Shown: one piece after another, positions 1-64,000 of the stretch
Position numbering within the stretch: position 1 is the first letter of the stretch
Layout of the letters: each line of letters starts with the position of its first letter
NCBI GenBank assembly: GCA_008632985.1
Contig: QPGO01000058.1
Coordinates: 124,001-188,000 of the forward strand
Origin: Psammoneis japonica
Taxonomy: Eukaryota
Direction of reading: 5' to 3'
Length of the DNA stretch: 64,000 bases
Program-made: the position numbers and the translations under genes
The notes under the pieces: generated by a model
What the model saw: the letters and a program-made list of their open reading frames with translations, nothing else
What the model was told of the DNA's origin: nothing
Database searches by the model: none

Positions 1-830
1 ACGCATGGATGGCATCATTTTGTTTCCACCAGTTTCCCATGACAGATGCAGAAAATGATGCTCTGATTTCCAATGTCGACAATGCATCGTGTGGGTTACA
101 GAAAAGAAACAATGGAGTGATTTTTTTCAAAGAGAGAAGAAGAGCTGGTTTGTGCAGCAAACGCTGTCGTCTGTCATTGGACGCTGCAAACAATTGTTGG
201 CACCTTGTTTGGAACATTTTTTGCTTCCCTGTCAAAGCAACAGCAGCAATCACAACACCTTGCTCATTTTTGCATCATGGTGTCAATGCAGCTTGGCTGT
301 GTGATGCAGCACGTGGTGTGCTTTGTTGCGGGAGAGTGCGTGAAACCAAAAGTGCAACGGACGGGAGCTCCAAACCATCGGCAATCGGATCTGGAACCAG
401 CTCGTCAAGCTCGTTCCAAATCCATGCTCAAATGGATCGGAGCGGCTGTCCTTCATTGCATCTGCACGTCATCCGCACAGCAGCTGATTTCACCACCAGT
501 GGACACTCTAACTGGCCAACCACCTGACACCAAAATCGGTCAACAGGCATGTCACAAGAGAGCCCAAGTTGGACTCACATGGGTCATTGTCCCACAATTG
601 TTGCACCACTGAATCTCTCATCCCCCAACAGTGAGACGACTTGAACAAGACAGAGAAGAGACTGCAGACTTCGCAGCTGTTCTGGGGTGCAATCTTTTTC
701 GAGGAGGAGCGCTCATCTCATGAAGAAGCAAGAGAGATTGGAAGATGAAGAGTTTTCAGCAGTTGCCCCGTGATCATCCATGACTCAAAAGCGGTCACTG
801 TGTTCCCGTTCCTCCATCCAAAAGCAATCT
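1..830. mobile_element. TpA-depleted decayed repeat block A (truncated by window start; family unidentified)
   Basis: Hand count: 2 TA against about 20 CG in nt 1-600, compared with 19 TA in 1081-1680 of the neighbouring gene. ORFs are Cys/His-rich and Tyr-free. TA reappears at about 835. Confidence 0.65.
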
Positions 831-1083
831 TGCTGTAGAGTTGTTGTAGTTGTGTACGTTTGTCGTTTGGATTTTCGTGTTGGGTCTCGATCATCCATCA
901 CTCGCGCAAAGGTGACATCAGCAAAACGTCAAAACCAAATTTGACAAAATCAAAAAATTGAAAAATCGAAAAATGCCGCCGACGCGCGCCGACGCCAAAA
1001 CAATAACGCCTTCATTTTTTTTTCACGACGCAATAGTAAACGTTGTGGCGAGCAATACCCTTTTCCCTTCTCTGTTGGCCACC

Positions 1084-2665
1084 ATGGAGAAGTTTCTTAT
1101 TGCACTGGCCTTGACGGGTGTCGTGGATGCTATTTCCTACATGGTGGTTGCGCCAAGCATTGTCTTTTATGTGCTACAAGTCGGCGGCACCAAGGAGCAG
1201 TACGGCCTTGTTTTGAGTGCCTTTTCCTTTGCCTCCTTTTGTGCCAAGCCTTTTTTGGGAGCCTTTTCCGACAATATCGGCTTTCGATTTCCGTATATAT
1301 CGAGTCTCGCCATTTCCTGTACAGGAGGATTCTTGTATTTGATTGCGTCGCGGTTTGAGAGCGTCCGATTGATTCTCGCCGGACGCATCTTGGGAGGTGT
1401 CGGTGCCGCCAATTCGGCGCTGGCGTACGCGTACATTTCCAAAATGGTTCCCAATGAAAAGCAGACACGCATCAACTCGTTGTTGAGTATGGTGCGAATC
1501 TTTGGAATGGCGGCGGGGCCCGGAATGAATATCTTTTTGGCAAAGATTGACACTGACATTTTTGGGAGCTTTCATTTGGATAGTCTCAACTCGGTGGGAT
1601 TGGTTCTCATGCTGTCGAATCTGCTCGCAATCACTTGTATTTTCTTTTTGTTGGAAGAACCACCGTCCAACAATGGTACAAGTGACAGTGACAATGACGA
1701 CAAGGACGTTGTGGGCACGCTTGAAAAGGACGACAAGTTTGCCGTCTTGAAGGCGGTGCTTACCGCTGGGATTTTGGTCCCCATGCTGGCCATTTTTACG
1801 TTCAATGCGAACTTCCAATTGTACGTACTTGATGATGTGATTGCTTTGTTTATATCGTGTTTCTCACACGCATATGCTCACGGCCTTGTGTGTTGTTTGT
1901 AGAATTGAAACCGGTTTTGCTCCCGCCGCAAACCACGCTCTTGGTTGGGGCCCAATTCAAACTTCTGCGGTCCTTGGATCCATATCCATTATTATTTGCT
2001 TCAACATGTTTCTTGTCTATCAACTGTCTGCACGCAACGTCCGTGATGAGCAATTGGCCGTGATTGGATTGGTCGTATCCATTGTGGGCTACACCCTCAT
2101 GTACACGTGTTGGAAGGTGGGCGTCCCCGCCTGGCTCTTTTGTTTACCCATCGTCATGGGAGCATCGTCCTTTCCCTTTTTGGGAGCACCGACACGATCC
2201 GTCTTTACCAAATACGTCGATGCGAGTCCGTGTTTGGAAAATTACCAAGGGACCATGCAAGCCGTCTTGAGCATGGGTGCAAGTGTCGCGGGCTTTGTGA
2301 CGCCGGGGTTTGTAGCCTATTACGTCTTGAGACATGGGGAACAAGTCGATGCGAGTGCGGACCACCGAGAATTGACACCGTGGGCTCTGCTTGCTCCCGC
2401 TCTTTCGTTGATAACCTTGTTGGGATACCTGTATATCATTTGGCAACAAAAAAGAAATAAAGACGAAACGGCATTGCCATCTTCTCCACACGAAGCAAGC
2501 AGTCTTTTGGTGGACGACACGTTTGAGATTGTAGATGTGCCACGGAAATTCTGTCCCAGAACGGAACGATACCGTCGTCAGTCGGCATGTCTCATGGGCT
2601 TGGCACAAGTCGATTTCCAACACGAACACATCAAACAAGAACGTCGTAAAACCGTAATGTTTTAA
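1084..2665 (+). CDS. Major facilitator superfamily transporter (MFSD8-like), 2 exons: 1084-1820, 1903-2665
   Basis: Many hydrophobic TM segments and MFS-like motifs (GAFSDNIGFR, LAGRILGGVG). Intron 1821-1902 (GTACGT...TTGTAG) joins ORFs 958..1902 and 1841..2665 in frame (NFQL-IETG). Confidence 0.9.
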
Positions 2666-2765
2666 TAATAAAACAACAACACGCAAGCTAAACATACGAT
2701 TAAAATAGAAACTCCCAATTCTACGTTTCCATCTCTCGTCACACACAGTGCTCTTTTCTCGTTTC

Positions 2766-4055
2766 CTATTTTGACGTGGCCGTCGCGGCTCGTTTGCGTG
2801 CCTCTTGAATCTTGGCAAAGGAATAAAGAAATCCACCACAAAGACTAATCACAATAAAGAACCACGTTTCTTGGGTAATGATATTGTCAAACAAGACATA
2901 TCCCAAAAAGGTAACGGGCACCTTGTTGAGCGATCCAACAATGGCATACGTGGTGGGTCCCGTCGCTTGGACGCAATTGAGACTGGCAAAGTTCAAAAAG
3001 AACCCGACAAAGCCGGCCCACATGTTTTTCAAAAAGTAATCCATCGTGTGGAGCTCGGGTGTTTTGAAAAAGACGTGGACTTGTCCCATCATGAATGCCA
3101 CGGGCAAGAGAAAGACCGTGCACAAGACATTGTTGTAAAAGACCATTCCGAATTTGGATAGCTTGACATTCTTGGTGGCAAACTTTAGGTACAAAATGTA
3201 CCCCGCCGTGGACAGGCAGTTCATGGCCATCCAGAAAATGCCAGAGTAGGAAATGTAAATATCGTTCCACGCCGCCGCGACGGCTCCACTGAGCATGATA
3301 CCAAACGCCACCATGATGAGGTTATCCACCTTGGTTCCAAAGCAATAAAAGTCTCCGGCCGTGACTACGATATTCGTAATGTTTTTGAAAATAGTCACCA
3401 TGGGCACCGAGTTGTACTGGAGACTGGCCATGCCGGTAAAGAGCATACCGCAAAACAGGATATTGACGGGAGCCCAAAGACGAGCGGTCTGCCAGTTAAA
3501 GTTGGGGTACGTGACCCACGACATTTTTTTGCAAATCTCCACGCAAATCACAGCCACAATGGCCTGAAACACCACGAGCAAAATGTTCAAATCGCCCTCG
3601 ATAAAGTGATTGTATCTGAGAAACAAAAAGAAGAGAGAGGCATAGAATCAGTGTATCAGAAACGACTTTTGCTCAATAACGTTCAAACTAGAGTGATAAC
3701 GCTGACTTTTTACGCTTCCAACGCACTACGGTACACCGTGTTACGCAATCTCAACACGCTCAAAAACACACTAAACACACACACAGAAATTCACTTCTTA
3801 CCCCGACGCCAAACTCTTGTTGGTAAGAATCATGGACACACTACAGAAACTGTACATGATACAAGACCTCAAAGCGTGTTTGTTTTGCTTTTCCAACGAG
3901 GCTCTCGTGTTTTTTTCATCTCCGTTTTCGGTTCCGTTGGCCGTGTTGGAAGAAGAATCGTTCGAATCATGACTGTTATTCTTCTCCACCAACGGAGCTT
4001 GCATTTCCAAATCGGAATCCTTGCGTTCCAAGGCTGGTTTCAAAACAGACGCCAT
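2766..4055 (-). CDS. Nucleotide-sugar (GDP-mannose) transporter, VRG4/GONST-like, 2 exons: 4055-3802, 3615-2766
   Basis: Motifs YSFCSVSMILTNK, PMVTIFKN, GMVFYNN and TTYAIVGSLNK. The GTAAG...CAG intron 3801-3616 restores the frame (LASG-YNH). Confidence 0.88.
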
Positions 4056-4472
4056 GGTGTGTGTTTTGTTGGTATAATATAATAGAAGAAAGACTACTAC
4101 TGCGTTGACAACAACAACGTGGCTGTGTTGCCAAAGTGCCGCCGGAAACATAACGAGGGAGAGTGGCTGCCTTTGTCAATGACCTTTTGTCAAAGACTTT
4201 TGCGCCACGGTGTGCGATCTGTGCGTCATTGGTGTGTGCGTTGAGCACACGCAGACAGAATGACACACAGACTGACGAGAGATTATGATGGACGGACCGA
4301 CGCATGACGGACGACAACAACTATTCAGCAAGCTAAGCTAAGCACTACACTGTGCTAGTAGTCTACTGTGTATTCTATCGCTCTAACTAGAGACTACTAC
4401 TAACTAGAGTAGGTATTCTTTCAACTCTCTCTACTCTAGAGAGTACATAGGGAGACAGTATGAGTGTGTACC

Positions 4473-7400
4473 TTACACTCTATTTGACGTTTTTTTACAT
4501 AAGGAGGAGGAGTCGCCAGTTCGGCATCTAAATTTGACAATCAACCACTCATGGTCAATCCGTGGATCCATGGCTGCCTCTTCGCCAACCATGGCAGAGG
4601 TCACCTTGGCGGATGTGTGTTTGCCTTCCCTCTCGGGTATCATTACACCCTTCAAATGCTGACCACGGAAACTGGCTTTGATCTTTGGCGAACTCGCCTT
4701 TACGTGCGGCTCTGCATGAGATGGGTAGAGCGGCAAGTCGTCGTAACGGTACTGTTTGAATCGAGGTACGCTTACAATGTAACCTCCGTACATGAAGCGC
4801 TTGATGCTTTTGAGCTTGAGCGCATCCTCTCGTTTCATTTGTCGGCTTCGTCTTGCCTCCACAAGTTGTTGGTATCGCACACGCAGACGCTGTTTTTGTT
4901 CCTTTGCCAGTTCTTCTCGACTGCGTCCTCGCACAAAGAAAATGTCAATGAGCTTCATCCAGGGACCAAGCAGCGTCCAAACGGCGATTCGCAGCACCCA
5001 TTGAACAAGAAATCCCCATGGGATTCCCACCAACAATAGTCCAGTAACCACACAAGCATTGACAAGCCAGAAATGACCACGACTCTCCTTGCCAGTGCAG
5101 AAACTAGACACAAAGCGCACACTCAACACAACAGTCTCGAGCTTTTGCTGAACCGGGTACAGAATAGGCTCGAGCAAATAAAGAGACAGTCCGAATCCTT
5201 TCTTTTTCGTCTCCATTTCAACTTCAACAACCTCCTCTCCCTCATTTTCCTGCGCATCCCTTTCCACCAGTGCGGCTTCCTTGGCCTCCTCCTCCTCTTG
5301 CTCCTTCTTTTGCTGTTCCATCTCTGCAAGGTATCGCTCCACCTCTGCTTTGCTCTCGTAGGGTTCAATAGTATCAGTAAGCTGTCGATTGAATAGAAGC
5401 ACCTGCAAGTGCTCCCAATAAGTTCGCTTCTTTCGCCAAGGAGACGGATGGCTATTCTCGAGTTCCATCGACGCGATCAGTATCCAGGCAACCGCAAAGC
5501 ACAAGAAGGAAGGAAAGAGGTCATAGTCTTCCACGAGATGAATGCCAACCAGAAACAAAATCAAGGAATGAAGAGGCAACTTTATAGTCACTTTTTGGAA
5601 CAAGCGACGAGAAGACTTTCGTCGGTGTTATTTCGAGGAGGGATGGATGGAACCACAAACGTGACTGGCAAATGTCCACGCCAAAGCAACACTGTAAACA
5701 TTGCCGATTTCAACACGGGCACGAGTGCTTTGTAGCCTTGGAGTTCTTCAACGTACGAAGCGATTGTATCCATGCTAAAGATTTTCGTGTCGCACTGTAA
5801 AGCAAGCAACAGAACAAAGCATTAGGGGAATAGAGAAAAGAAATATGGTCAGGATCTCAGTCGCTTCCTCACCTCTCCAACAATTGCGTAGTGGCAGGCA
5901 TCGAAATCATTCTGTTCCGACACGTTCACGTAAATTTCGGGAGGAGGTATGATGGAACGCAAGAGTGTGGTTCTTTCGTTTTCCCACTCAATTCTGACTC
6001 GAACAGTGACCGTGCCATTCATGCTACGAGTTGACACCAAGGCAGTTGTGGTTAGGTCAAATTGCAGCGTGTAATCAGTGCCGGGGCGCATATTTGAAAA
6101 GTCCATCGTCACTCGGCCAATGTGTTTGTTGGAAGCAATTGTGCGTCCAATGGGATTGACATAGTCTAGGGTGCCACCCGTGAAGCTTAATATGGCAAGC
6201 ATGAGCTGATTGGACGGGTGCATAATGTTGAAGACAAACGCACGTTGCGTCCATGGAAGCCAACGAGGACAAAGCGCATCCATGACAACATCTGTGTTGA
6301 CGATAGAGTCCTCGTATATAATTGCGGCGTACGCATCTGTTTTGCCGCCCGTGACATGAAGTGGGGTCTTGTCCATGTTTGGAAGTCCATCGCACCCAAT
6401 CAATTCAAAATACAGCTTTCCTAGAGTACCAGACCCTGCTTTAATCCAACTTTGTGAAGGCTTCTGCGCTTCCGCATCGATCTGCTCTTTTGTCATCCAG
6501 GTTGTCTCTTTCACACGATCGGGATCTGGGCCAGGCTTCACTCTGTACTGTAATTAATACGAGAGAGAGAGGGAGGAGAACATGAAATTTAAAAGCGGTA
6601 CGATCGTACTTGCAATGCCCATCAACGGCGAAGCATACCTCAATCTTTCCATGCGTTGTGATTTTCTTCTCTCTCTTTATTAGTTTGCCGCTAGCAACAC
6701 CGATTGGCACATAGGCTTCGTCAGCATAAGCTCCAACAGCCTGTTTCTTCTTTTGAGCATTGAAAGCCCTCATGAAGGCAAGGTCATTATAGGTGGCCAG
6801 ACGAAAACGAAGCACAAGTTTGGTGCCCCTGGTATCCTTGTATTTACTGTTGAGAATAAGAGGGTATTCGATTCGCTCTCCGTTACCCTCACAAAGCTCC
6901 TCCGGCATAACAAACACCCTCCCCAGGAGTTCGTGCTCACCAAGAATATCGTATTGAAAGACATTGAATGCGAGACCATCGCCACTAGCAAAGAATTTTT
7001 CCGGCGTTGTCTCCAACATGAACAATGAACCGCTATCCAGAGTCCAAATTGGGTTCAGACTGCGGGTGAAATATTGAGTGAAACGATTTGTAAGAGATCA
7101 GACCATTGGACGTCTACACCAAGCCAAGCACCTTTCAACCTACAGTACTTACGTGTTGGGGATATCGCGCGTTCTATGGACCTCTTCTTTTCCAAGATTG
7201 ACAACAACAAAGGCATCGGTATTGACAAAGTCCACCACCGGCAAGCGCGCAGCCGATACAATCTCCACAAGCAGTTGGAAAGTCGAGCCAATATCCCGCA
7301 TCCTACTGATTGCATTCGGATTCGCTTGGTAAGCTTCAAGTCGTCTCTGACCTCGTCCTTTACTAAGGTCATTCAAAGATTCTAAAACATTGCAGAATGT

Positions 7401-8383
7401 AAGAGCTGTAACAAAGGCAGAAAACAAAATACAACCATTGTGAGATGACCAAACATGCTACAATCCTGCTACCTGAGTATCTATGTGCCATTCCTACCTT
7501 CCTGAACGTTGGCAAAAACAAGATCTCGTACGTGCGTGTCTTCGCCGAGGCCAAGCTTCATTTCTACCGTTCGTCGTCGCCTTTGAGCACTTCAATGTCG
7601 GCCAAGGCAAAAAGATAAGCCTCGATCCACTTTCCATCTTTAAATTCCTTGTAAAGCAGTAATGGAGATGGACAACGACAATATAGGTAAGGACAAAGCG
7701 CAAACTGCAGTCTGTTTAAGACATCTCCGGTTTTCTCATACCTTGTCCACGCAGAAAGCGACAAAGATGAAAAGTACTTATCATCGACGACACTGTCATC
7801 TACAGTTGTGTCAGAGAAGCAAAGGCAAAAGTTAGATATCTGGTACAGCACCCAACGTTCCTCGGAGTGAGCTCGCACTCAATGTACTACAAACCTTTGT
7901 CTTGTTTTTGTCATGTTTTCCTCCAAACAGTCCAAAGCCACTTCCTGCAGCTGGCCGAAAGATTCTCATCATGATGTATTCCTCGTCACGCAGAACTTCG
8001 TTGTCGCCATGTGTTGTTGACTTGCCTCGCAAGAGTCCTTTCGTAACACCATCCGTGCTGCCTTGTGCTTGTTCTTCGTTTTCGTCTGTTTGTCAGAATG
8101 GACCTCAATGGTAACTCGGCCCTTTACGTGGTGTAGGTTTCCCACAACCAGACCTGTGATTGTCGGCATTAACTTGCCATGCACCATGGTCGCCTTTGCC
8201 ACTGGAGGCGAAGTTACGTCCCACACGCGTACCAAGTCATTCGGACCCAAGCGATGCTCTTGACTGGGGTTTTTGCTTGCTTTTTATGCGCCGTAAAAAG
8301 CCCCCCAACAACGGTTGCTTCTCCCCCGTTGCTTGTTCGTCATTTTCGTCCTTCTTTTCGAAAGGAGTAGGAGGGATCTTCAT
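4473..8383 (-). CDS. Multi-exon C2-domain membrane protein, interrupted by several 1-nt frameshifts (consensus error or pseudogene)
   Basis: Two C2 domains (LLVEIVSAARLPVVDFVNTDAFVVV...NPIWT; LYFELIGCDGLPNMD...TDAY...CPRWLPW) and C-terminal TM segments (WTLLGPWMKLID). GT-AG introns separate the ORFs. The frame jumps at about 5594, 7570, 8090 and 8275. Confidence 0.75.
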
Positions 8384-9060
8384 GGTTGGAAGTTCCGATG
8401 TTGCATGTGCAATAACACCTACCGGACAAAGGTTGTGCAACGCCGAATTCTGTTTTTGGAGATGGAAGAGGGAAGATGGAAGAGGTGTTCTTTCTTGCGT
8501 GGCGCGATCGAGCCGTTCGAAATTTTGGATCTTTTGGATGATCTTCGTCGCGCATGGGCGTGTGGGCTTTTTCGACCCCCGTAACTAAAATAAAGCAAGT
8601 AAATAACTACTCTCTACTCTAGCTAGTCGCTAGAGTAGAGAGTAGCTACTCTAGCTAGTAGGCCCTACCATAACTGGTAGATACAGTAGGCCCAACCCTC
8701 TAACTTTTGCTTATTTGTTGTTGCTGTCAGTTTGAGAGTTTTTCTAAGATGAAGCCAAGCAAAAGCTCCGACGAAGAGAATCAGCTAACTTCTTTTCAAA
8801 AAGGCCATGAGGACAGTCTCTTTGAGGGCAAAAATTACAAATGCATGCACAGGAGTGACGCAATGGCGTTTGGATCAGTGAATCGAGAGTTCAACTGTCC
8901 GACCCCCGTACTATCATTAGATGTATACCAGTATTCGAATCAGATAAAGCCGAACTGAACAAAAACAACCTACGATCGAAATATAGCCATTCTTTTAATA
9001 ATTATGACAGAGAAGTGAACCCGAATCAAAGATGAAATAAAATTCGGTCTGTACGGCACG

Positions 9061-11304
<2,244 letters not shown>

Positions 11305-11599
11305 TCACACCAAAACTAAGCACGATGTGTGTGAGCGTGTGCGTTGTTGATGGCGTTGTTCGGTTCATGGCATGATGTTTCACACACGTGGAATCAGTAC
11401 CAAATGTAACGTACACTACGCACGTACAAGTACGACGCATACCGCGTCTGCACGACGTCCGGTATTGGAGCGAGTGGTCGACGTCATCGTGTCAGATTGT
11501 TTAACGCCGAGAACATCAACATGACGTCAATTGTGTCTCTCTTTTTATTTTTCGCGAAATCGCATCGCGCGGACTTCCCTCCGACACCCAATGGCAACT

Positions 11600-14500
11600 A
11601 ACGAAACACACGCTTGCCAAAAGCACATCAACAATGGCGTTCATTGGCACATGCATTCAAGGAGGACACCTCTGCCCCTGCCGTGCACATTGAGTCTGCA
11701 CCATTGTCATCCTCCTCATGGGCCCACTGGATGCACATGAAGGCCGAAGGGGGATTCAGCCATGGCACAAGCCTGTGCCAGGTTTTGGTGCAGACAAAAA
11801 TCTCTGCAGAATTCCAAAAGGTGTTGAGACTGCCCACTCCTGGATTGTTGGTGTTGGCTGACAAGGCATCCATGACCAATTGTCCCACAAATTTCAATGG
11901 GTCCGGGGTGGCAGAGCTCCGGCCCCAGCTCTCCAAAAAACTCCAAAACACATGCCACCGCCACTTGTGCTGACACCAGGCAAGCTGCTGGTGCTGCTGT
12001 CACAGACTTCCAGTCAAATCAAAACAACAACTCAACAGCACTGGGAAAGTGTTGTCAAGAACCATGTTGACATTGTTGGTGACAGTTGGCAGTTGGTGGT
12101 GCAAAAGAACTTCGCTGTTGTCTGTCGCTGCACAGCACTGACCTTGTTGCAAGAGTTGGATGAAGATGTTGCCATGATGGTGTCTGTGTCAATGTTGGGC
12201 ATGTTGGTTGTCACAGAGTGTTGACTTGTTGCTCTTGAAAAAACTGACTTTTGGCCGCAATTCCCACATGACAACTTTTCATTCAGCAGCAGCCATGATC
12301 CAAAAAAAAGCTTCAAACAGACCATCACATGCCTCCTTGGCAATTTCCAACTCTGCTTTGGGGGGCCTGCAGCTGCAACTCTCAACATTTTTCAGTGTCC
12401 CCTGCTTCAAGGACTGACCAGAGTTTGGGCAAGACATTGGCAATGTGAGTGTTTTTGTGGTGGCCCTGTTCTTGTGGGCCTCGTGACACTCAAGTGCGTT
12501 GCCTTTTTGGACCCACAAGCAGGAAAGGCAGTGGGGCTCATCTTCTGCCAACACTTTGTCAAAGAGAAAATCTTTGTGACCTGTTGCCTTTTTTTGGCTT
12601 TCTTGACATTGACCATGGCAAACGCAGGGCAAAGAGTTACAAACTTGGACATGACTGATGAGAATTGAAGGATGGCTTCAATGTTGTCACTGCTGCAAAG
12701 GTGGGTTGTCAAAATGATTGTGCCCAAAACAGACTGTGAAGTGACATCAGTGCTCCCATGCAATCTTTGCGATGATCCAAGATCTCCTCATTTTGCGCGT
12801 GCATGTGCAATCCAGATCTCCAAGCTCATCAGCGCACGACTGAGGTTTCGTGGATCAGATTGTTCTTTTGTTTTGCTGTTGCGGTTCCTGAGCCAAACAC
12901 AAAAAAGCTTTGTGAACATCATTCTTTTTCAAGTTGGCATTCATGCCATTGTTTGGGTTGCCAGGGTCCAAGCCACTGACGATGCTGTTGAAGCATGCTG
13001 TGGCTCCGTTGTCAGTTTGGGCATCTGTGCTGCCATCACCAATGTGACAGATCTTGAGCCAGACTTGGATTGTGTCGAGTGCATCATGGGTGGGCTTGAA
13101 TCCAGTGTCGACTGCAACCAGGGCTGCTCAGAAGCTGAGAATGACGTTTGTGTCATTGTTCGTGGTTGCAAGAAAATGAGCCATGGCTGTGCGGATGAAA
13201 TGGAGGAAATGGTGTGGTGCATTTTGACTGCAGGAACCCTCAGTGTGATGCCATTTTTGAAAAGCACAAGTGCTGCCACATTGCATGGATTTTGGCACCA
13301 GTTTTCATTGTGGCTGGTGTGTGGCATCACCAAGTCATGAGGCGGAACAACCGTGGCACCCTTGACATGGTTCACGCAAGTCATGACATTGAACTTTCTG
13401 AGCAAAGCAAGGGCATTGTCCAGTGTTTTGTGCCACACAAAAACACAAAAATGTTTTGCAAAGGTGTTGTTGTAGAAAGTTGATGCTGTGTGTTTGACAA
13501 ACCAGGAATGACAGTGTCATCTTGTGCACTCTGCTTGCGATTCTTGTCGTTGACTTTCCATCTCACTTGTGGTGGAGAAGGAAAGGCATTGGTGTCAAGC
13601 ATGTGCAGTTGTTTCGATGGTTTTGTTGTGGGTAAAAAACAACACTTTCTTCTGTTCTTTGCTTCTTCTCTCCTCTTGCTGCTGCACCATGCATTTCAGA
13701 ATCCTGCCACCACAATCAATCCCACCGTGAAAACTGGCATGATGCAGCCACAAATTCGATTTCTGTCAAAAATTAGTTGCAAAGTGCAAGCTCCACATCA
13801 TGAGGCTTTTTCACGCACTGAAAACCCGTGCATGATCTCTTTTGGTTTGGATGCAGGGGCTCATGTGCTCCATTCTACTTTGTGTGAGAGACTCATGTGC
13901 GCTGGTGTTGTGGGTGTGCATTTTGCACAATGAGTGTCCTGGGAGGCAACTCCTTGTAGAAAGTTGTCAAGTCCGTCAAACACAACCCACCAACGCATTG
14001 CAATGCGAGTCAGCCATGCTTTCATGCTGGGAGCAATGCATGGCTGAGTTGTCATGTCAGCAGTTGTGAACCCCTCGCTTCTCTCCCAGAACCCATGGGC
14101 CCCAGAGAAACAAGACCTTGCAGAAGCATTGCGTTTGTGTCTTCTCGCTCACATGATCATCCCGTGCATTTATCTCCATCCTTGGCATCATGGCCAACAG
14201 CATGAACAAGAAAGTGCACTCCATGTTTCAAGTGCTTTTCAGCCAGGGGAACTGTCATCAGCAAACAAGAAAGAGGCTTGGGCAATTTAGCCTCTTGCAT
14301 TGCTTCAAATGAACGACCCACTCCTGCACTGGAATGTGCCTTGGCTGTCAACATCTCTCAAATTTGCTTGGTGCAGAGAACATGTTTGTTCTCTCAGAAT
14401 GTGGACACAAAAAATGAAGCATGCTGGCATGTGCCATGCTGCTCTTGAGTGGAAGCACAACAGTGGCAGAAGCTCTTTCTGGAACAAACTGGCAAGAAGG

Positions 14501-15830
14501 CAATGTGTGCCACAGCAAGAACAGGGGCATTGCTGGCATGGAAGAAGCTTGTGAATGTCCTCAAAAGCTGGGAGGTTGAGCAAAATGCACACAGCCTGTG
14601 TGAGGTGATGAACAAGCCCATGACATCAATGGAAAACAATGCACCATCCCTTGGCACATGCTTGACAACCTCTGTGAAGCTGTCAAACACAGATGTCAAT
14701 GCAGTCATTGACCTCCTGGCTGGAACGCTCAAGCAAGAGTGCACCAAACATTTTGAGTTGACAGTCATGTGGGGAAATCCAGATGCCAGCACAGTCAGCA
14801 AGCAAGCTGGGAAGCTCAAACAAGAATGGGCAAAGCATTTTGGGCCCAGCAAAATGCACCCCAAGGAACATCTTGGTGTGACCCCCCGTTGTTTGCTGCA
14901 CAGCAAAAAAAGCAAGTTCAAAATGATCGTGCTCCATTGTGTTGATGAACCAGCTGGGTTGTTGCTGACAGGAATGAGTGGAGAGAGCCCAACTCCAGTG
15001 GCAAGCTGTCCACTTCACATGAACAAGAAGAATCTGGAAACCTTGGACATGGTCATCCAAGAAACTTTCCACACGGTCACACAGCAACAGCAAAGATGTT
15101 GCTCCATTTGCAAAAAAGACTTGCCCCAACTGCAGACAGCAACATTGTTCTCATGTGCCCAGATCCATGCCTCTGTGGCTGACAACTGAAAGAAGCTGAC
15201 ATGAGTGTCTCAACATGACCCTTGGGTGCAGTCAATGGTGGGCTGGACACATCACACACAGCTCACCCCAAGAGTGTGTGAGAGGACCCCTTGCAGGTGC
15301 AGTGGCAACGCTGAGCAGAGTGTTCAAATTGGCAGTTCCTCCAAGCAGAAGCTGAACACTCACAATTCAATGGAAAGCATGCTGGTTGGCAGGGTGCGCT
15401 GTGTGGGCTGCGTGCCAAGAACCCCCGCTGATGTCGGAGCGACTCAGCTGGGCATGACCCACGACCAAAGAATCATCTGAAGAACATGACATGAATGATC
15501 TGAAAGGAAATGGTGCTGAAGATGGCACAAATGATGGAACTGCAATTGACGAGGACAACAACTGTGCAAGTGAGAATGCTCTGGGTGTTGGAGAGGACAG
15601 AGGAGAGAGAGAAGGATGAGGTTCTTGGTGTGAGGGGAGTGAGTGGTGTGTGATCCCTGGGACATCAGCTCATTCTAAAGCAATTGTTGATTCTAACACC
15701 CATCAGAACACACTGCATCTTTTCGTGGGAGATTTGTGACCCCACACATCCAAACCCAAGAGACAAAGGCGGTTGTTGAATGAGACACGAGAAGGGCATG
15801 GCGTTCCGCATTCCAAAAGCTGGTCCATCG
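11600..15830. mobile_element. TpA-depleted decayed repeat block B (family unidentified)
   Basis: Hand count: 2 TA in 14041-14640. Overlapping ORFs in all six frames are essentially Tyr-free and rich in Cys/His. CG is also reduced. Confidence 0.65.
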
Positions 15831-15917
15831 GATGGACGTACAGACTTGCGGGTTCAACAATGTAAAAACGAACAAACCATTGGTTCAGCGGTTCAGCACG
15901 GCTAACTCGGAAAGTAG

Positions 15918-16004
15918 GACATTTTTACTTAAAAAATGTCATGACGTCACAGTGAAGATGACGTCACATGCGAAAAAATAATGTTCTAGTGACGTCATCT
16001 TCAC
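15918..16004. repeat. Two adjacent inverted repeats with three TGACGTCA motifs
   Basis: GACATTTTT/AAAAATGTC at 15918-15940. Perfect 16-bp IR GTGAAGATGACGTCAC (15952-15967) with GTGACGTCATCTTCAC (15989-16004). Confidence 0.85.
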
Positions 16005-16313
16005 GTTACATTGTGTCACAATGTCATGTCGTATGATGTCATGTCATATAATATGATGTAATATAAATGACACAGCAGATGACGAGTGGGAGTGATCCCT
16101 TTCTCAGACAGCCTTCTGATGCATCTCTCATTGAAAAGAGGCAAACTGCTCTCTAAAACAAGTGGGTTGGAGGAGGAGTACTTCGGTTTTGGTGGCATGT
16201 TACACAGCGGAGGGACACCGTCATGCAACGAGTGTTGCTGTTCTCGGTGTGTGTTGTTGCTTCGCGACGCAAGTCGTCTTTGGTGGATCTGGGACGGCTT
16301 TGGAGCTTTGCCG

Positions 16314-16378
16314 CGTGCGTGACGTTGCATTTATTGAGATGGACAGGACAGCCGTGCGTGACGTTGCATTTATTGAGA
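16314..16378. repeat. Tandem duplication, 39-bp period
   Basis: CGTGCGTGACGTTGCATTTATTGAGA occurs at 16314 and 16353. Confidence 0.85.
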
Positions 16379-16633
16379 CAGGACAAATTGAGCTTTGGTT
16401 CAGCACTGGTTCAGCAAAAATCAATTGCCCTTTGGATGCTGGTTCAGCAAAAAATGTCTTGGTTCAGCACTTTGTTACTTATGGTTTTTGAATTATTGTA
16501 ATTCTATTCTTTTGTTGTTAGAGATAATATAATCCATCTGATAGATCTGAGCGATGCGACGAGTAGACGAGCAGCCGCGAGCCTGTGATTGAGCAAAACA
16601 CAAAACACGCACTTGCCGCAAAAAGCAGGAACA

Positions 16634-17803
16634 ATGGCGTTCATGGGTACACAGCGTGGTGTCATTCCGTCGTGGCGACGTATTTTTCTCTTGTGCATTA
16701 CCCCATGCTATAGTTGGATCCATCCTTTTGGTCATTGTTCTCTGAATCATATTTATACACGACACAAAAAATCGTTTCAGTTGCATTCCACTTATACTGC
16801 TCCTGCTCCGCCACCACAACAAATCATCAATGGTACAGTGACAATTTTGAAAGAAGGAGAGCATTTTCTTGTAGCATCTAAGCCTCGTGAGTTATTTTCA
16901 GATGCTTTTGTTATTTTTCACAGCGTTACTTTCCCCCCAACCCTTTCTCAAATTAAAATCGTGTTCCTCTTTTTCTCCTCAGCCGGTGTCGTTTGTCATC
17001 ACAGCGGTTTCACTGGATCGCGTTCCAAAAAACAAAAAACACCACAGATTCCCATGCTGCAGTGTGTCCGAAAAGCCACGAGTGAACATGACCATGATCG
17101 CGTCAATTTGATTCATCGATTAGACCGTGGTGCCAGTGGTTGTTTGCTTTTTTCTCGAGTCAACAATAGCACCTTGGCGGAAGAGGAAGATCCAACTTGT
17201 ACATTTCAACAAGCCATGACAGAGGCAACGAAAACATATGTGGCTCTAGTTCGTGGAGAAGGAATCTTGCACGGTGAGGACTTGAAGGAACGGGGTTGGT
17301 TCAATGTGACGAGGCCCATCAAGAATCAAAAAGGTGTAGTCAAGGACGCTACTACATTTATTCGATTTGTAGCTGGACAGGATGATGGTCGTAGTACGGT
17401 AGGTGTCGATCGACCGCGGGCCGGTTTGGTCTTGGCACGTCCCGTCACAGGACGATGGCATCAGGTACGACGGCATTTGAATGGATTGAGTCATCCGATA
17501 TTGGGGGATTCGTCCCATGGCAATTCACACGTGAATCGAGAATGGCGAGATCAACGTGGCTTGCCGTATGAACGATGCTGTTTGCACTTGGCAAGACTGC
17601 AAGTTCCAGAAACGCCATATTGTAAGGATGGAATTGATGTTTCCTGCCCTCTTCCGGAGGACATGATGGGTTTACTGGAAACTCATTTGCCACAAGTGCT
17701 GAAGGATGCAGAACCCATATTGCTACAAGAAGGGATTGATCTAAGGGCACGAGACGACACCGGTACCAGAGTCTTGCCATTTCAGTACGCTATACGCCAA
17801 TGA
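16634..17803 (+). CDS. RluA-family pseudouridine synthase (TruC-like), with in-frame 96-nt intron 16887-16982
   Basis: Splicing gives VASKPPGVVCH. Catalytic IHRLDRGASG, KTYVALVRG, PVTGRWHQVRRHL...HPILGD and CLHLARL are present. The N-terminal extension may be an organelle-targeting peptide. Confidence 0.9.
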   Translation: MAFMGTQRGVIPSWRRIFLLCITPCYSWIHPFGHCSLNHIYTRHKKSFQLHSTYTAPAPPPQQIINGTVTILKEGEHFLVASKPRELFSDAFVIFHSVTFPPTLSQIKIVFLFFSSAGVVCHHSGFTGSRSKKQKTPQIPMLQCVRKATSEHDHDRVNLIHRLDRGASGCLLFSRVNNSTLAEEEDPTCTFQQAMTEATKTYVALVRGEGILHGEDLKERGWFNVTRPIKNQKGVVKDATTFIRFVAGQDDGRSTVGVDRPRAGLVLARPVTGRWHQVRRHLNGLSHPILGDSSHGNSHVNREWRDQRGLPYERCCLHLARLQVPETPYCKDGIDVSCPLPEDMMGLLETHLPQVLKDAEPILLQEGIDLRARDDTGTRVLPFQYAIRQ

Positions 17804-17971
17804 TACTTAAAAAGGAAAAGAAAACTACTAAAATAATACCATAGCCGTGTAAACTAGTTGTCTTTATAAGCATCTACTATTTAGTAGATTCATTCGAATA
17901 CGCTTGCTGATTCGTATCTATACGAAGTATGTACTTTCCACACTGATTAGGAAACAATGAGAGATTTCTCA

Positions 17972-18949
17972 TCAACTCAGGCTCCTAATGTCATTGATAA
18001 AGGAAGAGGCAGAGGCCAGCCCAACCTTCCTGGCAACCATCAGTGGCACCACGGGGCTCTTGAGGTGGTTAATGTTTGTCATTTCCGTCTGGTTGGGGTT
18101 GCCTTCAACAGCCTTGAGGAAATGTGCATTGAGCAAGACCTCATTAATGACAGTTGAGTGGTCATCATTATCCGCAATCGGACCAGAGACAGTCCTGGCT
18201 ACCACCAAGTAGGATCCATCGTCCAGGCGGCGTCCGTGCATGAGACAAACAAACTCCAACAGGCGTCGAATAAGAGGAGCCTTGTTGACACTGCGAGTCA
18301 CCTTGGTTTCGCCTTTACCGTACTCTCCATCCTCCGTATCGACACTCTCTTGCCACACATGACGATCAGTGCGACCGTGACTGGAACGATTGTACTCCTT
18401 GACCTTGTTGCTATCCAGAAGGAGTTCAGCAAGGTCTTTTGGAGCCATGTTGACTAATCCAGAACTCTTGACGCACGGCAGGTCGCTTCCATAACCCGAA
18501 TGAGGAACGTTACCAATCCACATCCAAACAGTATCGTCCGTGACTTTCTCTCCCTGACTAATAAGCTTTGCAGTCCTTCGATCAGGAGTCCAGCTCTCCA
18601 AATCGGGCAGGGTCATTGCATACCGCACGAGTTCCGCAACAACCAACTTGACGCGCTCGGGAGACGCCTCATCCAACGCAATCCAGCGCTCATCGACGGT
18701 GGGATGCTTTTCCTTTTCCTCTCTGTGCAGTTCTTCCGAAATCACACCGTGCTCATGCAACTCGTCAACGGGTGTCGCCTTGACACTCGGGCAGAGATTT
18801 GTCAAATCAGACGTTCGTAAGAAACACAGAGACGATCGAGTTTCGGAACTCTCCGATTCTGTCAAGCCAAGACCAGAGTCTGCCTTTTCAACTAGCACTT
18901 CATCTGTATCGGTTGAAGCGGTCAACGTGGGTACTTCCTCCGTAGCCAT
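17972..18949 (-). CDS. START/lipid-binding domain protein
   Basis: LPCVKSSGLV...LAELLLDSNKVKEYNRSS...LEFVCLMHGR...TEMTNINH is a START-like pattern. Normal composition, 325 aa. Confidence 0.75.
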   Translation of the reverse strand: MATEEVPTLTASTDTDEVLVEKADSGLGLTESESSETRSSLCFLRTSDLTNLCPSVKATPVDELHEHGVISEELHREEKEKHPTVDERWIALDEASPERVKLVVAELVRYAMTLPDLESWTPDRRTAKLISQGEKVTDDTVWMWIGNVPHSGYGSDLPCVKSSGLVNMAPKDLAELLLDSNKVKEYNRSSHGRTDRHVWQESVDTEDGEYGKGETKVTRSVNKAPLIRRLLEFVCLMHGRRLDDGSYLVVARTVSGPIADNDDHSTVINEVLLNAHFLKAVEGNPNQTEMTNINHLKSPVVPLMVARKVGLASASSFINDIRSLS

Positions 18950-19964
18950 GGTGTCGTTGATGATTGCAATCTCTGAACTCGTTGTGCAGTGAATGTCGAA
19001 TGTCTTTCGAGGTCTCGCGTGACTGATTTTCCGGATTTGTCGTGTGTGACAGTAACTGGTATGTATTAACGTATGTTATATTCATTGGCTTATGCCTTTA
19101 CTGTACCTCTATCTTTGTATGATAGTACAATTTCAAACTGCCAAAACAGTAAATTTTGTATATAGATCTGAATACAGGAAATCCCGTTATAGCAAATTTC
19201 GAAATCTTAAACATGATATAAGACAATTATTATATGTCTATACCATGAATAAAAATATTCAATATTAATTATTAATATAATTAATAAGCGACAAAATCGA
19301 ACGACAAGCGTTGAGAGCTCTACAGAGCAGACCGCGATTTTCAGCGATTCCAGATTCTTGATCGGCGATCGAGGACCCGCCAAAAAAGGTGAACGACCAA
19401 CGCAACGACCAGGGACCAGCTGTAGGCCCTAGCCTACCGTGCTGTGGCTGTTGTGCTGTGCTGGTGGACAGAGTGACGGGCAAGCCGACATGCCTTTGTC
19501 AGTTTGTGCACTGAAACAAGGAGCCATTCATGATCACCTCTCCAACATGCGGAGTCACCTCAGGAGCCGCTCACGAGGAAAAAAATGGCGGAGCTGCAAA
19601 CAATGTCGAGGAGAAGGAAGAGAAGAAGATGTTCCATGACACTGCTTCACATGTTCGTGTTTTGTTCTTTTGTTGGTGTCTCATCACATCTGGGACACCA
19701 ACAATCCAGGTGTCGCACTGGCCGTCAAGATTTCTTGAAACAAAACCCGACATTTTCTCCCTTTAATCCAAGATCGTGCTGATTTGACGAGTCAGCTTTT
19801 CTGAAATGTTCAACAACAAACATCCATGTTCCTCAATTTGACCATTTGCCCCCCCATCCGACAAGCCTCACGTGTGTGTTTGATTCCATTTTAATTTCTG
19901 GATTGTGCGTTGATCAACTTTCTGGATCAAAATCGCCACCTGTGTCCGTCAATCTAGATTCTAA

Positions 19965-22771
19965 TTGTTTTCTCAATTTTCTCTCCCTGCCCATTCCATC
20001 CTTCCTCCCCGTCCATCCGCACATTGCATCTCTGTGTTTCTGCCCTCACCATGTCCCCAAGTGATTGTTGCTGCACCCACTGTTTGCTTTCGATTCTCTT
20101 CTCAACTCCTTCGTCTGTGTGCATCGGCCATGTTGTCTGATGGTCTTGTTTGTCCATGGTGCAAACGAAGCAGTTTCTTTTCCAAATGTGGCCTCAGCAG
20201 GCACATCGCAACTAACTGCCTCCGTTCCGCCGTTTCCACCAAGTCTTTTGGTTGTCCTCGTTGCGGACAATGTGGACTTGACTCTGAAAACAACGTGCAG
20301 CATCACCCATCTCGGCACTGCACCGCAGCATCTGGTCTCCATCCCCCATTGACACAGTTGCGCCGTACAACCCAATTGTCTTCTTCATCTGGCGGAACAT
20401 CTCTTTCCTCTCATCCTCTGGATTCTGCCTCCGTCGGCTCCCTTGGATCCAACACCAACAAACCCAAATGTCCCCACTGCTGTGTTCCCTTTTCCAACAT
20501 CGCCCTTCATCTACAGAAGTGCTCACCCTGCCGTGAAAAAGAGGAAATGTCCCTTCGCCTGCATGCCGCATCTTCTGCTGCCGCCCATGCACTTCCCCCT
20601 CCAGATGACGACCATGATGAATCACTGGACGACCATGACGATCCTGCTGGGTTTGGTTTCTCCGACGACGAACCCCCTCCTCCCCTCCCCGAAGTCCTTT
20701 GGAATCCAGCTCCATCTCCTCCCACACCAAAGGACAATTCTTCTCCAGCTTGTCCTCCCTCTGCCGGAAGTGGACTGCGCCCACCCTCTGTCAGACGCTC
20801 TGGTCGATTGCGCTCAGCTGCCAACTTTGCTGCTGCTGGTGCAGCCTCCCAAAATGTCCGCCGATTTGTTTTGTTTGCAGATGATGGTGTGTCCGCCCTT
20901 GGAGAAGACAGTCCTGTGGATGTTCCCGAGTTCATTGGAGCCGACCATTGCGATGGCAGTTGTGGCCCCCCCTCAATTTCCCGTCCGATGGAAGATCCTG
21001 TTTCCTCCCTCGATCAACACAACCCTCTTGGCCCGCCGCGTGATGTCGCACCCGATGAGGATTTCGATGTGCCTCCAGTCTGCTTGCCCAGCATCGCACC
21101 CATGGTGCATTTGCTGCATTTGTGTCGTCGGTCAGGTGTTGCAATTGACTTTGTCAACAAAGCAGTGAGAATTTTGCATGAAGAGCATGCAGAAAAACTG
21201 CTGGATTTGTCCAAGCCACCCATCACTGCCGCCATGGCGATGAAGCAACTCCTGGGGTTATTTCCCAATGTTCCTCTCCCCCGCACTGCCACTGTGATGC
21301 TAGAATGTGACAATCCAACACAGCAACAGAAGGATGGACCCAAATGTCATCGCTCCCCACCTTTCCTGGTTTGCAGTTTCACCAAGACCTTGCAGGATCT
21401 CTTCACCGAGCCAGTGTTCCGTGATCTTTCCAAGTTGCAGGTTAATCCAAATGATGTCTGGTCACCTCATGTGCCACCCCCCACCGACGGCAATTTGGAA
21501 CCCAGCGCCAGCCCAGCTGACGGTTTTGAGATGTCGTTCCCGGATTGTCCTGGGGACTGGCGATTGTCCACTCAAAGTCAAGACATGGGTGACGGCGAGT
21601 GGCAACAACGTTGCACCAATGCAAAGGAAACGGCATCTGATTTTCACGTTCACCTTGTCAATTGCTTGGACAAGACCGGAGTTGGTGCGGTCAATCCTCA
21701 CGGGATGGAGCCTGCAATGTGCTCACTTGCCATGATTCGAGAGGACGCATGCCATGACCACTGTTGTTGGCATCCACTCGGATTCATGCCCAATTTGGAC
21801 AGGAAAGACAAGAAAGACAAGCTTGGGTGCCTTGTTGTTGCCAACCATCACCGCATTCTCAAGGAGGTCCTCCGTGGTCTGCTTCATTGCCAGGCAAATC
21901 CACCCATTGTTCGTGCAATGACAGGCACTCAACACCGCCATGTCAGAGCTGTGACACATTGCAACTCCCTGTTGGGGGACATCCTCAATCAAGAACGCAT
22001 TTGTGGAAGAGTCATGGGCTGAAGCAAGACCGAGAGGTTGTCTCACAACTGCCATGTGCCCTCCCACCGTTCTGATGACCCCCTTCATGTCTGCCAATTT
22101 TTTAACCAAGCTTTCACAGAGTTGCTCACTGTGGCTGCATTGGGTCCGGATCCAGAGGATGACAACAGCCGTTGGCACCAGTGTGTTGAAAGCGTTTCCC
22201 GGAAACATCCTGCAATGACATAAAAAAAAAGGCTGAGACTGAGCTGGCTTCATCCCTCATTTGCCGAATGACCACATGCTCCAAAATTTTGAGAAAAGTG
22301 TTTGGACAGCACGCAGTGGACAATGCTTGCTTTCCACTTGACATGGGAGACAACCCACGTGGTGCATTTGGCATGACCATTGCTGACACAATGCATGTGT
22401 TGGAGGCGGGCATTGTCCCTCAAATGATGGAGGCAATCATTGGAGAGATGTCTGCCAAACAGAAAGAGGAGTGCGACCACATTGCATCTGAGTTGTTCTG
22501 CACATCCCATTGTCGTCTAGGTCAGAGATGTGACTGCCCACAAATTCGAGTTAACGGGGGACTTTCCACACTCAGTCAAGAAACAGAGTCACCCAAACAA
22601 TGTCTGTTCACTGCTCAACATGAGTTGATCAGCGACTTGGACAAGATTTGGGAGAATGTGGTTTGCTGTGGGAGATGTGCTTTATGTCACGATGCTGTGC
22701 AGCCCAGTGTCAAGTGCACAAGCAAAAAAGTGACACCAAAGGCATGCATTGCCATGCACACGCATCAATGA
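19965..22771 (+). pseudogene. Decayed Plavaka-like transposase with N-terminal C2H2-like Zn fingers
   Basis: Motifs CLDKTG...PHGMEPAMCSL, WHPLGFMPNL, NHHRILKEVL, LLGDILNQERICGR, and HAVDNAC...DMGDNPRG...DTMHVLEAGI, recognised by eye as Plavaka-type. There is no Tyr in the 685-aa ORF. Confidence 0.7.
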
Positions 22772-22897
22772 AAAACTGACACCAAATTCTTCTGTTGACA
22801 AACATGTTTAACAACAGAAAAGTGATGCCGAATTGCTTTGTTAACAAATGGTTCTAACAACAAAAAAGTGACACCAAATTGCTCTGTCAACAGATGG
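22772..22897. repeat. 46-bp tandem repeat, about 2.7 copies
   Basis: Units begin at 22772, 22818 and 22864 (AAAA(C/G)TGA(CA/TG)CC(A/G)AATT...GT(TG/TA/CA)AC). Confidence 0.85.
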
Positions 22898-23373
22898 GTG
22901 CATTTCTAAAAAAGTGACAGTTTGTTTGTGGTGCGGAATGTGTGGTGGATGGAAGCTTTTGCTTTGTGTCTGCCGCTGTGGTGATGTGAAAATGTCTCAC
23001 ATCATCACCAACAGAATTGTGAGCAACAAAATTGTTTTCCATGCTTTTGAGACAGCTGGGATGACCAATTTAATGAGATCATTCAGTGAACAGGATCGAC
23101 GAAGATCACATCACACGTGACCATTTGTGAAAAAAACGTCTGTGATGCACCCGACAGATGGACTGCCATTGTCAAAACATCACATGGGACTGTTTGCGAA
23201 AAAAACACCCGTGGTGCCCACAACAGACAGACTGCCGTTGGCAACACACATTCAGCGAGAAAGCCGTTTTCGTTGCAAAGCAATGGGTGCGGACTTTCGC
23301 TACATTGGGTCTGTTCCACTTTAAGAAAAAGACTGGGCACCATTTGATTTGGCAGAACAGGCAACTTCAGAGA

Positions 23374-24100
23374 ATGGCGCGGAAGTGTTCTGTGAACGGA
23401 TGCCAGAAATTTGCCCGTTGGCCGACAATGTTGTGCCAGAAACATGGCAAGTTGCTGACACACCCGGGCGAAATGAAATCTCATGTCGTCAAGAGCAAGA
23501 AGGTGGGGTCCAAAGAAAGAGAGCACCAGGAAAGAAAAAAAGGCTGCTTGCAAAAATTCAAAACACCACCACCCCTGCTCAACAAGATGACAATGCTTGC
23601 AAACAAGGCACCAAGCAGGAAGGGAGAAAAGGAAGGACACCATTTGTCGGCGAGTTTGCCATTGACAAAAAGGAAAAGGCGGAAGGCATTGGGTTGGCAG
23701 AAAAAATGTTGGAGTTCATTCCTGGCTTTCCCCTGGCGGGTGATTCAAGCAGAAAGACATCCCGGCACACAGCAGCAAACGCTCCTGCTTCAAGTTCAAG
23801 ATCAACTTCTGGTCAAAGGGGGAAATTCATCGCGATTGCGTGGAAACAAAATCATCACCTGGCAACAAATTTTTCACCATGTTTCTGTTCCTTGATGACA
23901 CAACGGAGCACAATGGTGCAGTGGAGATGTGGCCGGACAGTTGTGAGGTGACATTGAATGAGAAGGAATGCGAAAGACAATTGGTCAGGTTGGGTTTGGA
24001 AAAACAATCACTGGTTGGAGAAGCAGGCACTGCATTTGTTTTGATGCAAGAATGTTGCGCCGGCAAGCGTGCGAACACAGCAAGCGTGTGAACAAGCATG
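23374..24100 (+). pseudogene. Decayed Zn-finger (CxxxxC...CxxHG) plus PhyH-like 2OG-Fe(II) dioxygenase
   Basis: RKCSVNGCQKFARWPTMLCQKHG, then across frameshifts EIHRD (HxD), FFTMFLFLDDTTEHNGAVEMWPDS and GEAGTAFV-FDARML. Confidence 0.5.
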
Positions 24101-25639
24101 TGTTGGAACACAAAACTGGCGAAGCAGCAAGTTGACACAGGCACAAAGTGGGTTTGTGTAAAGGGCAATTGACAATGCATTGCTTGCATGGACGACAGTT
24201 GCATTGCAACAAAGTGAAATTGCAAAGTCACCCACTTTTGGCAGGCTTGAATTTACGTTTGATGTCAGACCCTGGGTCGTTCCCAGTGGAATGCCTGGTC
24301 TCCACGGCATCGTCTCTTTTCTTGGCGCACTTGTGAAGTGGGTGCCTGTTGACACCGCCTCCCCACAACAGATTGTCTGGACAGGCAGGAACAAAGAATG
24401 CTCCATGCCTCCATTTGTGCGTGTGAACACAAAACATCACGTCCAGTGAAATGACAATGGTGCCTTCAGGACACTCGTTGGACAGCATCTCCTCAAGTTG
24501 GTTCTGTGTCGCATTGTTGTCAAAAAGCATTTGCCCATTGTGGCCATTGAAGAAAATCTTTAAGTTGTTCAGACGGCACAACCGACGAACAGCATCGTCT
24601 TCTGAGAGGAAGTCCTGATTGATCAGGGTGGGAAGCGACTGGTGTTGTTGTGCCATGTGGCATCACACCACTGAGAGCCAAGATCATGACTGGGATGGTG
24701 GAACTCGATGCTGCAGGCATCACAGGCAGGAACAAGCAGACGACAGGCAATCGCAAAACCGCCAACACCACCACCAACGTCAAGGAAATTAAAACGGCTT
24801 CGAATTTGTGCCGCAAAGAGAGCGGGGTTACAAATGACCTCGGCGGAGAAGGCAAAGCTTGCCGCACCACCATGTGATTCCACACCACCACCAGCAAAAC
24901 GACCAATTTGATCGTCAATTGGTGGCATGTGATTGCAGTGGAGGGAACACGCATTCCTGTGACGGGAACGACTCACGACAACCACATCTCAGTGACAACA
25001 ACACACTTCAGTGGACATTAAAGTGGGTTGGAAAATTTGGGCAACAGAGAGAGCAACTGGACAAATGTGGTGTCGGGGAAGCAGAGGGAATGACCTGTTA
25101 AGACAGGGACAACAAATGGGAGGTTTGACACGACTCAACACACCAAAGGAAGCAGATGTTGCATCAACAAGGAAGCGCAATGCATGCACTGACTTGAGGA
25201 GATACAACACATTGTTTGGCATTGATTTAAATGACATGGCAATCTTCATTGGTGTGTTGGATTGGCCAAAAAAGGTGCGCAATTCAAAACAGTGAAACGT
25301 TGATAGAAATGCAAACATGGGGCAGGGAATGAGAACTCAAAAATGACACAAAGACCTGTTTGAATCGAGAGAGGACACGCGAGCAATGACAAAACCGAGA
25401 AAATCACATGCAAAAGTGCGTTCTTTTTGCAACTTGCCTTTCATGAAGCGACAGGAAAGGACGGAAGTTCCAAAAAAGAGGAAGCCATTGGGAAGGTAAA
25501 AAAAAATGGAGGATGCGGTTCTCACAGGAGTGACGGAGGGAGGAAGCGCAACTTCCAGCGGCAAGTGAGATCGAGAAAGGACATGACAAAGAATTGCTGA
25601 TGAACTGACATGGTCATTGGATTGATCTGTGTGGTGTCA

Positions 25640-26620
25640 CATGAAGTCACCATGAGTCCTGCAGTGGCGGCCTTGTTGCATGCACAAAGAAACAAACATG
25701 GGGAATTGAACAGATTCCAGCATGCAGGTGGCGATTCAAGTTCGGTGGTGACTCCCACAGAGGGATGTCTTGTGTTGGATCGTGCATCGGCGGTGAGCGA
25801 GAAATTGATGGCATCGATGTTGACCAAGGTCATCAATGAGAGTGTTTGGCCATGTTGCAAGTTCACAATCTTCGATCATGAACTCGCCGTGGGAGGAGAT
25901 CACATGAAATTGGTTCTGCAGGAGTTGAGGAGCATGGTGTCTTCACCGGAGAAGTTCTGGGAAGAATGCAAAGAGGTGCTCAGGACCAAACTCAACCGAA
26001 AGAGGAACAATGTGCAGGACAACATCAGGAGGAGAATGACAGGCAAGCAGATGTGTGCATGCCGGTGATTGTGTTGGAGGTGATTGTCCAACGGGATGAG
26101 TGTCTCTTCCTTTGCCATTGTCTGTGCAGTTGCTGCTTTAGAGGGATCGCTGGTGGCTTGCAAAGACTTGACAAAGGGAAGAAATGACAAGGACACACGC
26201 GTGTGGTTCTTGGAAACTGTGGTGCCGACAGTGGTGGGACAAGCGCAGTTTGGCAGAAGCACAACCAACATGCTTCAGGAATGGCTTTCGGTTTCGTCGG
26301 AGGCATTTGCTCTGCTGGTGTGCTTGAACTGCTGCAACAAGGTGAAGGACACGGCAGAGAAATTGGAAAAGGAGGAAAACATTGCAAGGAGAAGAAAGCC
26401 AACTGTGAAAGATGCTGCTCCTGCAAAGTGCACAGCGCAGGCGGCGGGGGAATCGGCAAAGAGGAACCAAGGATGGAGCAAGGAGGGGATCGAGAAGTGC
26501 AATGATCCATGTCACAACCAGGGATTCGGTGCATGGTTCAAGGAGAGAAGACAAACTTGTCTCAGGAGGAAAACAAGAAACGCAAAAGAGAGGAAAAAAG
26601 AAAGGAGAGAGAGGAAGGAT
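25640..26620 (+). pseudogene. Decayed transposon accessory ORF (2 exons) of the type found with diatom Plavaka-like elements
   Basis: VWPCCKF...FWEECK...LNRKRNNV and SSEAFALLVCLNCC...KCT...GWSKEGIEKCN match a recalled pattern SxEAFALL..NY..KYT..GWSxEGI..YN, with Tyr replaced by Cys. Confidence 0.55.
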
Positions 26621-27158
26621 GGGCGGCACCAATGGGAGAGGACCTGCCATTGCAGGCAGTGGCTGCAGGCAACGGAGCGGCAGCAAACACCGCAATGGCC
26701 ACCAACCAAACTGGTGTGTAAACTCAGTTTGAAACAAACAACAATGTCTGGACAAGTGAAAATAAAAAAAAACATTCTGCGATCGGCCCAGATGCAACAA
26801 CATGTGGCAATTGGGAATTTGGGTTTGAAAACGGCACAGCAATGAGATGAAATGTAGGCAAGTTGGCAGAAAAGGAGGGTGGATTGCAAGCAGCAACATT
26901 TGTGTTAAAAGAACGAGAAACCCCAATGTTAATTGGGGCGCAGGTCTGCATTGTGTGAAAGGAATGATCACACTTAGAAGTGAGAAGCGATTTGGGGTTT
27001 AGAAGCTCACAAACTTGCACAGTTCTCATGTATGTTCAAGGAGAGAATTGGCCCACAAGGTGACAAAAATCTGGCATTAAAGTCAAGAAATGCCCAGATT
27101 ATGGCAGACGGTCAGACCCAGATTATTGGCGTCCCAGATGCAGTGTGGCTTGATTTAA

Positions 27159-27940
27159 ATGAAGAATCGAGCAAGCCGTTTTGGGAAACTCGTTCAGAAC
27201 GACAGAGGCAAGAGTCGTCAACGGATTCGAAGCAATGTGATGAAGCCGACCTTGCCGTTTAGCCGACATGCGCATTGCAATTTTCATGACAACACATGTG
27301 AGTGTGGAGCATTGCGATTTCTTAAAAGCCACTGCTGGGCAAAGTCTGCAACAAAGTTTCCGCTTTTGAGTCAATCCGATCTCACATTTCATGCGTCTCA
27401 AAAAGACAATCATCCCATCGATTTGTTGGAAAGTTTTGGATTTCGAAATGTCATTGTACAAACATGCCAGCAGCCTCACTGTGCAAACAAATGGAAATTT
27501 CCATTGTTCCGTTTGCCAGAAACGTCTTTTTTGAAAGAAGCACAGAAACAGAGTGGGGCCAAGCAAGCCGTGGTGGATCCATTTGCAAAGCATTGCTTTG
27601 ATGACTGTGATTTTGTCATTCGCATTAATCCCAACATCCTGTTTCGTGATGATCAATGGGTGATCAAGCAGATTCTTGACCCATCCATTGATGCCATTTT
27701 GGCAAAGGGCATCCCACGACCGCCACAATGGCAATGTCAACAAGGCCACAATGACACGCCAATCCTGTTGCACGCGGATTTTGCAGGGTTTCGACCCTCA
27801 CGCATGAATGCATCGGCACTTGTGTGGCAAGCCGAGCACAATGAAAGAGATGCAGCGGAGGAACACTTGTCAAAAGCGTGGAATTCATTGGCCACATCGG
27901 ATCGAGCAGCATGGAGTTGGTCTGGTTTTCCTCGAGCATT
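27159..27940 (+). pseudogene. Decayed host-type gene, possibly glycosyltransferase-like
   Basis: FVIRINPNILFRDDQWVIKQILDPSIDAIL...LHADFAGFRP...AEEHLS reads as a real protein but contains no Tyr before the N gap. Confidence 0.4.
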
Positions 27941-27964
27941 NNNNNNNNNNNNNNNNNNNNNNNN
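27941..27964. other. Assembly gap (24 N)
   Basis: Run of n in the sequence. Confidence 0.99.
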
Positions 27965-28500
27965 GCGCCTGTCATGCATCGACATGAAATTCTCAAGGAC
28001 TGCCCCAACTGTTTCGCTGCTGCGGATGGCAAATGGCACTGATGTCAAGGATTTTAGAGACAAGGAATGCTGCAGGTTCTACTCTGATGAATGGCATTGA
28101 CAGCCACCCAAGAAGCTGCACGCATCTGAAAACTGGACTCTGCCAGGCCCACTCTCTTGCTAACTAACTTTCAACTTGCCATTCCCGGCACCGTCTGCAA
28201 TCACACCAGGGCAGTTCAACCCCTTCAGAAAACGCTTCTTTCACTCTAAAGAGTGATCTTCACTGATGTGATGTAAGAATCGGGGGGGGGGGGGGCAGCA
28301 GATGCCCAACGATGATTGGGACGACTTGAACGAATAGGTACAATCTCGCGCGAACTTCAAATCTGCTGGGTCGAAGTCGGTCGCGAGTCGTCGTCTTGAG
28401 TCGCTTGTCAACAACATATTCAATATGTTCAATCTGGTAACTTGTCACCCCCCGCTTATATGTACAGTGCGTGTTGCTAGGTTAGCTCGAAGAAGCCACC

Positions 28501-31500
28501 ATGGATGCTCCAAAGAAACGTCTTGTCTTTGAGGAATCTCAGCAATGCGAGCGAGTCCAAGAACACAAAATCCTGTCTAACGCTTTTGATCGACTGGACG
28601 AACCCGAGATTGTCTTTGTTGCCGGTGCCAGTGGAACCGGGAAATCGTCTCTGGTGGCCAGTTTCGGTCGTCAGATTAAAGACAATTGTTACTTTGTATC
28701 GGGAAAGTATGATGAATCAGTGCAGCAAGATCCATTTGCGGTTCTCTTTCGAACAATCGAACTTTTGTGCAATCAAATATTGCAACAAACTCCAGAAGAA
28801 ATCGATCGCTTGCGCTCGCGATTTCCCGAGTCTTCTCTCAAGGAATTCCACGTCCTGGCCGATTCAGTTCCCAGTCTGGTCACTCTTCTAGGACCTTCCA
28901 TGATGCAGCTAGAGTCGTCCTCAGAAACCACCTCTGCCACAACTCTGTCAACAAAGATGAACTTTCTGTTTGTCAGACTCTTGCAGTGTTTGTCGACCAA
29001 AGAAAAACCCGTGGTGCTATTCCTCGACGACCTGCAATGGATCAATGCTCCCACTTTGGACCTCCTGGTGTTCCTGCTGACGGACGCCAAGATTCGTCAC
29101 TTTATGTTCCTCGGATCCTATCGACGAGAACAAGAACACGAACTGAAGGACCTCTTTGACAAACTCAATGACTACAACAAGGCCACCACCAACCTTTTAC
29201 TGGACAATCTGTCGCAGGAAGATGTCACTATGTTTGTGACACGGGTGCTAGATCATAATGATGCCGAGTTATTGGCCCAGACTCTCTACCAAAAGACTCA
29301 AGGTAACCCCTTTTATATCAAATCCTACTTGGAGCTTCTGGTAAGGAAGGAAATATTGACGTTCTCGTATAGTCAGTATGCCTGGACCTGGGACTTGGAC
29401 CGTGTCGAGGGTGAACTGAAATTATCAGACAATGTTGTAGCAGTGGTCCTGGCCAAACTAAGGGGGTTGCAATATTCGTTGCAACACGTCATGGTATTGG
29501 CATCCTACCTGCCGTCGACCTTTGACAGGTCTATCCTTCAGACCCTCATGGAGCAGTGTGGAGATGATTCGACCAATCTAGAGCAACGATTGGATGACTT
29601 GGTCATGGACGGATTGCTAGTGAATACGATTGGGAGCACTCAATATTCGTTTGCGCACGATCGGATTCAGCAAGCTAGTACCGAATTTCGTGAAAACAAC
29701 GGACAAAATCAAGAGAAAATGAACCAGGCTGTTGGTAAAGTGTTGGCCGATGTAGCTCTCAGTGAAAATGCCGAGGACTGGATGATTTTTGCTGCCATTG
29801 AACGCCTGGAACAGTGTGGGTACAACGATCGTGAAACAATGATAAGTTATTACACCATTGCTGGGAAGCGATCCGCATCGATGGCTGCTTACGGTCCCGC
29901 AGCACTCTACTATGGAAAGGCCATTTCGCTCTTGCGAAGCATCAATAAGGAAAGCCAGGACCGTAGCCCAGACACAGGGATCTGGGCTACTCATCAAGAA
30001 CAATGCTTGGATCTGTTCTTAGCAGGTGCCGAAGTTGAATTCACGATTGGTAACTACGAGCGTGGCAACGACTATAGCCAAGAGTTGCTATCGAATTCGA
30101 AAAGTGAGCCGCATACACTTGAAATGTATCGGTTGCTGGCGGAGGCCTTGACACGCCAAAAACGGTCGGTGGAAGGAATGGAACACAACAAGAGAATACT
30201 TCAAGCGGTGGACGCCTATCCTCGACATGCAGGCAACCCAATCGACATGCTGGTTCGACTTTTAAGGACCAAGTCCAAGCTCAAGAAAATGCCCACCGAC
30301 GAAATTCTGAATCTTCCGATGGCAGTCGACCCAAAGGTGCTGTTAGCCATGCGCACCATCGAAAGTTTGGTTACGCAATGTGGCAACACTGGGAAGATAG
30401 TCTTGTTCTTGCAGTGCGTCATGGTGATGTTCAAAATAACCTTTCAGCATGGGTTGACCCCGCAGTCTGCAATCGCATTCATGGGGTTTTCCATGATCAA
30501 CTACAAGGGGTTTGGTGATGAGGAATTTGGGAAACGAATGAAAGAGATTGCCATGGCGTTGTTCGAAAGAGTCCCGGGTTCTAGCGTGCTGGTGCCCGTA
30601 CTAGCAGGAAGTGACGTCGATGCGTGGTACATGCCATTGAATAGTCTACGTGAGAGGTACGATTCGTGTTTCGAGTACGCGATGAGTGCAGGCGACTGCT
30701 TTGGCGGAATGTTGGGCTTTGCAATGAATGTGGCCATCGCCTTTCTTTGTGGCCTCCCGCTTAGCAATACTGCTGCCGATTCAAGGATTCTCATTACCAT
30801 GCTTCGGCAATACAAGATTGAATCGCTTTCTGCCATGTTCCAGCCATTTGACGACTTGGTATCTTGCCTAACCGGAACAATTGAAGATCCAATCCAGTGG
30901 GTAATCGATTTTGAACTTCCAAACAAGAAGCGTATGGACAAAAGCCGTATCCCTGAATTCGTACAAGGATGTTTAAATAGAGCAATGGCCGCATACGTCT
31001 TCGGGAATCTGCAAGAGGCAGAGAAGTATTTGAAAGGCTTCCGACACTATGCAGATCATGGCGGCGCCTTCTATGAAGTGATATCCGACACGTTTTATGG
31101 ACCACTTATCTACATGGCAAGATTCCGCCAAACGAAGCGGAGAAAGTATCGAGCTCAAGCTGAGCGGGAGTACAAAAAGTTGGCGAAAATGGCAAGAGAG
31201 AGGGGCCTCAACATAGTTCATAAGTTCCATATTGTCGAAGCAGAACGCGATGCAACCTTTGCGAAGGGCTTGAGTCAAGACAAAATCAAATCCAGCTATG
31301 ACAAGGCTATCGCAACATCACGGAAACCTGGATACATGCAAGATGCAGCTCTGGCAAGTGAGTTAGCTGGAGAGTACTTTGTAAGGGCTGCGGACAATGA
31401 CTGGGCATGCCATTATTTGAATCAAGCTGTTCGGCTCTACGCAGAGTGGGGAGCCGAAGGTAAAGTGCAGCAAATGATAAAACGCCATGGATCAATGATA

Positions 31501-31659
31501 ACTGTTTCTGGCGATGACCTGGCTGAAATGAAGACTACACGCAAACCCAGATATTCCCTGGCTTCCAGAATGGACATAGGTTCCTCAATGAAAAGTGGCT
31601 CTGCCTCTATCTCGCATTGTCCAGAGACTCTATCTTCGTCTGCTTCCGTTGCGTCTTAA
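28501..31659 (+). CDS. STAND/AAA_16-type ATPase with helical TPR-like C-terminus
   Basis: Walker A GASGTGKS, FVSGKYD, Walker B VLFLDDLQW, KTQGNPFY, YSFAHDRIQQA, and DAALASELAG...YAEWGAEGK. Single-exon, 1052 aa. Confidence 0.88.
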   Translation: MDAPKKRLVFEESQQCERVQEHKILSNAFDRLDEPEIVFVAGASGTGKSSLVASFGRQIKDNCYFVSGKYDESVQQDPFAVLFRTIELLCNQILQQTPEEIDRLRSRFPESSLKEFHVLADSVPSLVTLLGPSMMQLESSSETTSATTLSTKMNFLFVRLLQCLSTKEKPVVLFLDDLQWINAPTLDLLVFLLTDAKIRHFMFLGSYRREQEHELKDLFDKLNDYNKATTNLLLDNLSQEDVTMFVTRVLDHNDAELLAQTLYQKTQGNPFYIKSYLELLVRKEILTFSYSQYAWTWDLDRVEGELKLSDNVVAVVLAKLRGLQYSLQHVMVLASYLPSTFDRSILQTLMEQCGDDSTNLEQRLDDLVMDGLLVNTIGSTQYSFAHDRIQQASTEFRENNGQNQEKMNQAVGKVLADVALSENAEDWMIFAAIERLEQCGYNDRETMISYYTIAGKRSASMAAYGPAALYYGKAISLLRSINKESQDRSPDTGIWATHQEQCLDLFLAGAEVEFTIGNYERGNDYSQELLSNSKSEPHTLEMYRLLAEALTRQKRSVEGMEHNKRILQAVDAYPRHAGNPIDMLVRLLRTKSKLKKMPTDEILNLPMAVDPKVLLAMRTIESLVTQCGNTGKIVLFLQCVMVMFKITFQHGLTPQSAIAFMGFSMINYKGFGDEEFGKRMKEIAMALFERVPGSSVLVPVLAGSDVDAWYMPLNSLRERYDSCFEYAMSAGDCFGGMLGFAMNVAIAFLCGLPLSNTAADSRILITMLRQYKIESLSAMFQPFDDLVSCLTGTIEDPIQWVIDFELPNKKRMDKSRIPEFVQGCLNRAMAAYVFGNLQEAEKYLKGFRHYADHGGAFYEVISDTFYGPLIYMARFRQTKRRKYRAQAEREYKKLAKMARERGLNIVHKFHIVEAERDATFAKGLSQDKIKSSYDKAIATSRKPGYMQDAALASELAGEYFVRAADNDWACHYLNQAVRLYAEWGAEGKVQQMIKRHGSMITVSGDDLAEMKTTRKPRYSLASRMDIGSSMKSGSASISHCPETLSSSASVAS

Positions 31660-32976
31660 GGATGGATCTACGTGCTGCGGTCTGTTTTTTGGGAGCTCGT
31701 AATTTTTATAAAAACAACCCGGATGCATCGTAGTAAATGCGCGCGCGTTCGCAAAAAAAGATTTCAGCGATCGGTCGAACTTTGTCCGTTCGCCAGACAC
31801 CCTAGAATGCTTGAACGACAGACATGACCATGCGCGAGTTTTACCTTAACGACTGTGGATGTGTCAACAGCCAGTCAAATGCCACTCATCGGCATTTCCC
31901 GGAAAGACACCGCCAATCTCCCACGAGAAGCCCGATTTTAGCGAAAATTGGCAGTTTTTTCGACCTGACAACAGGGCATGGGTCGACAAGTGGCATTTGA
32001 AGTGCCAAATGTGCAGCTCTTGTAGCCGTCTGACAGCCCCCATGAGGGTTTGACGAATGCACAAGTGTTCGGGGGTGTTCCGAGGCAGGTCAAAATAACA
32101 CGGTGAAGTGCGGGAAATGCGAGCCATTTTAAATTAGACCGCAGCACGTAGATCCATCCTCAATGGCTTCCGCCGTGAAAGTGGCAAAGGCACAAATGCT
32201 GATGAGCGTGTGTGTGCGTAAGAGAGAGAGAGAGCATTGGCAAGTTGGTTTGATTCACGGTCCTGTGTGGTTTGCCTGCACAGAAGCACTGGCACTCTTC
32301 CGCATCCACGCCGATTTTCTGTGGGAAGACTGGATGAATGAATCATGAAAATCGCGCCATTTCGCACATCCAATCACCAGCATCCTAGAGTCTGGACTCC
32401 TTCTTTTCATCACTCTTTCTAGTTTGGGGTTTGCTTCCGCATGGTGCACACAAGAAGTGACCACGGCAGGGCCCTCTCTGCTCTAGCTAGCCAGAGCAGA
32501 GGAGAGGTTAGACTGCAGACTTCTTCAGCTTCCTCGACGCGACGTCTTGCCTTCTTCTTCACGTCGGTTGTCTTTGCAACAAAGCATGAGGATTTTAAAA
32601 AATGATTGTTAACGTCTAACGGAAATGTCACGACCGGATTCAAAAATTCGGGTCTTGCCGTCGGTATAAATGTGTTCATACAGGAGGATCTTTCAATAAG
32701 TCCAATATTCCTCATTTTCGTAATCGTGTATTAAAAATGAAATATTCAAATTTGCATAATCAATCAATTTTGTTGCTCCGCTGTTCACAAATCAACAATC
32801 AATCGATCGCCAAAAGAGCGAAAAAACATCATGCCTTCGGCCTTCGGGAGCTGGTACCGTACCCAGTCATCAACCATCACTGCAAACAAGATCACTAGGT
32901 CGTTAGCATTGAAAAGAATCCGTCACCTGTATTTGCTTCTCAGCATTCGGTGCCTTCCAAAACAACACAAGCGAAC

Positions 32977-34005
32977 ATGTCGGTAGGTGCGGCTCGAGGA
33001 CCTTTGGGGTCTGTGTTTGCGCAATGGGCTGTTGTTGGGCTTGGAGCATTGGGTATCTTAGGTAACGAGGATCTATCATCTTCAATTTTGAGAGGCGCAA
33101 GATTTGCACTTCTTCCTCGAGATGCAACTGGTACTGATCGGGATCAGAGGCAGCCAATTGTGATTCACAACTTGGGTAGTCCATCGTCGAGCAAAAATGG
33201 GTTTGTGTGGACTTTGCTACAACTGACCGTAGGCGCTGGGGTCTGTTGGGGGTCGTATATCGTGTTTTCTTCGTGTCTTCCCGAGGCAGTAAAAGGAATG
33301 CTTCCTGTCACCCGCAAATGTTTCGACCAGGCTGTCACGTCGCTGGGTCGCGGAATTGTGAATGTAAGGGATGTTCTCACCCAACAGATACTTGGGCTGA
33401 GTGAGAAACAAGAGGAGCTTAGTTCGAAGCAAGACGATACTCACTGTGAAGTGATGGGGATCAAAAATGATCTTGGGGATGTAAAAATGGATCTGGGAAG
33501 CATTTACGAGTCTATGCAGCGTTGCGAGTCGTCCTTATCAGAAGCAGAGAGGCGTCAATCTTACACTGCTCGGGGTGTTCGACTCCTTGTTCGATGCGTT
33601 AGTGCCATGATGCCCGCGAATGCTGCATTTGTCGGTGAACTTGACAAATTTTCAATGGCTGGAGATGAACTGTATAAGGAACAAGACCAGCAGATCCCGC
33701 ATCAGCGTGTTGTAGCACCATCTACGCAGCCGGAAAAAGTGCAGCAGGATCGGTTGACTTATGTGGGGCATCAGTGTGAGAATCCCCAGCAATATACTCC
33801 TAATCCTCCTGGCAATGTCGTGACAAACCGTTCTCAGGATTCTTCCCCAGAGAGTGAAAGGTATGCGTCACCTAGCCCGGTCCCGGCTCCAATGCAAAGT
33901 GATCTTGGCGACTATCGCGCCATGTTGGAAATGATGAAAGGGATTCAAGGTACCAGCGGAAGCAATGTTGTTGGAGCGAACAGCTACGCACGTGTGACTT
34001 CTTGA
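32977..34005 (+). CDS. DUF1664-like coiled-coil membrane protein
   Basis: TM segment followed by MLPVTRKCFDQAVTSLG and a coiled coil ending TARGVRLLVRCV. First ATG at 32977. Confidence 0.65.
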   Translation: MSVGAARGPLGSVFAQWAVVGLGALGILGNEDLSSSILRGARFALLPRDATGTDRDQRQPIVIHNLGSPSSSKNGFVWTLLQLTVGAGVCWGSYIVFSSCLPEAVKGMLPVTRKCFDQAVTSLGRGIVNVRDVLTQQILGLSEKQEELSSKQDDTHCEVMGIKNDLGDVKMDLGSIYESMQRCESSLSEAERRQSYTARGVRLLVRCVSAMMPANAAFVGELDKFSMAGDELYKEQDQQIPHQRVVAPSTQPEKVQQDRLTYVGHQCENPQQYTPNPPGNVVTNRSQDSSPESERYASPSPVPAPMQSDLGDYRAMLEMMKGIQGTSGSNVVGANSYARVTS

Positions 34006-35674
34006 AACAACCCAAGAGCTGACTGTTGTTCAATCGTAGTGTAATGATTAGTAGCTTGATGACTACCACAGCACACATTTCATCAGGCAAGTCTGCCCAC
34101 TGTGCTGCAGGCATGCCACATTGAGCGCATTTTTTACAGCATCTCCAATCTTCAGGCTTCAGAACGATTGACCATTGAACAGCTGCCAGGACAAGAGAAA
34201 AATCTCTGTCTAATCTCTGTCTAAAAAGAAGCCAATGAAAGGCAAGCCGTGGTGTCTTCAAGTGAGATGAATGCGCAGTTTGAAAAATTGAGAGATGCGA
34301 ATGCATTGTCTCAGTTCATGACTGTGTTGCTTGGTGTCATCACATCCCACCCTCCACAATGCCAAGGCCAAAATTTTGCTTGCAACTTTCACAAGAATGA
34401 AGAAAAACTTTCTTTGGCTTGCAGCACAGCTGCTTGTCAGTGCAAGGCAGGAAGCCAAAAGCATGTCCAAACCTTGCACAAACCAAGAAGACCTCTCTCC
34501 AACATCACCATGATCTCCTCACAGTGCTGTGGCTCTCCTCCTGCCAATTTTCTAGCCTGCAACAGTTTTGCAACCAAAGAGAAAATGCTGGCACAAGTGA
34601 CAACTTTTGCTGCTGCCATGACTGAGGGGACAGAAAGGAACACACAAATGTCAAGTTGTTGGGACAATTTTTTTGTGCAAGGCAGGAGAAGAGAGATGCA
34701 CAAAACCCCCCAGGGTGAGTGACCAGTCTTTCCACCAAGGCTGGGTGCTGCCAAATTGCCACTTTTTCCTGGTCTTCTTTCCTTTTCCTTTTTTTGATTT
34801 TTGCAGAGCAAGCAACATTGACAACAGAGTGTGGTTTTTTGAATGGCTTGTGTGTTGCCCCTTGCCAGTTGCAAAATTGCAAGTTGAAAACATTGTCTGG
34901 TCCAGCCCTGGCTCCAAAGAAATGCAGCCAGCATGGCAGCTGCTGGAGAGCCACACTGTTTGGAAATGACAAAAGATGAGGGGCTCTCAGCGAGTTTGCA
35001 GCAGCAAAAACCCCGCCTCTCACTCTCTTTTGTTTCTTCAAGTGTGGGGGTGCATGTTGGTGATTTTGCAGATGAGAAGAAAGAAGTTTTGCATCATGCA
35101 CTTGTTGAATCAGCTTGCACAACATTGCCCCAGTTGTGCTGCAGCACAACAAATTGTTTGAAGATGCTGCAGGACACATTTCACAGACAACTCCTGCCAC
35201 CCAGTGAATTGAGAACATCACGGCATCTTCATGCTGCTCCATGCATCAACTCTCTGATGGCCAGTCATGGGAAAAGAGACAAAATCTTCCCATCTAGAAA
35301 AGCAGTGGTGCCACTCTTGTTGATGAACTGCGTGATTGACTGCACTCAGCAATGGCGGTGGATGTTGATGAGCTGGAATGCACAAACACAGGGCCACATG
35401 GAAAAGAAGCACGAAATGTGTTTTTTGAGTGCAGCTTGAAATTTTGAAATGTTTCACACAGCAAAGTGGCAAAAGGTGAGAAGCTGAAAGAAAGTGCCGG
35501 TGCAAGCAACAGAGAAGAAGCAGAAGCCAGCAATGGCAGCGCCAGTTTGATGTCTTCCCAAACGCTTTTTCCCAAGAGGAATGGCTGCAGCAGGAAATGG
35601 CAAAAGCCAAGGACATGAGCACAGGACAGCTTCTGAGAGATGAGCTCAATGAAATGCTGGGAACGTTGACCAAG

Positions 35675-36120
35675 TGCAGCATGCATGCAGACAAAAGGTT
35701 GTTTTTGTCACGCCCTTTGTGACATTTAAAGGCTGCAACACGTCGCCGTGACACATTGACTCTTGTCAGTGGCTGTGCATTGCACTCCTCCCCATGCATC
35801 ACGCGTTCATGCGGCTCTTTACCAACGTGCACTGACACTGCACGGTTTTGGCGGAACAGTGTGGGCACGTGCGAAGGAACGTGCAGAACTGTACAGAGTT
35901 TTACGCGTTCGACAGTGATGACGTTGCTGCAGACAACTCCCACTCAGGGTTTCGAACCCCTGGCCTCCTGCCCAATGGTTGCGATGAACCACTCCGCTGT
36001 GAATTCACAATGCAGCATGCATGAAGACAAAAGGTCACTTTTGTCACGCCCTTTGTGACATTTAAAGGCTGTAACACGTCGCCGTGGTGCATTGGCTCTC
36101 ATCAGCAGCTGCACATTGCA
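35675..36120. repeat. 110-bp direct repeats (35675-35784 and 36011-36120) flanking a 226-bp spacer
   Basis: Ungapped alignment TGCAGCATGCATG...TTTGTCACGCCCTTTGTGACATTTAAAGGCTG...CATTGCA. Confidence 0.9.
35934..36006 (-). mobile_element. tRNA-derived (Pol III A/B box) SINE-like head
   Basis: Minus strand has CAGCGGAGTGG (A-box-like), a D-stem GCGG/TCGC and CAGGGGTTCGAAACCCTG (T-arm, B-box). The anticodon region is too short for a functional tRNA. Confidence 0.5.
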
Positions 36121-36500
36121 CAAGAGTTTCTTTCACAAAGTCAGAGTTTGTCAAGGTGCACATTGAAGTGGTTGTTGATGGACCAAAAGGAGGCCACATG
36201 GGTGGTGGAGGATCAATGTAGACTGGTTGAAGAAGTGCTGCTGCTGCTCAGGATGAACCATGTGGTCCAACCTGCCAAGATGCAGTCATGCAAAAAAAAT
36301 TGACCTTCGTTCCAAAGCCTTGACTGCTGCAATGACAACATGCAGCAGCCAAATTGACTGCAAACAAACTTTGCAGAACTGCACCCACACACATTCTGCA
36401 GATCCCACTGCTCAGGTGAGCATCTTTTGTGGGACAAGGGAGCTTTTCACACTCATTTTCCATTTTTCAAACTGCGCCAGTCTTGCTGCTTCTTGTCAAG

Positions 36501-37330
36501 TCAACCAGCCAATCCCCCCCAATTGTCAAAAGGCAGATCAAGCCAAGGGTGCTGACAATCAAGGCAGAAATGTTGCTTTCGTGCAATGGCACACCTCCTG
36601 GCAGGAGGCCAGTCCACACCAACTCTTTGCCAAGAAGTTTGGGGGTGGCAACAAAGTTGGCAGGTGCCAGTCATGGGGCTGACAAAATGTTTTTTGCCAC
36701 ACTTGATCTTGTGACATTGCTTCGTCACCAAATTTTGATGGTCAGCAACAGTCTTCAAGAAGACCAGTCCAGTCAAGGCAGTTGTGACACCCGTTCAGGT
36801 GAGGAAGCTGCCTTTCACAGCAAATGTGGGGCTGTGCAATGCAAATGGCATGAGCAAGGCCATCATCACATGCAGAATGCTGCAAGAGGCAGTGAGTGGC
36901 AAGACAGGCAAGGTCTGCTTGGCGTCAAAGTTCTTGGTCTGGTCTCCTGTTTGAGGGACACCAGCACCCCAAAGCAAGAGGAAAAGTGTGAGGTGCAGAC
37001 CAAAAACAATCATGATTTGCATCAGCCAAACTTTGAGAGGTTCTGTCCATTAGAGTGGCTTGAGAATGGAGGTGCCAAATGCAAGAGCCAATGACAGTGC
37101 CGCTGCTGGCACTGAAGATCCATGTCCCACAGAAAAGCAGCAGGCATTGTGGATCAAAGTCAAAGGAATAGCTGTCAACAAAGCAGCTGCCATGACAACC
37201 AACAAGGCATTCCAGTCAGTTCCTGAGGCCCCAGAGTTGCTTTCAAGTTCTCCAAAAGGCTGTCCAACAAGCTTGTCGAGGCCCCTGGCAGCACTTGTGT
37301 CAGATGTGAGGGTTTTGTCTGTCACAAAAT
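36501..37330 (-). pseudogene. Decayed DUF1295 / steroid 5-alpha-reductase-family membrane protein gene
   Basis: ORFs 37050..37352, 36795..37022 and 36501..36776 share one frame: AIPLTLIHNACCFSVGHG, FGLHLTLFLL, GLVFLKTVADHQ, TGTCQLCCHP. These correspond to YxFSVGYG, YGLRL..FL, LExxADxQK and GxYxxxRHPNY. Confidence 0.65.
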
Positions 37331-39383
37331 AAGAGGAAGAGATGAGAATCACACTTGGGTTGATTTGTGTTGATTCACAAAAAACATGGTTGAAACCGCA
37401 AAATCCTCAACACCACCACTCTGCTCACAACTCTTCTCATCGAACGTCCAAATCACCATGCGACCACTTCTTGTTCAAGGAAGCACTTTCTTCCTCCTCT
37501 TTCACAGCTTGATGCTCTGCTGTTGCCGGTGCTGCATGTGAGTGCTGCACCCACATGACATTTGATTGTCAGTGTCCTGGGATTTGTGTGTCTCATGGCA
37601 GTCGTGCAGACAAAACCCAAGAATGTGACCTTGAACAGGCAAACCCTGGTGTCCGCAAAAGAAGAACATGGCATGTCTTTGCCCATTTTCATGGCTTTTT
37701 CTGTCATTGCAATGCTTGTGTGGGTTTCATCCAACCTCTGTTCATTGTCAACAAAAGAACTTCTGAACTGGGGGCCAGCTCAGATTGCATCTTTTGCTTG
37801 TGAGAAGGGCTTTGGATTTCTCTGTTCTTTTTCTTCTTCCATCCAATCTGACACATCCAATGTGGACTGATCCTCATCACAGGTTGCACATTGGTGTCAA
37901 ATCTCAGCCTTTGCCATGTGTGAACAATGCTGTTGCAATCATGGAAAAGGGATGACCACAGCACACATGCCACACATCATGTGCACACACCTCAACTCCC
38001 TCTCTCTCTTGCACCTCCACCCGGGGCATGCAACATGAGCAGAAGTTGAGCAACAGAGTTGATTGTCAATGAATTGATCATCTGTTGATGATGTGATGAA
38101 GAGGTGTGTGTTTCACCATGCTCACCCTGAAGACTCCTCTCTCCTCTCTTGACTGCTGAGCAAAACTCTGGAATCCCTGCCAGCATGTGTCAATGACATC
38201 TGTTTCCTGTGCTGCATCCTTTTCATCAGCACATTTGGAGATGGCAGTGTGGCAGGAATGTGCAACAATTGGCCAAGTTCAGTGCCACCATCAAGTGCTG
38301 ATGCCATGCTGAAATGGCTGGCAACAGCGCAAGTTCCAAGTGTGCAGCAAACTGTTGAGCCTTGCCCAAGAGTGCTTGACTTAAGAGTGGTGGCAGTTTG
38401 ACCACAGGAGCTCTGGCTGCTTCTTCAATGACCTTTGTGAGTTGAGTGAGTGAGGTTCTTGTCTCCCCAGAGCAAGTGTTGAGCAAGTGAGCTCTGTGTC
38501 AAGCAAAGTGGAAAAAAGCAGTCATTTGTGCACAAGCAGATGACTGCAACAGTGCACTGCACCAACTTTCCCCAGTTTCTGCATCACCGCAATCAACAGC
38601 ATCTTTGCAAAAGCCCCACAGCTCCTGCCACTGCTGAGACCAGACAAGAAGAAAGCACTGCATTGACAACTGTCACCCACACTGGAAAAAATTGCCATTT
38701 CTTCCATTGCCCTGCATGCCAGACACATGGAAAAATGACAAAATGCTCCATCAAAAGCAGCCAGCAAATGAAGGAGAGATGCAGCCAGCCCTCAGCCAGG
38801 CACACTTGTTTTGTTTTGGCCCTTTTCCCTGATGCTTTCTGTGCTGCAATTCCCCATTTTTGCTTGAACGCACCAACAACCAACAACCACAGGCCACTCG
38901 AGGTGGCAGTGCAACTGCTGCTGCTGTGGCTGAAGAGAGCCACCACCATGACCCACAGAGGGCAAGGAGAGAGTTGATTGTGCCACTCTTTTTTTGCCAA
39001 ATCAATCACATTTTTCATGAAACTCTGGGTTGCCTTTTACAAAGCCTTGGCACCCTCTGTTGCTGAAAGCCTTTTGCCTCCAATTCAGAAGAAGAAGGGA
39101 AAAATCCCTCTTCTGGTGTGCAAATGGAGGCAAGTTGCATCTTGTCAAGATTTGTGCCATCCAAGCAGAGCTTCAAATCATCAAGAAAGGCTTGGATGGA
39201 AGCTTTGTCATTTTCAGTTGATGCATTTTCCCCAACCTGCATGACTCCACTCACCAAGGCTGGCAGTGTTGTGTGCAGAGCTGCGTCATTTCAAAATCAG
39301 GCGCTGGTTGAAAAATGAAGAAATCTGCTGACAAGGACAAGCTGGCGGTGTCTTGAATCAATGCAGAAATTGTGAACCCCCCC

Positions 39384-39410
39384 CCACACACACACACACA
39401 CACACACACA
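39384..39410. repeat. (CA)n microsatellite preceded by a C run
   Basis: cccccccccacacacacacacacacacacacaca. Confidence 0.9.
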
Positions 39411-42400
39411 TCTTTGGATGTTTTCACAGAAACTCCCAACCCTTTGGCACCACACAACTGTCGGAAAGGTGCCAGATGCTTCCTTTGCCACCACAAAGGA
39501 AGTCTTGCACTTGATTTCCAGGAGAGGAGCAACTGGGCTGCTGTCAGAATCAGCAAGGTTCAACTCAATGCTTGGAGCATCTCCTGCCATTGTTGCCACA
39601 GAATTGAGGGCCAGAAAGCTCCACTTGATGAAAAGCTTGGGATGTCACTTGGTGACCAAGAATGAAGCCTGTTTCAGTGCATGTTGCACAAAGTGATGGG
39701 AAAGTTGTGGGGAATCCAGTCACTTGGAAAAGAAGATGGGCCAGAGCTGGGCTCAGCTGTTGCAGTGCTCAAGGGATGATGTGATGGAGAGCCAGTCAGC
39801 AGGGGGGCAACACAGGCCACCGTTGGCAGTGCTGGAGGGAACTGCTTTGAACTTTGTGGGTCAAGGGCTGCTTCTTGTCAATGCTGCTGAGGGTGCCAGG
39901 CTTCACAAAAAGCTGGGCAGGCCACTCCACATGACAATCCAGACAGGACTTGTGTTGAATTTTGTTGTGTCAGAGTTGTCCAGTTCAGATCAACCCACTC
40001 TTCCCTTGAGTTGAAAACTTCATTGCACACTGAACTCCTCCTTCTTCCATGTCAATCAAAATGTTCTGCAGGAGAAGTCATGTTGCCCAAAGTGTCAATG
40101 AAGAGGCCAATGAAAGTGACAGATGAGGGTGGCAGAATGTCCAGCCCACAAGCACCAAACCTGTGCAAGTGCAGTGCAGTCAATTCCTTTGGGGTTGTTG
40201 GCCATGTCCAATCAAAGCAGTGGGCCAGCAGAAATGAAAGGAGGTTGAGATCTGAGCAAGACAACTCTCCCCAAGGCCACATTGTTGCTGAAGCAAGATG
40301 GCAAACTCACAGCTGCTGTGGAACAACAGTGTTTGGTGCCAGCAAGCAAAAGGGGCATTGGGGACATTCATCACAGAATGTTGACCACACTGAGAGGAGC
40401 AGTTTCTGTTGTCCCACTTGTCAATGACTGCAGCACAGGGCACCACATTTTAAACTTCCTGGCAGACACCTGTGACAAAGGCACTTGTGCTCTCTCACGT
40501 GCATCAGCAATTGCAGTGCATGCACAACAGGCACATCTCTTTCACCACCAATTTCATTTGAAACAATGCTCATGGCCAGCCAGCAAGGGCTGCTGTGTGG
40601 CTTTCTCTCATGCACTCCATTGTCGCTGCTTGTGCCCACTCCTTTGTCCCAACTTTTTGGATGTTTTTTTGAGAAGGAATGCATCTTCTAGAAGGCCCCA
40701 CCCAAGGAGACCATTGATTGGGTCATTTGCCAGATGTGTTGAACAAACAGCTCCAGACAAGCCAATGTCCATTGCAAGCTCAACAGTGGCGTCATTGTCG
40801 ACACTTTCAGCTCTGCTCTTGAGGATCTCAACCCACTTTGCAGACTGAACAAGGCCATCAGCAATGGAGACACATCTCCATCTCTTTGTGAGCTTTCTTG
40901 GATTTGCCTCAGGAGTTTGCCACAGACTGGCTCAGCTTTGAATCATCAAAACCATGTCTGCGGTCTCCTGCAGAGGCTGTGATTGATCAATGTGCTTGCA
41001 TGTGGCCTGCCCAAATTCTTCAGGGGGAACGGAGTTCAGCTCTCATTGCAGGAGCCACCAGATTCAACATGCCTTTGCAGGAATGAGTCTTTGTTGTCTG
41101 TTCTCTTTTGTTGATGCCCCCACAAACTGGGAGCTGCTTTTCACCAAATTCAATGAGCACAAGGCATGTGGCCTGCAGGGAACATGTCACAGCCACCCCG
41201 TGCACTCCTTTTCTGCTGGCATCCATTGGTTCATCCAGCTTCTTTTCCAGCAGCTCTTTGAAGAAAATCATTCACCCCAATGCCAGAGCCCTCAGGAGAT
41301 GACCAATCATGTCATCAACAAGGTCCATGGAACATGTGGCTCCAGAAGAGCCAATGTTCATGGCAAGTGCAGCACCACAGTCATCATCAATGTTTCCAAC
41401 ACTGTTCTCAAGAACCTCGCTCCACTTCATTGATTGAACAAGCAGGCTGAGACACACAATGATGTCTCCAGTTATGCTGGGGCTGTTCCTTGCTCACTTG
41501 GACTCACTCTGAGATTTTCTTGTGCACCTGTGCAGCTTCAAGTCACCAAACACTTTTCCATGGTGTTGCTTCAGCCAATGCAGTGATTCAGTCAACACAA
41601 TTGCATGTTGCCTGGCCAAAGTCTTTGACAGGGAAGAAGCCACATGTGTTGTTTTTGTCATGGCAGGAAACCCTGGAAATGCCACATGGAAGTTTCTTTG
41701 GTTTGGTTGTGCCATGATTGCTTTTGACATCTTGACAAATTGGGTGAGTTCTCTTGCCAATCTTGTCAAAACCAAGCTTGACAGCATCTCTGGAATGCCA
41801 AATGGCTGCCTCATGCATGCCACCAACACTTTCTCCCAAGGCTTTGTTTGGCCTGCTGCTTGTTGGCATTTGTCAAGAGGAAAACCACCATCCACAAGGC
41901 CAGAGCCCAGACTTGTTCCAGACTTGGGTGCGCTCACGCGCGAAAAAATGACCCTTTTTGCATGAACGCGCGGTCCACACTTGCGGCACCATTTTCGACA
42001 GTAAAAACATGACAATTTTCAAATGTGCTGTATGGGCACACACAGAAAGGTCTTGTGCGTGTGCCCATGTGTGCGAAACTGTGGATGGACTCAGTCATCA
42101 GTCGCTAAATTGCACCGTAAGTTGAGAGCTCGGTTTTCGATGAGCGATTTGTGCATGCCTTGATGCATTTGGAGATTTGTTGTTCTTACACACAAATGAA
42201 GTCGTTAACACAGCATAATTGATCTTTTGCTAGAATGCGCGAATGTGATTTACACTCAACGGATCGAATGAAGCATTCGTTGATTGACAAGTTTGGGACG
42301 ATGTGAGAAGAAGTGCAGCTCAGCCCACGCAATGGCGTCGACTTGGACCATTTTTCACTGTTTGAAAGGCACAAACGATTGATGCACTTGAACAAGTCAA

Positions 42401-43913
42401 ATGTGTTGAAGAAATGTACAGCAATGGAAAAGAAATGGTCCTCAGAGGCAAATTGTCAGTGAATTGAGGCTCAATTGTTGTTGCTGACAGATTTGGCATT
42501 GTTGTGCCACGCTGCAGCCTTCAACAAGCATTTTCACTGTTGTTGTTGATGACACAGACTACATCAAATGCGGAGGTCCTGGTCATGACATTCAATTTTC
42601 CATGAGGCTGAAAAAAGTGGGCCATCATGGTCACTGAAAGCCATGGCCGGTTTGGCTGTTTGTTTGTTCGAGTTTATTCTGTTTGTTTTGCTTGTGAGCC
42701 ATTGATGTGATCAATTTTAATGAGGTGTGCTCGGTGTTGGACAAAGCATAAAAAATTTATTTTTTCTGTGAAAAGGGGCATGTGCATGCCACCTGAGTCT
42801 GGAACAAGTCCCCAGGAGCCCACATTGATTGAAGGAGGGGAGACTGGCACAAAAAACAACTTTGCTGCAACAACCAAGGACACACAAAAACAATGTGGGT
42901 GTGAGTCAGGACAGATGGCTGCATGTGAGACAGACAAAAAACCCACTGTGTGTGTGGGTGGCTTGCTGAATTTTGTCGCCACCCTCTGCCATCAGTGCCC
43001 TGGTGCACAACAACGGCCAAAAACAAGCAACCAGTGTCTCCATGATTGCCAAAGCTGTTTTTCTTGCCACCTCTTCTTTGCTGTCCTTCTCGTCCCCTTT
43101 TTGTGGAGCCAGACTTGAAGGAGACAAAAGTGCGCCATGATTTGAGGGGTGCTCTCTCCCATCCAGAAAGTGGGGTTGCAAGCTGAACATCACCTGCTCT
43201 GGTTTTGGCTCCAAGGAAATGCAGCCTTGGCAGCACCATTTGAGAATGGCAAAAGACAGGGGCTGTTGGTGAGACAGCTGCAGCAAATCCCGTCATGTTT
43301 TGAGCACTCTCTTTTGTGTCTCTGTGTGTGGGGGGGGTGCCTCAATTGCACTGGCGCGGAAAGTTTTGCGTGCACGTGAGCCAGCTCACAAAACAACAAC
43401 GTTGCTTCAGCACTGCACAGTGCAGCACAACAAATGGTTTGGCAATGACCACAGGGCACCTTCCACAGACAACTCCCATCCCAACCAGTGAAGAACATCG
43501 AGAACATCGCGTTGTGTTCCTGTGCGTGCATCGACTCACTCTGTGGGAAAAAGAGACGAGATCTTCATTTTACTGTTCAGGATCAAAAAAATAGCCATGC
43601 CCTTCTTTTCTTTCTGTCATTGATGCGAACATCTATCCACGATTGATTATCTTAAAAATGAACGTTTCTATATTGGAATAATTGGAATAAATAATACATA
43701 CAGAAAAGTAGGATGAAATAAAATTTTTGAGTACGATTCGAAATTTTGAAATATTTCGAGTTGCAAAAAGTGGCAAAAGGTAAACACAACAAATTGATTG
43801 CCGAAAAGGCATCAAGAACTAACAGCAAACACCCCCCGTTGCCTGTTACAGTACTGCACGATACTCTACTGCGAGCTACTACAGTAGAGAGGCTTTCAGC
43901 ACCTATAACAACG

Positions 43914-45383
43914 ATGGCGGCAGTACGAAGTCATTTTTTCTGTTTCCTCTTTTCAGCCTTTTCGTTATGTATCACCTGTGTACAAGCCCAATGCAAGGCC
44001 GATAGTGAAGGCGATGGCAACTTTATCTATAGCTGCATGTTTCCCTTTGTCTATAAGGATGTTGAGTACAGCAGTTGCACCATGACAGAATGGTACACCC
44101 CGTGGTGTCTACTCGACTTAAACACCACTGATGCTTCAGATCACTGGGGTGAATGCGAACTCTCTTTAGCCTGCCTTGGCCAAGACGAACCAACAGACCC
44201 ACCCCAAGTGGAGCCAACATACCGCCCAGGACTCTTGAGTGGTTCCGAGGTTGGTTTGATTTTGTCACAAGGACTCACGGCACGAATTATTGCCAAGAGT
44301 GGGGATCCTGTCCAGTATCACGACGGTGGCCAGTCCTCGCTTGATTTTCATGGACGTCCAGACTTTGGAGCCACTTTTGAAGACAAATCGCAAGAAAATG
44401 AAGATGGGTGGATTTATGTCATCAATTCTGAAATGAAGGAAAGGGAAGAGGGTGGAGTCGGAGCCATTACATTCGACAAAGAAGGCAATGTTGTGAATTA
44501 TCAAAACTTGCTCTCTGGCACAACTGCGAATTGTGGTGGAGGGCGAACGCCGTGGGAAACTTGGGCTTCATTAGAAGAGACCAGTACTGGCGAGGCAGGT
44601 TACCGTGGACAAATCTATCAAGTGGATCCATCCGGTGGGAGGAATCCTGAGAAGATGACCATGGGGTTGGACGGAGAACGGTTTGAATCGTTCACCTATG
44701 ATGATCGTGATCAAGACCAACCTCGCTTCTTTGCAACAGTCGATCATACCAGTGGTCCTTTAAGGCGATGGACACCCAAAGCTCCGAATTGGACCGATCC
44801 ATGGTCTATTCTTCATGGTGAAGGTGAGTTGGATTTCCTGTATTTGTACCCTGAAGATGCGAGCGATACCTCTGGAGGGACATTTGAGTGGGTTCCAGAG
44901 CGGTCAGAAGGAAAGCAGAATGCACGCCTACATTTCCCAGAGACAGAAGCGATCGATCGCGTGGAAAACATGCTGTATTTTGTATCAAAGAGACGAAAAG
45001 TTCTCTACATGCTTGACCTTGACGCAATGACATTCACGAGACAGTCGACGGTGCACGGCATGTTTGAGGGCTCAGCTGATCAGATTCAGCGGATTCTGGC
45101 TGATGACGATGGCGATCAAATTCTGTACATGACCGAAGAACGCATCGGTGGCACCAATGGAGGGATTCACGGTCGAAACAGCCAAGGGCACTTTTTCACG
45201 ATCCTTGAAGGCAAAAGAGAGCTGTACAGGTCGGAAACGACCGCCTTGGCTTTTAGTCCTAATGGCTACCACTTGTACTTTGCATTTCAAGAAACTGGTC
45301 ACGTGTTTGATGTGACTAGGGAAGACGGGCTTCCTTTCCACGGTCGGACGCTGGATGTGAACTACCACAACGTCGATTTGTAA
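43914..45383 (+). CDS. phoX: Secreted PhoX-family (DUF839) alkaline phosphatase with N-terminal fibronectin type II domain
   Basis: Signal peptide; FN2 signature CMFPFVYKDVEYSSCT...PWC...WGEC; PhoX motifs GWIYVINSE, GGVGAITFD, NCGGGRTPW...EE, and SETTALAFSP. Confidence 0.85.
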   Translation: MAAVRSHFFCFLFSAFSLCITCVQAQCKADSEGDGNFIYSCMFPFVYKDVEYSSCTMTEWYTPWCLLDLNTTDASDHWGECELSLACLGQDEPTDPPQVEPTYRPGLLSGSEVGLILSQGLTARIIAKSGDPVQYHDGGQSSLDFHGRPDFGATFEDKSQENEDGWIYVINSEMKEREEGGVGAITFDKEGNVVNYQNLLSGTTANCGGGRTPWETWASLEETSTGEAGYRGQIYQVDPSGGRNPEKMTMGLDGERFESFTYDDRDQDQPRFFATVDHTSGPLRRWTPKAPNWTDPWSILHGEGELDFLYLYPEDASDTSGGTFEWVPERSEGKQNARLHFPETEAIDRVENMLYFVSKRRKVLYMLDLDAMTFTRQSTVHGMFEGSADQIQRILADDDGDQILYMTEERIGGTNGGIHGRNSQGHFFTILEGKRELYRSETTALAFSPNGYHLYFAFQETGHVFDVTREDGLPFHGRTLDVNYHNVDL

Positions 45384-45661
45384 GATCCAGTCTACTAAGT
45401 AGTTATCTTAGTTGTTCCTGTGCACGTTTTGTACTGAATAAAGAGTCGCACAGTATGAGAGCCCCCTTTTTCGATTTCTAGAGCTGAAATGCTGCAGTGA
45501 TTGCTCGCAACCCTGAAAACCTTATCAGTTCCATTCTCCTTCCTCCTGTGCTATTTCAGCGCCAAACGGAATTATGCTGGTCAAGTGAGAAACAACGAAA
45601 AAGCATAATTGTCTGCTGGGTCCAGTCTCGGCTATCGTACAATGTTCCCGTACCGTCGTAA

Positions 45662-46423
45662 TTAAGAGGTACTGTCGCAAAACCCTAAGGGGTGTAGAGT
45701 GTCTTGACACGAGAGATATGCCAGACATTGTCCATCCATCCAAATGATCCAGGGAAGAATACCAGGAAGATACACAACACTGTCAAAAACCCTCGTCATA
45801 AAGGTCGATTCCCACAGAGGCAACCCGCGGTACTCAAACGCAGGGAGAAGGAAATCAATCATACCCACAGAGGCGGCAAACACCGAGAGACGCTTCATGT
45901 TGCGCTTGTTGGTGCTTCCTCGTCCACCGACCAATCGAACCACCAAACGCAAATCACTCCAAAAAGAGCAACGGATGCGGCGGGAAAGTAATAAGAAAAC
46001 ACGATGATTGGTAAAACTGAGGTGTTTCCGGCCAGTTGAAGAGTCAAGCACACCATAGAGGCTGCCAGGAGTGCAATTAATCCCAGAACAAGACCGCGCC
46101 AAATCACAGTAAGACTCCGTTCTCCTTCTTTCACAAATAAAACTACTATAACTGCCACTCCAATCGATACATAACAGACACCAGCAAAGAGTAGGACTTG
46201 CCAAAAGGCCCACTCCAGCCATGATGACGATGAATCTCCTAGCCTGACGAAATTTCTCGCTAACCAAAGAGAACTAGAAACGACTTGAAAAGAGAGGTAT
46301 CCCGAGAATGACTTGGCAATAAACCACAATGACAACGTAGACGACGGCATGTTATTTGAAGAATTGTAATGCCACGAGGCAAGCCGAACCCCACACGATG
46401 TATCCGACGCTGGAGAGATCCAT
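45662..46423 (-). CDS. Hypothetical multi-pass membrane protein, frameshifted
   Basis: Hydrophobic ORF 45895..46350 continues into the 3' part of ORF 45662..46267 through a frame jump near 45900. The upstream ATG at 46423 needs another jump. Composition is normal. Confidence 0.45.
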
Positions 46424-47639
46424 GGTGCTATACTACGCAGCGTATTGCCAATTCAGGAGTTCGGTTTTGACGGACGTAGGCAGTTTGTTGCCATGCTATC
46501 TGCATTGACGTATCTGAACGTTTTGGTTTCAGTTTGACTCATGGTTAACATTCTCTGACAGGGTCGATGGGGCCGCATCGATCAGTCGATCATCATCTGG
46601 AGCCATTAGGCGGCCCTGTATCTCCCAATCGAAAAACTTGAGAATCTCCTGATGGAGGGACGGACCCTTCAGTCCAACTTGAAGTAGTCTAAGTAAGTGT
46701 GCGAGTCAGACTCCTCATTTTGCTCCTCTGGAGTTCTTGGTGCACAAGACATTTCACATTTTTGCACATTCACTGCTCTAGAGAGAAGACCACGGTCTTC
46801 TCAACCACAACAATCAACAACATCTGCAAGCACCTTGGTGGGAAGTCCTCTTTCCTCAGAGGGCCAAAAGCTTGGGGGATTGTGACTGGCATCGAGAGAA
46901 GAGAGCTTGGCCCTTGGCACATGAGCCAAGATCAAGATGGCAGGTTCAATGGAGCAAAGTGTGTCAGGACAAAGGAAAAGATGAAGGTCTTGTTCTTTGC
47001 ATGGCAGAAGAGAAAGGGGGTGAAAAGAACAAGGAAGGGAGGTTTTTGTGATGATGTCGCCATTGAAAATGCAAGGCACCGCGGCTGCCACCTGCTCCTG
47101 ACAAAGCCATCAAGAAGAGACACAAAGATGACCACCAATGCACACATCTGCTGCAACACTGCCATTCTGTGAGCAGTTTGCCAAAGAGGCACAATGCCAC
47201 AATGATGAAAGCTCAGCCGTGCAGGGCCGTTGCAGCAAGAGAACCTTTTTGAAGATTGTCCTCCTTCTGTGTTGTCTTCAAACTTTGCCACTGTGGTTGA
47301 ACACAACACCAGCAGCGGCACTTGTTGACAACAATGTGCGCAAGTGTCAACTCATTTAAAAATGTGGAAAAAAGGAGACATTGTGGCTTTGTTGTTCTGC
47401 TGTGTCTTCATTCACCAAGGGCAAAGAGAGGAACAACAGGCAGCAAAAAACAACAATGCTGCTGGCAAGCAAGAAGTTGCTTGCAGCAAAGCAGATGTGC
47501 AGTCTCTGTCATTGGATGACACTCACAGAGTCTCAAATGTTGGCTGCCATGGGCATCCACAGGTGCTCAACAGCCAGTTGGAACAGAGACAGCTGGCCAG
47601 CTAACTTGTGTGGCTGAGAAGCCGATTTGCTTTCTCTTT

Positions 47640-47920
47640 TTCAAATTTCAAAACAACCACAAGACTTCAATTCCATTGTTCATTGAACTCATTCAAAACT
47701 GCCATTCATTTGAAGAAATGGGGCACATGTTTTGCTCTCTGTTGGCTCTTGCTGTTTGCAACCTGGCGGGTTGTCAGGTGACCATCATGGGTGGCACAGA
47801 TCACACAGGTGATGAAGGACACATGGACACCTCCAGATGTGATGTGGGGTTGCAAGCATCAGGAGGACTTCTCATGCATGCATGTCTTGGTGCTGCCAGA
47901 TGTACTTGCAGGGGTGTCCA
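47640..47920 (+). pseudogene. Possible PIF/Harbinger transposase N-terminal remnant
   Basis: KFQNNHKTSIPLFIELIQNC...CDVG...LLMHACLGAARCTCRG weakly resembles FRxRFRxxYxLFxEL...LLILxxLRYxxRG. Confidence 0.3.
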
Positions 47921-48844
47921 TCCATGTTGGCATGACTCTCCTTCTTCTCTCCTTTTGTGGAAAGCAGTTTTCGAAAATGACAAAGCAGCACCACTGGCTG
48001 ATGTTGATCCTGAGTTGACTGAAGTGTTGCACCATGAGAATGACCTTCACCAGATCCAGCAAGGCTTGACCCCAGCAACACAACAGCAACCTGGAGCAGT
48101 TTTGTGATGCCGGTGAAAACAATGACAGCAGCAATGTTGCCCCCCCATGTCTCGGACAATGTCAGCAGTGCCCAGGTGATGGTGTTTTGGAGCGAGTCAT
48201 GAGCTTGAACAGAGCAGGTTGCCTGGCGGCTGCTTGCATTTAGAATGTTCAATGTGCAAACATTTTCGCACCATGCAGTGGATCGTAATCATCATCCTTG
48301 CCACCACTGTCATTTTCTGATTCCTTTGCTTCTTTTGGCCACCGTTGCTCTTTTTCTTCAGGATCCGGTTTCCCCCGAAGCATCATAATTTTTTGATTGC
48401 TCTGTCTCACACCACGGGATTTGTGGCCCCCTCCATGATGGTCTGTTAGAATGCATTGTTCCAAACATGTCTCATGCAAAAAAAAAACAGGGTGGCCACA
48501 TCTTTTCAAATTTTTGCATCTTCAGTCTCTATGATCTGCACCACCACACTGCCTGCTTTCCCACATCAGTGCCACTTTTAGGATGGAGGCGATTCTTCAT
48601 TGCAAATCTCTTCATCCGCAACAGCACCAAATTCTGCCACATTCTTTTGCTTCTTCGTTGACATCAAATGTGCATTCTGAGAGTCTTGCTGGTGACTTTT
48701 GTCAGTGTCTCATCTCATCGCATGCAGACAATTGCACATTCAACACTGAAAACAGGCTTGGCACAGACGATGCGCCATGGTTTGAGGAGTGCATGAGCAG
48801 TCTCTACAGCATGAAAGGGAAAGTCTTGTTTTTAGTTCCATGCT

Positions 48845-49930
48845 TCACAAAGTTTGAATGATGAAACCATGTGAAAGTGTGTGCCAGGCAGCAATGCTCC
48901 AACTTTGTCCTTGAAATCCGGTGGAAAAGCCTCCTGGTTGTTGATTTGTTTGAGCCCAATCCTCGTTGCACTGACGAATGCGAGCTGGACTTGGCGGGAT
49001 TTGCGGGAGCAACTCAGCATGGTCTGCACAGTCTTGGGGTGTCCAAACAGATTCAATCCACGCAATGAGTCCATGCTTGCCGAGCAAACTGGATGCCTTC
49101 TCAGGGAACCTCTTTTTAATCATTCTTGACAGCAGTTCTCTGCTCCAGGCCAACCCTTTCCAAACAGGCTCTGTGGCAGATCCACCGCTTGTTGCTGATG
49201 GGTGAGCCAATGTCTTTGCACCATTGTTCACTGTGGACATGTGTGTTGCCCATTTTGTGTTTTTGCTGAGAACAATGGTGCAGAAACCCTTGTTCTTGGA
49301 AGCCATGAAGAGTTTCCTAACAAAGAGTTCATTCATTTTGTTCTGCAAGTCAAAGGAATCCAGAATGAGCAGGTGCGAAGGCTGGCAATTGGGAATCGAG
49401 GGATCCGGACAGAGTGCAGTGATTGAGGAAAATGTCCATTCCTTGCAACCTTTGGTTCCCAAACATTGTGACATGAATCTGAAATGGTTGGGTCCTGGTG
49501 TGCCTGTGATCACATGCCCTTGCGTTGCAGGAATTTCTTCCCCATTTTGTCCCTGAAACATCGGCAGAGCATTTTCGAGAAAGTCCCGAGCGCTGTGTGT
49601 CTTCCCTTGATTGGACAGAGCATGCAAAATGCAAGTTCTTCCCATGGTCAAAGGGAGGGAATCTGGTTGAATTGGCATGTACAATCGCTTGAGGGCTTCT
49701 GAGATAGGAGAGCAGACCACCTGATTCTTTTCAACAAGTCTGGATCTGTGTCGAGTGAGACTGTTCGTTTCGAGGCACACCCTTCGAACTTTGTTAAGAG
49801 TGTTGACACAGTTTCATCAAGAGCTGCTTTGAATGCCTCCTTTGTTGATGAACCAGCCTCTTGCGCTGCGAGAGACAGCTCGAATGACAACGCGATCTCT
49901 TCCAAATCTGAGGGCATGGTGATTGCAATG
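48845..49930 (-). pseudogene. Decayed P-loop NTPase gene
   Basis: CILHALSNQGKTHSA is Walker A-like and HLLILDSF is Walker B-like. Only 1 Tyr in 311 aa. Frameshifted N-terminal part lies in ORF 49648..50010. Confidence 0.5.
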
Positions 49931-50915
49931 GGGTGTGGTGCATGGAATGTAGGATGGCAAGGAAGTGCTGAGCGGGTCACTTGTGGCATGCGGTTGAAAG
50001 GGTTCAGCAATCCAAATCACTGGAATGAGATGAAGAGATCTCAGATCGGTGATGGGTGATGGCGTTGTTGCAGAAAAATCTGTGAACTTTCCTGGGTTGC
50101 GCGCGCTGCCGCCCATGGACCAGATTGAAGATTGCGGTCATGTTTGCCAAGCCACTGCTGAAGGATAAGTTTGTCAAATTGCACAACAAGTGATGTCCTC
50201 ATGGCCTCTTCCTTGCTCAGTTGCATGCAAGTGACAGTGAAAGGAAAATCGAGAACCTCCTGATGGCGGGACAGACCCTCCAGTCTGCTGCAACTTGAAG
50301 CTGAGTGCCAAGCGATTCAGATCGCGTCGAACTGAAGATTGCGAGGCTCCTGCTGATCACCTCACACTTCCCTGCCTTCAGGTCTTCATTCTCTTTTACC
50401 ACAATCTGTAAACTAGAGGTTGCACTTTTTATTGCTCCTCTGTTCTTTCACATCCTTTTCTGCTGGCGGGTTCTCATCAATCTCAAATTTGCGAATCCAA
50501 AAATGGCGCGCGCCATTTCGAATCGATTTATTTACTATATATGTGCATGAATAAAAATAAATGATGAGATCCAACACTTATTCGTAGAATTCTACACACG
50601 CTGCTGGTACTCGACAGAAAGAAGCCTTGATCTCAGCCCTTCTGCTTGTTCTCGTATCTCTCGTCCCGCTGGTCGAACCACAATGAAAAAAAGCAACAAA
50701 AGACAAGAAAGAAGAACCTTTTCGTACAGTGTAAGTGTTGAAGCAATGGTTACAAAAGCACTCCAATTTTGTATAGAGAGTTTTTTTGTTCCTGTTATCC
50801 GTTATCCTTGTGCCGAGCAAACTCTGGTTCTTCTGCTACCTTCTTTTTCTCTTTGATCGTGTCAAATGCTCACTCTCTTGATTTCTTCTTTTGATTGTAG
50901 CGATTTGTTACCATA

Positions 50916-53140
50916 ATGAGCAACTTTAGTTTGACATTCGCGCATATATTCTTGATACTATGGATCATTTCAGTGGCACAACCGGCAATGGCAAATTCAA
51001 GAAAATTGCGGGACAAGTAGTAACGACGCTTGCAAGATTTATTCTTACAGTGATCTAAAGGATGTCGAACGTACCGGATTAGACAAGAAGTATATTTTGA
51101 TGAATGACATTTATGCTGACCCCTACAATAGTTTGACCCTATCGGGGACTATGACTATCCCTTTACTGGAGAATTTGAAGGCAATGGATATACCATCTAC
51201 AATTTGCGAATTGGTCGCAAAGATCTTCACCTTCAAGCGCTTTTTGCAAGAGTCGAAGGGTATGCGGTGATTCGGAATCTTGACATTGTCAACGCAAATG
51301 TGATTGCCAAGTTTTATGCTGCTGTTCTTGTGGGGCAGCTCAACGGTGATGCAACAATACACAATGTCGTGATTAAGAACCCAACGATACAGGCTGAGGA
51401 ACATGGAGTTGGTGGTCTTGTGGCAGAGGTTGGATATTGGACCAGGTTGGGCCGAAACACGACAATTACCTGTTGTCACGTCCGTGGTGGGTCAATTAGT
51501 GCGCCAGAGTGCGGTGGTCTCATTTCTTCTGGAAAAAGTCCTCATGTCCATGAGTGCAGTGTGGAGGAAGTAGAAACGGGCTCGACTTTTGTCCTTGGTG
51601 GTCTGTTGGGTTTTTCTGAATTCGGGACCGTCGAGAACTCCTATTCGACTCTAAATGCTGGCAACGGTGGCCTCATTGGGTACTCGAAGTTTGATGATGT
51701 ACAAAACTGCTATGCTACTGGGAATGTGAGAGCCACAGCTAATGTTCGTACTGATGCTGGTGTGGTATCTATTGTTGGTGGTGGGCTTATCGGTAGTGCA
51801 TCCTTTCTCAACCAGTATGGTTCAATTCAAAATAGTTTTGCGGCTGGCAGTGTCTCAGGTGATAGCGATGATCTTGGTGGACTTCTTGGCGCAGTTGACG
51901 AACGCGATGATGGCAGCGTCAATGTCACAAACAACTTCGCCACCACCTACCCACCGATTGGCAACCGTGCCGTCACGGAAGAAGAAGGCGTACAAGTCAT
52001 TGCTGACCAACAATACTTTCAAAACAACCAGAACCAACCAATGGCAAGCTGGGATGGTGATATCTGGGCCTTCCCGAAGAACAGGTATCCCACTCTAAAG
52101 TGCGCTGTCGAGGCCAGCGCCGGCGGAACCTACATCGGCAAGCCTGGAAAATCGATTCGTCTGAATAAGGCCACGCTTTTAAAGGAGCTCGCTATCTATG
52201 GAGTGTAGACAACGACAAATGTGCTTTTCGCAATGAAAATGTTCTTCATCCGGTCCTATCGTGCAATATTGACCCTGCAATTGTTAATGTCTGTATCAAG
52301 GTCAGCTTCCCCGACAATCGAGTCAATCGCGATTGCTCGACAGTGGTAATTGCAAAAGACCCAGAGGCGCCTGTCGTGGGAGCCGGTAGAGACTACCGTG
52401 GGAGAGTAAGGGAACCAGTTCATCTAAACAAAGCCTTCACAACCGGTGTGGGCACATATCGATGGACAATTATTGACCATAAGAAGTGTTCATTCAAGGA
52501 TCCAAACGTTCTCCACCCAGTTCTGACGTGCATGAAAAACAGTCCAGCTCTGGTAAAGGTCTGTTTACAGGTTCGCCTGTCTGACACAAAGGAGCTGATC
52601 AATGACTGCACTATAGTGAGTCTCGGTGCCCTTCCCAAGCCGTATCCTGACAAGCTCAAGGAACCCATATGCCGTTATCGAAGCTGTGTGAGACAACTGC
52701 GGTATGGTGTTTTCTATCAAGATTCCGACTTTGGCAGTGCTCAGGGTTCGTATGATGAAGCTTGGTCGAAGACAAAATATGCGTTGAGACTGATGGAAGA
52801 CGCGCCAGACGCAAAGCTAATACTATCTGTCAGAAGGCTAGCTGAAGCTATGAAGGGCATCGAAGAACTACGAAAAAGTGCACGCGGGTTCTCCAACAAG
52901 GCTGGTAGAATCGCCAGTCGTTGCGCTTTCGCTCTTACAAGAGATTTCCGGAAGGTCTACGAGAGGAAGGATATCATAAGCAGCGAGACTCTCAAAGAGG
53001 TGAGCGACAACTTAAAACTTGCCAGGGCCAAAATGAAGACCAAGGAATGGAGAGAAAGCGTGACGACAAGCTACGAATCCATCCAAAAGATGATGATTGA
53101 ACTGGGAGACGAGGGAGTACCCAGAGATGATTGTTTCTAA
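50916..53140 (+). CDS. Secreted GLUG-motif protein with two PKD-like repeats and a helical C-terminus (3 apparent frameshifts)
   Basis: Signal peptide at 50916; YILMNDI...FDPIG..PFTGEFEGNGYTIYNL; repeated GGLIG/VQNCYATGNV; W...W.F...YPTL; twin repeats AGGTYIG...YLWS...NVLHPVLSC and AGRDYRG...YRWT...NVLHPVLTC. Confidence 0.75.
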
Positions 53141-53532
53141 ATACTGTAATAAATTTTGTGGTTGCAATGGAGGAGTGTTGTATGAGTAGACGACTCTAAG
53201 CAGTTTGCTCGCGGCGCTACTCTCGACTAACTAACGATAGACTTGGCCTTCTCGCTCAGTTCGAATGTGGTCCGATTTCCGATTGACTTTCCAACTTTTC
53301 CCGCCAACAACTTTTTGTATGGAATGTCCTCATGACTGTTGAAATTTTATATTGGCAGAAAGATCCGATCCGAGCGATTTCGATCTTGGATTTTTCAGAT
53401 CGCTTCTGGTTCACCTCACCCGAAAACGAAAACGGCAACAACCACAGAAAAGTAGATGACATTGCAGCGACGTACCGATACTTCAAACGTTTGGGAGATT
53501 CTTATCAGCATAAAGTGAACACGAGACAAGCT

Positions 53533-55855
53533 ATGTCAATGATGGCAGCCACGGTCCGTCCCGGTCGCTCTAAAAGGAGCGACTTTTCTCTCGATCCGTC
53601 AAAGGTCGCTTTGTTGATTATTGACATTCAGAAGTATCTTTCTCAGCAGAGCAATGCCCAAGACGACGAGGACGCAAATACATACTTTTACAACGAGGCC
53701 TTGCCCCGTACCATCTCCAACATTGAAAAACTTTTGACATTCATAAGGCAATACCGTGACACAGAATTAATGGAATCCAGCGGCTGCGAAGTCGTCTTTA
53801 CCTATTTGGAGGCGCTCACTGAGGATTGTCGTGATGTTTCGCTCGACTATAAGCTTTCAGGACCTCAGCTAGCAACTCTTCCTTCAGTACACGCGAAACC
53901 GGCAGAGTTCCTGGAGCGAGTTCAACCTAAAACTTCTGTGGGAAAAGGCGACATTTGCATCCCGAAAACATCGTGCTCCGTTTTCATATCGACGAATTTG
54001 AACTATGTATTGCGAAATTTACACGTTGAACAGTTGGTGATTTGCGGCCAGCTCACAGATCAGTGTGTCGAATCGGCAACACGTGATGCCGCTGATCTGG
54101 GTTACTTCGTCTCGGTGGTGGACGATGCTTGTGCAGCAAAGAGTGAATCCTCTCATAGTAAGGGCATCTCCGGGATGAAGGGCTTCTCTCGTATTGTCAC
54201 AACTCAGCAAGTACTTGCAGAGTTGGCAGCTGCTCCAAAGACTGACGCAACTCGACCGCTATCCACACTGCAGCCCTCAACGGGAGATGGAATAGACGAC
54301 AGAAAGCACTCGACTCCGAACATAGTCTCTGACGAGCCGTCGTCTACTAGCTTGCGGATCCAGACAACACTTGACTGGAAACCATCGACAAACACGAGTG
54401 CAGTTGCAGCTGCAATATTCCGCACGTTGCGGTTTGCTGGTGTCGAATTTCTCCGTTATTTAGCGGTAGACGCATGTAACTCCACTCGTTGCAAAGTGAT
54501 TCCACTCGATCAACTATTGCAAGAAGGCGATCAGGTAAATGTGAATGACAAGGTGGTAATTGCGGAAGTTTGTTTTGCAGGTCTGCCAACCTTTGGGGAT
54601 ATCGTGACCGAGGGGACAAATTTGGATGCTCGTCGATCTCTTTTTGTTCATCCTGATCTGAGCTCCGTTCGTGTTCTTCCGTATGCTCCAAAGACAGCCC
54701 TTGTCCTGGGGACTGCTCACGAGCAAATGACCGGTGAACTGAGTCCTCTTTGTACTCGAGGTCTCTTAACCCGAGTACTGCAGACAGCGGAACGAGATTT
54801 CGGTATCGCGTTTGTGAGTTCTGACGCGTGTCAGCAAATGTAGGCTTGTTGTAGTTCAAGGTCACTAACTCACTCGCCTCATCTCTGCCTGTTCATTCTT
54901 CGTGTATGCACAGAACGTTGGTGCCGAGATTGAATTCTGCTTGCATCGAGACAAACCGCCATTTGAACCTGTCGATATGTCGGTGTTTGCGAACACTACC
55001 ACACTCAATGAACAAGAAGATTTCATCAGTGATTTATATAAGCAACTTCGGCAGCAAGATATCGAGGTTGAAACGCTTCATGCTGAAAGTGGACCTGGAC
55101 AGCTGGAAGTCGTGCTTTGCTACCAGATGGATCCCATCAAGCTCGCGGACAATGTCGTGCTAACACGGGAAACAATCAGTGCTGTCGCACGGTCTCACAA
55201 AATGAAGGCTCTCTTTTTAGCGAAAATTCACGAGACAAAAGCTGGAAATGGTATGCACATTCATATATCATTTCGGGATAGCAATGCAACAAGTACGAAC
55301 CCTACTATTAGGAATGCTCTCCCCCATCCTGATAATGCCGGAGAAATGAGTGCGAGAGGAAAGTCGTTCCTAGAAGGGATGTTGACACACCTACCAGCAT
55401 TGTTGAGCCTCACAATGCCTACGACGAATTCTTTTAGGCGAGTAGGGCCTGGTTGTTGGACGGGACATACTGTTTGCTGGGCTTTCGATGACAAGGAGGT
55501 TCCCTTGAGATTGTCATTTGATACAATGGGCCATGTTCGTGACGTTGAAATGAAGTTGGCAGACTCCACGTGCAACATTTATCTGGCCCTTGCAGGGATT
55601 CTGGCCTCTGGCCTCGACGGGATTAGGCGCGAGCTCACGCTTCGACCCATGCATGACGCATTGTCCAATGCAACTCCTGAAGGCATTCTTCCCTCGTCTT
55701 TAGAAGCAAGTTTGCAATGTCTTCAAAAAGACCAGCTCTTGATGGATGTGATTGGAGAGAGGTTAAGCACGGGATACATCGCAGTTCGCCAGGCTGAAGC
55801 AGACCACGCGTCCAAGCTTACGTTGGAGGATGAGGTGCAGGCGAGCTTGTCTTAA
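53533..55855 (+). CDS. Isochorismatase-family hydrolase fused to a type I glutamine synthetase-like ligase; exons 53533-54813, 54914-55855
   Basis: ALLIIDIQ, PKTSCSVF, GQLTDQCVESATRDAADLGY. GS motifs LCTRGLL, GAEIEF (formed across the 100-nt GT-AG intron), HAESGPGQLE, GNGMHIHIS and NSFRR. Confidence 0.88.
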
Positions 55856-56792
55856 GTTTATGTTTCAACTATAATCAATAAATATTGTTGCAAGAAAAGC
55901 GCGTTGGTCCTGGGAAAATAGTTTGTCACAGCAAGCGGTCAGCGCCGACTGTACCCAAAATGATGTGTACCTCTAGGAATTGCATGTTTCTCACGTTTCT
56001 GGCTTCTACAGGTAGTCGTACACGCAGTCACTATTCTCACATAGTATGCAGCAACCTTTGCATCTCGCCTGTTGCCGGTGCCTATCTACACCTCCGGTAC
56101 CACAAATCTTTTCTCTCTAGAGCTATTATGGATACCGGGGTAGCAACCCTTTCCTCTACCGTTTGTTATGTGCCTTTAAACTCTAGCTAAGTAGCTACTC
56201 TAGAAGAGAGAGAGCATGGCTCTCTAGCTAGCTAGAGAGAGTAGAGAGCTACTATCGTCAGTCCACAGCAACCAGCCAGCCAAGCCAATCAATCAACAGC
56301 AGGTACACTACCGTCTGTCATCTGTGCGAAACGAAACACATGTTTTATCCGCTGACGTCATGCCGTTTCTGAAGTGACGTTGCATGGTGGCGGACCACGA
56401 CTCACAAAAGCGTGTGATTCTGCGTGACCAGTCGTGCATGCGTTGGTGGCAGACTTTATTTGGGCCACATCACTCTCTCTGATCAACCAGATCTTTGGTT
56501 GCGTCATCTTATCGCCACCCTCTGCGATCTGCTTGAAATGCCACTGACAACAAATTGATAAGATTGATGAACAGACATCTGCATACCTCTTCTTATTATG
56601 GTTTTCGATCATGACGCGACCGACTTTCCATAACGCAGCAAAGAAGGCTTCAATCTGACCGAACAGCATCTTCTCTCACATAATATCAACACGCATCGCG
56701 TTGCTATGTCATTTGTTTCTCTCCACGCAATCATAGATTCGAACACGTTGTTAGAGTTGGCGTTCTGCCAATTGATTTGAAACTGTGGTGCC

Positions 56793-57638
56793 ATGTCTTC
56801 AGGAGGGGTCTCTTTTGCCGCTCGTCCGCATACGGAGATGGCATCTAACGCGGAGGCGGATCCCAAAATGGCGAAGAGACACATGGTACCCGCTTCCAAA
56901 TCGTCACTACAAGTGATGCGCAAAACGAAGAGAAGACGGATAGGTTCCCAAGAGGCGGAAGATGGGATCGAACCGTCTCTTCAGTCGATGCCAGCGGAGA
57001 TGTTTTGTAAGATTCTCTCCTTTATTGGACCGGTCTCGGGCAGTCTCCTCCGTCTCACGGAATTGAACCACTATTTTCACGACACAATGAAAACCATTGG
57101 AGATGCCATGGTCACAAGAGCGTCTGCTCACTTCCGAGTTCCATTCCCTCCTAAATCCGTTGTCGAGTCTTCCACGTCCCTCTTTCTTCGGCATGCTAGG
57201 GCTTGCTCTCGTGTGTTGGACGACCTCACGGAACTTCGCGGTCTGCTACAACGGCCAGAGGAATACGTGAACATTGAAGACGTGAATCGTGCGATGGAGT
57301 TGGGGCTCAACTTACTAGAGGTTGGACCGACGCTTTCTGTTTCCCTTGAACGCCAGATCCTATCCACTTGTGGTAAACTAGGTGGAAGGGCATTCAAGTA
57401 CTGCAAGTCAAGGCTGCTGAATAGCTTGGGAGCGCGTGTCAGTGATGACGTGTCTCCTCCCACCCTCCGGCGGCGAAATCAAGAGCTCACCGACAATGAA
57501 GAGCGCTTGGACATGTCTCGTCTCATCATGCAGATCGTTGTGTGTCGAGACTGGCAGCTCTCGAAGCAGTATCCATCAAGGCTATTACACGCGAAGATAC
57601 AAGACCAAATGAGCCGAAAGGCTTCAAGCCTGCGATAG
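56793..57638 (+). CDS. F-box-like domain protein
   Basis: LQSMPAEMFCKILSFIG...LLRLTELNHYF, preceded by a basic NLS-like RKTKRRR. Confidence 0.55.
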   Translation: MSSGGVSFAARPHTEMASNAEADPKMAKRHMVPASKSSLQVMRKTKRRRIGSQEAEDGIEPSLQSMPAEMFCKILSFIGPVSGSLLRLTELNHYFHDTMKTIGDAMVTRASAHFRVPFPPKSVVESSTSLFLRHARACSRVLDDLTELRGLLQRPEEYVNIEDVNRAMELGLNLLEVGPTLSVSLERQILSTCGKLGGRAFKYCKSRLLNSLGARVSDDVSPPTLRRRNQELTDNEERLDMSRLIMQIVVCRDWQLSKQYPSRLLHAKIQDQMSRKASSLR

Positions 57639-57841
57639 ATTTTGAATCATGTTGTACATAAAATTAGGTAAGCAGGACGGCAACGTAAAGGGAACACGGG
57701 GGTCAGTTTTGGGAAGAATTCACAGCACATTGTAGAAACTACACAATATAGATTACATGAATGTTACAGTGTACTCTTAGTACCTAGAACTGTCGACTTC
57801 TCTGCTCAGTAGCAACTGATCCGCAACGACGACGATCACAG

Positions 57842-59812
57842 TTAATGCGAAGAATCGCGTTGCACCGCAGGCTCTAGCTCGCTTTCCTGAACTCCCTCAG
57901 TTCCCACTCGCCTGCTGTCAATGGCATGGATCGCAGCCATTCCTTGCCGTGCCTTGTATTCTTCGTACATAATCCAGAACTTGAGACACAGTAGTACCGC
58001 TCCGAACAAACCAAAGTACACCAATGAAAGGTACGGCATGATGTTTACACCAAACTTGTCAGAGAATAGCTTGAGGCCACTGGTGATTTGATAGATTCCC
58101 ATACCCAACAAAGTAATGCCAGCTAGTCGGTGCGCAAAGTGCCACAGCTCTCGTGGTTTCCGTGGAATCTTGATCCAGGCCTCATGGTCACTCGATGCTG
58201 CGTATGGATCTCGTTTCTCCACCGGAGGCCGCAAGAAACCACTCAAAACCTGGAACGCCATGGCAACCAACAAAACGACACCAACCCAATGATGAGGATC
58301 GGAGAAATGGCTTGGAAAAGTCTCGCGCTTCATTGCTGCAACAGCAATAATGACCGCGACAAAGGAGAATATAAACGAAAAGACATGCCCAAACACATGA
58401 ATGTAAATCCAGCTCGAAGGAACGAGCGTGCGGAACCAAGCGACAGTAATGGCAAAGGGGGATGCCACGGCCCATGCCAATGCAGCAAACACCCCGTGGG
58501 CAATCCATATGCCCATCTTGCTACTGCTAGTAGTTGTGGTTTGCGCAGAGCAGGATGACAAGTCCAGTCGGAAACTGCCTCGGTGTTCATGGTAGGCAAA
58601 CTCATTGTCCTTGCCAATGGCGTAGATAAAGGTGTTGGGCCCGTCTGCCGTGATGGCCACCTCGCCTTCCTCTGCTTCGTGCAGAATTTTTGTAAAGAAA
58701 AGCATCGTCTTTCCATTCTCCTGGGTGATGTTGGCATGCTGGAGAGTCTGAGTTGCAAAAGGAACAATGGACGACTTTGTTCTGTCTTTAAGTTCGCTAA
58801 TCGCTGGTAAACCCTCGATCGCGGGCAACCCAATAACGGCGGTGGATCCAATCATTTTACCGTCTTGAGAGAATCCCAGCCCCACCCATGCTTCGCCGCT
58901 GTACTCAACAATTGCCGTCATGGACTGAGGGGTAACGTCCGTATTGAGCTTCCAGTGAAAGTTGAGCTTTGGGGTCAAGTTGACCACCATGTCTGTTTCA
59001 GCATATTCTGAGTCACACTGACCCACAACAATTGGGGCATTGTTTTCAATGACAATCTCGGGAACTTGAGCACCCGAGCTGTCTCCTGGTTCACTTTCTT
59101 CTCCTCCTTCTTCTTCCTTGTCAATAACACTCCCGCCGCCCGACTCGGAAAGCTGTTGTACCTTTGCCAAGTCCAGAGTGAAAGCACCCCGGGCCGTGTG
59201 ACCGCTAACAGTTTCTTCACCCGGAGCACCCATGGCCCACAAAAAGACGTTTTGACCGACATGTCGAATGCGTACCTCGTCCGGATCACTCTCGTCCAAG
59301 AGTTTTTCAAAGCTAAGATCCGTCGTGACTGTCCCGTCATCTCCCAAATGCTGAAGGATACCACTGCTGACAAGTGTCTGATGCTTGGTAGGGAAGACTC
59401 CGTTTCCACCCGGTTCCGACGCAATCTTTCCATTCAACGTGTATTTTTGAACAGACCGAGTATTTACCAAACCAACAATTGCATCGCTCCCCACCATGAG
59501 CGGAGAGTCAGGGTTCACGGGTGCGCGATTGGCAAAGGTATCGTAGATTCCAAAGCCCAACCACGATGGAGCAAAAGACATTGATTCCGCACGATGAATA
59601 AGTCTCCCTTCGACAGTATTTCCCTTGATATCATTCCAATGGAACGTCAGACTCTCATCATCGGTTGATAACAGGGTGACTTCGTGATCAAACATGGATT
59701 CAGAGGATTTTGTGAACTCCGCAGTGGCATCAACCAAATCAACGGTTGCATGGCTTGTCACCAGAATGGATGATGCCACAAGCAGCAACATCCAACGATG
59801 AATAAGCTTCAT
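57842..59812 (-). CDS. DOMON (x2) - cytochrome b561 protein
   Basis: Signal peptide; two DOMON domains (WLGFG...MVGSDAIVG...H; WVGLGFS...MIGSTAVIG...YH); b561 His motifs IAHG, WIYIH, PHHWVG and WHFAHR. Confidence 0.9.
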   Translation of the reverse strand: MKLIHRWMLLLVASSILVTSHATVDLVDATAEFTKSSESMFDHEVTLLSTDDESLTFHWNDIKGNTVEGRLIHRAESMSFAPSWLGFGIYDTFANRAPVNPDSPLMVGSDAIVGLVNTRSVQKYTLNGKIASEPGGNGVFPTKHQTLVSSGILQHLGDDGTVTTDLSFEKLLDESDPDEVRIRHVGQNVFLWAMGAPGEETVSGHTARGAFTLDLAKVQQLSESGGGSVIDKEEEGGEESEPGDSSGAQVPEIVIENNAPIVVGQCDSEYAETDMVVNLTPKLNFHWKLNTDVTPQSMTAIVEYSGEAWVGLGFSQDGKMIGSTAVIGLPAIEGLPAISELKDRTKSSIVPFATQTLQHANITQENGKTMLFFTKILHEAEEGEVAITADGPNTFIYAIGKDNEFAYHEHRGSFRLDLSSCSAQTTTTSSSKMGIWIAHGVFAALAWAVASPFAITVAWFRTLVPSSWIYIHVFGHVFSFIFSFVAVIIAVAAMKRETFPSHFSDPHHWVGVVLLVAMAFQVLSGFLRPPVEKRDPYAASSDHEAWIKIPRKPRELWHFAHRLAGITLLGMGIYQITSGLKLFSDKFGVNIMPYLSLVYFGLFGAVLLCLKFWIMYEEYKARQGMAAIHAIDSRRVGTEGVQESELEPAVQRDSSH

Positions 59813-60383
59813 CGTCAACATCAGTCTTTGCAATACAACTAGGCAGGGTCGACGATGCTTTTCACGCAAGATTGGAAGTGCTACTGGGTGCCAACAAACA
59901 ACAAGAAACTACAACCTCGGCCTTCTTCCTCTCGTTCGATGTCGCTCAGTCTTTCCCGCGTTTTTCAATAGCGTCGTAGGATGCTGTGCGTACATACGAG
60001 ACATAGAGTATCATAAGTAAAATAGAAATCAGTCTTGTGACCGACCGGTCATTTCATTTTATTTAAGGAGAATCAAATTTTCAAATTTTCTTTTGTGTGG
60101 TAGTCATTTAATTCAAAAATTTCAGCATCTAATAAGAATAAAAATAGTCTCTCCTAATCGAATGAAGTCATCTTTTCGACCTAAATGTCTAATCTACATA
60201 CTTTCTCATACTATTACTTGCACAATTTTGACCGATGACTGACGGACAGAAACGCGCAGGAAAATGCGCGAAATCCAAAATATTATTTGATCGAAAAGAA
60301 TGCCGCCGACCTGAAAACGAGGAACCTCCATGAGTCCATGAACCCACAGCCGTCGTCGATCACTTTTACAACTCGCTTCTACC

Positions 60384-63300
60384 ATGGGTGTTCGTGGCTT
60401 ATGGCGTTTACTGCTTCCAATCGGACGAAGAATCTCCATAGAGACTTTGGAAGGCAGAATCTTGGCGATTGATGCGTCCATTTGGTTGACACAGTTTCTC
60501 AAGGCGATGCGTGATCCCGACACGGGTTCCGTACGACCGGCTGCACACTTGATTGGGTTTTTTCGACGTCTTTGCAAACTGCGATATCACGGGATACGAC
60601 CCGTGCTGGTGTTTGATGGTGCTACACCGGAAATTAAGAAACGTGAAATTCAACAGCGGAGGCGGCGACGAGAACAGATCTTTTCGAGACACGAACAAAA
60701 CACGGTTCAGCGCATGGCGAAACGGATACTTGCGGCAGAATTGAAAAAGAAAAAGCAACAAATCATTGAAAAGAGAAACAAGGCTGCTGATGGTAGTGGG
60801 AGTACTAGTGCATCTGGTGCATATGCTCCTGGATTCCAGTTAACAGAAGAAGAACGCGAAGAAATGAAGCAAGAGGAGAACGTACAAGACAGCACGAATG
60901 ATACGGTAAAAGCTGACGCGGAAAGTGGTGAAAAGACCCACTTGACAGAGACTGAAACTATTGAATTGCTAGCAGAGTTGAATGAAGAAGAGAACAAAGA
61001 AGAGAAGCACGAAACGGGTAATAACTGGGATACCATTGTTATTGACGAGACGGCTTCGCACAAAGAAAACTCTGACGAGGAAGAGTACAAACCTAGCCAT
61101 GCTACTGACAGTACCGAGCCATCGTTGTTCGACCCCGACAGAATAGGCACTCTTTCGTCTCATGTTATGAAGGATGCCATTGAGGATGCACGACGTCAAC
61201 AACGCATGAGAAGCAGAAGAGAATTCATGCCGGTTGCGGCAAAACCGGAGGACTACTCCCAGTGCCAGTTGCGCAATTTTTTGCGCTCGAGTCGATTGAA
61301 CAAGGAGATACAAGCCATGGCTACCCAGGTTGCGCAGAATAGAGAGAATGGAGCTGTTGAGGGAGAACGCTTGGCTTCTGACTCGACACGGAGAATCATT
61401 TTTATCAAAGACACGGACGAGGCATCCGCAAGAAACGACTCAAGAAATGAAGTACTGGTAAGTCGGAGGACGGGTAGAATGACCACCATTCAGAGAAAAC
61501 AAAGTTGGTCAGACAGTGAAGAAAACGAATGGGAAGATCCGGATGCAGAGGCTGGGCATTCAGCTGCTAGAGAAGAAACCAAAGTGAGCGGCGACGACGA
61601 CTCTTCCAGCGAAAGCGGGGGTGGCTTTCTTGTCAATGAGTCAGCGATCCAAGATCACGATACAGAGAGCAATGATCAGGGTGGAGGCTTTTCGGTGGAA
61701 AACACTTCTGATCATCTACCAAAGGTGTCGGAAGGGGCTAACCAAGTCGAGGCTACCTTGGAGTCGCGTCGTGAACAGGAACTAAACGACGAAATGATTG
61801 CGAGAGCCATACATGAGTCTGAAATGGAAGGAACACAGGATGGTATTGCTCTAGATGATGAAGATACTTCTAGTAATGCCCAACAAATCATCGAGGCCAG
61901 TGCCGGTACTGTGCAAAGTGAAGAAACACCACAGCCTCGAGCCGTGGCTGAAACAGAACAAGCACAAGCCATGGATGATGAAAGTGAGAGCTCTGATGAC
62001 GACATTGATTGGGAAGATGGGGATAACGAGGGCGTGGGAGCACTTGTTACTGCTGAATCCCAGGCCCAGATGGGTCGTGCCAGTAGTTCTGGCTCATCAA
62101 GAGCGAAAGATGATATCGACGACGAGTTTCAATGCTCAGAAAACTCAGATTCGCACTCGGCGACAGATGGAAATCCTGAGGGAGGTACGGAATCTCGAGC
62201 TTTAGCTTCGAAGGATAATTCGCTTCGCTTGGGGATAGACGATGACGAGGAACGCGCAACGCAGCATTTTCTGGAAGTTGCAGATTCACGCAATGGCAAC
62301 GACGAAAATGACTTTTTCCATCAGCAAGATGTGGATGAGACGACTGCCGCATTAGAGCACGCGCAGGCAACGGCATCTAACCTAACAGATTGGGCAGGTA
62401 GAGCTTTTCGACGAGCAATCGCAAAACATGCTGAGGAAACAGGCGTCCATTCGAAAAGGGTGCTAGATTCAAGCAAGAAAGGCCAAAATCATCCGTCTAG
62501 TGACACTGCCGTTTGCGACAAAGAAGGGTCAGAAGATGCCACCTCGCAGCAAAATACGTTCAAGCGACATGTGGCTATCGTGAATGATCAGTCTATAACT
62601 GCAGAAATAAGCGAGAATCCTACAGACCTCGATTATGAGCCGGTGATTCAAGAATACTCGAGCACAAGAAATAACCCAGGCGAAGCTGACGCAGAATATC
62701 GGAATTCAGTGGATCTTTTGCAGGGACAGATGGAATCGCTGCAAGAGGAGGAGCTCAAACTCAACGAAGATCTAAATAGACAAGAACGGGACATGGACAG
62801 TGTAACGGATGAAATGAGACAGGAAATTGTTTCGCTAGTTCAGCTTTTCGGTATTCCATACGTTGAAGCACCAGCGGAGGCGGAAGCGCAGTGTGCCATG
62901 CTCGAGCAGTTGGGGCTTGTGGATGGCATAGTTACAGAAGACAGTGATGTGTTTGTGTTTGGTGGAAAAAAGGTCTACAAGAACATATTCGACGATCAGA
63001 AATATGTTGAAGCGTATCTCGCACAAGACGCAGAACGGGATTTGGCTCTCGGTCGAAATGAATTTGTGGCTCTCGCCATGCTACTAGGCGGTGACTATAC
63101 GGACGGTGTCAAGGGTGTTGGTATCGTGAATGGCATGGAAGTGTTACAGGCGTTTGACGTATCGGTCGACATCAAATTGGGTCTAAACAAGTTCAAACAG
63201 TGGCTTGACGGCTTTGAACCCGATGAGGCTCTACAAGGCCCTTGCAAAGAGAAAGGAACATCGTCAGCGGAGAAGGTGTTTCGAGCAAAACATAAGAGTG

Positions 63301-63707
63301 CTCGAAACCGATGGACGGCACCAAAGTCTTTCCCCGCTGATAACGTTATAAACGCTTACAGAAACCCAGTGGTCGACAAGTCGCGCCAGCGATTTTCGTG
63401 GGGTGTACCCGACTTACAAAATCTCATTGTATTTTGTAATCGACAGATTGGCTGGAGCAAGGAGGAGACAGAGCAGCTTATCATACCAGTTCTGAAGAAG
63501 ATGGAGAGTGGATCACGACAGACTCGGATGGAATCTTTCTTCATGAAGTACGAAGATGACATTAAGTTTGCGAGAATCAACTCAAAGCGCCTTCGAGACG
63601 TTTTCCGAGGAATTCAAAGTTCGAGGGATGACACTGAGCGAGAGCAGTCAACGCAGGTAGATCTTGGCTCTTCCCGAGAAATTCGAAAGAAGCGAAAGAC
63701 GAACTAA
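60384..63707 (+). CDS. XPG: XPG/RAD2/UVH3 structure-specific endonuclease
   Basis: N domain MGVRGLW...LAIDASIW...PVLVFDG; long acidic spacer; I domain FGIPYVEAPAEAEAQCA...TEDSDVFVFG...LGGDYT; PIP-like QTRMESFF. Confidence 0.95.
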   Translation: MGVRGLWRLLLPIGRRISIETLEGRILAIDASIWLTQFLKAMRDPDTGSVRPAAHLIGFFRRLCKLRYHGIRPVLVFDGATPEIKKREIQQRRRRREQIFSRHEQNTVQRMAKRILAAELKKKKQQIIEKRNKAADGSGSTSASGAYAPGFQLTEEEREEMKQEENVQDSTNDTVKADAESGEKTHLTETETIELLAELNEEENKEEKHETGNNWDTIVIDETASHKENSDEEEYKPSHATDSTEPSLFDPDRIGTLSSHVMKDAIEDARRQQRMRSRREFMPVAAKPEDYSQCQLRNFLRSSRLNKEIQAMATQVAQNRENGAVEGERLASDSTRRIIFIKDTDEASARNDSRNEVLVSRRTGRMTTIQRKQSWSDSEENEWEDPDAEAGHSAAREETKVSGDDDSSSESGGGFLVNESAIQDHDTESNDQGGGFSVENTSDHLPKVSEGANQVEATLESRREQELNDEMIARAIHESEMEGTQDGIALDDEDTSSNAQQIIEASAGTVQSEETPQPRAVAETEQAQAMDDESESSDDDIDWEDGDNEGVGALVTAESQAQMGRASSSGSSRAKDDIDDEFQCSENSDSHSATDGNPEGGTESRALASKDNSLRLGIDDDEERATQHFLEVADSRNGNDENDFFHQQDVDETTAALEHAQATASNLTDWAGRAFRRAIAKHAEETGVHSKRVLDSSKKGQNHPSSDTAVCDKEGSEDATSQQNTFKRHVAIVNDQSITAEISENPTDLDYEPVIQEYSSTRNNPGEADAEYRNSVDLLQGQMESLQEEELKLNEDLNRQERDMDSVTDEMRQEIVSLVQLFGIPYVEAPAEAEAQCAMLEQLGLVDGIVTEDSDVFVFGGKKVYKNIFDDQKYVEAYLAQDAERDLALGRNEFVALAMLLGGDYTDGVKGVGIVNGMEVLQAFDVSVDIKLGLNKFKQWLDGFEPDEALQGPCKEKGTSSAEKVFRAKHKSARNRWTAPKSFPADNVINAYRNPVVDKSRQRFSWGVPDLQNLIVFCNRQIGWSKEETEQLIIPVLKKMESGSRQTRMESFFMKYEDDIKFARINSKRLRDVFRGIQSSRDDTEREQSTQVDLGSSREIRKKRKTN

Positions 63708-63780
63708 AGCAGTGATTACTCCTTGAGAAGTTATCAACGTATGGTAACCTCCCTGCGTCATGGTCGATGATTCATCTCCC

Positions 63781-63999
63781 TCACACCACCACAAAATCAT
63801 CAAGCTCTGGTGAACTATTCTTCGCAGTGTCGTTGTGAAGTTCTCTTCCAGACGATACCAAGACGAGTTGTCCGAGAAGAGCATCAAACTTGGCCAGATC
63901 AGGTCGATACGAATCAATGTACACCACCTTGTAGTCAATCTTGTTGGAAACCAGGCTGGCACGGAACGGAGGGTAACCTTTTCCGACGCATACAACAAC
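63781..63999 (-). CDS. 3' end of a hypothetical protein gene entering from the window edge
   Basis: Open frame VVVCVGKGYPPFRASLVSNKIDYKVVYID...LDDFVVV*, convergent with XPG. Confidence 0.45.
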   Translation of the reverse strand, partial: VVVCVGKGYPPFRASLVSNKIDYKVVYIDSYRPDLAKFDALLGQLVLVSSGRELHNDTAKNSSPELDDFVVV

Positions 64000-64000
64000 T

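Follow-up and report, generated by a model that had tools for sequence, protein, structure and literature searches.

Sharply bounded blocks nearly free of TpA in the diatom Psammoneis japonica are consistent with two island-confined transition processes

Five sharply bounded blocks, in a window of 64,000 nt from the diatom Psammoneis japonica (contig QPGO01000058.1, positions 124,001 to 188,000), have lost nearly all of their TA dinucleotides and a good part of their CG, with a matching gain of TG and CA. Their composition and sharp borders, the mass balance between dinucleotides, the polarity and strand symmetry of the changes and their dependence on context are direct observations. The reading that we prefer, to which we give a probability of about 0.7, is that two transition processes have been at work, both of them restricted to these islands: a fast loss of TpA, by adenine deamination in silenced chromatin, and a slower decay of CpG. 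The whole of the evidence is a footprint in the sequence.

Results

Block limits were set from the positions of TA, and borders are sharp to within ~50-150 nt. Block 1 (1-836), truncated on its 5' side by the start of the window, holds 2 TA (observed/expected ratio, o/e, 0.04), with o/e of 0.55 for CG, 1.59 for TG and 1.70 for CA. Block 2 (11599-15676; 9 TA, o/e 0.03; CG o/e 0.25) is intergenic, being flanked by divergent genes for a kinase (9061-11304, minus strand) and a pseudouridine synthase (16589-17803, plus strand). Block 3 (19435-28055; 51 TA, o/e 0.09) shows a milder CpG loss (CG o/e 0.58), contains a transposase relic and is interrupted by a gap of 24 N at 27941-27964; 20 of its remaining TAs lie within TTAA. 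Block 4 (34222-43571; 33 TA, o/e 0.05), the largest, features the strongest CpG loss (CG o/e 0.22), and block 5 (46779-50397; 19 TA, o/e 0.08; CG o/e 0.34) includes a P-loop pseudogene. An earlier note, made from the sequence alone, had described five such blocks: the recomputed limits fall within about 150 nt of those it gave, and its hand counts of TA (2 in 1-600, 2 in 14041-14640 and 19 in 1081-1680) are exact.

Taken together, the blocks (26,480 nt) contain 114 TA, against 1,030 expected from the rate in the remaining 37,496 nt of the window (Poisson P 4e-291), which corresponds to an o/e of 0.06, compared to 0.56 elsewhere. The longest stretch without a single TA measures 1,413 nt (P about 4e-25 given the TA frequency outside). 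TG and CA are raised, from o/e of 1.21 and 1.18 outside to 1.73 and 1.68 inside, at an unchanged G+C of 48%, while genes between the blocks have normal TA, as the earlier note had maintained for both the richness in TG and CA and the untouched flanking genes. CpG, whose depletion that note had missed, amounts to 571 instances in the five blocks versus 1,403 expected (o/e 0.37, 0.22-0.58 by block).

Searches for recognizable content gave results in two blocks. No Pfam match was found for the ORFs of block 1, for block 2 or for six read-through frames of block 4; these three blocks, 14.3 kb together, contain no recognizable coding remnants, and an origin could be assigned to none of them. Viral genes were recognized in no block, searches for reverse transcriptase or integrase domains found none in any block, and self-blastn of the window detected no similarity among the five blocks. 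Blocks 3 and 5, set among ordinary genes on a nuclear chromosome of the diatom, are dead mobile or duplicated DNA. The replacement of Tyr by Cys or His in remnants of transposons and in gene copies, claimed earlier for the blocks at large, is confirmed for these two of the five.

In block 3, an open frame of 685 codons (19965-22022, plus strand) translates into N-terminal C2H2-like zinc fingers followed by a transposase core, with 157 homologues at E<=1e-3. It contains no Tyr, 5.3% Cys and 5.0% His, compared to homologue means of 2.8%, 2.3% and 3.3%, respectively. Searching with the homologues by tblastn outlined a Plavaka-like (CACTA-type) DNA transposase pseudogene (20952-22669, plus strand), which reads through a TGA at 22020-22022 and has a frameshift near 22200-22244; the Pfam Plavaka domain (PF18759) was found in the homologues P0144 (2.2e-9) and P0123 (8.3e-5, under the Pfam cut-off). 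Taking ancestral states from homologues at 21-38% identity, the five majority-Tyr columns read His in three cases, Cys in one and Gln in one, and never Tyr; of the 16 majority-Arg columns, 6 retain Arg and 5 have changed to His, Cys or Gln. Five metagenome loci that encode distantly related transposases have normal TA (o/e 0.42-0.59). Because of the lack of Tyr, the frameshift and the internal stop, the transposase is not under selection.

Block 5 contains a full-length pseudogene (48959-49917, minus strand) from an unnamed family of 320 residues, identified by tblastn and alignment and featuring Walker A- and B-like motifs. A single frameshift lies near 49735, and the stop codon has become TGG, extending the frame to 48848. 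Six homologues were found (E 1e-117 to 2e-94, 57-70% identity) and supplied the ancestral states, at 54-70% identity; a polarized substitution spectrum, of the kind that the earlier note had suggested for TE family copies, could thereby be obtained. The pseudogene retains the residue of 188 out of 242 conserved columns, and 54 are replaced: single-step changes from TA to TG or CA occur 11 times and the reverse never, those from CG to TG or CA 12 times and the reverse once, the rest being 19 transversions, 6 other transitions and 5 multi-step changes. On these small counts, the alignment establishes the TA>TG/CA direction in the pseudogene. Ordinary decay is mixed in, since the replaced columns include transversions, other transitions and multi-step changes; indeed, transversions removed 2 of the 7 conserved Tyr.

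The four dinucleotides involved, TA, CG, TG and CA, make up nearly the same share of all dinucleotides outside (24.1%) and inside (23.9%) the blocks, where TA and CG are down by 6.6 points and TG and CA up by 6.4. The rise equals the fall, and G+C stays put, because both processes yield the same products; about half of the TG/CA excess is contributed by CpG decay. A tally by 4-mer context gave a total gain of 1,696, against 1,751 predicted, with a moderate correlation (r 0.45) on the product side. The products are nearly balanced (2,833 TG, 2,806 CA) and do not cluster in runs of either kind within the blocks (z -1.5 to +0.9), and both Tyr>Cys and Tyr>His are found inside each of the two pseudogenes. 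The A to G transitions at TpA, on both strands, that the earlier note had postulated are borne out by this balance and by the 11 to 0 polarity.

Survival of TA depends on its neighbours. Among the 110 surviving TAs with context, block-edge ones being excluded, 29 lie in TTAA, compared to 58 of 1,459 outside (Fisher P 3.5e-14), while ATAT has no survivor, versus 73 expected. A multiplicative per-strand model fits survival well (deviance 11.5 on 12 df) and uniform survival poorly (deviance 120.4 on 15 df; LRT P 2e-23), the expectations being derived from the mostly coding flanks, as a proxy for the ancestral block sequence. The data fit an editing of T-A that acts on each strand independently and prefers 3' neighbours in the order T>C>G>>A, with TTAA nearly spared.

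For block 4, we could draw on Logan contigs assembled from the reads of one public run alone (X1), placed on the window at a likeness of at least 80%. Contigs at 32609-35700, 36095-39369 and 39419-41936 differ from the window at 3, 9 and 7 sites, that is, 19 differences in about 8.9 kb, mostly CG/TG/CA polymorphisms, and have a depth of 60-63, compared to 62.9 in the adjoining gene. The first of them (record 2) and a further one at 43293-44375 (record 5) cross the two block borders. X1 is probably the sample behind the assembly, and hence no biological replicate. Read support, one of the checks proposed earlier, was thus obtained for the block and for both gene junctions, and block 4 is mostly single copy.

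Two segments of block 4 are repeated. The first (35675-36121), recognized by self-blastn and contig depth, contains an internal duplication of 111 nt (35675-35785 and 36011-36121, 86% identical) and reaches a summed contig depth of about 25,000-30,000, versus about 62 for single copy. Other copies have TA where the window has CA, at 35823 (79% of depth) and 35866 (60%), or TG, at 35811 (11%) and 35883 (39%). The second (41840-43173), with a depth of 2,600-3,700 in X1 contigs, is less mutated, with 10 TA and a CG o/e of 0.82 at 42001-42500, and is therefore probably a later insertion. In addition, self-blastn and pairwise comparison identified a diverged direct copy (35140-35477, plus strand) of the sequence at 43421-43781, which straddles the right border of the block and is TA-free on the block side only. 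In one 79-nt pair (35401-35477 in the block, 43703-43781 outside), three TAs outside correspond to TG inside, and three CGs outside to CA or TG inside.

Discussion

The islands would represent dead mobile and duplicated DNA, including at least one DNA transposon relic, one pseudogene and short multicopy repeats. A first process, fast and near saturation, would turn TpA into TpG or CpA, on both strands equally and independently, at a rate set by whichever base follows the adenine on its 3' side (T > C > G >> A), leaving TTAA almost untouched. Its chemistry would be an enzymatic conversion of DNA adenine, in T-A context, to inosine, which is read as G. A second, slower one would turn CpG into TpG or CpA, as expected from deamination of 5-methylcytosine. 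The adenine deamination would take place in silenced, probably CpG-methylated chromatin, the target being defined by position rather than by sequence homology. As the earlier note had remarked, no candidate enzyme is visible within the 64-kb window.

Decay of 5-methylcytosine, known from methylated transposons, accounts for that half of the signal which consists of CG>TG/CA changes (12 versus 1 in block 5), and diatom transposable elements are reported to bear cytosine methylation (PMC9998398). Unlike what this decay can achieve, TA is removed, and in every block more completely than CG. The earlier note had used it as a contrast: the loss of TA is indeed beyond its reach, but CpG decay does act in the blocks.

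A precedent is found in the chlorarachniophyte Bigelowiella natans, where the main text of a 2026 preprint (Mettrop et al., bioRxiv 10.64898/2026.01.13.699255) describes how integrated viral DNA is hypermutated specifically at TpA. Of the 302 mutations recorded in mutation-accumulation lines, 231 lay within two viral inserts, all but one of these being A>G or T>C, each at TpA; the long-term footprint consists of clusters depleted in TpA and enriched in CpA and TpG, whose coding sequences are enriched in DDE-endonuclease and reverse-transcriptase domains (same preprint). The diatom process, sharing TpA>TpG and TpA>CpA on both strands, may by analogy be of the same kind. The host, however, is a stramenopile rather than a rhizarian; the loss of TA is near saturation (o/e 0.03-0.09), compared to a reported Rho of 0.45 in the NCLDV insert; and the affected tracts contain the relic of a DNA transposon and a pseudogene, with no recognized viral gene. 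CpG is co-depleted and G+C flat, whereas the preprint reports a rise in G+C and its main text does not deal with CpG; nor does that text contain the words "trinucleotide", "context", "flanking" or "TTAA", in contrast with the 3' neighbour rule and spared TTAA of the diatom. Direct measurement of such a process comes so far from this one unrelated alga, the diatom blocks being known by their footprint. The signature, which the earlier note believed undescribed, is therefore no longer so in general; for diatoms, a full-text literature search found no report of TpA-erasing hypermutation.

In duplex DNA, an A>G change after T and a T>C change before A are one and the same, and the context rule equally reads as a 5' neighbour preference of A>G>C>>T for thymine. 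The chemistry might hence start at the thymine of TpA: once modified within silenced DNA, as by oxidation to 5-hydroxymethyluracil through an enzyme of the TET/JBP type, it would be changed to C by mispairing or faulty repair, giving TpA>CpA on one strand and TpA>TpG on the other; in dinoflagellates, 5-hydroxymethyluracil is found preferentially at TpA. We consider this route unlikely: deamination of adenine to inosine yields the observed change in a single step, polynucleotide adenine deaminases prefer a 5' U or T, and we know of no high-yield pathway from modified T to C.

Fungal RIP, in Neurospora and others, also introduces dinucleotide-specific transitions into mobile DNA, with sharp limits and intact adjoining genes. 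RIP, however, carried out before meiosis by relatives of the RID/DIM-2 DNA methyltransferases, turns CpA into TpA, raising TA, lowering G+C and creating stop codons, while the diatom blocks lose TA and stop codons and keep their G+C. A mirror image of RIP, triggered by sensing of duplication or homology while the elements were multicopy, would suit the transposase relic, the two multicopy segments of block 4, with copies differing at TA/TG/CA sites, and the block 5 gene, a family member. It seems quite improbable, as most of block 4, unlike the duplicated substrates required by RIP, has no second copy at a likeness of at least 80% in X1, where its depth is about 60-63, although saturated conversion of TA and CG would by itself leave copies with a likeness above 90%. 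The blocks are, moreover, mutually dissimilar, and the copy straddling the block 4 border, TA-free on one side, suggests a positional limit. The "repeat-targeted" action proposed in the earlier note is not borne out by these results. The hypermutated NCLDV insert of B. natans, too, is reported as single copy (bioRxiv 10.64898/2026.01.13.699255).

Animal ADAR and APOBEC enzymes act on retroelement RNA or cDNA, strand-asymmetrically, APOBEC causing C>T/G>A in TC or CC context. They share with our case, where the deaminase is putative, a deaminase-driven hypermutation of mobile elements fixed in the genome. ADAR-like A-to-I editing of double-stranded retroelement transcripts, fixed by reverse transcription and reintegration, is very improbable here: the only element that could be identified belongs to the DNA transposons, searches of the blocks turned up neither reverse transcriptase nor integrase domains, and pseudogene and non-coding DNA are equally affected, up to sharp positional borders, single genes being mutated symmetrically on both strands. 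ADARs are, to our knowledge, limited to animals. In favour of such editing, ADAR prefers U upstream of the edited A (bioRxiv 10.64898/2026.01.13.699255).

That the blocks were born TA-poor, as foreign DNA, or are kept TA-free by selection is highly improbable. Blocks 1, 2 and 4 offer no homologue for a polarity test, but for blocks 3 and 5 this explanation is largely refuted, by the polarity in block 5 (11:0 and 12:1) and by conserved Tyr and a stop codon altered just as TA>TG/CA predicts; the transposase relatives have normal TA, the mass balance matches conversion, and a Tyr-less, frameshifted, internally stopped transposase is not a selected one.

An assembly or base-calling artefact, with 5-methylcytosine called as T and modified T as C, would give exactly these two changes in heavily modified DNA, and the N gap at 27941-27964 denotes an imperfect assembly there, but it is hardly credible, and ruled out for block 4 as a long-read error, because contigs of several kb built from X1 alone (k-mer depth about 60, such long and deep unitigs requiring accurate reads) reproduce the block and its gene junctions at single-copy depth, and because the codon changes are coherent in a pseudogene that also bears a frameshift and ordinary substitutions.

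Adenine deamination in silenced chromatin, the reading favoured here, would have a peculiar effect on genes. Changes from TA to TG or CA never create stop codons, and destroy TAA and TAG; genes would therefore be disabled by missense, with a spectrum of Tyr>Cys/His, Ile>Met/Thr and Leu>Ser/Pro, and unusually long open frames would remain.

Results

In bins of 500 nt, TA is found 0–10 times per bin (observed/expected, o/e, 0.00–0.28) in five stretches of the window, and 8–43 times (o/e 0.23–0.98) elsewhere. Delimited by the positions of the individual TAs, these stretches, hereafter blocks 1 to 5, span 1–836, 11599–15676, 19435–28055, 34222–43571 and 46779–50397; all five had been recognized in an earlier note, made from the sequence alone, with limits falling within about 150 nt of ours and with three hand counts of TA (2, 2 and 19) that are exact on recount. 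Taken together, the blocks contain 114 TAs in 26,480 nt, versus 1,030 expected at the rate of the other 37,496 nt (Poisson P = 4e-291): 916 of the roughly 1,030 expected TAs are missing, the o/e ratio is 0.06, and the longest TA-free run measures 1,413 nt. TG and CA are more abundant inside than outside the blocks (o/e 1.73 versus 1.21, and 1.68 versus 1.18, respectively). AT, with an o/e of 0.85 inside versus 0.93 outside, is spared, and AA and TT are likewise not depleted, indicating that A/T bases as such are not the target. Block borders are sharp, to about 50–150 nt, and lie a few hundred bases off the ends of ordinary genes. An assembly gap of 24 N is located at 27941–27964, inside block 3 and about 100 nt from its right border.

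A second depletion, unremarked in the earlier note, sets in at the same borders: CpG occurs 571 times in the blocks versus 1,403 expected, with o/e values of 0.22–0.58 in the single blocks. Pyrimidine-purine steps, all four taken together, account for 24.1% of dinucleotides outside the blocks and 23.9% within them, TA and CG together being down by 6.6 points and TG and CA up by 6.4. G+C content is 48.0–48.8% in the blocks versus about 47% outside, and is nearly constant because A:T>G:C changes at TA are offset by G:C>A:T changes at CG. TA loss is near complete in each block, while CG loss varies between blocks, which suggests that the process acting on TA is the faster or the longer-lasting one. 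CpG survival in the blocks also depends on the neighboring bases, being 0.63–0.65 in GCGC and CCGC/GCGG and 0.28–0.30 in ACGA/TCGT and ACGT; CpG decay is thus quicker at A/T-flanked sites.

The genes lying between blocks are ordinary eukaryotic ones, mostly intron-free, and encode an MFS transporter, a SNF1-type kinase, a pseudouridine synthase, a STAND ATPase, PhoX-like, isochorismatase and DOMON/cytochrome b561 proteins, and an XPG protein. Every named relative of the latter is from a diatom or from the sister group Triparma, the best match being 47% identical. In a quick single-gene tree with long branches, the window protein falls, with unnamed proteins, beside those of raphid pennate diatoms (Seminavis, Nitzschia, Cylindrotheca, Mayamaea and Epithemia), in a grouping with SH-aLRT support of 99%, which leaves out Chaetoceros and Triparma. 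Relatives and tree placement indicate that the window does not derive from Bigelowiella, the alga discussed below.

Support from reads was evaluated in three public sequencing runs, X1, X2 and X3, all from one sample; X1 probably represents the very sample behind the assembly, hence no independent isolate. Run X1 contains 84% of the sampled words of 34000–43999. Its Logan contigs, assembled from the reads of that run alone, cover block 4 in pieces of 2.5–3.3 kb at a k-mer depth of 60–63, the adjoining gene being at 62.9, and three of these pieces feature 3, 9 and 7 differences from the window. Both borders of the block are crossed, by record 2 (32609–35700) and record 5 (43293–44375). The reads of X1 thus reproduce block 4 and its two borders, a lack of such support being among the refutations named in the earlier note, and miscalling of modified bases in long reads is very unlikely, since contigs so long and deep need accurate reads. 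Differences between X1 and the assembly amount to 19 in about 8.9 kb of block 4 versus 2 in about 3.7 kb of flank; those in the block are mostly CG/TG/CA polymorphisms (7 listed sites, versus 1–2 of TA type), as would be expected if this DNA were still methylated but had run out of TA.

X1 depth shows that block 4, outside its two repeats, is today single copy at a likeness of at least 80%. The first repeat, at 35675–36121, contains an internal 111-nt duplication (86% identical) and reaches a summed depth of about 25,000–30,000, versus about 62 for single-copy DNA; a SINE- or MITE-like nature is possible. A tRNA T-arm look-alike near 35950 within it is unsupported, ARAGORN and Rfam searches of the window having returned no matches. 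The second is a middle-copy zone at 41840–43173, with a depth of 2,600–3,700. Within this zone, 42001–42760 shows this depth together with many joints, and 42001–42500 retains 10 TAs and a CG o/e of 0.82; this segment looks like a younger repeat insertion, mutated only in part, which makes it a good site to check whether the process is still at work. At 42174, the assembly and X1 disagree on the length of a CA microsatellite.

Comparison of the window with itself by blastn yielded three short pairs only, the blocks being mutually unrelated. A tblastn search with 93 ORFs from the flanks gave no match in the blocks; genes of this window have thus left no decayed copies there. A repeated motif family is suggested by the depth (1,300–2,100) and the many 'skip' joints seen in X1 at 31168–32501, a region covering the 3' end of the STAND AAA_16 ATPase gene and the sequence downstream of it. 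Several adjacent double changes between TG and CA (32445/6 and 32467/8) are found in this otherwise TA-normal region, as would arise from separate mutation of an ancestral TA or CG in different copies. In runs X2 and X3 most of the stretch examined is without cover. X2 (30 Mb of contigs, labelled 'DNA?') covers 30501–31722, 45410–46567 and 35780–36004, corresponding to parts of genes and to the high-copy repeat, and leaves the single-copy DNA of block 4 uncovered, as might be the case for a transcriptome. No RNA dataset was listed among the runs containing this sequence.

Recognizable content was found in two of the five blocks, a transposase relic in block 3 and a pseudogene in block 5. Block 3 features an open frame of 685 codons, the mean stop spacing in the blocks being about 37 codons. 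An exhaustive HMMER search with this frame detected 157 homologues (best E 4e-52), none of which emerged from a word-based search. Two out of ten tested homologues match the Pfam family Plavaka (PF18759), one of them above the Pfam cut-off, and the window's own frame has no Pfam match. The Plavaka-like relic spans 20952–22669 and is interrupted, according to tblastn, by one internal stop and one frameshift. Inverted repeats of block 3 are limited to pairs of 19–26 nt, 76–90% complementary, among which no credible element termini could be recognized. At 23146–23895 (forward strand), a frame of 249 codons weakly matches the WRKY19-type zinc finger (Zf_WRKY19, E 0.002, below cut-off), and may be a further remnant of a transposon-borne DNA-binding protein; it is the best result of the Pfam search on blocks 1–3 (93 ORFs of at least 75 codons), none of which exceeded the cut-off. 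The same search on blocks 4 and 5, translated in six frames with stops as X, returned no families, and no protein remnant was recognized by Pfam in blocks 1, 2 and 4.

The block 5 pseudogene (48959–49917, reverse strand) is a full-length copy, with one frameshift, of a member of an unnamed family of about 320 residues, for which six homologues, P0272–P0277, 57–70% identical, were collected. The family carries Walker A-like (APSNQGKT) and Walker B-like (LLILD) motifs. Pfam searches of the six homologues, a family profile run against PDB sequences and a scan of viral contigs all returned no matches, and the AlphaFold model from the 6-sequence alignment, with a mean pLDDT of 45, was too poor for a fold search.

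This pseudogene allows the changes to be polarized. In 242 columns all homologues, or all but one, agree; 188 are kept in the window and 54 replaced. Replacements were classified by the single nucleotide change joining a codon for the conserved residue to the window codon. Eleven are of the TA>TG/CA class and none of the reverse, 12 are CG>TG/CA versus one in the reverse direction, 6 are other transitions, 19 are transversions, and 5 need two or more changes. Conserved tyrosines have become Cys (2), His (2), Asp (1) and Asn (1), one being kept, and the stop codon reads TGG, so that the frame runs onward. In the block 3 frame there is no Tyr in 685 residues (homologue mean 2.8%), and Cys is roughly doubled. 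At five majority-Tyr columns the transposase reads His three times and Cys and Gln once each, while two control homologues retain Tyr at 2 of 5 and 3 of 6 such columns; at the 16 majority-Arg columns, 6 residues are kept and 5 have turned into His, Cys or Gln, the outcome predicted for CpG transitions.

Copies of the repeats point the same way. For the high-copy repeat, genome copies with TA account for 79% and 60% of depth at sites where the window has CA, and for 11% and 39% where it has TG; one site is opposite, with TA in the window and CA in other copies. In the pair formed by 35401–35477, in block 4, and 43703–43781, outside it, the block side shows TG for three TAs, and CA or TG for three CGs, of the outer copy. 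A metagenome scan with a 4-sequence alignment gave five loci with distant transposase relatives, and TA o/e at these loci is ordinary (0.42–0.59). For blocks 3 and 5 and the high-copy repeat, these sequence comparisons (polarity, Tyr columns and copies) exclude an ancestral TA-free composition, one of the findings by which, according to the earlier note, its reading would be refuted.

The two strands are equally affected, with 2,833 TG versus 2,806 CA in the blocks, and a runs test detected no strand-wise clustering of the two (z −1.5 to +0.9). One and the same gene shows Tyr>Cys, an A>G change on the sense strand, alongside Tyr>His, a T>C change; this symmetry argues against editing of the sense transcript.

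The choice of site depends on context. Of the 110 surviving TAs counted with context, block-edge TAs being left out, 29 lie in TTAA, versus 58 of 1,459 outside (Fisher P = 3.5e-14). When expected counts are derived from the flanks, which are mostly coding and stand in for the ancestor (the weak point of this step), survival is about 0.71 in TTAA and 0 of about 73 expected in ATAT; survival in all 16 contexts is fitted by a model with independent hits on the two strands, whose rate depends on the nucleotide following the adenine on its 3' side (deviance 11.5, 12 df), while uniform survival is rejected (deviance 120.4, 15 df; likelihood-ratio P = 2e-23). The estimated rates are 2.23 for T, 1.60 for C, 1.11 for G and 0.25 for A. 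Agreement of the model with the gains of the 32 NTGN/NCAN words is moderate (r = 0.45, P = 0.01), versus r = 0.14 for an even split.

Open frames of at least 200 codons number 17 in the blocks versus about 6 estimated by chance. Changes from TA to TG or CA make no stop codon and remove TAA and TAG, so that long open frames persist, and gene callers could annotate them as Tyr-less orphan genes.

Discussion

The feature seen in the blocks is real, strong and mutational in origin. Before 2026, to our knowledge, no cellular process was known to erase TpA specifically from DNA. Fungal RIP, to which the earlier note compared it, turns C into T at CpA, leaving excess TpA, AT-rich DNA and new stop codons; it depends on duplication and on a DNA methyltransferase of the RID type, and takes place premeiotically. 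The blocks are its mirror image, with a TA o/e of 0.06, a CA o/e of 1.68 and unchanged G+C, and most of block 4 is single copy today at a likeness of at least 80%, which need not have been so when it was mutated. The DNMT4 enzymes of diatoms are described in PMC9998398 as RID-related and of unknown function.

A process of the same kind has been reported by Mettrop et al. in the chlorarachniophyte Bigelowiella natans (bioRxiv 10.64898/2026.01.13.699255). As given in the main text of that preprint, two integrated viral regions received 231 of the 302 nuclear mutations of mutation-accumulation lines; a single one of the 231 was neither A>G nor T>C, and the others all lay at TpA, with the de novo rate of the tracts raised about 1000-fold. 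The genome contains 124 clusters of windows poor in TpA and rich in CpA and TpG, and 324 near TpA-free coding sequences, enriched for DDE-endonuclease and reverse-transcriptase domains; a hypermutated NCLDV insert is single copy, and an ADAT2-like adenine deaminase is proposed by the authors. The window resembles this system in that changes are A>G/T>C and polarized from A:T (11:0, with Tyr>His/Cys in two pseudogenes), that loss is limited to the TpA dinucleotide, and that it affects five discrete tracts among normal host genes, with mobile or dead content recognized in two. The net G+C shift of the B. natans tracts is, in contrast, absent from the window blocks, where CpG decay cancels what TA loss adds. 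The 'reverse RIP' of the earlier note is thus of a kind known from B. natans; for diatoms, in which the note was aware of no description, full-text literature searches found no report of a TpA-erasing footprint either. As far as these searches show, such a footprint is now known from two lineages, this being the later of them and the first among diatoms. The words CpG, diatom, trinucleotide, context and TTAA are absent from the main text of the preprint, and, judged by that text, the host lineage, a footprint close to saturation, its association with CpG decay and the neighbor rule sparing TTAA are new here, although its Table S2 may already hold context data.

As to the chemistry, the most parsimonious reading is that adenine is deaminated in the DNA itself; taken on its own, we tentatively place it at about 40%. 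A reaction starting at the thymine of TpA, rather than at the adenine, seems unlikely to us. The CpG component resembles decay of 5-methylcytosine (CG>TG/CA 12 versus 1, CG o/e 0.22–0.58; methylation inferred); as the whole cause it is rejected, since it cannot remove TA and accounts for only half of the signal. ADAR-type RNA editing followed by retrotransposition conflicts with the near equality of TG and CA, with the two Tyr changes in one gene and with a putative DNA transposon as the affected element, no reverse transcriptase having been found in the blocks by Pfam searches; ADAR and APOBEC models alike fail on strand symmetry and element type.

The process would be directed by position, the target being a silenced, methylated chromatin domain, rather than by homology sensing. 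A diverged copy at 43421–43781, which straddles the right border of block 4, is TA-free on the block side only, and most of that block is single copy; from this one short alignment and one run, we cautiously prefer a positional target. A highly speculative extension is a chromatin-guided DNA deaminase of the ADAT2/TadA kind with dual specificity, which would edit A in T-A and (methyl)C in C-G of silenced domains, driving both to TG/CA; shared by diatoms and chlorarachniophytes, it would represent an ancestral mutational immune system of SAR, working without new stops.

The context model suggests a substrate rule, by which the base after T-A is preferred in the order T > C > G >> A and TTAA escapes, precise enough for in vitro deaminase tests, and a natural enzyme editing A in double-stranded genomic DNA within a defined context would be of interest to base-editing research. 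The joint loss of TpA and CpG suggests that targeted adenine editing may be tied to domains of DNA methylation, which can be put to the test. In diatom genomics, a TA o/e near zero would be a simple marker of silenced foreign or mobile DNA, and TpA erasure would explain long 'orphan' open frames without Tyr. A near-saturated footprint in a diatom would mean that TpA erasure is not peculiar to one alga, and the process may be widespread among the SAR lineages dominant in marine primary production.

Follow-up and report, generated by a model that had tools for sequence, protein, structure and literature searches.

The 685-codon open reading frame (ORF) at positions 19965..22022 of the forward strand is very probably the decayed transposase gene of a multi-copy Plavaka/EnSpm-like diatom transposon, altered by a region-restricted replacement of TpA by CpA or TpG together with CpG decay. 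The evidence comes from the dinucleotide composition of the window (the whole 64-kb stretch of DNA that was analyzed), from differences among copies of the transposon, and from alignment of the ORF to homologous transposases.

TA-poor blocks across the window

Approximately 40% of the window was found in kb-scale blocks that were nearly free of TA and whose edges were sharp within tens of bases. The observed/expected ratio (O/E) of TA was 0.04-0.09 in five blocks vs. 0.55 outside them, while those of CA and TG were 1.5-1.9 in blocks vs. 1.2 in host DNA. CG O/E was also lower in the blocks (0.21-0.60 vs. 0.93 in host DNA), and G+C content was higher (0.49-0.55 vs. 0.47). This composition is what TpA>CpA/TpG transitions leave behind. 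The blocks were located at 1..835 (truncated where the window begins; 900 bases contained 5 TA), 11600..15675 (TA O/E 0.04, CG O/E 0.25; single-copy depth and no recognizable gene), 19436..28145, 34223..42001 (0.06 and 0.21, respectively) and 46780..50396 (0.08 and 0.34, respectively). The domain at 19436..28145 surrounds and includes the transposon described below, reaching 246 bp to its left and 1 kb to its right into DNA of single-copy depth. Ordered by TA depletion, the TA/CG O/E pairs of the five blocks were 0.037/0.25, 0.058/0.21, 0.078/0.34, 0.082/0.60 and 0.092/0.57, and the block of single-copy depth was depleted as strongly as the multi-copy repeat. Similarity between blocks was not found in a self-comparison of the window, which returned three short matches, nor did 155 block ORFs (23 + 132) contain a credible Pfam domain, the hits to Zf_WRKY19 (E = 0.002) and Adipogenin (E = 0.0086) being faint and at chance level. 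The sequence-only reading had treated the tyrosine loss as a matter of one element; TpA-specific loss distributed block-wise along the window contradicts a cause peculiar to it.

A second Tyr-poor pseudogene was detected on the reverse strand of one of these blocks (48848..49813), encoding a P-loop-like protein of no Pfam family with its N-terminus in another frame. It contained a single Tyr vs. 6-10 in relatives sharing 57-70% identity, and carried TGG at 48956-48958, where the relatives stop, a codon that can be read as a former TAG (TAG>TGG).

The single-copy TA-poor stretch 11001-15411 was reproduced, with 27 differences, by contigs of a public run (X1) that is possibly the assembly's own sample. 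Within 11600-15700, 26 differences were counted between the window and X1, 12 of them at CpG sites and 3 involving TA; one of the ten residual TA sites differed, and the two changes of CA/TG to TA could equally be ordinary transitions, given how rich this DNA is in CA and TG. Residual TpA sites were enriched in TTAA.

A multi-copy transposon with independently altered copies

Inverted ends and a jump in sequence depth delimited a Plavaka/EnSpm-like DNA transposon copy at 19682..27145 (forward strand), 7464 bp long and holding 45 TA in total. Its left terminal inverted repeat (19682..19711, forward strand) begins with CATCA, and its right one (27116..27145, reverse strand) reads inward from CACTG, three transitions away from CATCA; the arms 19687-19711 and 27116-27140 pair over 25 nt with 84% identity. 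In the available text of PMC12730594, CATCA is given as the PlavakaB terminus, with elements running 5'-CATCA..TGATG-3' between terminal inverted repeats; the ends found here also follow the general CMCT pattern 5'-CA..TG-3'. No 2- or 3-bp target-site duplication was found at the element ends, where TCT precedes and TGG follows the element, and decay of the duplication in these hypermutated flanks is possible.

Summed X1 contig depth was 950-4900 over 19672-27675 vs. approximately 58 in the flanks, and the element amounts to roughly 30-80 copy-equivalents. Differences among copies fell on the same dinucleotides: at 21759-60 and 21846-47 the window has CA and every placed X1 contig TG, while at 24643-44 the window has TG and the X1 contigs CA. 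Because CA and TG alternate in this way among copies, these must have been hit independently. Apart from the transposase, the 3' 4.3 kb of the element gave no tblastn match to 154 proteins (150 homologues and 4 of their cluster members), and comparison of its ORFs with Pfam revealed no TET/JBP gene.

A long reading frame without tyrosine

Codon counts of the stop-to-stop ORF at 19965..22022 confirmed the original observation of a 685-residue frame devoid of Tyr and rich in Cys and His (0, 36 and 34 residues; the latter two 5.3% and 5.0%, respectively), and the four motifs first singled out (CLDKTG, PHGMEP, WHPLGFMP and NHHRIL) were all present. Across seven clearly recognizable host genes in the window, Tyr, Cys and His made up 2.6%, 1.5% and 2.8% of residues, and at the host Tyr frequency the probability of finding zero Tyr in 685 codons is 1.5e-8. 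TA occurs only 6 times in the 2058 bases of the ORF, never as part of a TAY codon. CG had been described as abundant here, which holds insofar as it was far commoner than TA; it nevertheless fell below the host level (CpG O/E 0.57-0.65 in 20001-22000 vs. 0.93).

From N- to C-terminus, the ORF comprises zinc-finger-like CxxC motifs, a Pro/Ser/Asp-rich linker and a transposase core. The zinc-finger-like part (20115-20336) was similar to repeats in proteins P0113 and P0121. A second ORF of 193 codons (22190-22771), also without Tyr, lies in a different frame from the first, so that the interval 19965-22771, initially regarded as one unit, is split between a pair of ORFs that do not share a frame. 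Simulating the element 500 times under a first-order Markov model yielded longest ORFs of 215 codons at the median and 437 at most, the median longest chance ORF having risen from 149 to 215 codons; a frame of 685 codons exceeds the length expected from composition alone.

Homology to Plavaka-like transposases

Judged by its homologues, the C-terminal half of the ORF is a real but distant Plavaka/EnSpm-like transposase. In total, 157 proteins matched the ORF at E <= 1e-3, the best relative being P0003 (E = 4e-52 and 38% identity by phmmer over ORF residues 353-684; 35-44% identity by tblastn). When the 154 proteins mentioned above were searched against the window, 204 tblastn matches fell within 20952-22669 on the forward strand, in frame 3 up to 22193 and in frame 2 from approximately 22244. 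Neither the ORF nor its second-frame neighbor (P0001 and P0002) matched any Pfam family at E <= 1, PF18759 (the Pfam Plavaka family) at its gathering score included, and the closest relatives tested (P0003, P0005, P0006 and P0008) had no Pfam family either. PF18759 was matched by 9 of 20 homologues, 8 of them at or above the cut-off (at least 26.3 bits), and the Atlas neighbors of P0003 were Plavaka clusters. Since the ORF and its four closest tested relatives lack a Pfam match, the family placement is transitive, and the initial assignment to Plavaka-like transposases is supported through homologues only.

Columns of the alignment in which most homologues have Tyr were then compared with the ORF, as the sequence-only reading had suggested. 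The ORF kept Tyr in none of four such columns, having His, Gln, Cys and His instead, while in 30 homologues the same columns held Tyr in 143 of 202 residues and Cys or His in only 3 of 202 (summed rows). Cys and His thus occupy Tyr columns in the ORF and are not a property of its homologues. The Gln is two changes away from Tyr. Opposite nine aligned Tyr of P0003 the ORF had four Cys, three His and two other residues (Leu and Asp), and the Tyr of an RNYH motif, invariant in a 15-sequence alignment, was His in the window copy. One of the dinucleotides that differ among copies (21846-47) lies in a CAT codon at a column where 27 of 30 homologues have Tyr.

Conserved Arg columns were affected as well, with Cys, His or Gln in the window copy. 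Given that CpG decay hit these columns, part of the Cys/His excess derives from Arg codons. The idea that Cys, His and Met in the four motifs replace Tyr or Ile was accordingly borne out in part: Cys and His do stand at Tyr columns, but the His of WHPLGF is a former Arg rather than a former Tyr, and the Met residues, which align with Leu/Met or with variable columns, were not shown to derive from Ile. Together with the CpG depletion and a stop codon opposite an Arg (see below), the Arg columns also contradict the proposal that TA loss is uncoupled from CpG decay. Among 52 differences between the ORF and conserved columns, 3 were single TpA steps and 5 single CpG steps; as the 37 that require a transversion or at least two changes predominate, ordinary divergence from relatives of 30-38% identity is the dominant component.

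The conserved acidic columns were kept in the window copy (Asp of LDKTG, Asp of GD and Glu of MHxxE), and we take these residues to be the catalytic ones of the DDE core. Relatives also share an invariant Cys pair 14 residues apart (C471 and C485 of P0003) with conserved His residues in that stretch, an arrangement that could not be matched by eye to the published spacings.

Tyr-free relatives were found in public data. Three near-identical Tyr-free sequences from metagenomes differed among themselves at 10 columns, of which 6 were Cys/His swaps and one was a Tyr/His difference. Tyr was below 0.5% in 3 of 150 homologue cluster representatives of the public protein set, and these are on record as predicted proteins, in agreement with the expectation that such frames would fool gene predictors. 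A single-protein scan for the DNA of relatives in metagenomes matched 102 stretches, none of which was confirmed.

A broken transposase core

The first ORF ends at an in-frame TGA (22020..22022, forward strand), the only stop in the conserved core, where the closest relative has an Arg; it probably arose by a CpG transition (CGA>TGA), which, by enumeration of the genetic code, is the sole stop that the TpA and CpG processes combined can create. Further downstream, the homology alignment passes from frame 3 to frame 2 between 22194 and 22243 (forward strand), and some other copies have one extra base after 22221. This TGA and a frameshift around position 22200 disrupt the transposase core. Damage by missense change with few stops, as first put forward, is real, but the frame does not stay open through the transposase core.

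Proposed mutation process

We propose that, after insertion, the element copy and a margin of its flanks would have entered a region-restricted mutation process in which TpA became CpA or TpG, that is, a single A:T>G:C transition viewed from either strand, and which went nearly to completion. Ordinary decay of CpG to TpG or CpA would have run in parallel. Tyr codons (TAY) and Arg codons (CGY) would both have turned into TGY or CAY, encoding Cys or His, and it is because both processes yield these codons that Tyr is absent while Cys and His are in excess. When the genetic code is enumerated, no sense codon turns into a stop through TpA>CpA/TpG; as the loss of TpA moreover erases TAA and TAG in all six frames, reading frames remain open and the gene is inactivated through missense changes. 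The changes would arise in DNA and in place, and the agent may be an activity targeted to silenced or foreign chromatin, with a presumable role in genome defence. By analogy with the proposal made for Bigelowiella natans, the simplest agent would be adenine deamination in 5'-TA-3', which leaves a sequence indistinguishable from that expected if the thymine of TpA were altered first. We further suggest, tentatively and with about as much doubt as conviction, that diatoms possess an active, region-targeted TpA DNA editor, a "RIP in reverse" that silences transposons and other marked DNA by stop-free missense saturation and that is either shared by descent or convergent with the chlorarachniophyte system.

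Comparison with known systems

Mutation accumulation in B. natans was studied by Mettrop et al. (bioRxiv 10.64898/2026.01.13.699255). According to the available text of their preprint, 231 de novo changes occurred in two viral regions integrated in the genome, of which 230 were A>G or T>C, all on TpA; 124 TpA-poor clusters were described, and TpA-poor genes were enriched in transposase and reverse-transcriptase domains. The window passes the cluster thresholds of that study (Rho TpA <= 0.43, CpA+TpG >= 1.52). Both cases share the TpA>TpG/CpA rule, the long-term footprint, the kb-scale clustering and the inclusion of single-copy targets; A:T>G:C transitions at TpA on either strand are indicated here by the Tyr columns, the CA/TG differences among copies, the Cys/His swaps and the TGG at the stop position of the relatives. 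They differ in host (a chlorarachniophyte, rhizarian, vs. a diatom, stramenopile) and in target, which in the available account of B. natans is a giant-virus or virophage insert and here a DNA transposon of roughly 30-80 copies. Depletion is near saturation in the diatom blocks (O/E 0.04-0.09), compared with 0.45 reported in the same account for the B. natans giant-virus region, and is accompanied by clear CpG decay, unlike in B. natans. The B. natans evidence consists of de novo events, whereas the process described here is known from standing sequence. Within the full-text literature searched, the TpA signature was found in the B. natans preprint only and in no report on diatoms. A text match to "TpA" in PMC4504042 proved to be "Tpase".

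Repeat-induced point mutation (RIP), known from Neurospora and further ascomycetes, resembles this process in that region-restricted, dinucleotide-specific transitions kill transposons in place and leak into flanks. Its direction is the opposite: RIP turns CpA into TpA, lowers G+C and generates TAA and TAG stops (CAA>TAA, CAG>TAG and TGG>TAG by code enumeration), while here TpA is destroyed, G+C is raised and no stops are made. The TpA depletion, the CpA/TpG enrichment and the raised G+C of the blocks (0.49-0.55 vs. 0.47) do not fit the TpA excess and A+T enrichment that RIP produces in repeats. Methylation-driven CpG decay accounts for a part of the pattern, namely the CG O/E of 0.21-0.60, the Arg>Cys/His changes, the CGA>TGA stop and the 12 of 26 X1 differences at CpG; it cannot remove TpA or Tyr codons, and the TA loss is stronger and more complete.

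As to the element, likeness to PlavakaB of Agaricomycotina, as presented in the available text of Kojima 2025 (PMC12730594), lies in the link to PF18759 via homologues, the 5'-CA..TG-3' ends with CATCA on the left, the length of several kb and the inverted ends. It departs from that description in its diatom host, an ORF below the Pfam model, the CACTG at the right end, and the lack of a detected 2-3-bp target duplication and of a visible TET/JBP gene.

Alternative explanations

Modified thymines miscode, and diatom transposons are CpG-methylated. The TpA loss could be a passive consequence of epigenetic marking rather than the work of a dedicated mutator: TpA is palindromic, so a modified base could sit on both strands in silent chromatin, and marked TpA would decay as methylated CpG does; candidates are methylated adenine and oxidised thymine (5-hydroxymethyl- or 5-formyluracil), which would miscode or be easily deaminated. 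We consider this explanation somewhat unlikely, yet several observations are consistent with it. Depletion of TA and of CG rank together across the five blocks, and the depleted domain extends beyond the repeat into DNA of single-copy depth, as a chromatin domain would. Among the differences that separate the window from X1 in 11600-15700, moreover, CpG sites form the largest class, which points to mark-driven decay at work in that block. A shared passive decay fits less well with the far greater completeness of TA loss than of CpG loss (0.09 vs. 0.57 in the element), and the process in B. natans, according to the available text of the preprint, operated in only 11 of 15 lines and was read by its authors as regulated.

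It is improbable that the TA-free state is adaptive, i.e. that a still-active family lost its TA under selection and then spread in that form, Cys and His being tolerated at the Tyr columns; such selection might come from a nuclease or editor directed at TA, or from an RNase that cuts UpA. The family is abundant, with 738 of 3715 placed contig pieces at least 99% identical to the window copy (a class inflated by short contigs between variant sites), and the columns presumed to be catalytic are intact. An active family is nevertheless difficult to reconcile with the in-frame stop and the frameshift in the core of the window copy, with the replacement of a Tyr that is invariant among 15 sequences, and with CA/TG differences among copies, which require independent hits on a TA ancestor; the unique flanks and the unrelated blocks are, in addition, equally depleted.

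Editing at the RNA level, in which an ADAR-like activity would convert A to I in double-stranded transcripts that are then reverse transcribed into the genome, would agree with TpA through the 5'-U preference of ADAR given in the available text of bioRxiv 10.64898/2026.01.13.699255, but is very improbable, as a DNA transposon bounded by inverted ends is affected here up to its very termini, the 246 bp and 1 kb of single-copy flank and a whole single-copy block are affected too, and the strands are hit about equally (CA O/E 1.54 and TG 1.67; four Tyr>Cys and three Tyr>His). Some long-read assemblies contain systematic errors at methylated motifs, and a base caller or polisher might likewise misread modified TA in DNA that is truly still TA; such an artefact is just as hard to credit, given the agreement of the X1 contigs over 11001-15411 (from a run of unrecorded library type that may be the assembly's own sample), the same protein-level signature in unrelated metagenome assemblies, and the frameshifts and CpG-type changes that accompany the TA loss.

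Implications

If the proposed TpA-directed editing in diatoms is correct, the only experimentally shown TpA-directed hypermutation would gain a second host, distant from the first and ecologically dominant, and A:T>G:C editing of invading DNA would be a widespread defence among marine protists. A footprint this close to saturation, carried by a multi-copy transposon with clear limits, is suited to studies of mechanism; some diatoms are transformable and gene-editable, so that both the enzyme and its targeting rule could be tested. The process would stand as a counterpart to RIP, a stop-free defence that leaves long open frames and thereby affects gene prediction, repeat annotation and protein databases, into which it would feed, unnoticed, long phantom proteins that lack Tyr and are rich in Cys and His. 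Regions of this kind would be located without annotation by the TA O/E per kb together with the CA+TG O/E.

A tyrosine-free relic of a transposase

The stop-to-stop ORF at 19965-22022 (forward strand, 685 codons) contains no Tyr and many Cys (36) and His (34) codons, as the sequence-only reading had stated, and only 6 TA in its 2058 bases. Tyr makes up 2.6% of the seven clear host genes in the window (Cys 1.5%, His 2.8%); at that Tyr frequency, an ORF of 685 codons would lack Tyr with a probability of 1.5e-8. Within the interval of that reading (19965-22771), a second ORF in a different frame (22190-22771, 193 codons) is also devoid of Tyr. The longest ORF expected from composition had a median of 215 and a maximum of 437 codons (500 simulations), far below the 685 codons of this ORF, which is the relic of a real gene, composed of a zinc-finger-bearing N-terminus and about two thirds of a transposase core.

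No Pfam family matched the ORF at E<=1. When it was searched in full with HMMER against 1.84 billion representatives, 157 proteins matched with E<=1e-3, most strongly the metagenomic protein P0003 (717 aa; 4e-52, 38% identity over ORF residues 353-684). The Plavaka family PF18759 was found in nine of 20 homologues scanned (eight at or above its cut-off), while the other 11, among them the closest four tested, carried no family; in the Atlas, P0003 neighbours Plavaka clusters whose records are haptophyte-labelled or basidiomycete. The proposed Plavaka affinity is thus borne out through homologues, not by a domain match of the ORF itself. Homologues aligned to the window by tblastn at 20952-22193 in one frame and at approximately 22244-22669 in another, across a TGA at 22020-22022 that faces an Arg of P0003, so that one stop and one frameshift (after 22193) interrupt the transposase core.

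In order to compare individual columns, 30 homologues were aligned with three window fragments. None of the four Tyr-majority columns was kept in the window (H, Q, C, H), whereas homologues kept Tyr in 143 of 202 cases and had Cys or His in 3 of 202 (row sums), a comparison that the sequence-only reading had itself proposed. Its view that Cys, His or Met replaced Tyr or Ile in four motifs held for the C of CLDKTG (Tyr in 25/30) and the first H of NHHRIL (Tyr in 27/30, invariant in a 15-sequence alignment) and was not borne out for the H of WHPLGF (Arg in 24/30) or for the Met residues, whose columns are Leu/Met or variable; the column of the H of PHGMEP has Tyr in 14/30 homologues and His in 9/30. 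The nine Tyr of P0003 aligned to the window correspond to Cys (4), His (3), Leu (1) and Asp (1). Conserved Arg columns were kept in 6 of 14 cases and replaced by Cys, His or Gln in 4 (Cys, His, Gln or Trp in 25 of 508 for homologues), and ARRSHRSWR of P0003 reads ACHDHCCWH in the window. Since both Tyr and Arg columns were hit, the excess of Cys and His is attributed to the decay of TAY (Tyr) and CGY (Arg) codons into TGY/CAY. Ordinary divergence also weighs heavily: at conserved columns, only 8 of 52 differences were single TpA or CpG steps.

TA-poor blocks in the window

The loss of Tyr has a regional, not a genic, cause. The observed/expected (O/E) frequency of TA was 0.36 over the entire window and bimodal along it, with five blocks defined by dinucleotide O/E at about 1-835, 11600-15675, 19436-28145 (around the element), 34223-42001 (with 42759-43570) and 46780-50396, which cover 40% of the window. 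TA O/E was 0.04-0.09 and CA and TG O/E 1.5-1.9 in the blocks, vs. 0.55 and 1.2, respectively, in the DNA outside them (host DNA). Borders were sharp (e.g., at 19432 TA per 250-bp bin drops from 23 to 1), and self-comparison of the window showed no similarity of the blocks to one another. CpG O/E was also reduced (0.21-0.60 vs. 0.93 in host DNA) and its loss ranked with that of TA across the five blocks, although TA loss was more complete in every one; contrary to the earlier description of abundant CG with TA loss uncoupled from CpG decay, the two go together.

Residual TA was enriched in TTAA (27 of 116, 23%, in blocks vs. 60 of 1462, 4%, in host DNA), and its density relative to host DNA was 0.03 for TAT, 0.06 for TAC, 0.11 for TAG and 0.22 for TAA. 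The TTAA preference and the near-absence of TAT and TAC constitute a context rule that any enzyme model must account for.

Enumeration of the genetic code showed that no sense codon becomes a stop by TpA>CpA or TpA>TpG (an A:T>G:C transition seen from either strand), and that CpG transitions create one only by CGA>TGA; RIP differs in that its changes create TAA and TAG stops. TAA and TAG occurred 6.8 and 1.9 times per kb in the block vs. 15.5 and 18.2 in host DNA, and TGA did not differ; TA loss strips both stops from all six frames, which explains the many overlapping ORFs. The proposal of missense inactivation behind an open frame agrees with the Cys and His at Tyr columns and with this property of TpA changes, but not with the TGA and frameshift of the core. 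Overall, the sequence-only observation holds and most of its interpretation is right.

The 4-kb block at 11600-15675, in which no recognisable domain was found, had single-copy depth in X1, the one public sequencing run containing this DNA; its TA depletion matched that of the multi-copy transposon, and CpG was strongly depleted. The most decayed block (34223-42001 and 42759-43570; TA O/E 0.02-0.05 and CG O/E 0.08-0.2 over 8 kb) contained no domain and no ORF exceeding chance length, its only internal landmarks being a 111-bp direct repeat (35675-35785 / 36011-36121, 86%) and a similarity between 35140-35289 and 43421-43566 (70%). The genes of the window are long single ORFs; best named matches of its AMPK-like kinase were in diatoms only (70-78% identity), which marks the host as a diatom, distinct from Bigelowiella and with no close kin in the collection searched. 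An intron-free ORF of 1057 codons with an AAA_16 / STAND-type NTPase domain (28486-31659, forward strand) adjoins the TA-poor domain and has normal composition.

The element and its copies

A 25-nt inverted repeat (84%; 19687-19711 / 27116-27140), with CATCA outside it at the left end and CACTG at the right end (read inward), delimits an element of 7464 bp (19682-27145). PlavakaB families are described with CATCA..TGATG termini and 2-3 bp duplications (PMC12730594); no target duplication was found at the ends of 19682-27145. The same borders were placed independently by summed X1 contig depth, which rose from ~58 in the flanks to 950-4900 across 19672-27675, implying ~30-80 copy-equivalents with a likeness of at least 85%, with many internally deleted forms among the contigs. 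The right-end ~290 bp (26855-27124) is comparatively spared, keeping 9 TA vs. about 36 in the remaining 7.2 kb. In the TA-poor right flank, 24 N (27941-27964) mark an assembly gap, and contigs of a second run, X2, stop with loose ends on either side.

Variation among copies comprised transitions at 501 places vs. transversions at 117, and the copies show independent outcomes. Among the 14 best-supported variant positions listed, ahead of 578 others, six formed three adjacent pairs: 21759-60 and 21846-47, with CA in the window and TG in all other contigs, and 24643-44, with TG in the window and CA in other contigs. As 21846-47 lies within the CAT (His) codon of the column with Tyr in 27 of 30 homologues, other copies read TGT (Cys), which points to a putative TAT ancestor hit independently in different copies.

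The same signature in other sequences

Three near-identical metagenomic Plavaka-like proteins (P0036, P0273, P0274) have 0-1 Tyr in ~1290 residues, and their 10 substituted columns comprise six Cys/His swaps, one Tyr/His, T/M, A/V and N/D. Tyr was below 0.5% in only 3 of 150 homologue representatives (median 2.9%). P0036, P0273 and P0274, together with P0127 and P0111 (all metagenome-derived), are (nearly) Tyr-free Plavaka-like predicted proteins in public collections.

Within the window, in a block other than that of the transposon, a Tyr-poor, P-loop-like pseudogene of a ~320-aa family (48848-49813, reverse strand), without a Pfam family, has relatives (57-70% identity) in metagenome and transcriptome collections. 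It contains 1 Tyr, 11 Cys and 12 His vs. 6-10, 3-5 and 3-8, respectively, in relatives; at seven conserved Tyr columns, Tyr was kept at 1, with Cys at 2, His at 2 and other residues at 3. Its N-terminus is frameshifted into another frame. A TGG at 48956-48958 sits exactly at the stop of the relatives, extending the frame by ~37 codons, and is consistent with TAG>TGG.

Origin of the footprint

The window carries a TpA-specific transition footprint, near saturation and in sharply bounded regions, and CpG decay goes along with it. The inverted ends carry the changes, as do the unique flanks and one single-copy block, and neither strand is clearly favoured over the other; from this we infer that the changes were made in DNA, in place. 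The agent would be a targeted activity upon silent or foreign chromatin, and the first lesion may have been on A (deamination) or else on T. The footprint may reflect either a dedicated defence or the decay of a mutagenic mark. As a gauge of present activity, the 11600-15675 block was compared with X1: 12 of 26 listed differing sites were CpG-type in a block holding 59 CpG, so that CpG is clearly hypermutable, but only one change fell at the 10 residual TA sites (neighbouring host DNA, 0-3 differences per 2.7 kb). An artefact is a weak alternative explanation of the TA-poor sequence that X1 does not eliminate, since this run could derive from the sample used for the assembly.

A targeted activity of this kind has a precedent in Bigelowiella natans, for which a 2026 preprint (10.64898/2026.01.13.699255) reports that during mutation accumulation two viral regions integrated in the genome acquired 231 de novo changes, 230 of them A>G or T>C and each of those 230 at TpA, and describes 124 TpA-poor, CpA+TpG-rich clusters, TpA-poor genes enriched in transposase and reverse-transcriptase domains, and an ADAT2-like deaminase as proposed agent. 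The window qualifies as a cluster under the thresholds of that preprint. No other report of the signature, and none for diatoms, was found in the full-text literature searched, a body outside which most subscription-journal papers fall. The genome of a diatom thus bears a TpA>CpA/TpG hypermutation footprint that was very recently described and is so far known from one chlorarachniophyte.

Follow-up and report, generated by a model that had tools for sequence, protein, structure and literature searches.

A decaying minisatellite in a dead diatom transposon lies in DNA depleted of TpA according to a flanking-base rule

Fungal RIP requires duplicated DNA, in which it changes C to T mostly at CpA, raising TpA and lowering CpA and TpG. 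A different preference is described for Bigelowiella natans in the main text of a preprint, where an integrated giant virus and also a virophage acquire de novo A>G/T>C mutations only at TpA, with a rate of about 6e-7 per site and generation (Mettrop et al., 10.64898/2026.01.13.699255). According to the same text, that genome holds 124 clusters that are poor in TpA and rich in CpA and TpG; these are enriched in transposon domains and also in unannotated genes, and an ADAT2-like deaminase is proposed to be involved (10.64898/2026.01.13.699255). As far as our literature search reaches, that preprint is the only report of DNA hypermutation by A>G change targeted to TpA, and the literature searched contained no publication on TpA hypermutation in diatoms.

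The window considered here, the whole 64-kb stretch of Psammoneis japonica DNA that was analyzed, contains a 46-bp tandem array whose units differ at TG/TA/CA sites. Our reading, which we consider likely, is that of a minisatellite in a dead transposon in which TpA hypermutation and CpG decay took place as two separate processes. Taken whole, the window has a TA observed/expected ratio (o/e) of 0.36, with CG at 0.70 and TG and CA at about 1.4, but this TA value averages over normal and purged DNA and does not reflect a genome-wide bias. The normal class (37,246 bp) has a TA o/e of 0.56 (0.52–0.60 among its stretches), with CG at 0.94 (0.84–0.97), CA at 1.18, and TG at 1.22. The purged class (26,754 bp, about 42% of the window) has a TA o/e of 0.07, corresponding to 129 sites, with CG at 0.38, CA at 1.68, and TG at 1.72. 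It is made up of five stretches of 1–9.5 kb, or six segments, in which TA o/e is 0.04–0.09, CG is 0.21–0.82, and TG and CA are 1.5–1.9 (B1–B5 in Table 1). Base composition is the same in the two classes. In 500-bp bins, TA counts drop from 10–43 to 0–8, and the borders are less than about 150 bp wide.

Table 1. Features of the 64-kb window. Positions count from the first nucleotide of the window; U, array unit; B, TA-purged stretch.
Feature	Position	Strand	TA o/e	CG o/e	Basis or remarks
B1, TA-purged stretch	1–1000		0.07	0.74	Cut by window start
B2, TA-purged stretch	11500–15500		0.04	0.29	Single copy in reads
B3, TA-purged stretch	19436–28054				Element and about 900 bp of right flank; N run at 27941–27964
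Multi-copy mobile-element relic	19493–27145	+	0.09	0.55	Read depth; ends approximate
Decayed transposase coding remnant	20793–22597	+			tblastn; frame 3 to about 22193, frameshift, frame 2 from about 22184
Codon CAT (His), Tyr in 105/127 homologues	21846–21848	+			Contigs and homologue alignment
Degenerate 46-bp tandem array	22725–22919	none			Repeat searches and unit alignment
U0	22725–22770				Only first 16 bases clearly alike to other units
U1	22771–22816
U2	22817–22862
U3	22863–22908
U4 (fifth unit)	22909–22919				Only first 11 bases kept
Focal column pair	22796–22889				TG at 22796–22797 (U1), TA at 22842–22843 (U2, GTTAAC), CA at 22888–22889 (U3)
Second aligned site	22780–22873				CA at 22780–22781, TG at 22826–22827, CA at 22872–22873; U0 and U4 also CA
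69-bp tandem pair adjoining the array	23108–23245				12 transitions, 5 transversions
B3 right flank	27146–28054		0.08	0.82	Single copy
B4, TA-purged stretch	34000–43570		0.06	0.21	Holds the 115-bp duplicate pair
Duplicate pair in B4, 115 bp	35671–35785 / 36008–36121				14 transitions, 1 transversion
B5, TA-purged stretch	46750–50500		0.09	0.34
Open frame with P-loop motifs in B5	48848–49813	−

All nine of the Pfam-supported genes lie in normal stretches. Long intron-less frames carry eukaryotic domains (SNF1/AMPK kinase, XPG, STAND NTPase, DOMON-cytochrome b561, and PhoX with fibronectin type II), and the closest matches of the SNF1/AMPK kinase are diatom proteins at 70–78% identity. That the purged stretches are mere intergenic DNA was rejected, as normal intergenic DNA in this window is TA-rich; there are 39 TA in 19053–19285, which adjoins a purged stretch. 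Among 127 open frames of at least 90 aa in the purged class, 124 were scanned against Pfam (the three spanning the N run were left out) and gave noise-level matches only; the frames at 27159–27938 and 22190–22768 have no Pfam match. Two frames gave Protein Atlas leads that are weak (below 0.9), one at 14449–15186 to DUF6570 clusters (0.84) and the P-loop frame of B5 to P-loop and packaging-ATPase clusters (0.80–0.85). A practical warning is that open frames in purged DNA owe their length only to the erasure of TAA and TAG stops. Comparison of the purged stretches within the window, by blastn and by purine/pyrimidine 32-mers, returned no mutual similarity save local duplicates. A mobile origin is identified for one of the five stretches, that with the multi-copy, transposase-bearing element.

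The layout of the window bears on whether selection or inherited composition could account for the pattern, with TA and CG avoided for a function such as RNA stability, chromatin, or evasion of host factors and with no directed mutation at all. In line with this explanation, the normal stretches are also short of TA, and the TTAA sites that survive in purged DNA could be functional. Yet the borders are sharp and match the left end of the element, the adjoining non-coding DNA is TA-rich, and no Pfam domain was found in the 124 scanned frames. These points, together with evidence from the transposase, its relatives, and the duplicates that is given below, make selection or composition quite unlikely in our view.

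Directed mutation of TpA alongside decay of CpG is the reading that we prefer, and the dinucleotide balance is in keeping with it. With the scaled normal class as reference, purged DNA is short of 912 TA and 823 CG and carries an excess of 839 TG and 839 CA. TA is 93% below expectation, and the gain in TG and CA (+1,679) approximates the combined losses of TA and CG, which fits conversion in place. The gains in TG and CA are equal, with counts of 2,823 and 2,846, respectively, on the plus strand of the purged class. TA loss is uniform while CG varies among segments, indicating that the two losses are separable.

This separability is pertinent to the proposal that CpG decay is the only process, such that the sites that differ between array units were methylated CG and the TA of U2 is a double decay product. 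The element is indeed depleted in CG. However, CpG decay is unable to remove TA, of which 912 are missing, and the segments with near-normal CG (0.74 and 0.82) are equally TA-poor. A route from CG to TA would, in addition, create TA in DNA that is losing it. Relatives of the transposon provide a further comparison. Nine metagenome loci with related transposases (39–65% identity), retrieved with a query consisting of a narrow alignment of three transposase homologues, have a TA o/e of 0.48–0.71 and a CG o/e of 0.11–0.71. Low CG with normal TA in these loci indicates that CpG decay is common in the transposase family and that the TA purge is not, an observation that argues against inherited composition as well. 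Overall, CpG decay as the sole process is quite improbable.

The array sits inside the relic of a dead, multi-copy DNA transposon in the diatom nuclear genome. Contigs from one public read run were aligned to positions 8000–27900, yielding 3,740 pieces with 85–99% likeness. Summed read depth is 1,600–4,900 over about 19.3–27.2 kb compared with about 55 in the flanks; this depth places most of the 3,740 pieces in the element, a multi-copy family, with the reservation that summed contig depth is not equal to copy number. The single-copy contigs on either side stop at 19522 and resume at 27111. Differences between contigs and the window over 8000–27900, which come mostly from element copies, comprise 504 transitions versus 118 transversions. 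B2 is covered by contigs 3 and 4 at a depth of 55–61 with 13–14 differences per 2.2–2.5 kb (about 0.5%); contig 3 crosses the left border of B2, and contig 4 stops at 15411, just inside the right border. Both B2 and the right flank of the element are single copy at a likeness of at least 85%, although older copies may have been lost. A second run from the same sample gives partial coverage of the gene-bearing stretches and no coverage of purged DNA, an outcome from which we make no inference about expression.

The contigs also speak to a sequencing or assembly artefact, for example modified bases miscalled in heavily modified DNA. The read run is of an unrecorded library type, may share the sample of the assembly, and may even be the assembly's own data, so it serves as a check on assembly error and not on errors common to the reads. 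Nevertheless, separately built contigs depart from the window at only about 0.5% of positions in a purged stretch, and the copies of the element vary among themselves at TG/CA sites. If a palindromic dinucleotide were miscalled strand by strand, TA and CG should also appear in the consensus, where both are absent, and the survival of TA obeys a clean trinucleotide rule, as described below. An artefact is extremely unlikely.

The decayed transposase remnant extends within and beyond an open frame at 19965–22019 that encodes 685 aa. A HMMER search with this frame gave 157 homologues at E ≤ 1e-3, of which the top match (E = 4.1e-52) has 38% identity over residues 353–684; among 43 candidates for short homologues from a set of 5.8 billion proteins, none was found at E ≤ 1e-5. 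One of 11 homologues scanned matches Plavaka (PF18759) with E = 8.3e-5 and 22.4 bits, under the 26.3-bit cut-off, and the window's own transposase frame has no Pfam match, so the profile does not place the element among Plavaka/KDZ transposases. No terminal inverted repeats were found at the approximate ends of the element, where the end alignment scores 23 compared with a shuffle maximum of 27, and a transition-blind alignment of the ends scores under the shuffle mean.

The nature of the element is relevant to the idea that the changes arose in RNA, by A-to-I editing of element transcripts in a UA context (ADAR-like) followed by copying back to DNA. Known A-to-I editors favor a U on the 5' side (10.64898/2026.01.13.699255), which suits a TA target. 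The element, however, encodes a DNA transposase and no reverse transcriptase, the gains in TG and CA are equal, and the purge extends to single-copy stretches. RNA-level editing is thus very unlikely as the source of a loss that we attribute to mutation of the DNA itself.

The direction of change can be read from outgroup proteins. We mapped 150 homologues (202 matched segments) to codons and restricted the count to columns in which 15 or more sequences align and one residue accounts for at least 50% of them. None of the five majority-Tyr columns is kept (codons now CAT, CGA, TGC, CAT, and TGC), and four of the five are now CAY or TGY, a change that CpG decay does not account for; non-Tyr majority residues are kept in 108 of 152 columns. 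The frame at 19965–22019 as a whole has no Tyr, compared with 2.6% in nine homologues, and has 5.3% Cys and 5.0% His, compared with 2.6% and 3.0%. At 15 columns where at least 20% of homologues have Tyr, Cys or His is found here in seven. Majority-Arg columns are changed in six of 12 cases, four of the six now being CAN or TGN, as the proposal of CpG decay alone predicts, and these changes indicate that CpG decay, too, has affected the element. With a frameshift and the loss of conserved Tyr and Arg, the transposase is decaying, which is at odds with selection for function.

One codon is especially informative. At 21846–21847, where the window reads CAT and most homologues have Tyr (Table 1), other genomic copies have T and G, making the codon TGT (Cys); nine contigs, representing all depth at both places, agree on this. 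CAT here, TGT in the other copies, and Tyr in the homologues together mean that an ancestral TAT has left both of its products. This site shows the pattern that the initial annotation proposed for the array, here with an outgroup that fixes the direction.

Loss of TA depends on the neighboring bases. Relative to the normal class, survival of NTAN sites is 0.73 for TTAA, 0.00 for ATAT, and 0.02–0.27 for other contexts. A per-strand multiplicative model in which the strands are independent fits all 16 contexts, with survival set by the base that precedes T (0.11 for A, 0.24 for G, 0.39 for C, and 0.82 for T). The products are also informative, on the assumption that CpG decay is strand-symmetric in context. 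TTAB sites, of which 152 are lost, went almost only to TTGB (+204 versus +87 for TCAB, with 197 TCGB lost), and ATAB sites were lost in both product directions. If CpG decay is symmetric in this sense, an adenine reading of the rule is TAT > TAC > TAG >> TAA, with TAA refractory. Biased T:G mismatch repair, to which the scarcity of CTAG in E. coli is attributed, was considered here as an alternative.

We favor a mechanism in which hypermutation targeted to TpA would act on either strand of mobile or foreign DNA, at a rate set by one flanking base. The TpA step is probably enzymatic, and adenine deamination in 5'-TA-3' is the leading candidate; such an activity may serve in genome defence. Within the 64-kb window, no adenine deaminase (ADAT2-like) is encoded. 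Ordinary decay of methylated CpG would be a second, separate process, and each lost TpA or CpG site would become TpG or CpA.

Duplicates in purged stretches differ mainly by TG<>CA swaps, as expected if sites in the two copies resolve independently. In the 115-bp pair of B4, 10 of the 14 transitions make five such swaps; when equal numbers of changes were simulated, the mean was 0.42 swaps, and five were reached in none of 20,000 runs. The density of TA and CG in the normal class, about 9% of positions, predicts roughly 10 such sites in 115 bp, and with half of them resolving differently between the copies, five swaps would be expected, as seen. The swaps also place the change after duplication, which counts against inherited composition. 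Differences in the 69-bp tandem pair next to the array include two TG<>CA swaps and six CG<>TG/CA sites, the latter in agreement with the proposal of CpG decay alone.

The array itself is a decaying minisatellite inside the dead element, starting about 130 bp downstream of the transposase remnant. The 46-bp tandem repeat that had been noted in this DNA is real. Tandem Repeats Finder reports a period of 46 at 22771–22897 (2.8 copies, 75% matches, score 140), and a separate repeat search found four copies with 46-bp spacing at 22720–22892, so that 2.8–4 copies of one unit stand head to tail. A 28-nt degenerate core pattern matches only the three units within the window, compared with a mean of 0.00 matches in 100 shuffles, none of which reached three, and the degenerate 46-mer core had no matches in the metagenome contigs searched. 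The hexamers on which attention was drawn to the array are all present: GTTGAC at 22794, GTTAAC at 22840, and GTCAAC at 22886 for the focal column, and GACACC at 22778, GATGCC at 22824, and GACACC at 22870 for the second site. Identity is 32/46 between U1 and U2, 30/46 between U1 and U3, and 31/46 between U2 and U3, and of 22 variable columns among these units, 14 show transitions only and eight include a transversion. Unit pairs show two, two, and one TG<>CA double swaps, compared with 0.35–0.44 expected (P = 0.03–0.32); the swaps of the array alone are statistically weak, and its TG/TA/CA column is a single data point. Of the 625 places at which contigs and window differ, none of the 40 listed falls in the array.

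The initial annotation proposed that an ancestral TA at the focal column mutated independently to TG in one unit and to CA in another. TA does make the best ancestor, requiring two changes on a star tree compared with three for TG or CA and four for CG, but the three units alone cannot polarize the change, because a TG or CA root likewise takes two steps on a branching tree and U0, although degenerate, has TG. Palindromes tip the balance toward TA. U2 contains the perfect 10-bp palindrome TTGTTAACAA, and in U3 a perfect 10-bp palindrome (CTGT..ACAG) is restored by a TA or CG centre and broken by TG or CA. A CG centre would thus serve as well, as the proposal of CpG decay alone could claim, but a step from CG or TG to TA is disfavored in this DNA. 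On these grounds, TA is the probable ancestral state, and the TG/TA/CA column most likely goes back to a TA that formed the middle of a small palindrome. That this TA is still visible in U2 can be attributed to its context, since GTTAAC contains TTAA, which is refractory on both strands. The array carries four of the element's 45 TA, and all four have A next.

The second aligned site had also been taken as TA loss, an assignment that cannot be made; it shows a double transition in U2 and CA in the four other units, and the CA/TG/CA states may have been reached through TA or through CG. Likewise, the statement that the change is not CpG decay was too broad and is wrong in general, given the depleted CG of the element, its Arg codons, and the CG<>TG/CA sites of the 69-bp pair. 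The central suggestion, TA loss on either strand, holds for this DNA. It is well supported by the surrounding evidence, namely mass balance, Tyr codons, codon 21846, and the duplicates, rather than by the array.

With respect to known systems, the element resembles Plavaka and Kyakuja-Dileera-Zisupton transposases in having large transposase-like homologues, one of which has a weak PF18759 match, but that match is under the Pfam cut-off and no terminal repeats were found. Decay of methylated CpG would explain part of what is seen, including the lowered CG o/e (0.21–0.82), some of the gain in TG and CA, and the change of Arg CGN codons to CAN or TGN. It leaves the TA loss unexplained, and CG loss varies among the stretches whereas TA loss is uniform. 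Like RIP, the process has left mobile DNA decayed by transitions in sharply bounded stretches, with coding capacity destroyed. The signature is nevertheless the opposite of RIP (TA 0.07, CA 1.68, and TG 1.72), and stretches that are single copy in the reads are purged as well. Diatom DNMT4 is described as related to the fungal RID protein and of unknown function (PMC9998398).

The closest parallel is with B. natans, as portrayed in the main text of the preprint. Both show A>G/T>C change at TpA, with TpG or CpA as the product depending on the strand, and both retain TpA-poor, CpA- and TpG-rich clusters as the long-term trace. In both, discrete regions are affected and single-copy DNA can be hit; those of B. 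natans are of foreign or mobile origin, an origin identified here for one of five stretches. The host here, however, is a diatom, and the one target that could be identified is the relic of a DNA transposon. Removal of TpA is also far more complete, with a TA o/e of 0.04–0.09 compared with a Rho of 0.45 in the NCLDV (giant-virus) region of B. natans. TpA loss coexists here with CpG decay, and it follows a TAA-refractory trinucleotide rule, for which we found no equivalent in the main text of the preprint. The de novo rate is that of B. natans, for which 231 de novo mutations are tabulated; in the diatom the process is read from its traces in the sequence.

A wider interpretation is possible, but we hold it only tentatively: diatoms may possess a genome defence that erases TpA in 5'-TA(T/C/G), in repeated or single-copy DNA and independently of CpG methylation, and that is common to Rhizaria (Bigelowiella), making it an old and widespread "reverse RIP" of SAR with a TAA-refractory signature. 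If true, the process would be present in a second major algal lineage, would give a view of a TpA purge run to completion, and would supply a trinucleotide signature to which any candidate enzyme has to conform, as well as a means of mapping silenced or foreign DNA in diatom genomes from sequence only. The larger finding is that the Bigelowiella phenomenon has a counterpart in a diatom, one that is far nearer to completion and has a defined trinucleotide signature.

At 12000-13500, within the single-copy purged stretch (11500-15500; purged stretches are sharply bounded, TA-depleted DNA), 16 differences are listed between the window and the contig built from the public read set X1. About 7 of these 16 exchange CG with CA/TG, and 2 exchange TA with TG/CA. 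Because the differences are probably allelic, both TA loss and decay of methylated CpG may still be generating variation in this stretch. Elsewhere, the most strongly purged stretch contains a (CA)13 microsatellite at 39385-39410.

The mobile-element relic is bordered on its right by about 900 bp of single-copy DNA (27146-28054) that is TA-poor like the element itself (TA o/e 0.08) and near-normal in CG (o/e 0.82). An open frame within this flank (27159-27938) is devoid of Tyr, and a Pfam search with it gave no match. The TA-poor flank could represent a spill-over of the purge from the element or, alternatively, an older relic. A run of 24 N is present inside the flank at 27941-27964, and the plus strand is purine-rich from 22 to 28 kb.

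Within the element, motifs resembling GTT.AACAA are present several times in the units of the 46-bp array and may act as the element's binding sites. Unit 1 is itself a 30-bp near-palindrome (22790-22819) that is centered on CATG and has arms that are 89% complementary. Two further short tandem repeats follow the 46-bp and 69-bp arrays (see table), so repeats are abundant in the element's region downstream of the transposase. A different repeat, TA-rich, 16 bp in length, and both tandem and palindromic (CTACTCTAGCTAGTAG), lies in normal intergenic DNA at 8604-8661; the reads at this locus include length variants as well as joints.

Genes, open frames, and short tandem repeats in the window
Feature	Coordinates	Strand	Remarks
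SNF1/AMPK-type kinase gene	9064-11304	-	Ordinary, intron-free; normal stretch
Open frame	14449-15186	+	Single-copy purged stretch; Atlas lead to DUF6570 clusters is weak (0.84) and a lead only
Short tandem repeat	23401-23460		33-bp spacing; downstream of 46-bp and 69-bp arrays
Short tandem repeat	24063-24098		17-bp period; downstream of 46-bp and 69-bp arrays
STAND-type NTPase gene	28486-31656	+	Ordinary, intron-free; normal stretch
Open frame	48848-49813	-	Purged stretch; motifs resembling Walker A (ALSNQGKT) and Walker B (LLILD)
XPG/Rad2 nuclease gene	60342-63704	+	Ordinary, intron-free; normal stretch

For the minus-strand open frame with Walker-like motifs, no match was found in Pfam, and the Atlas leads to P-loop and viral packaging ATPases are weak (0.80-0.85).
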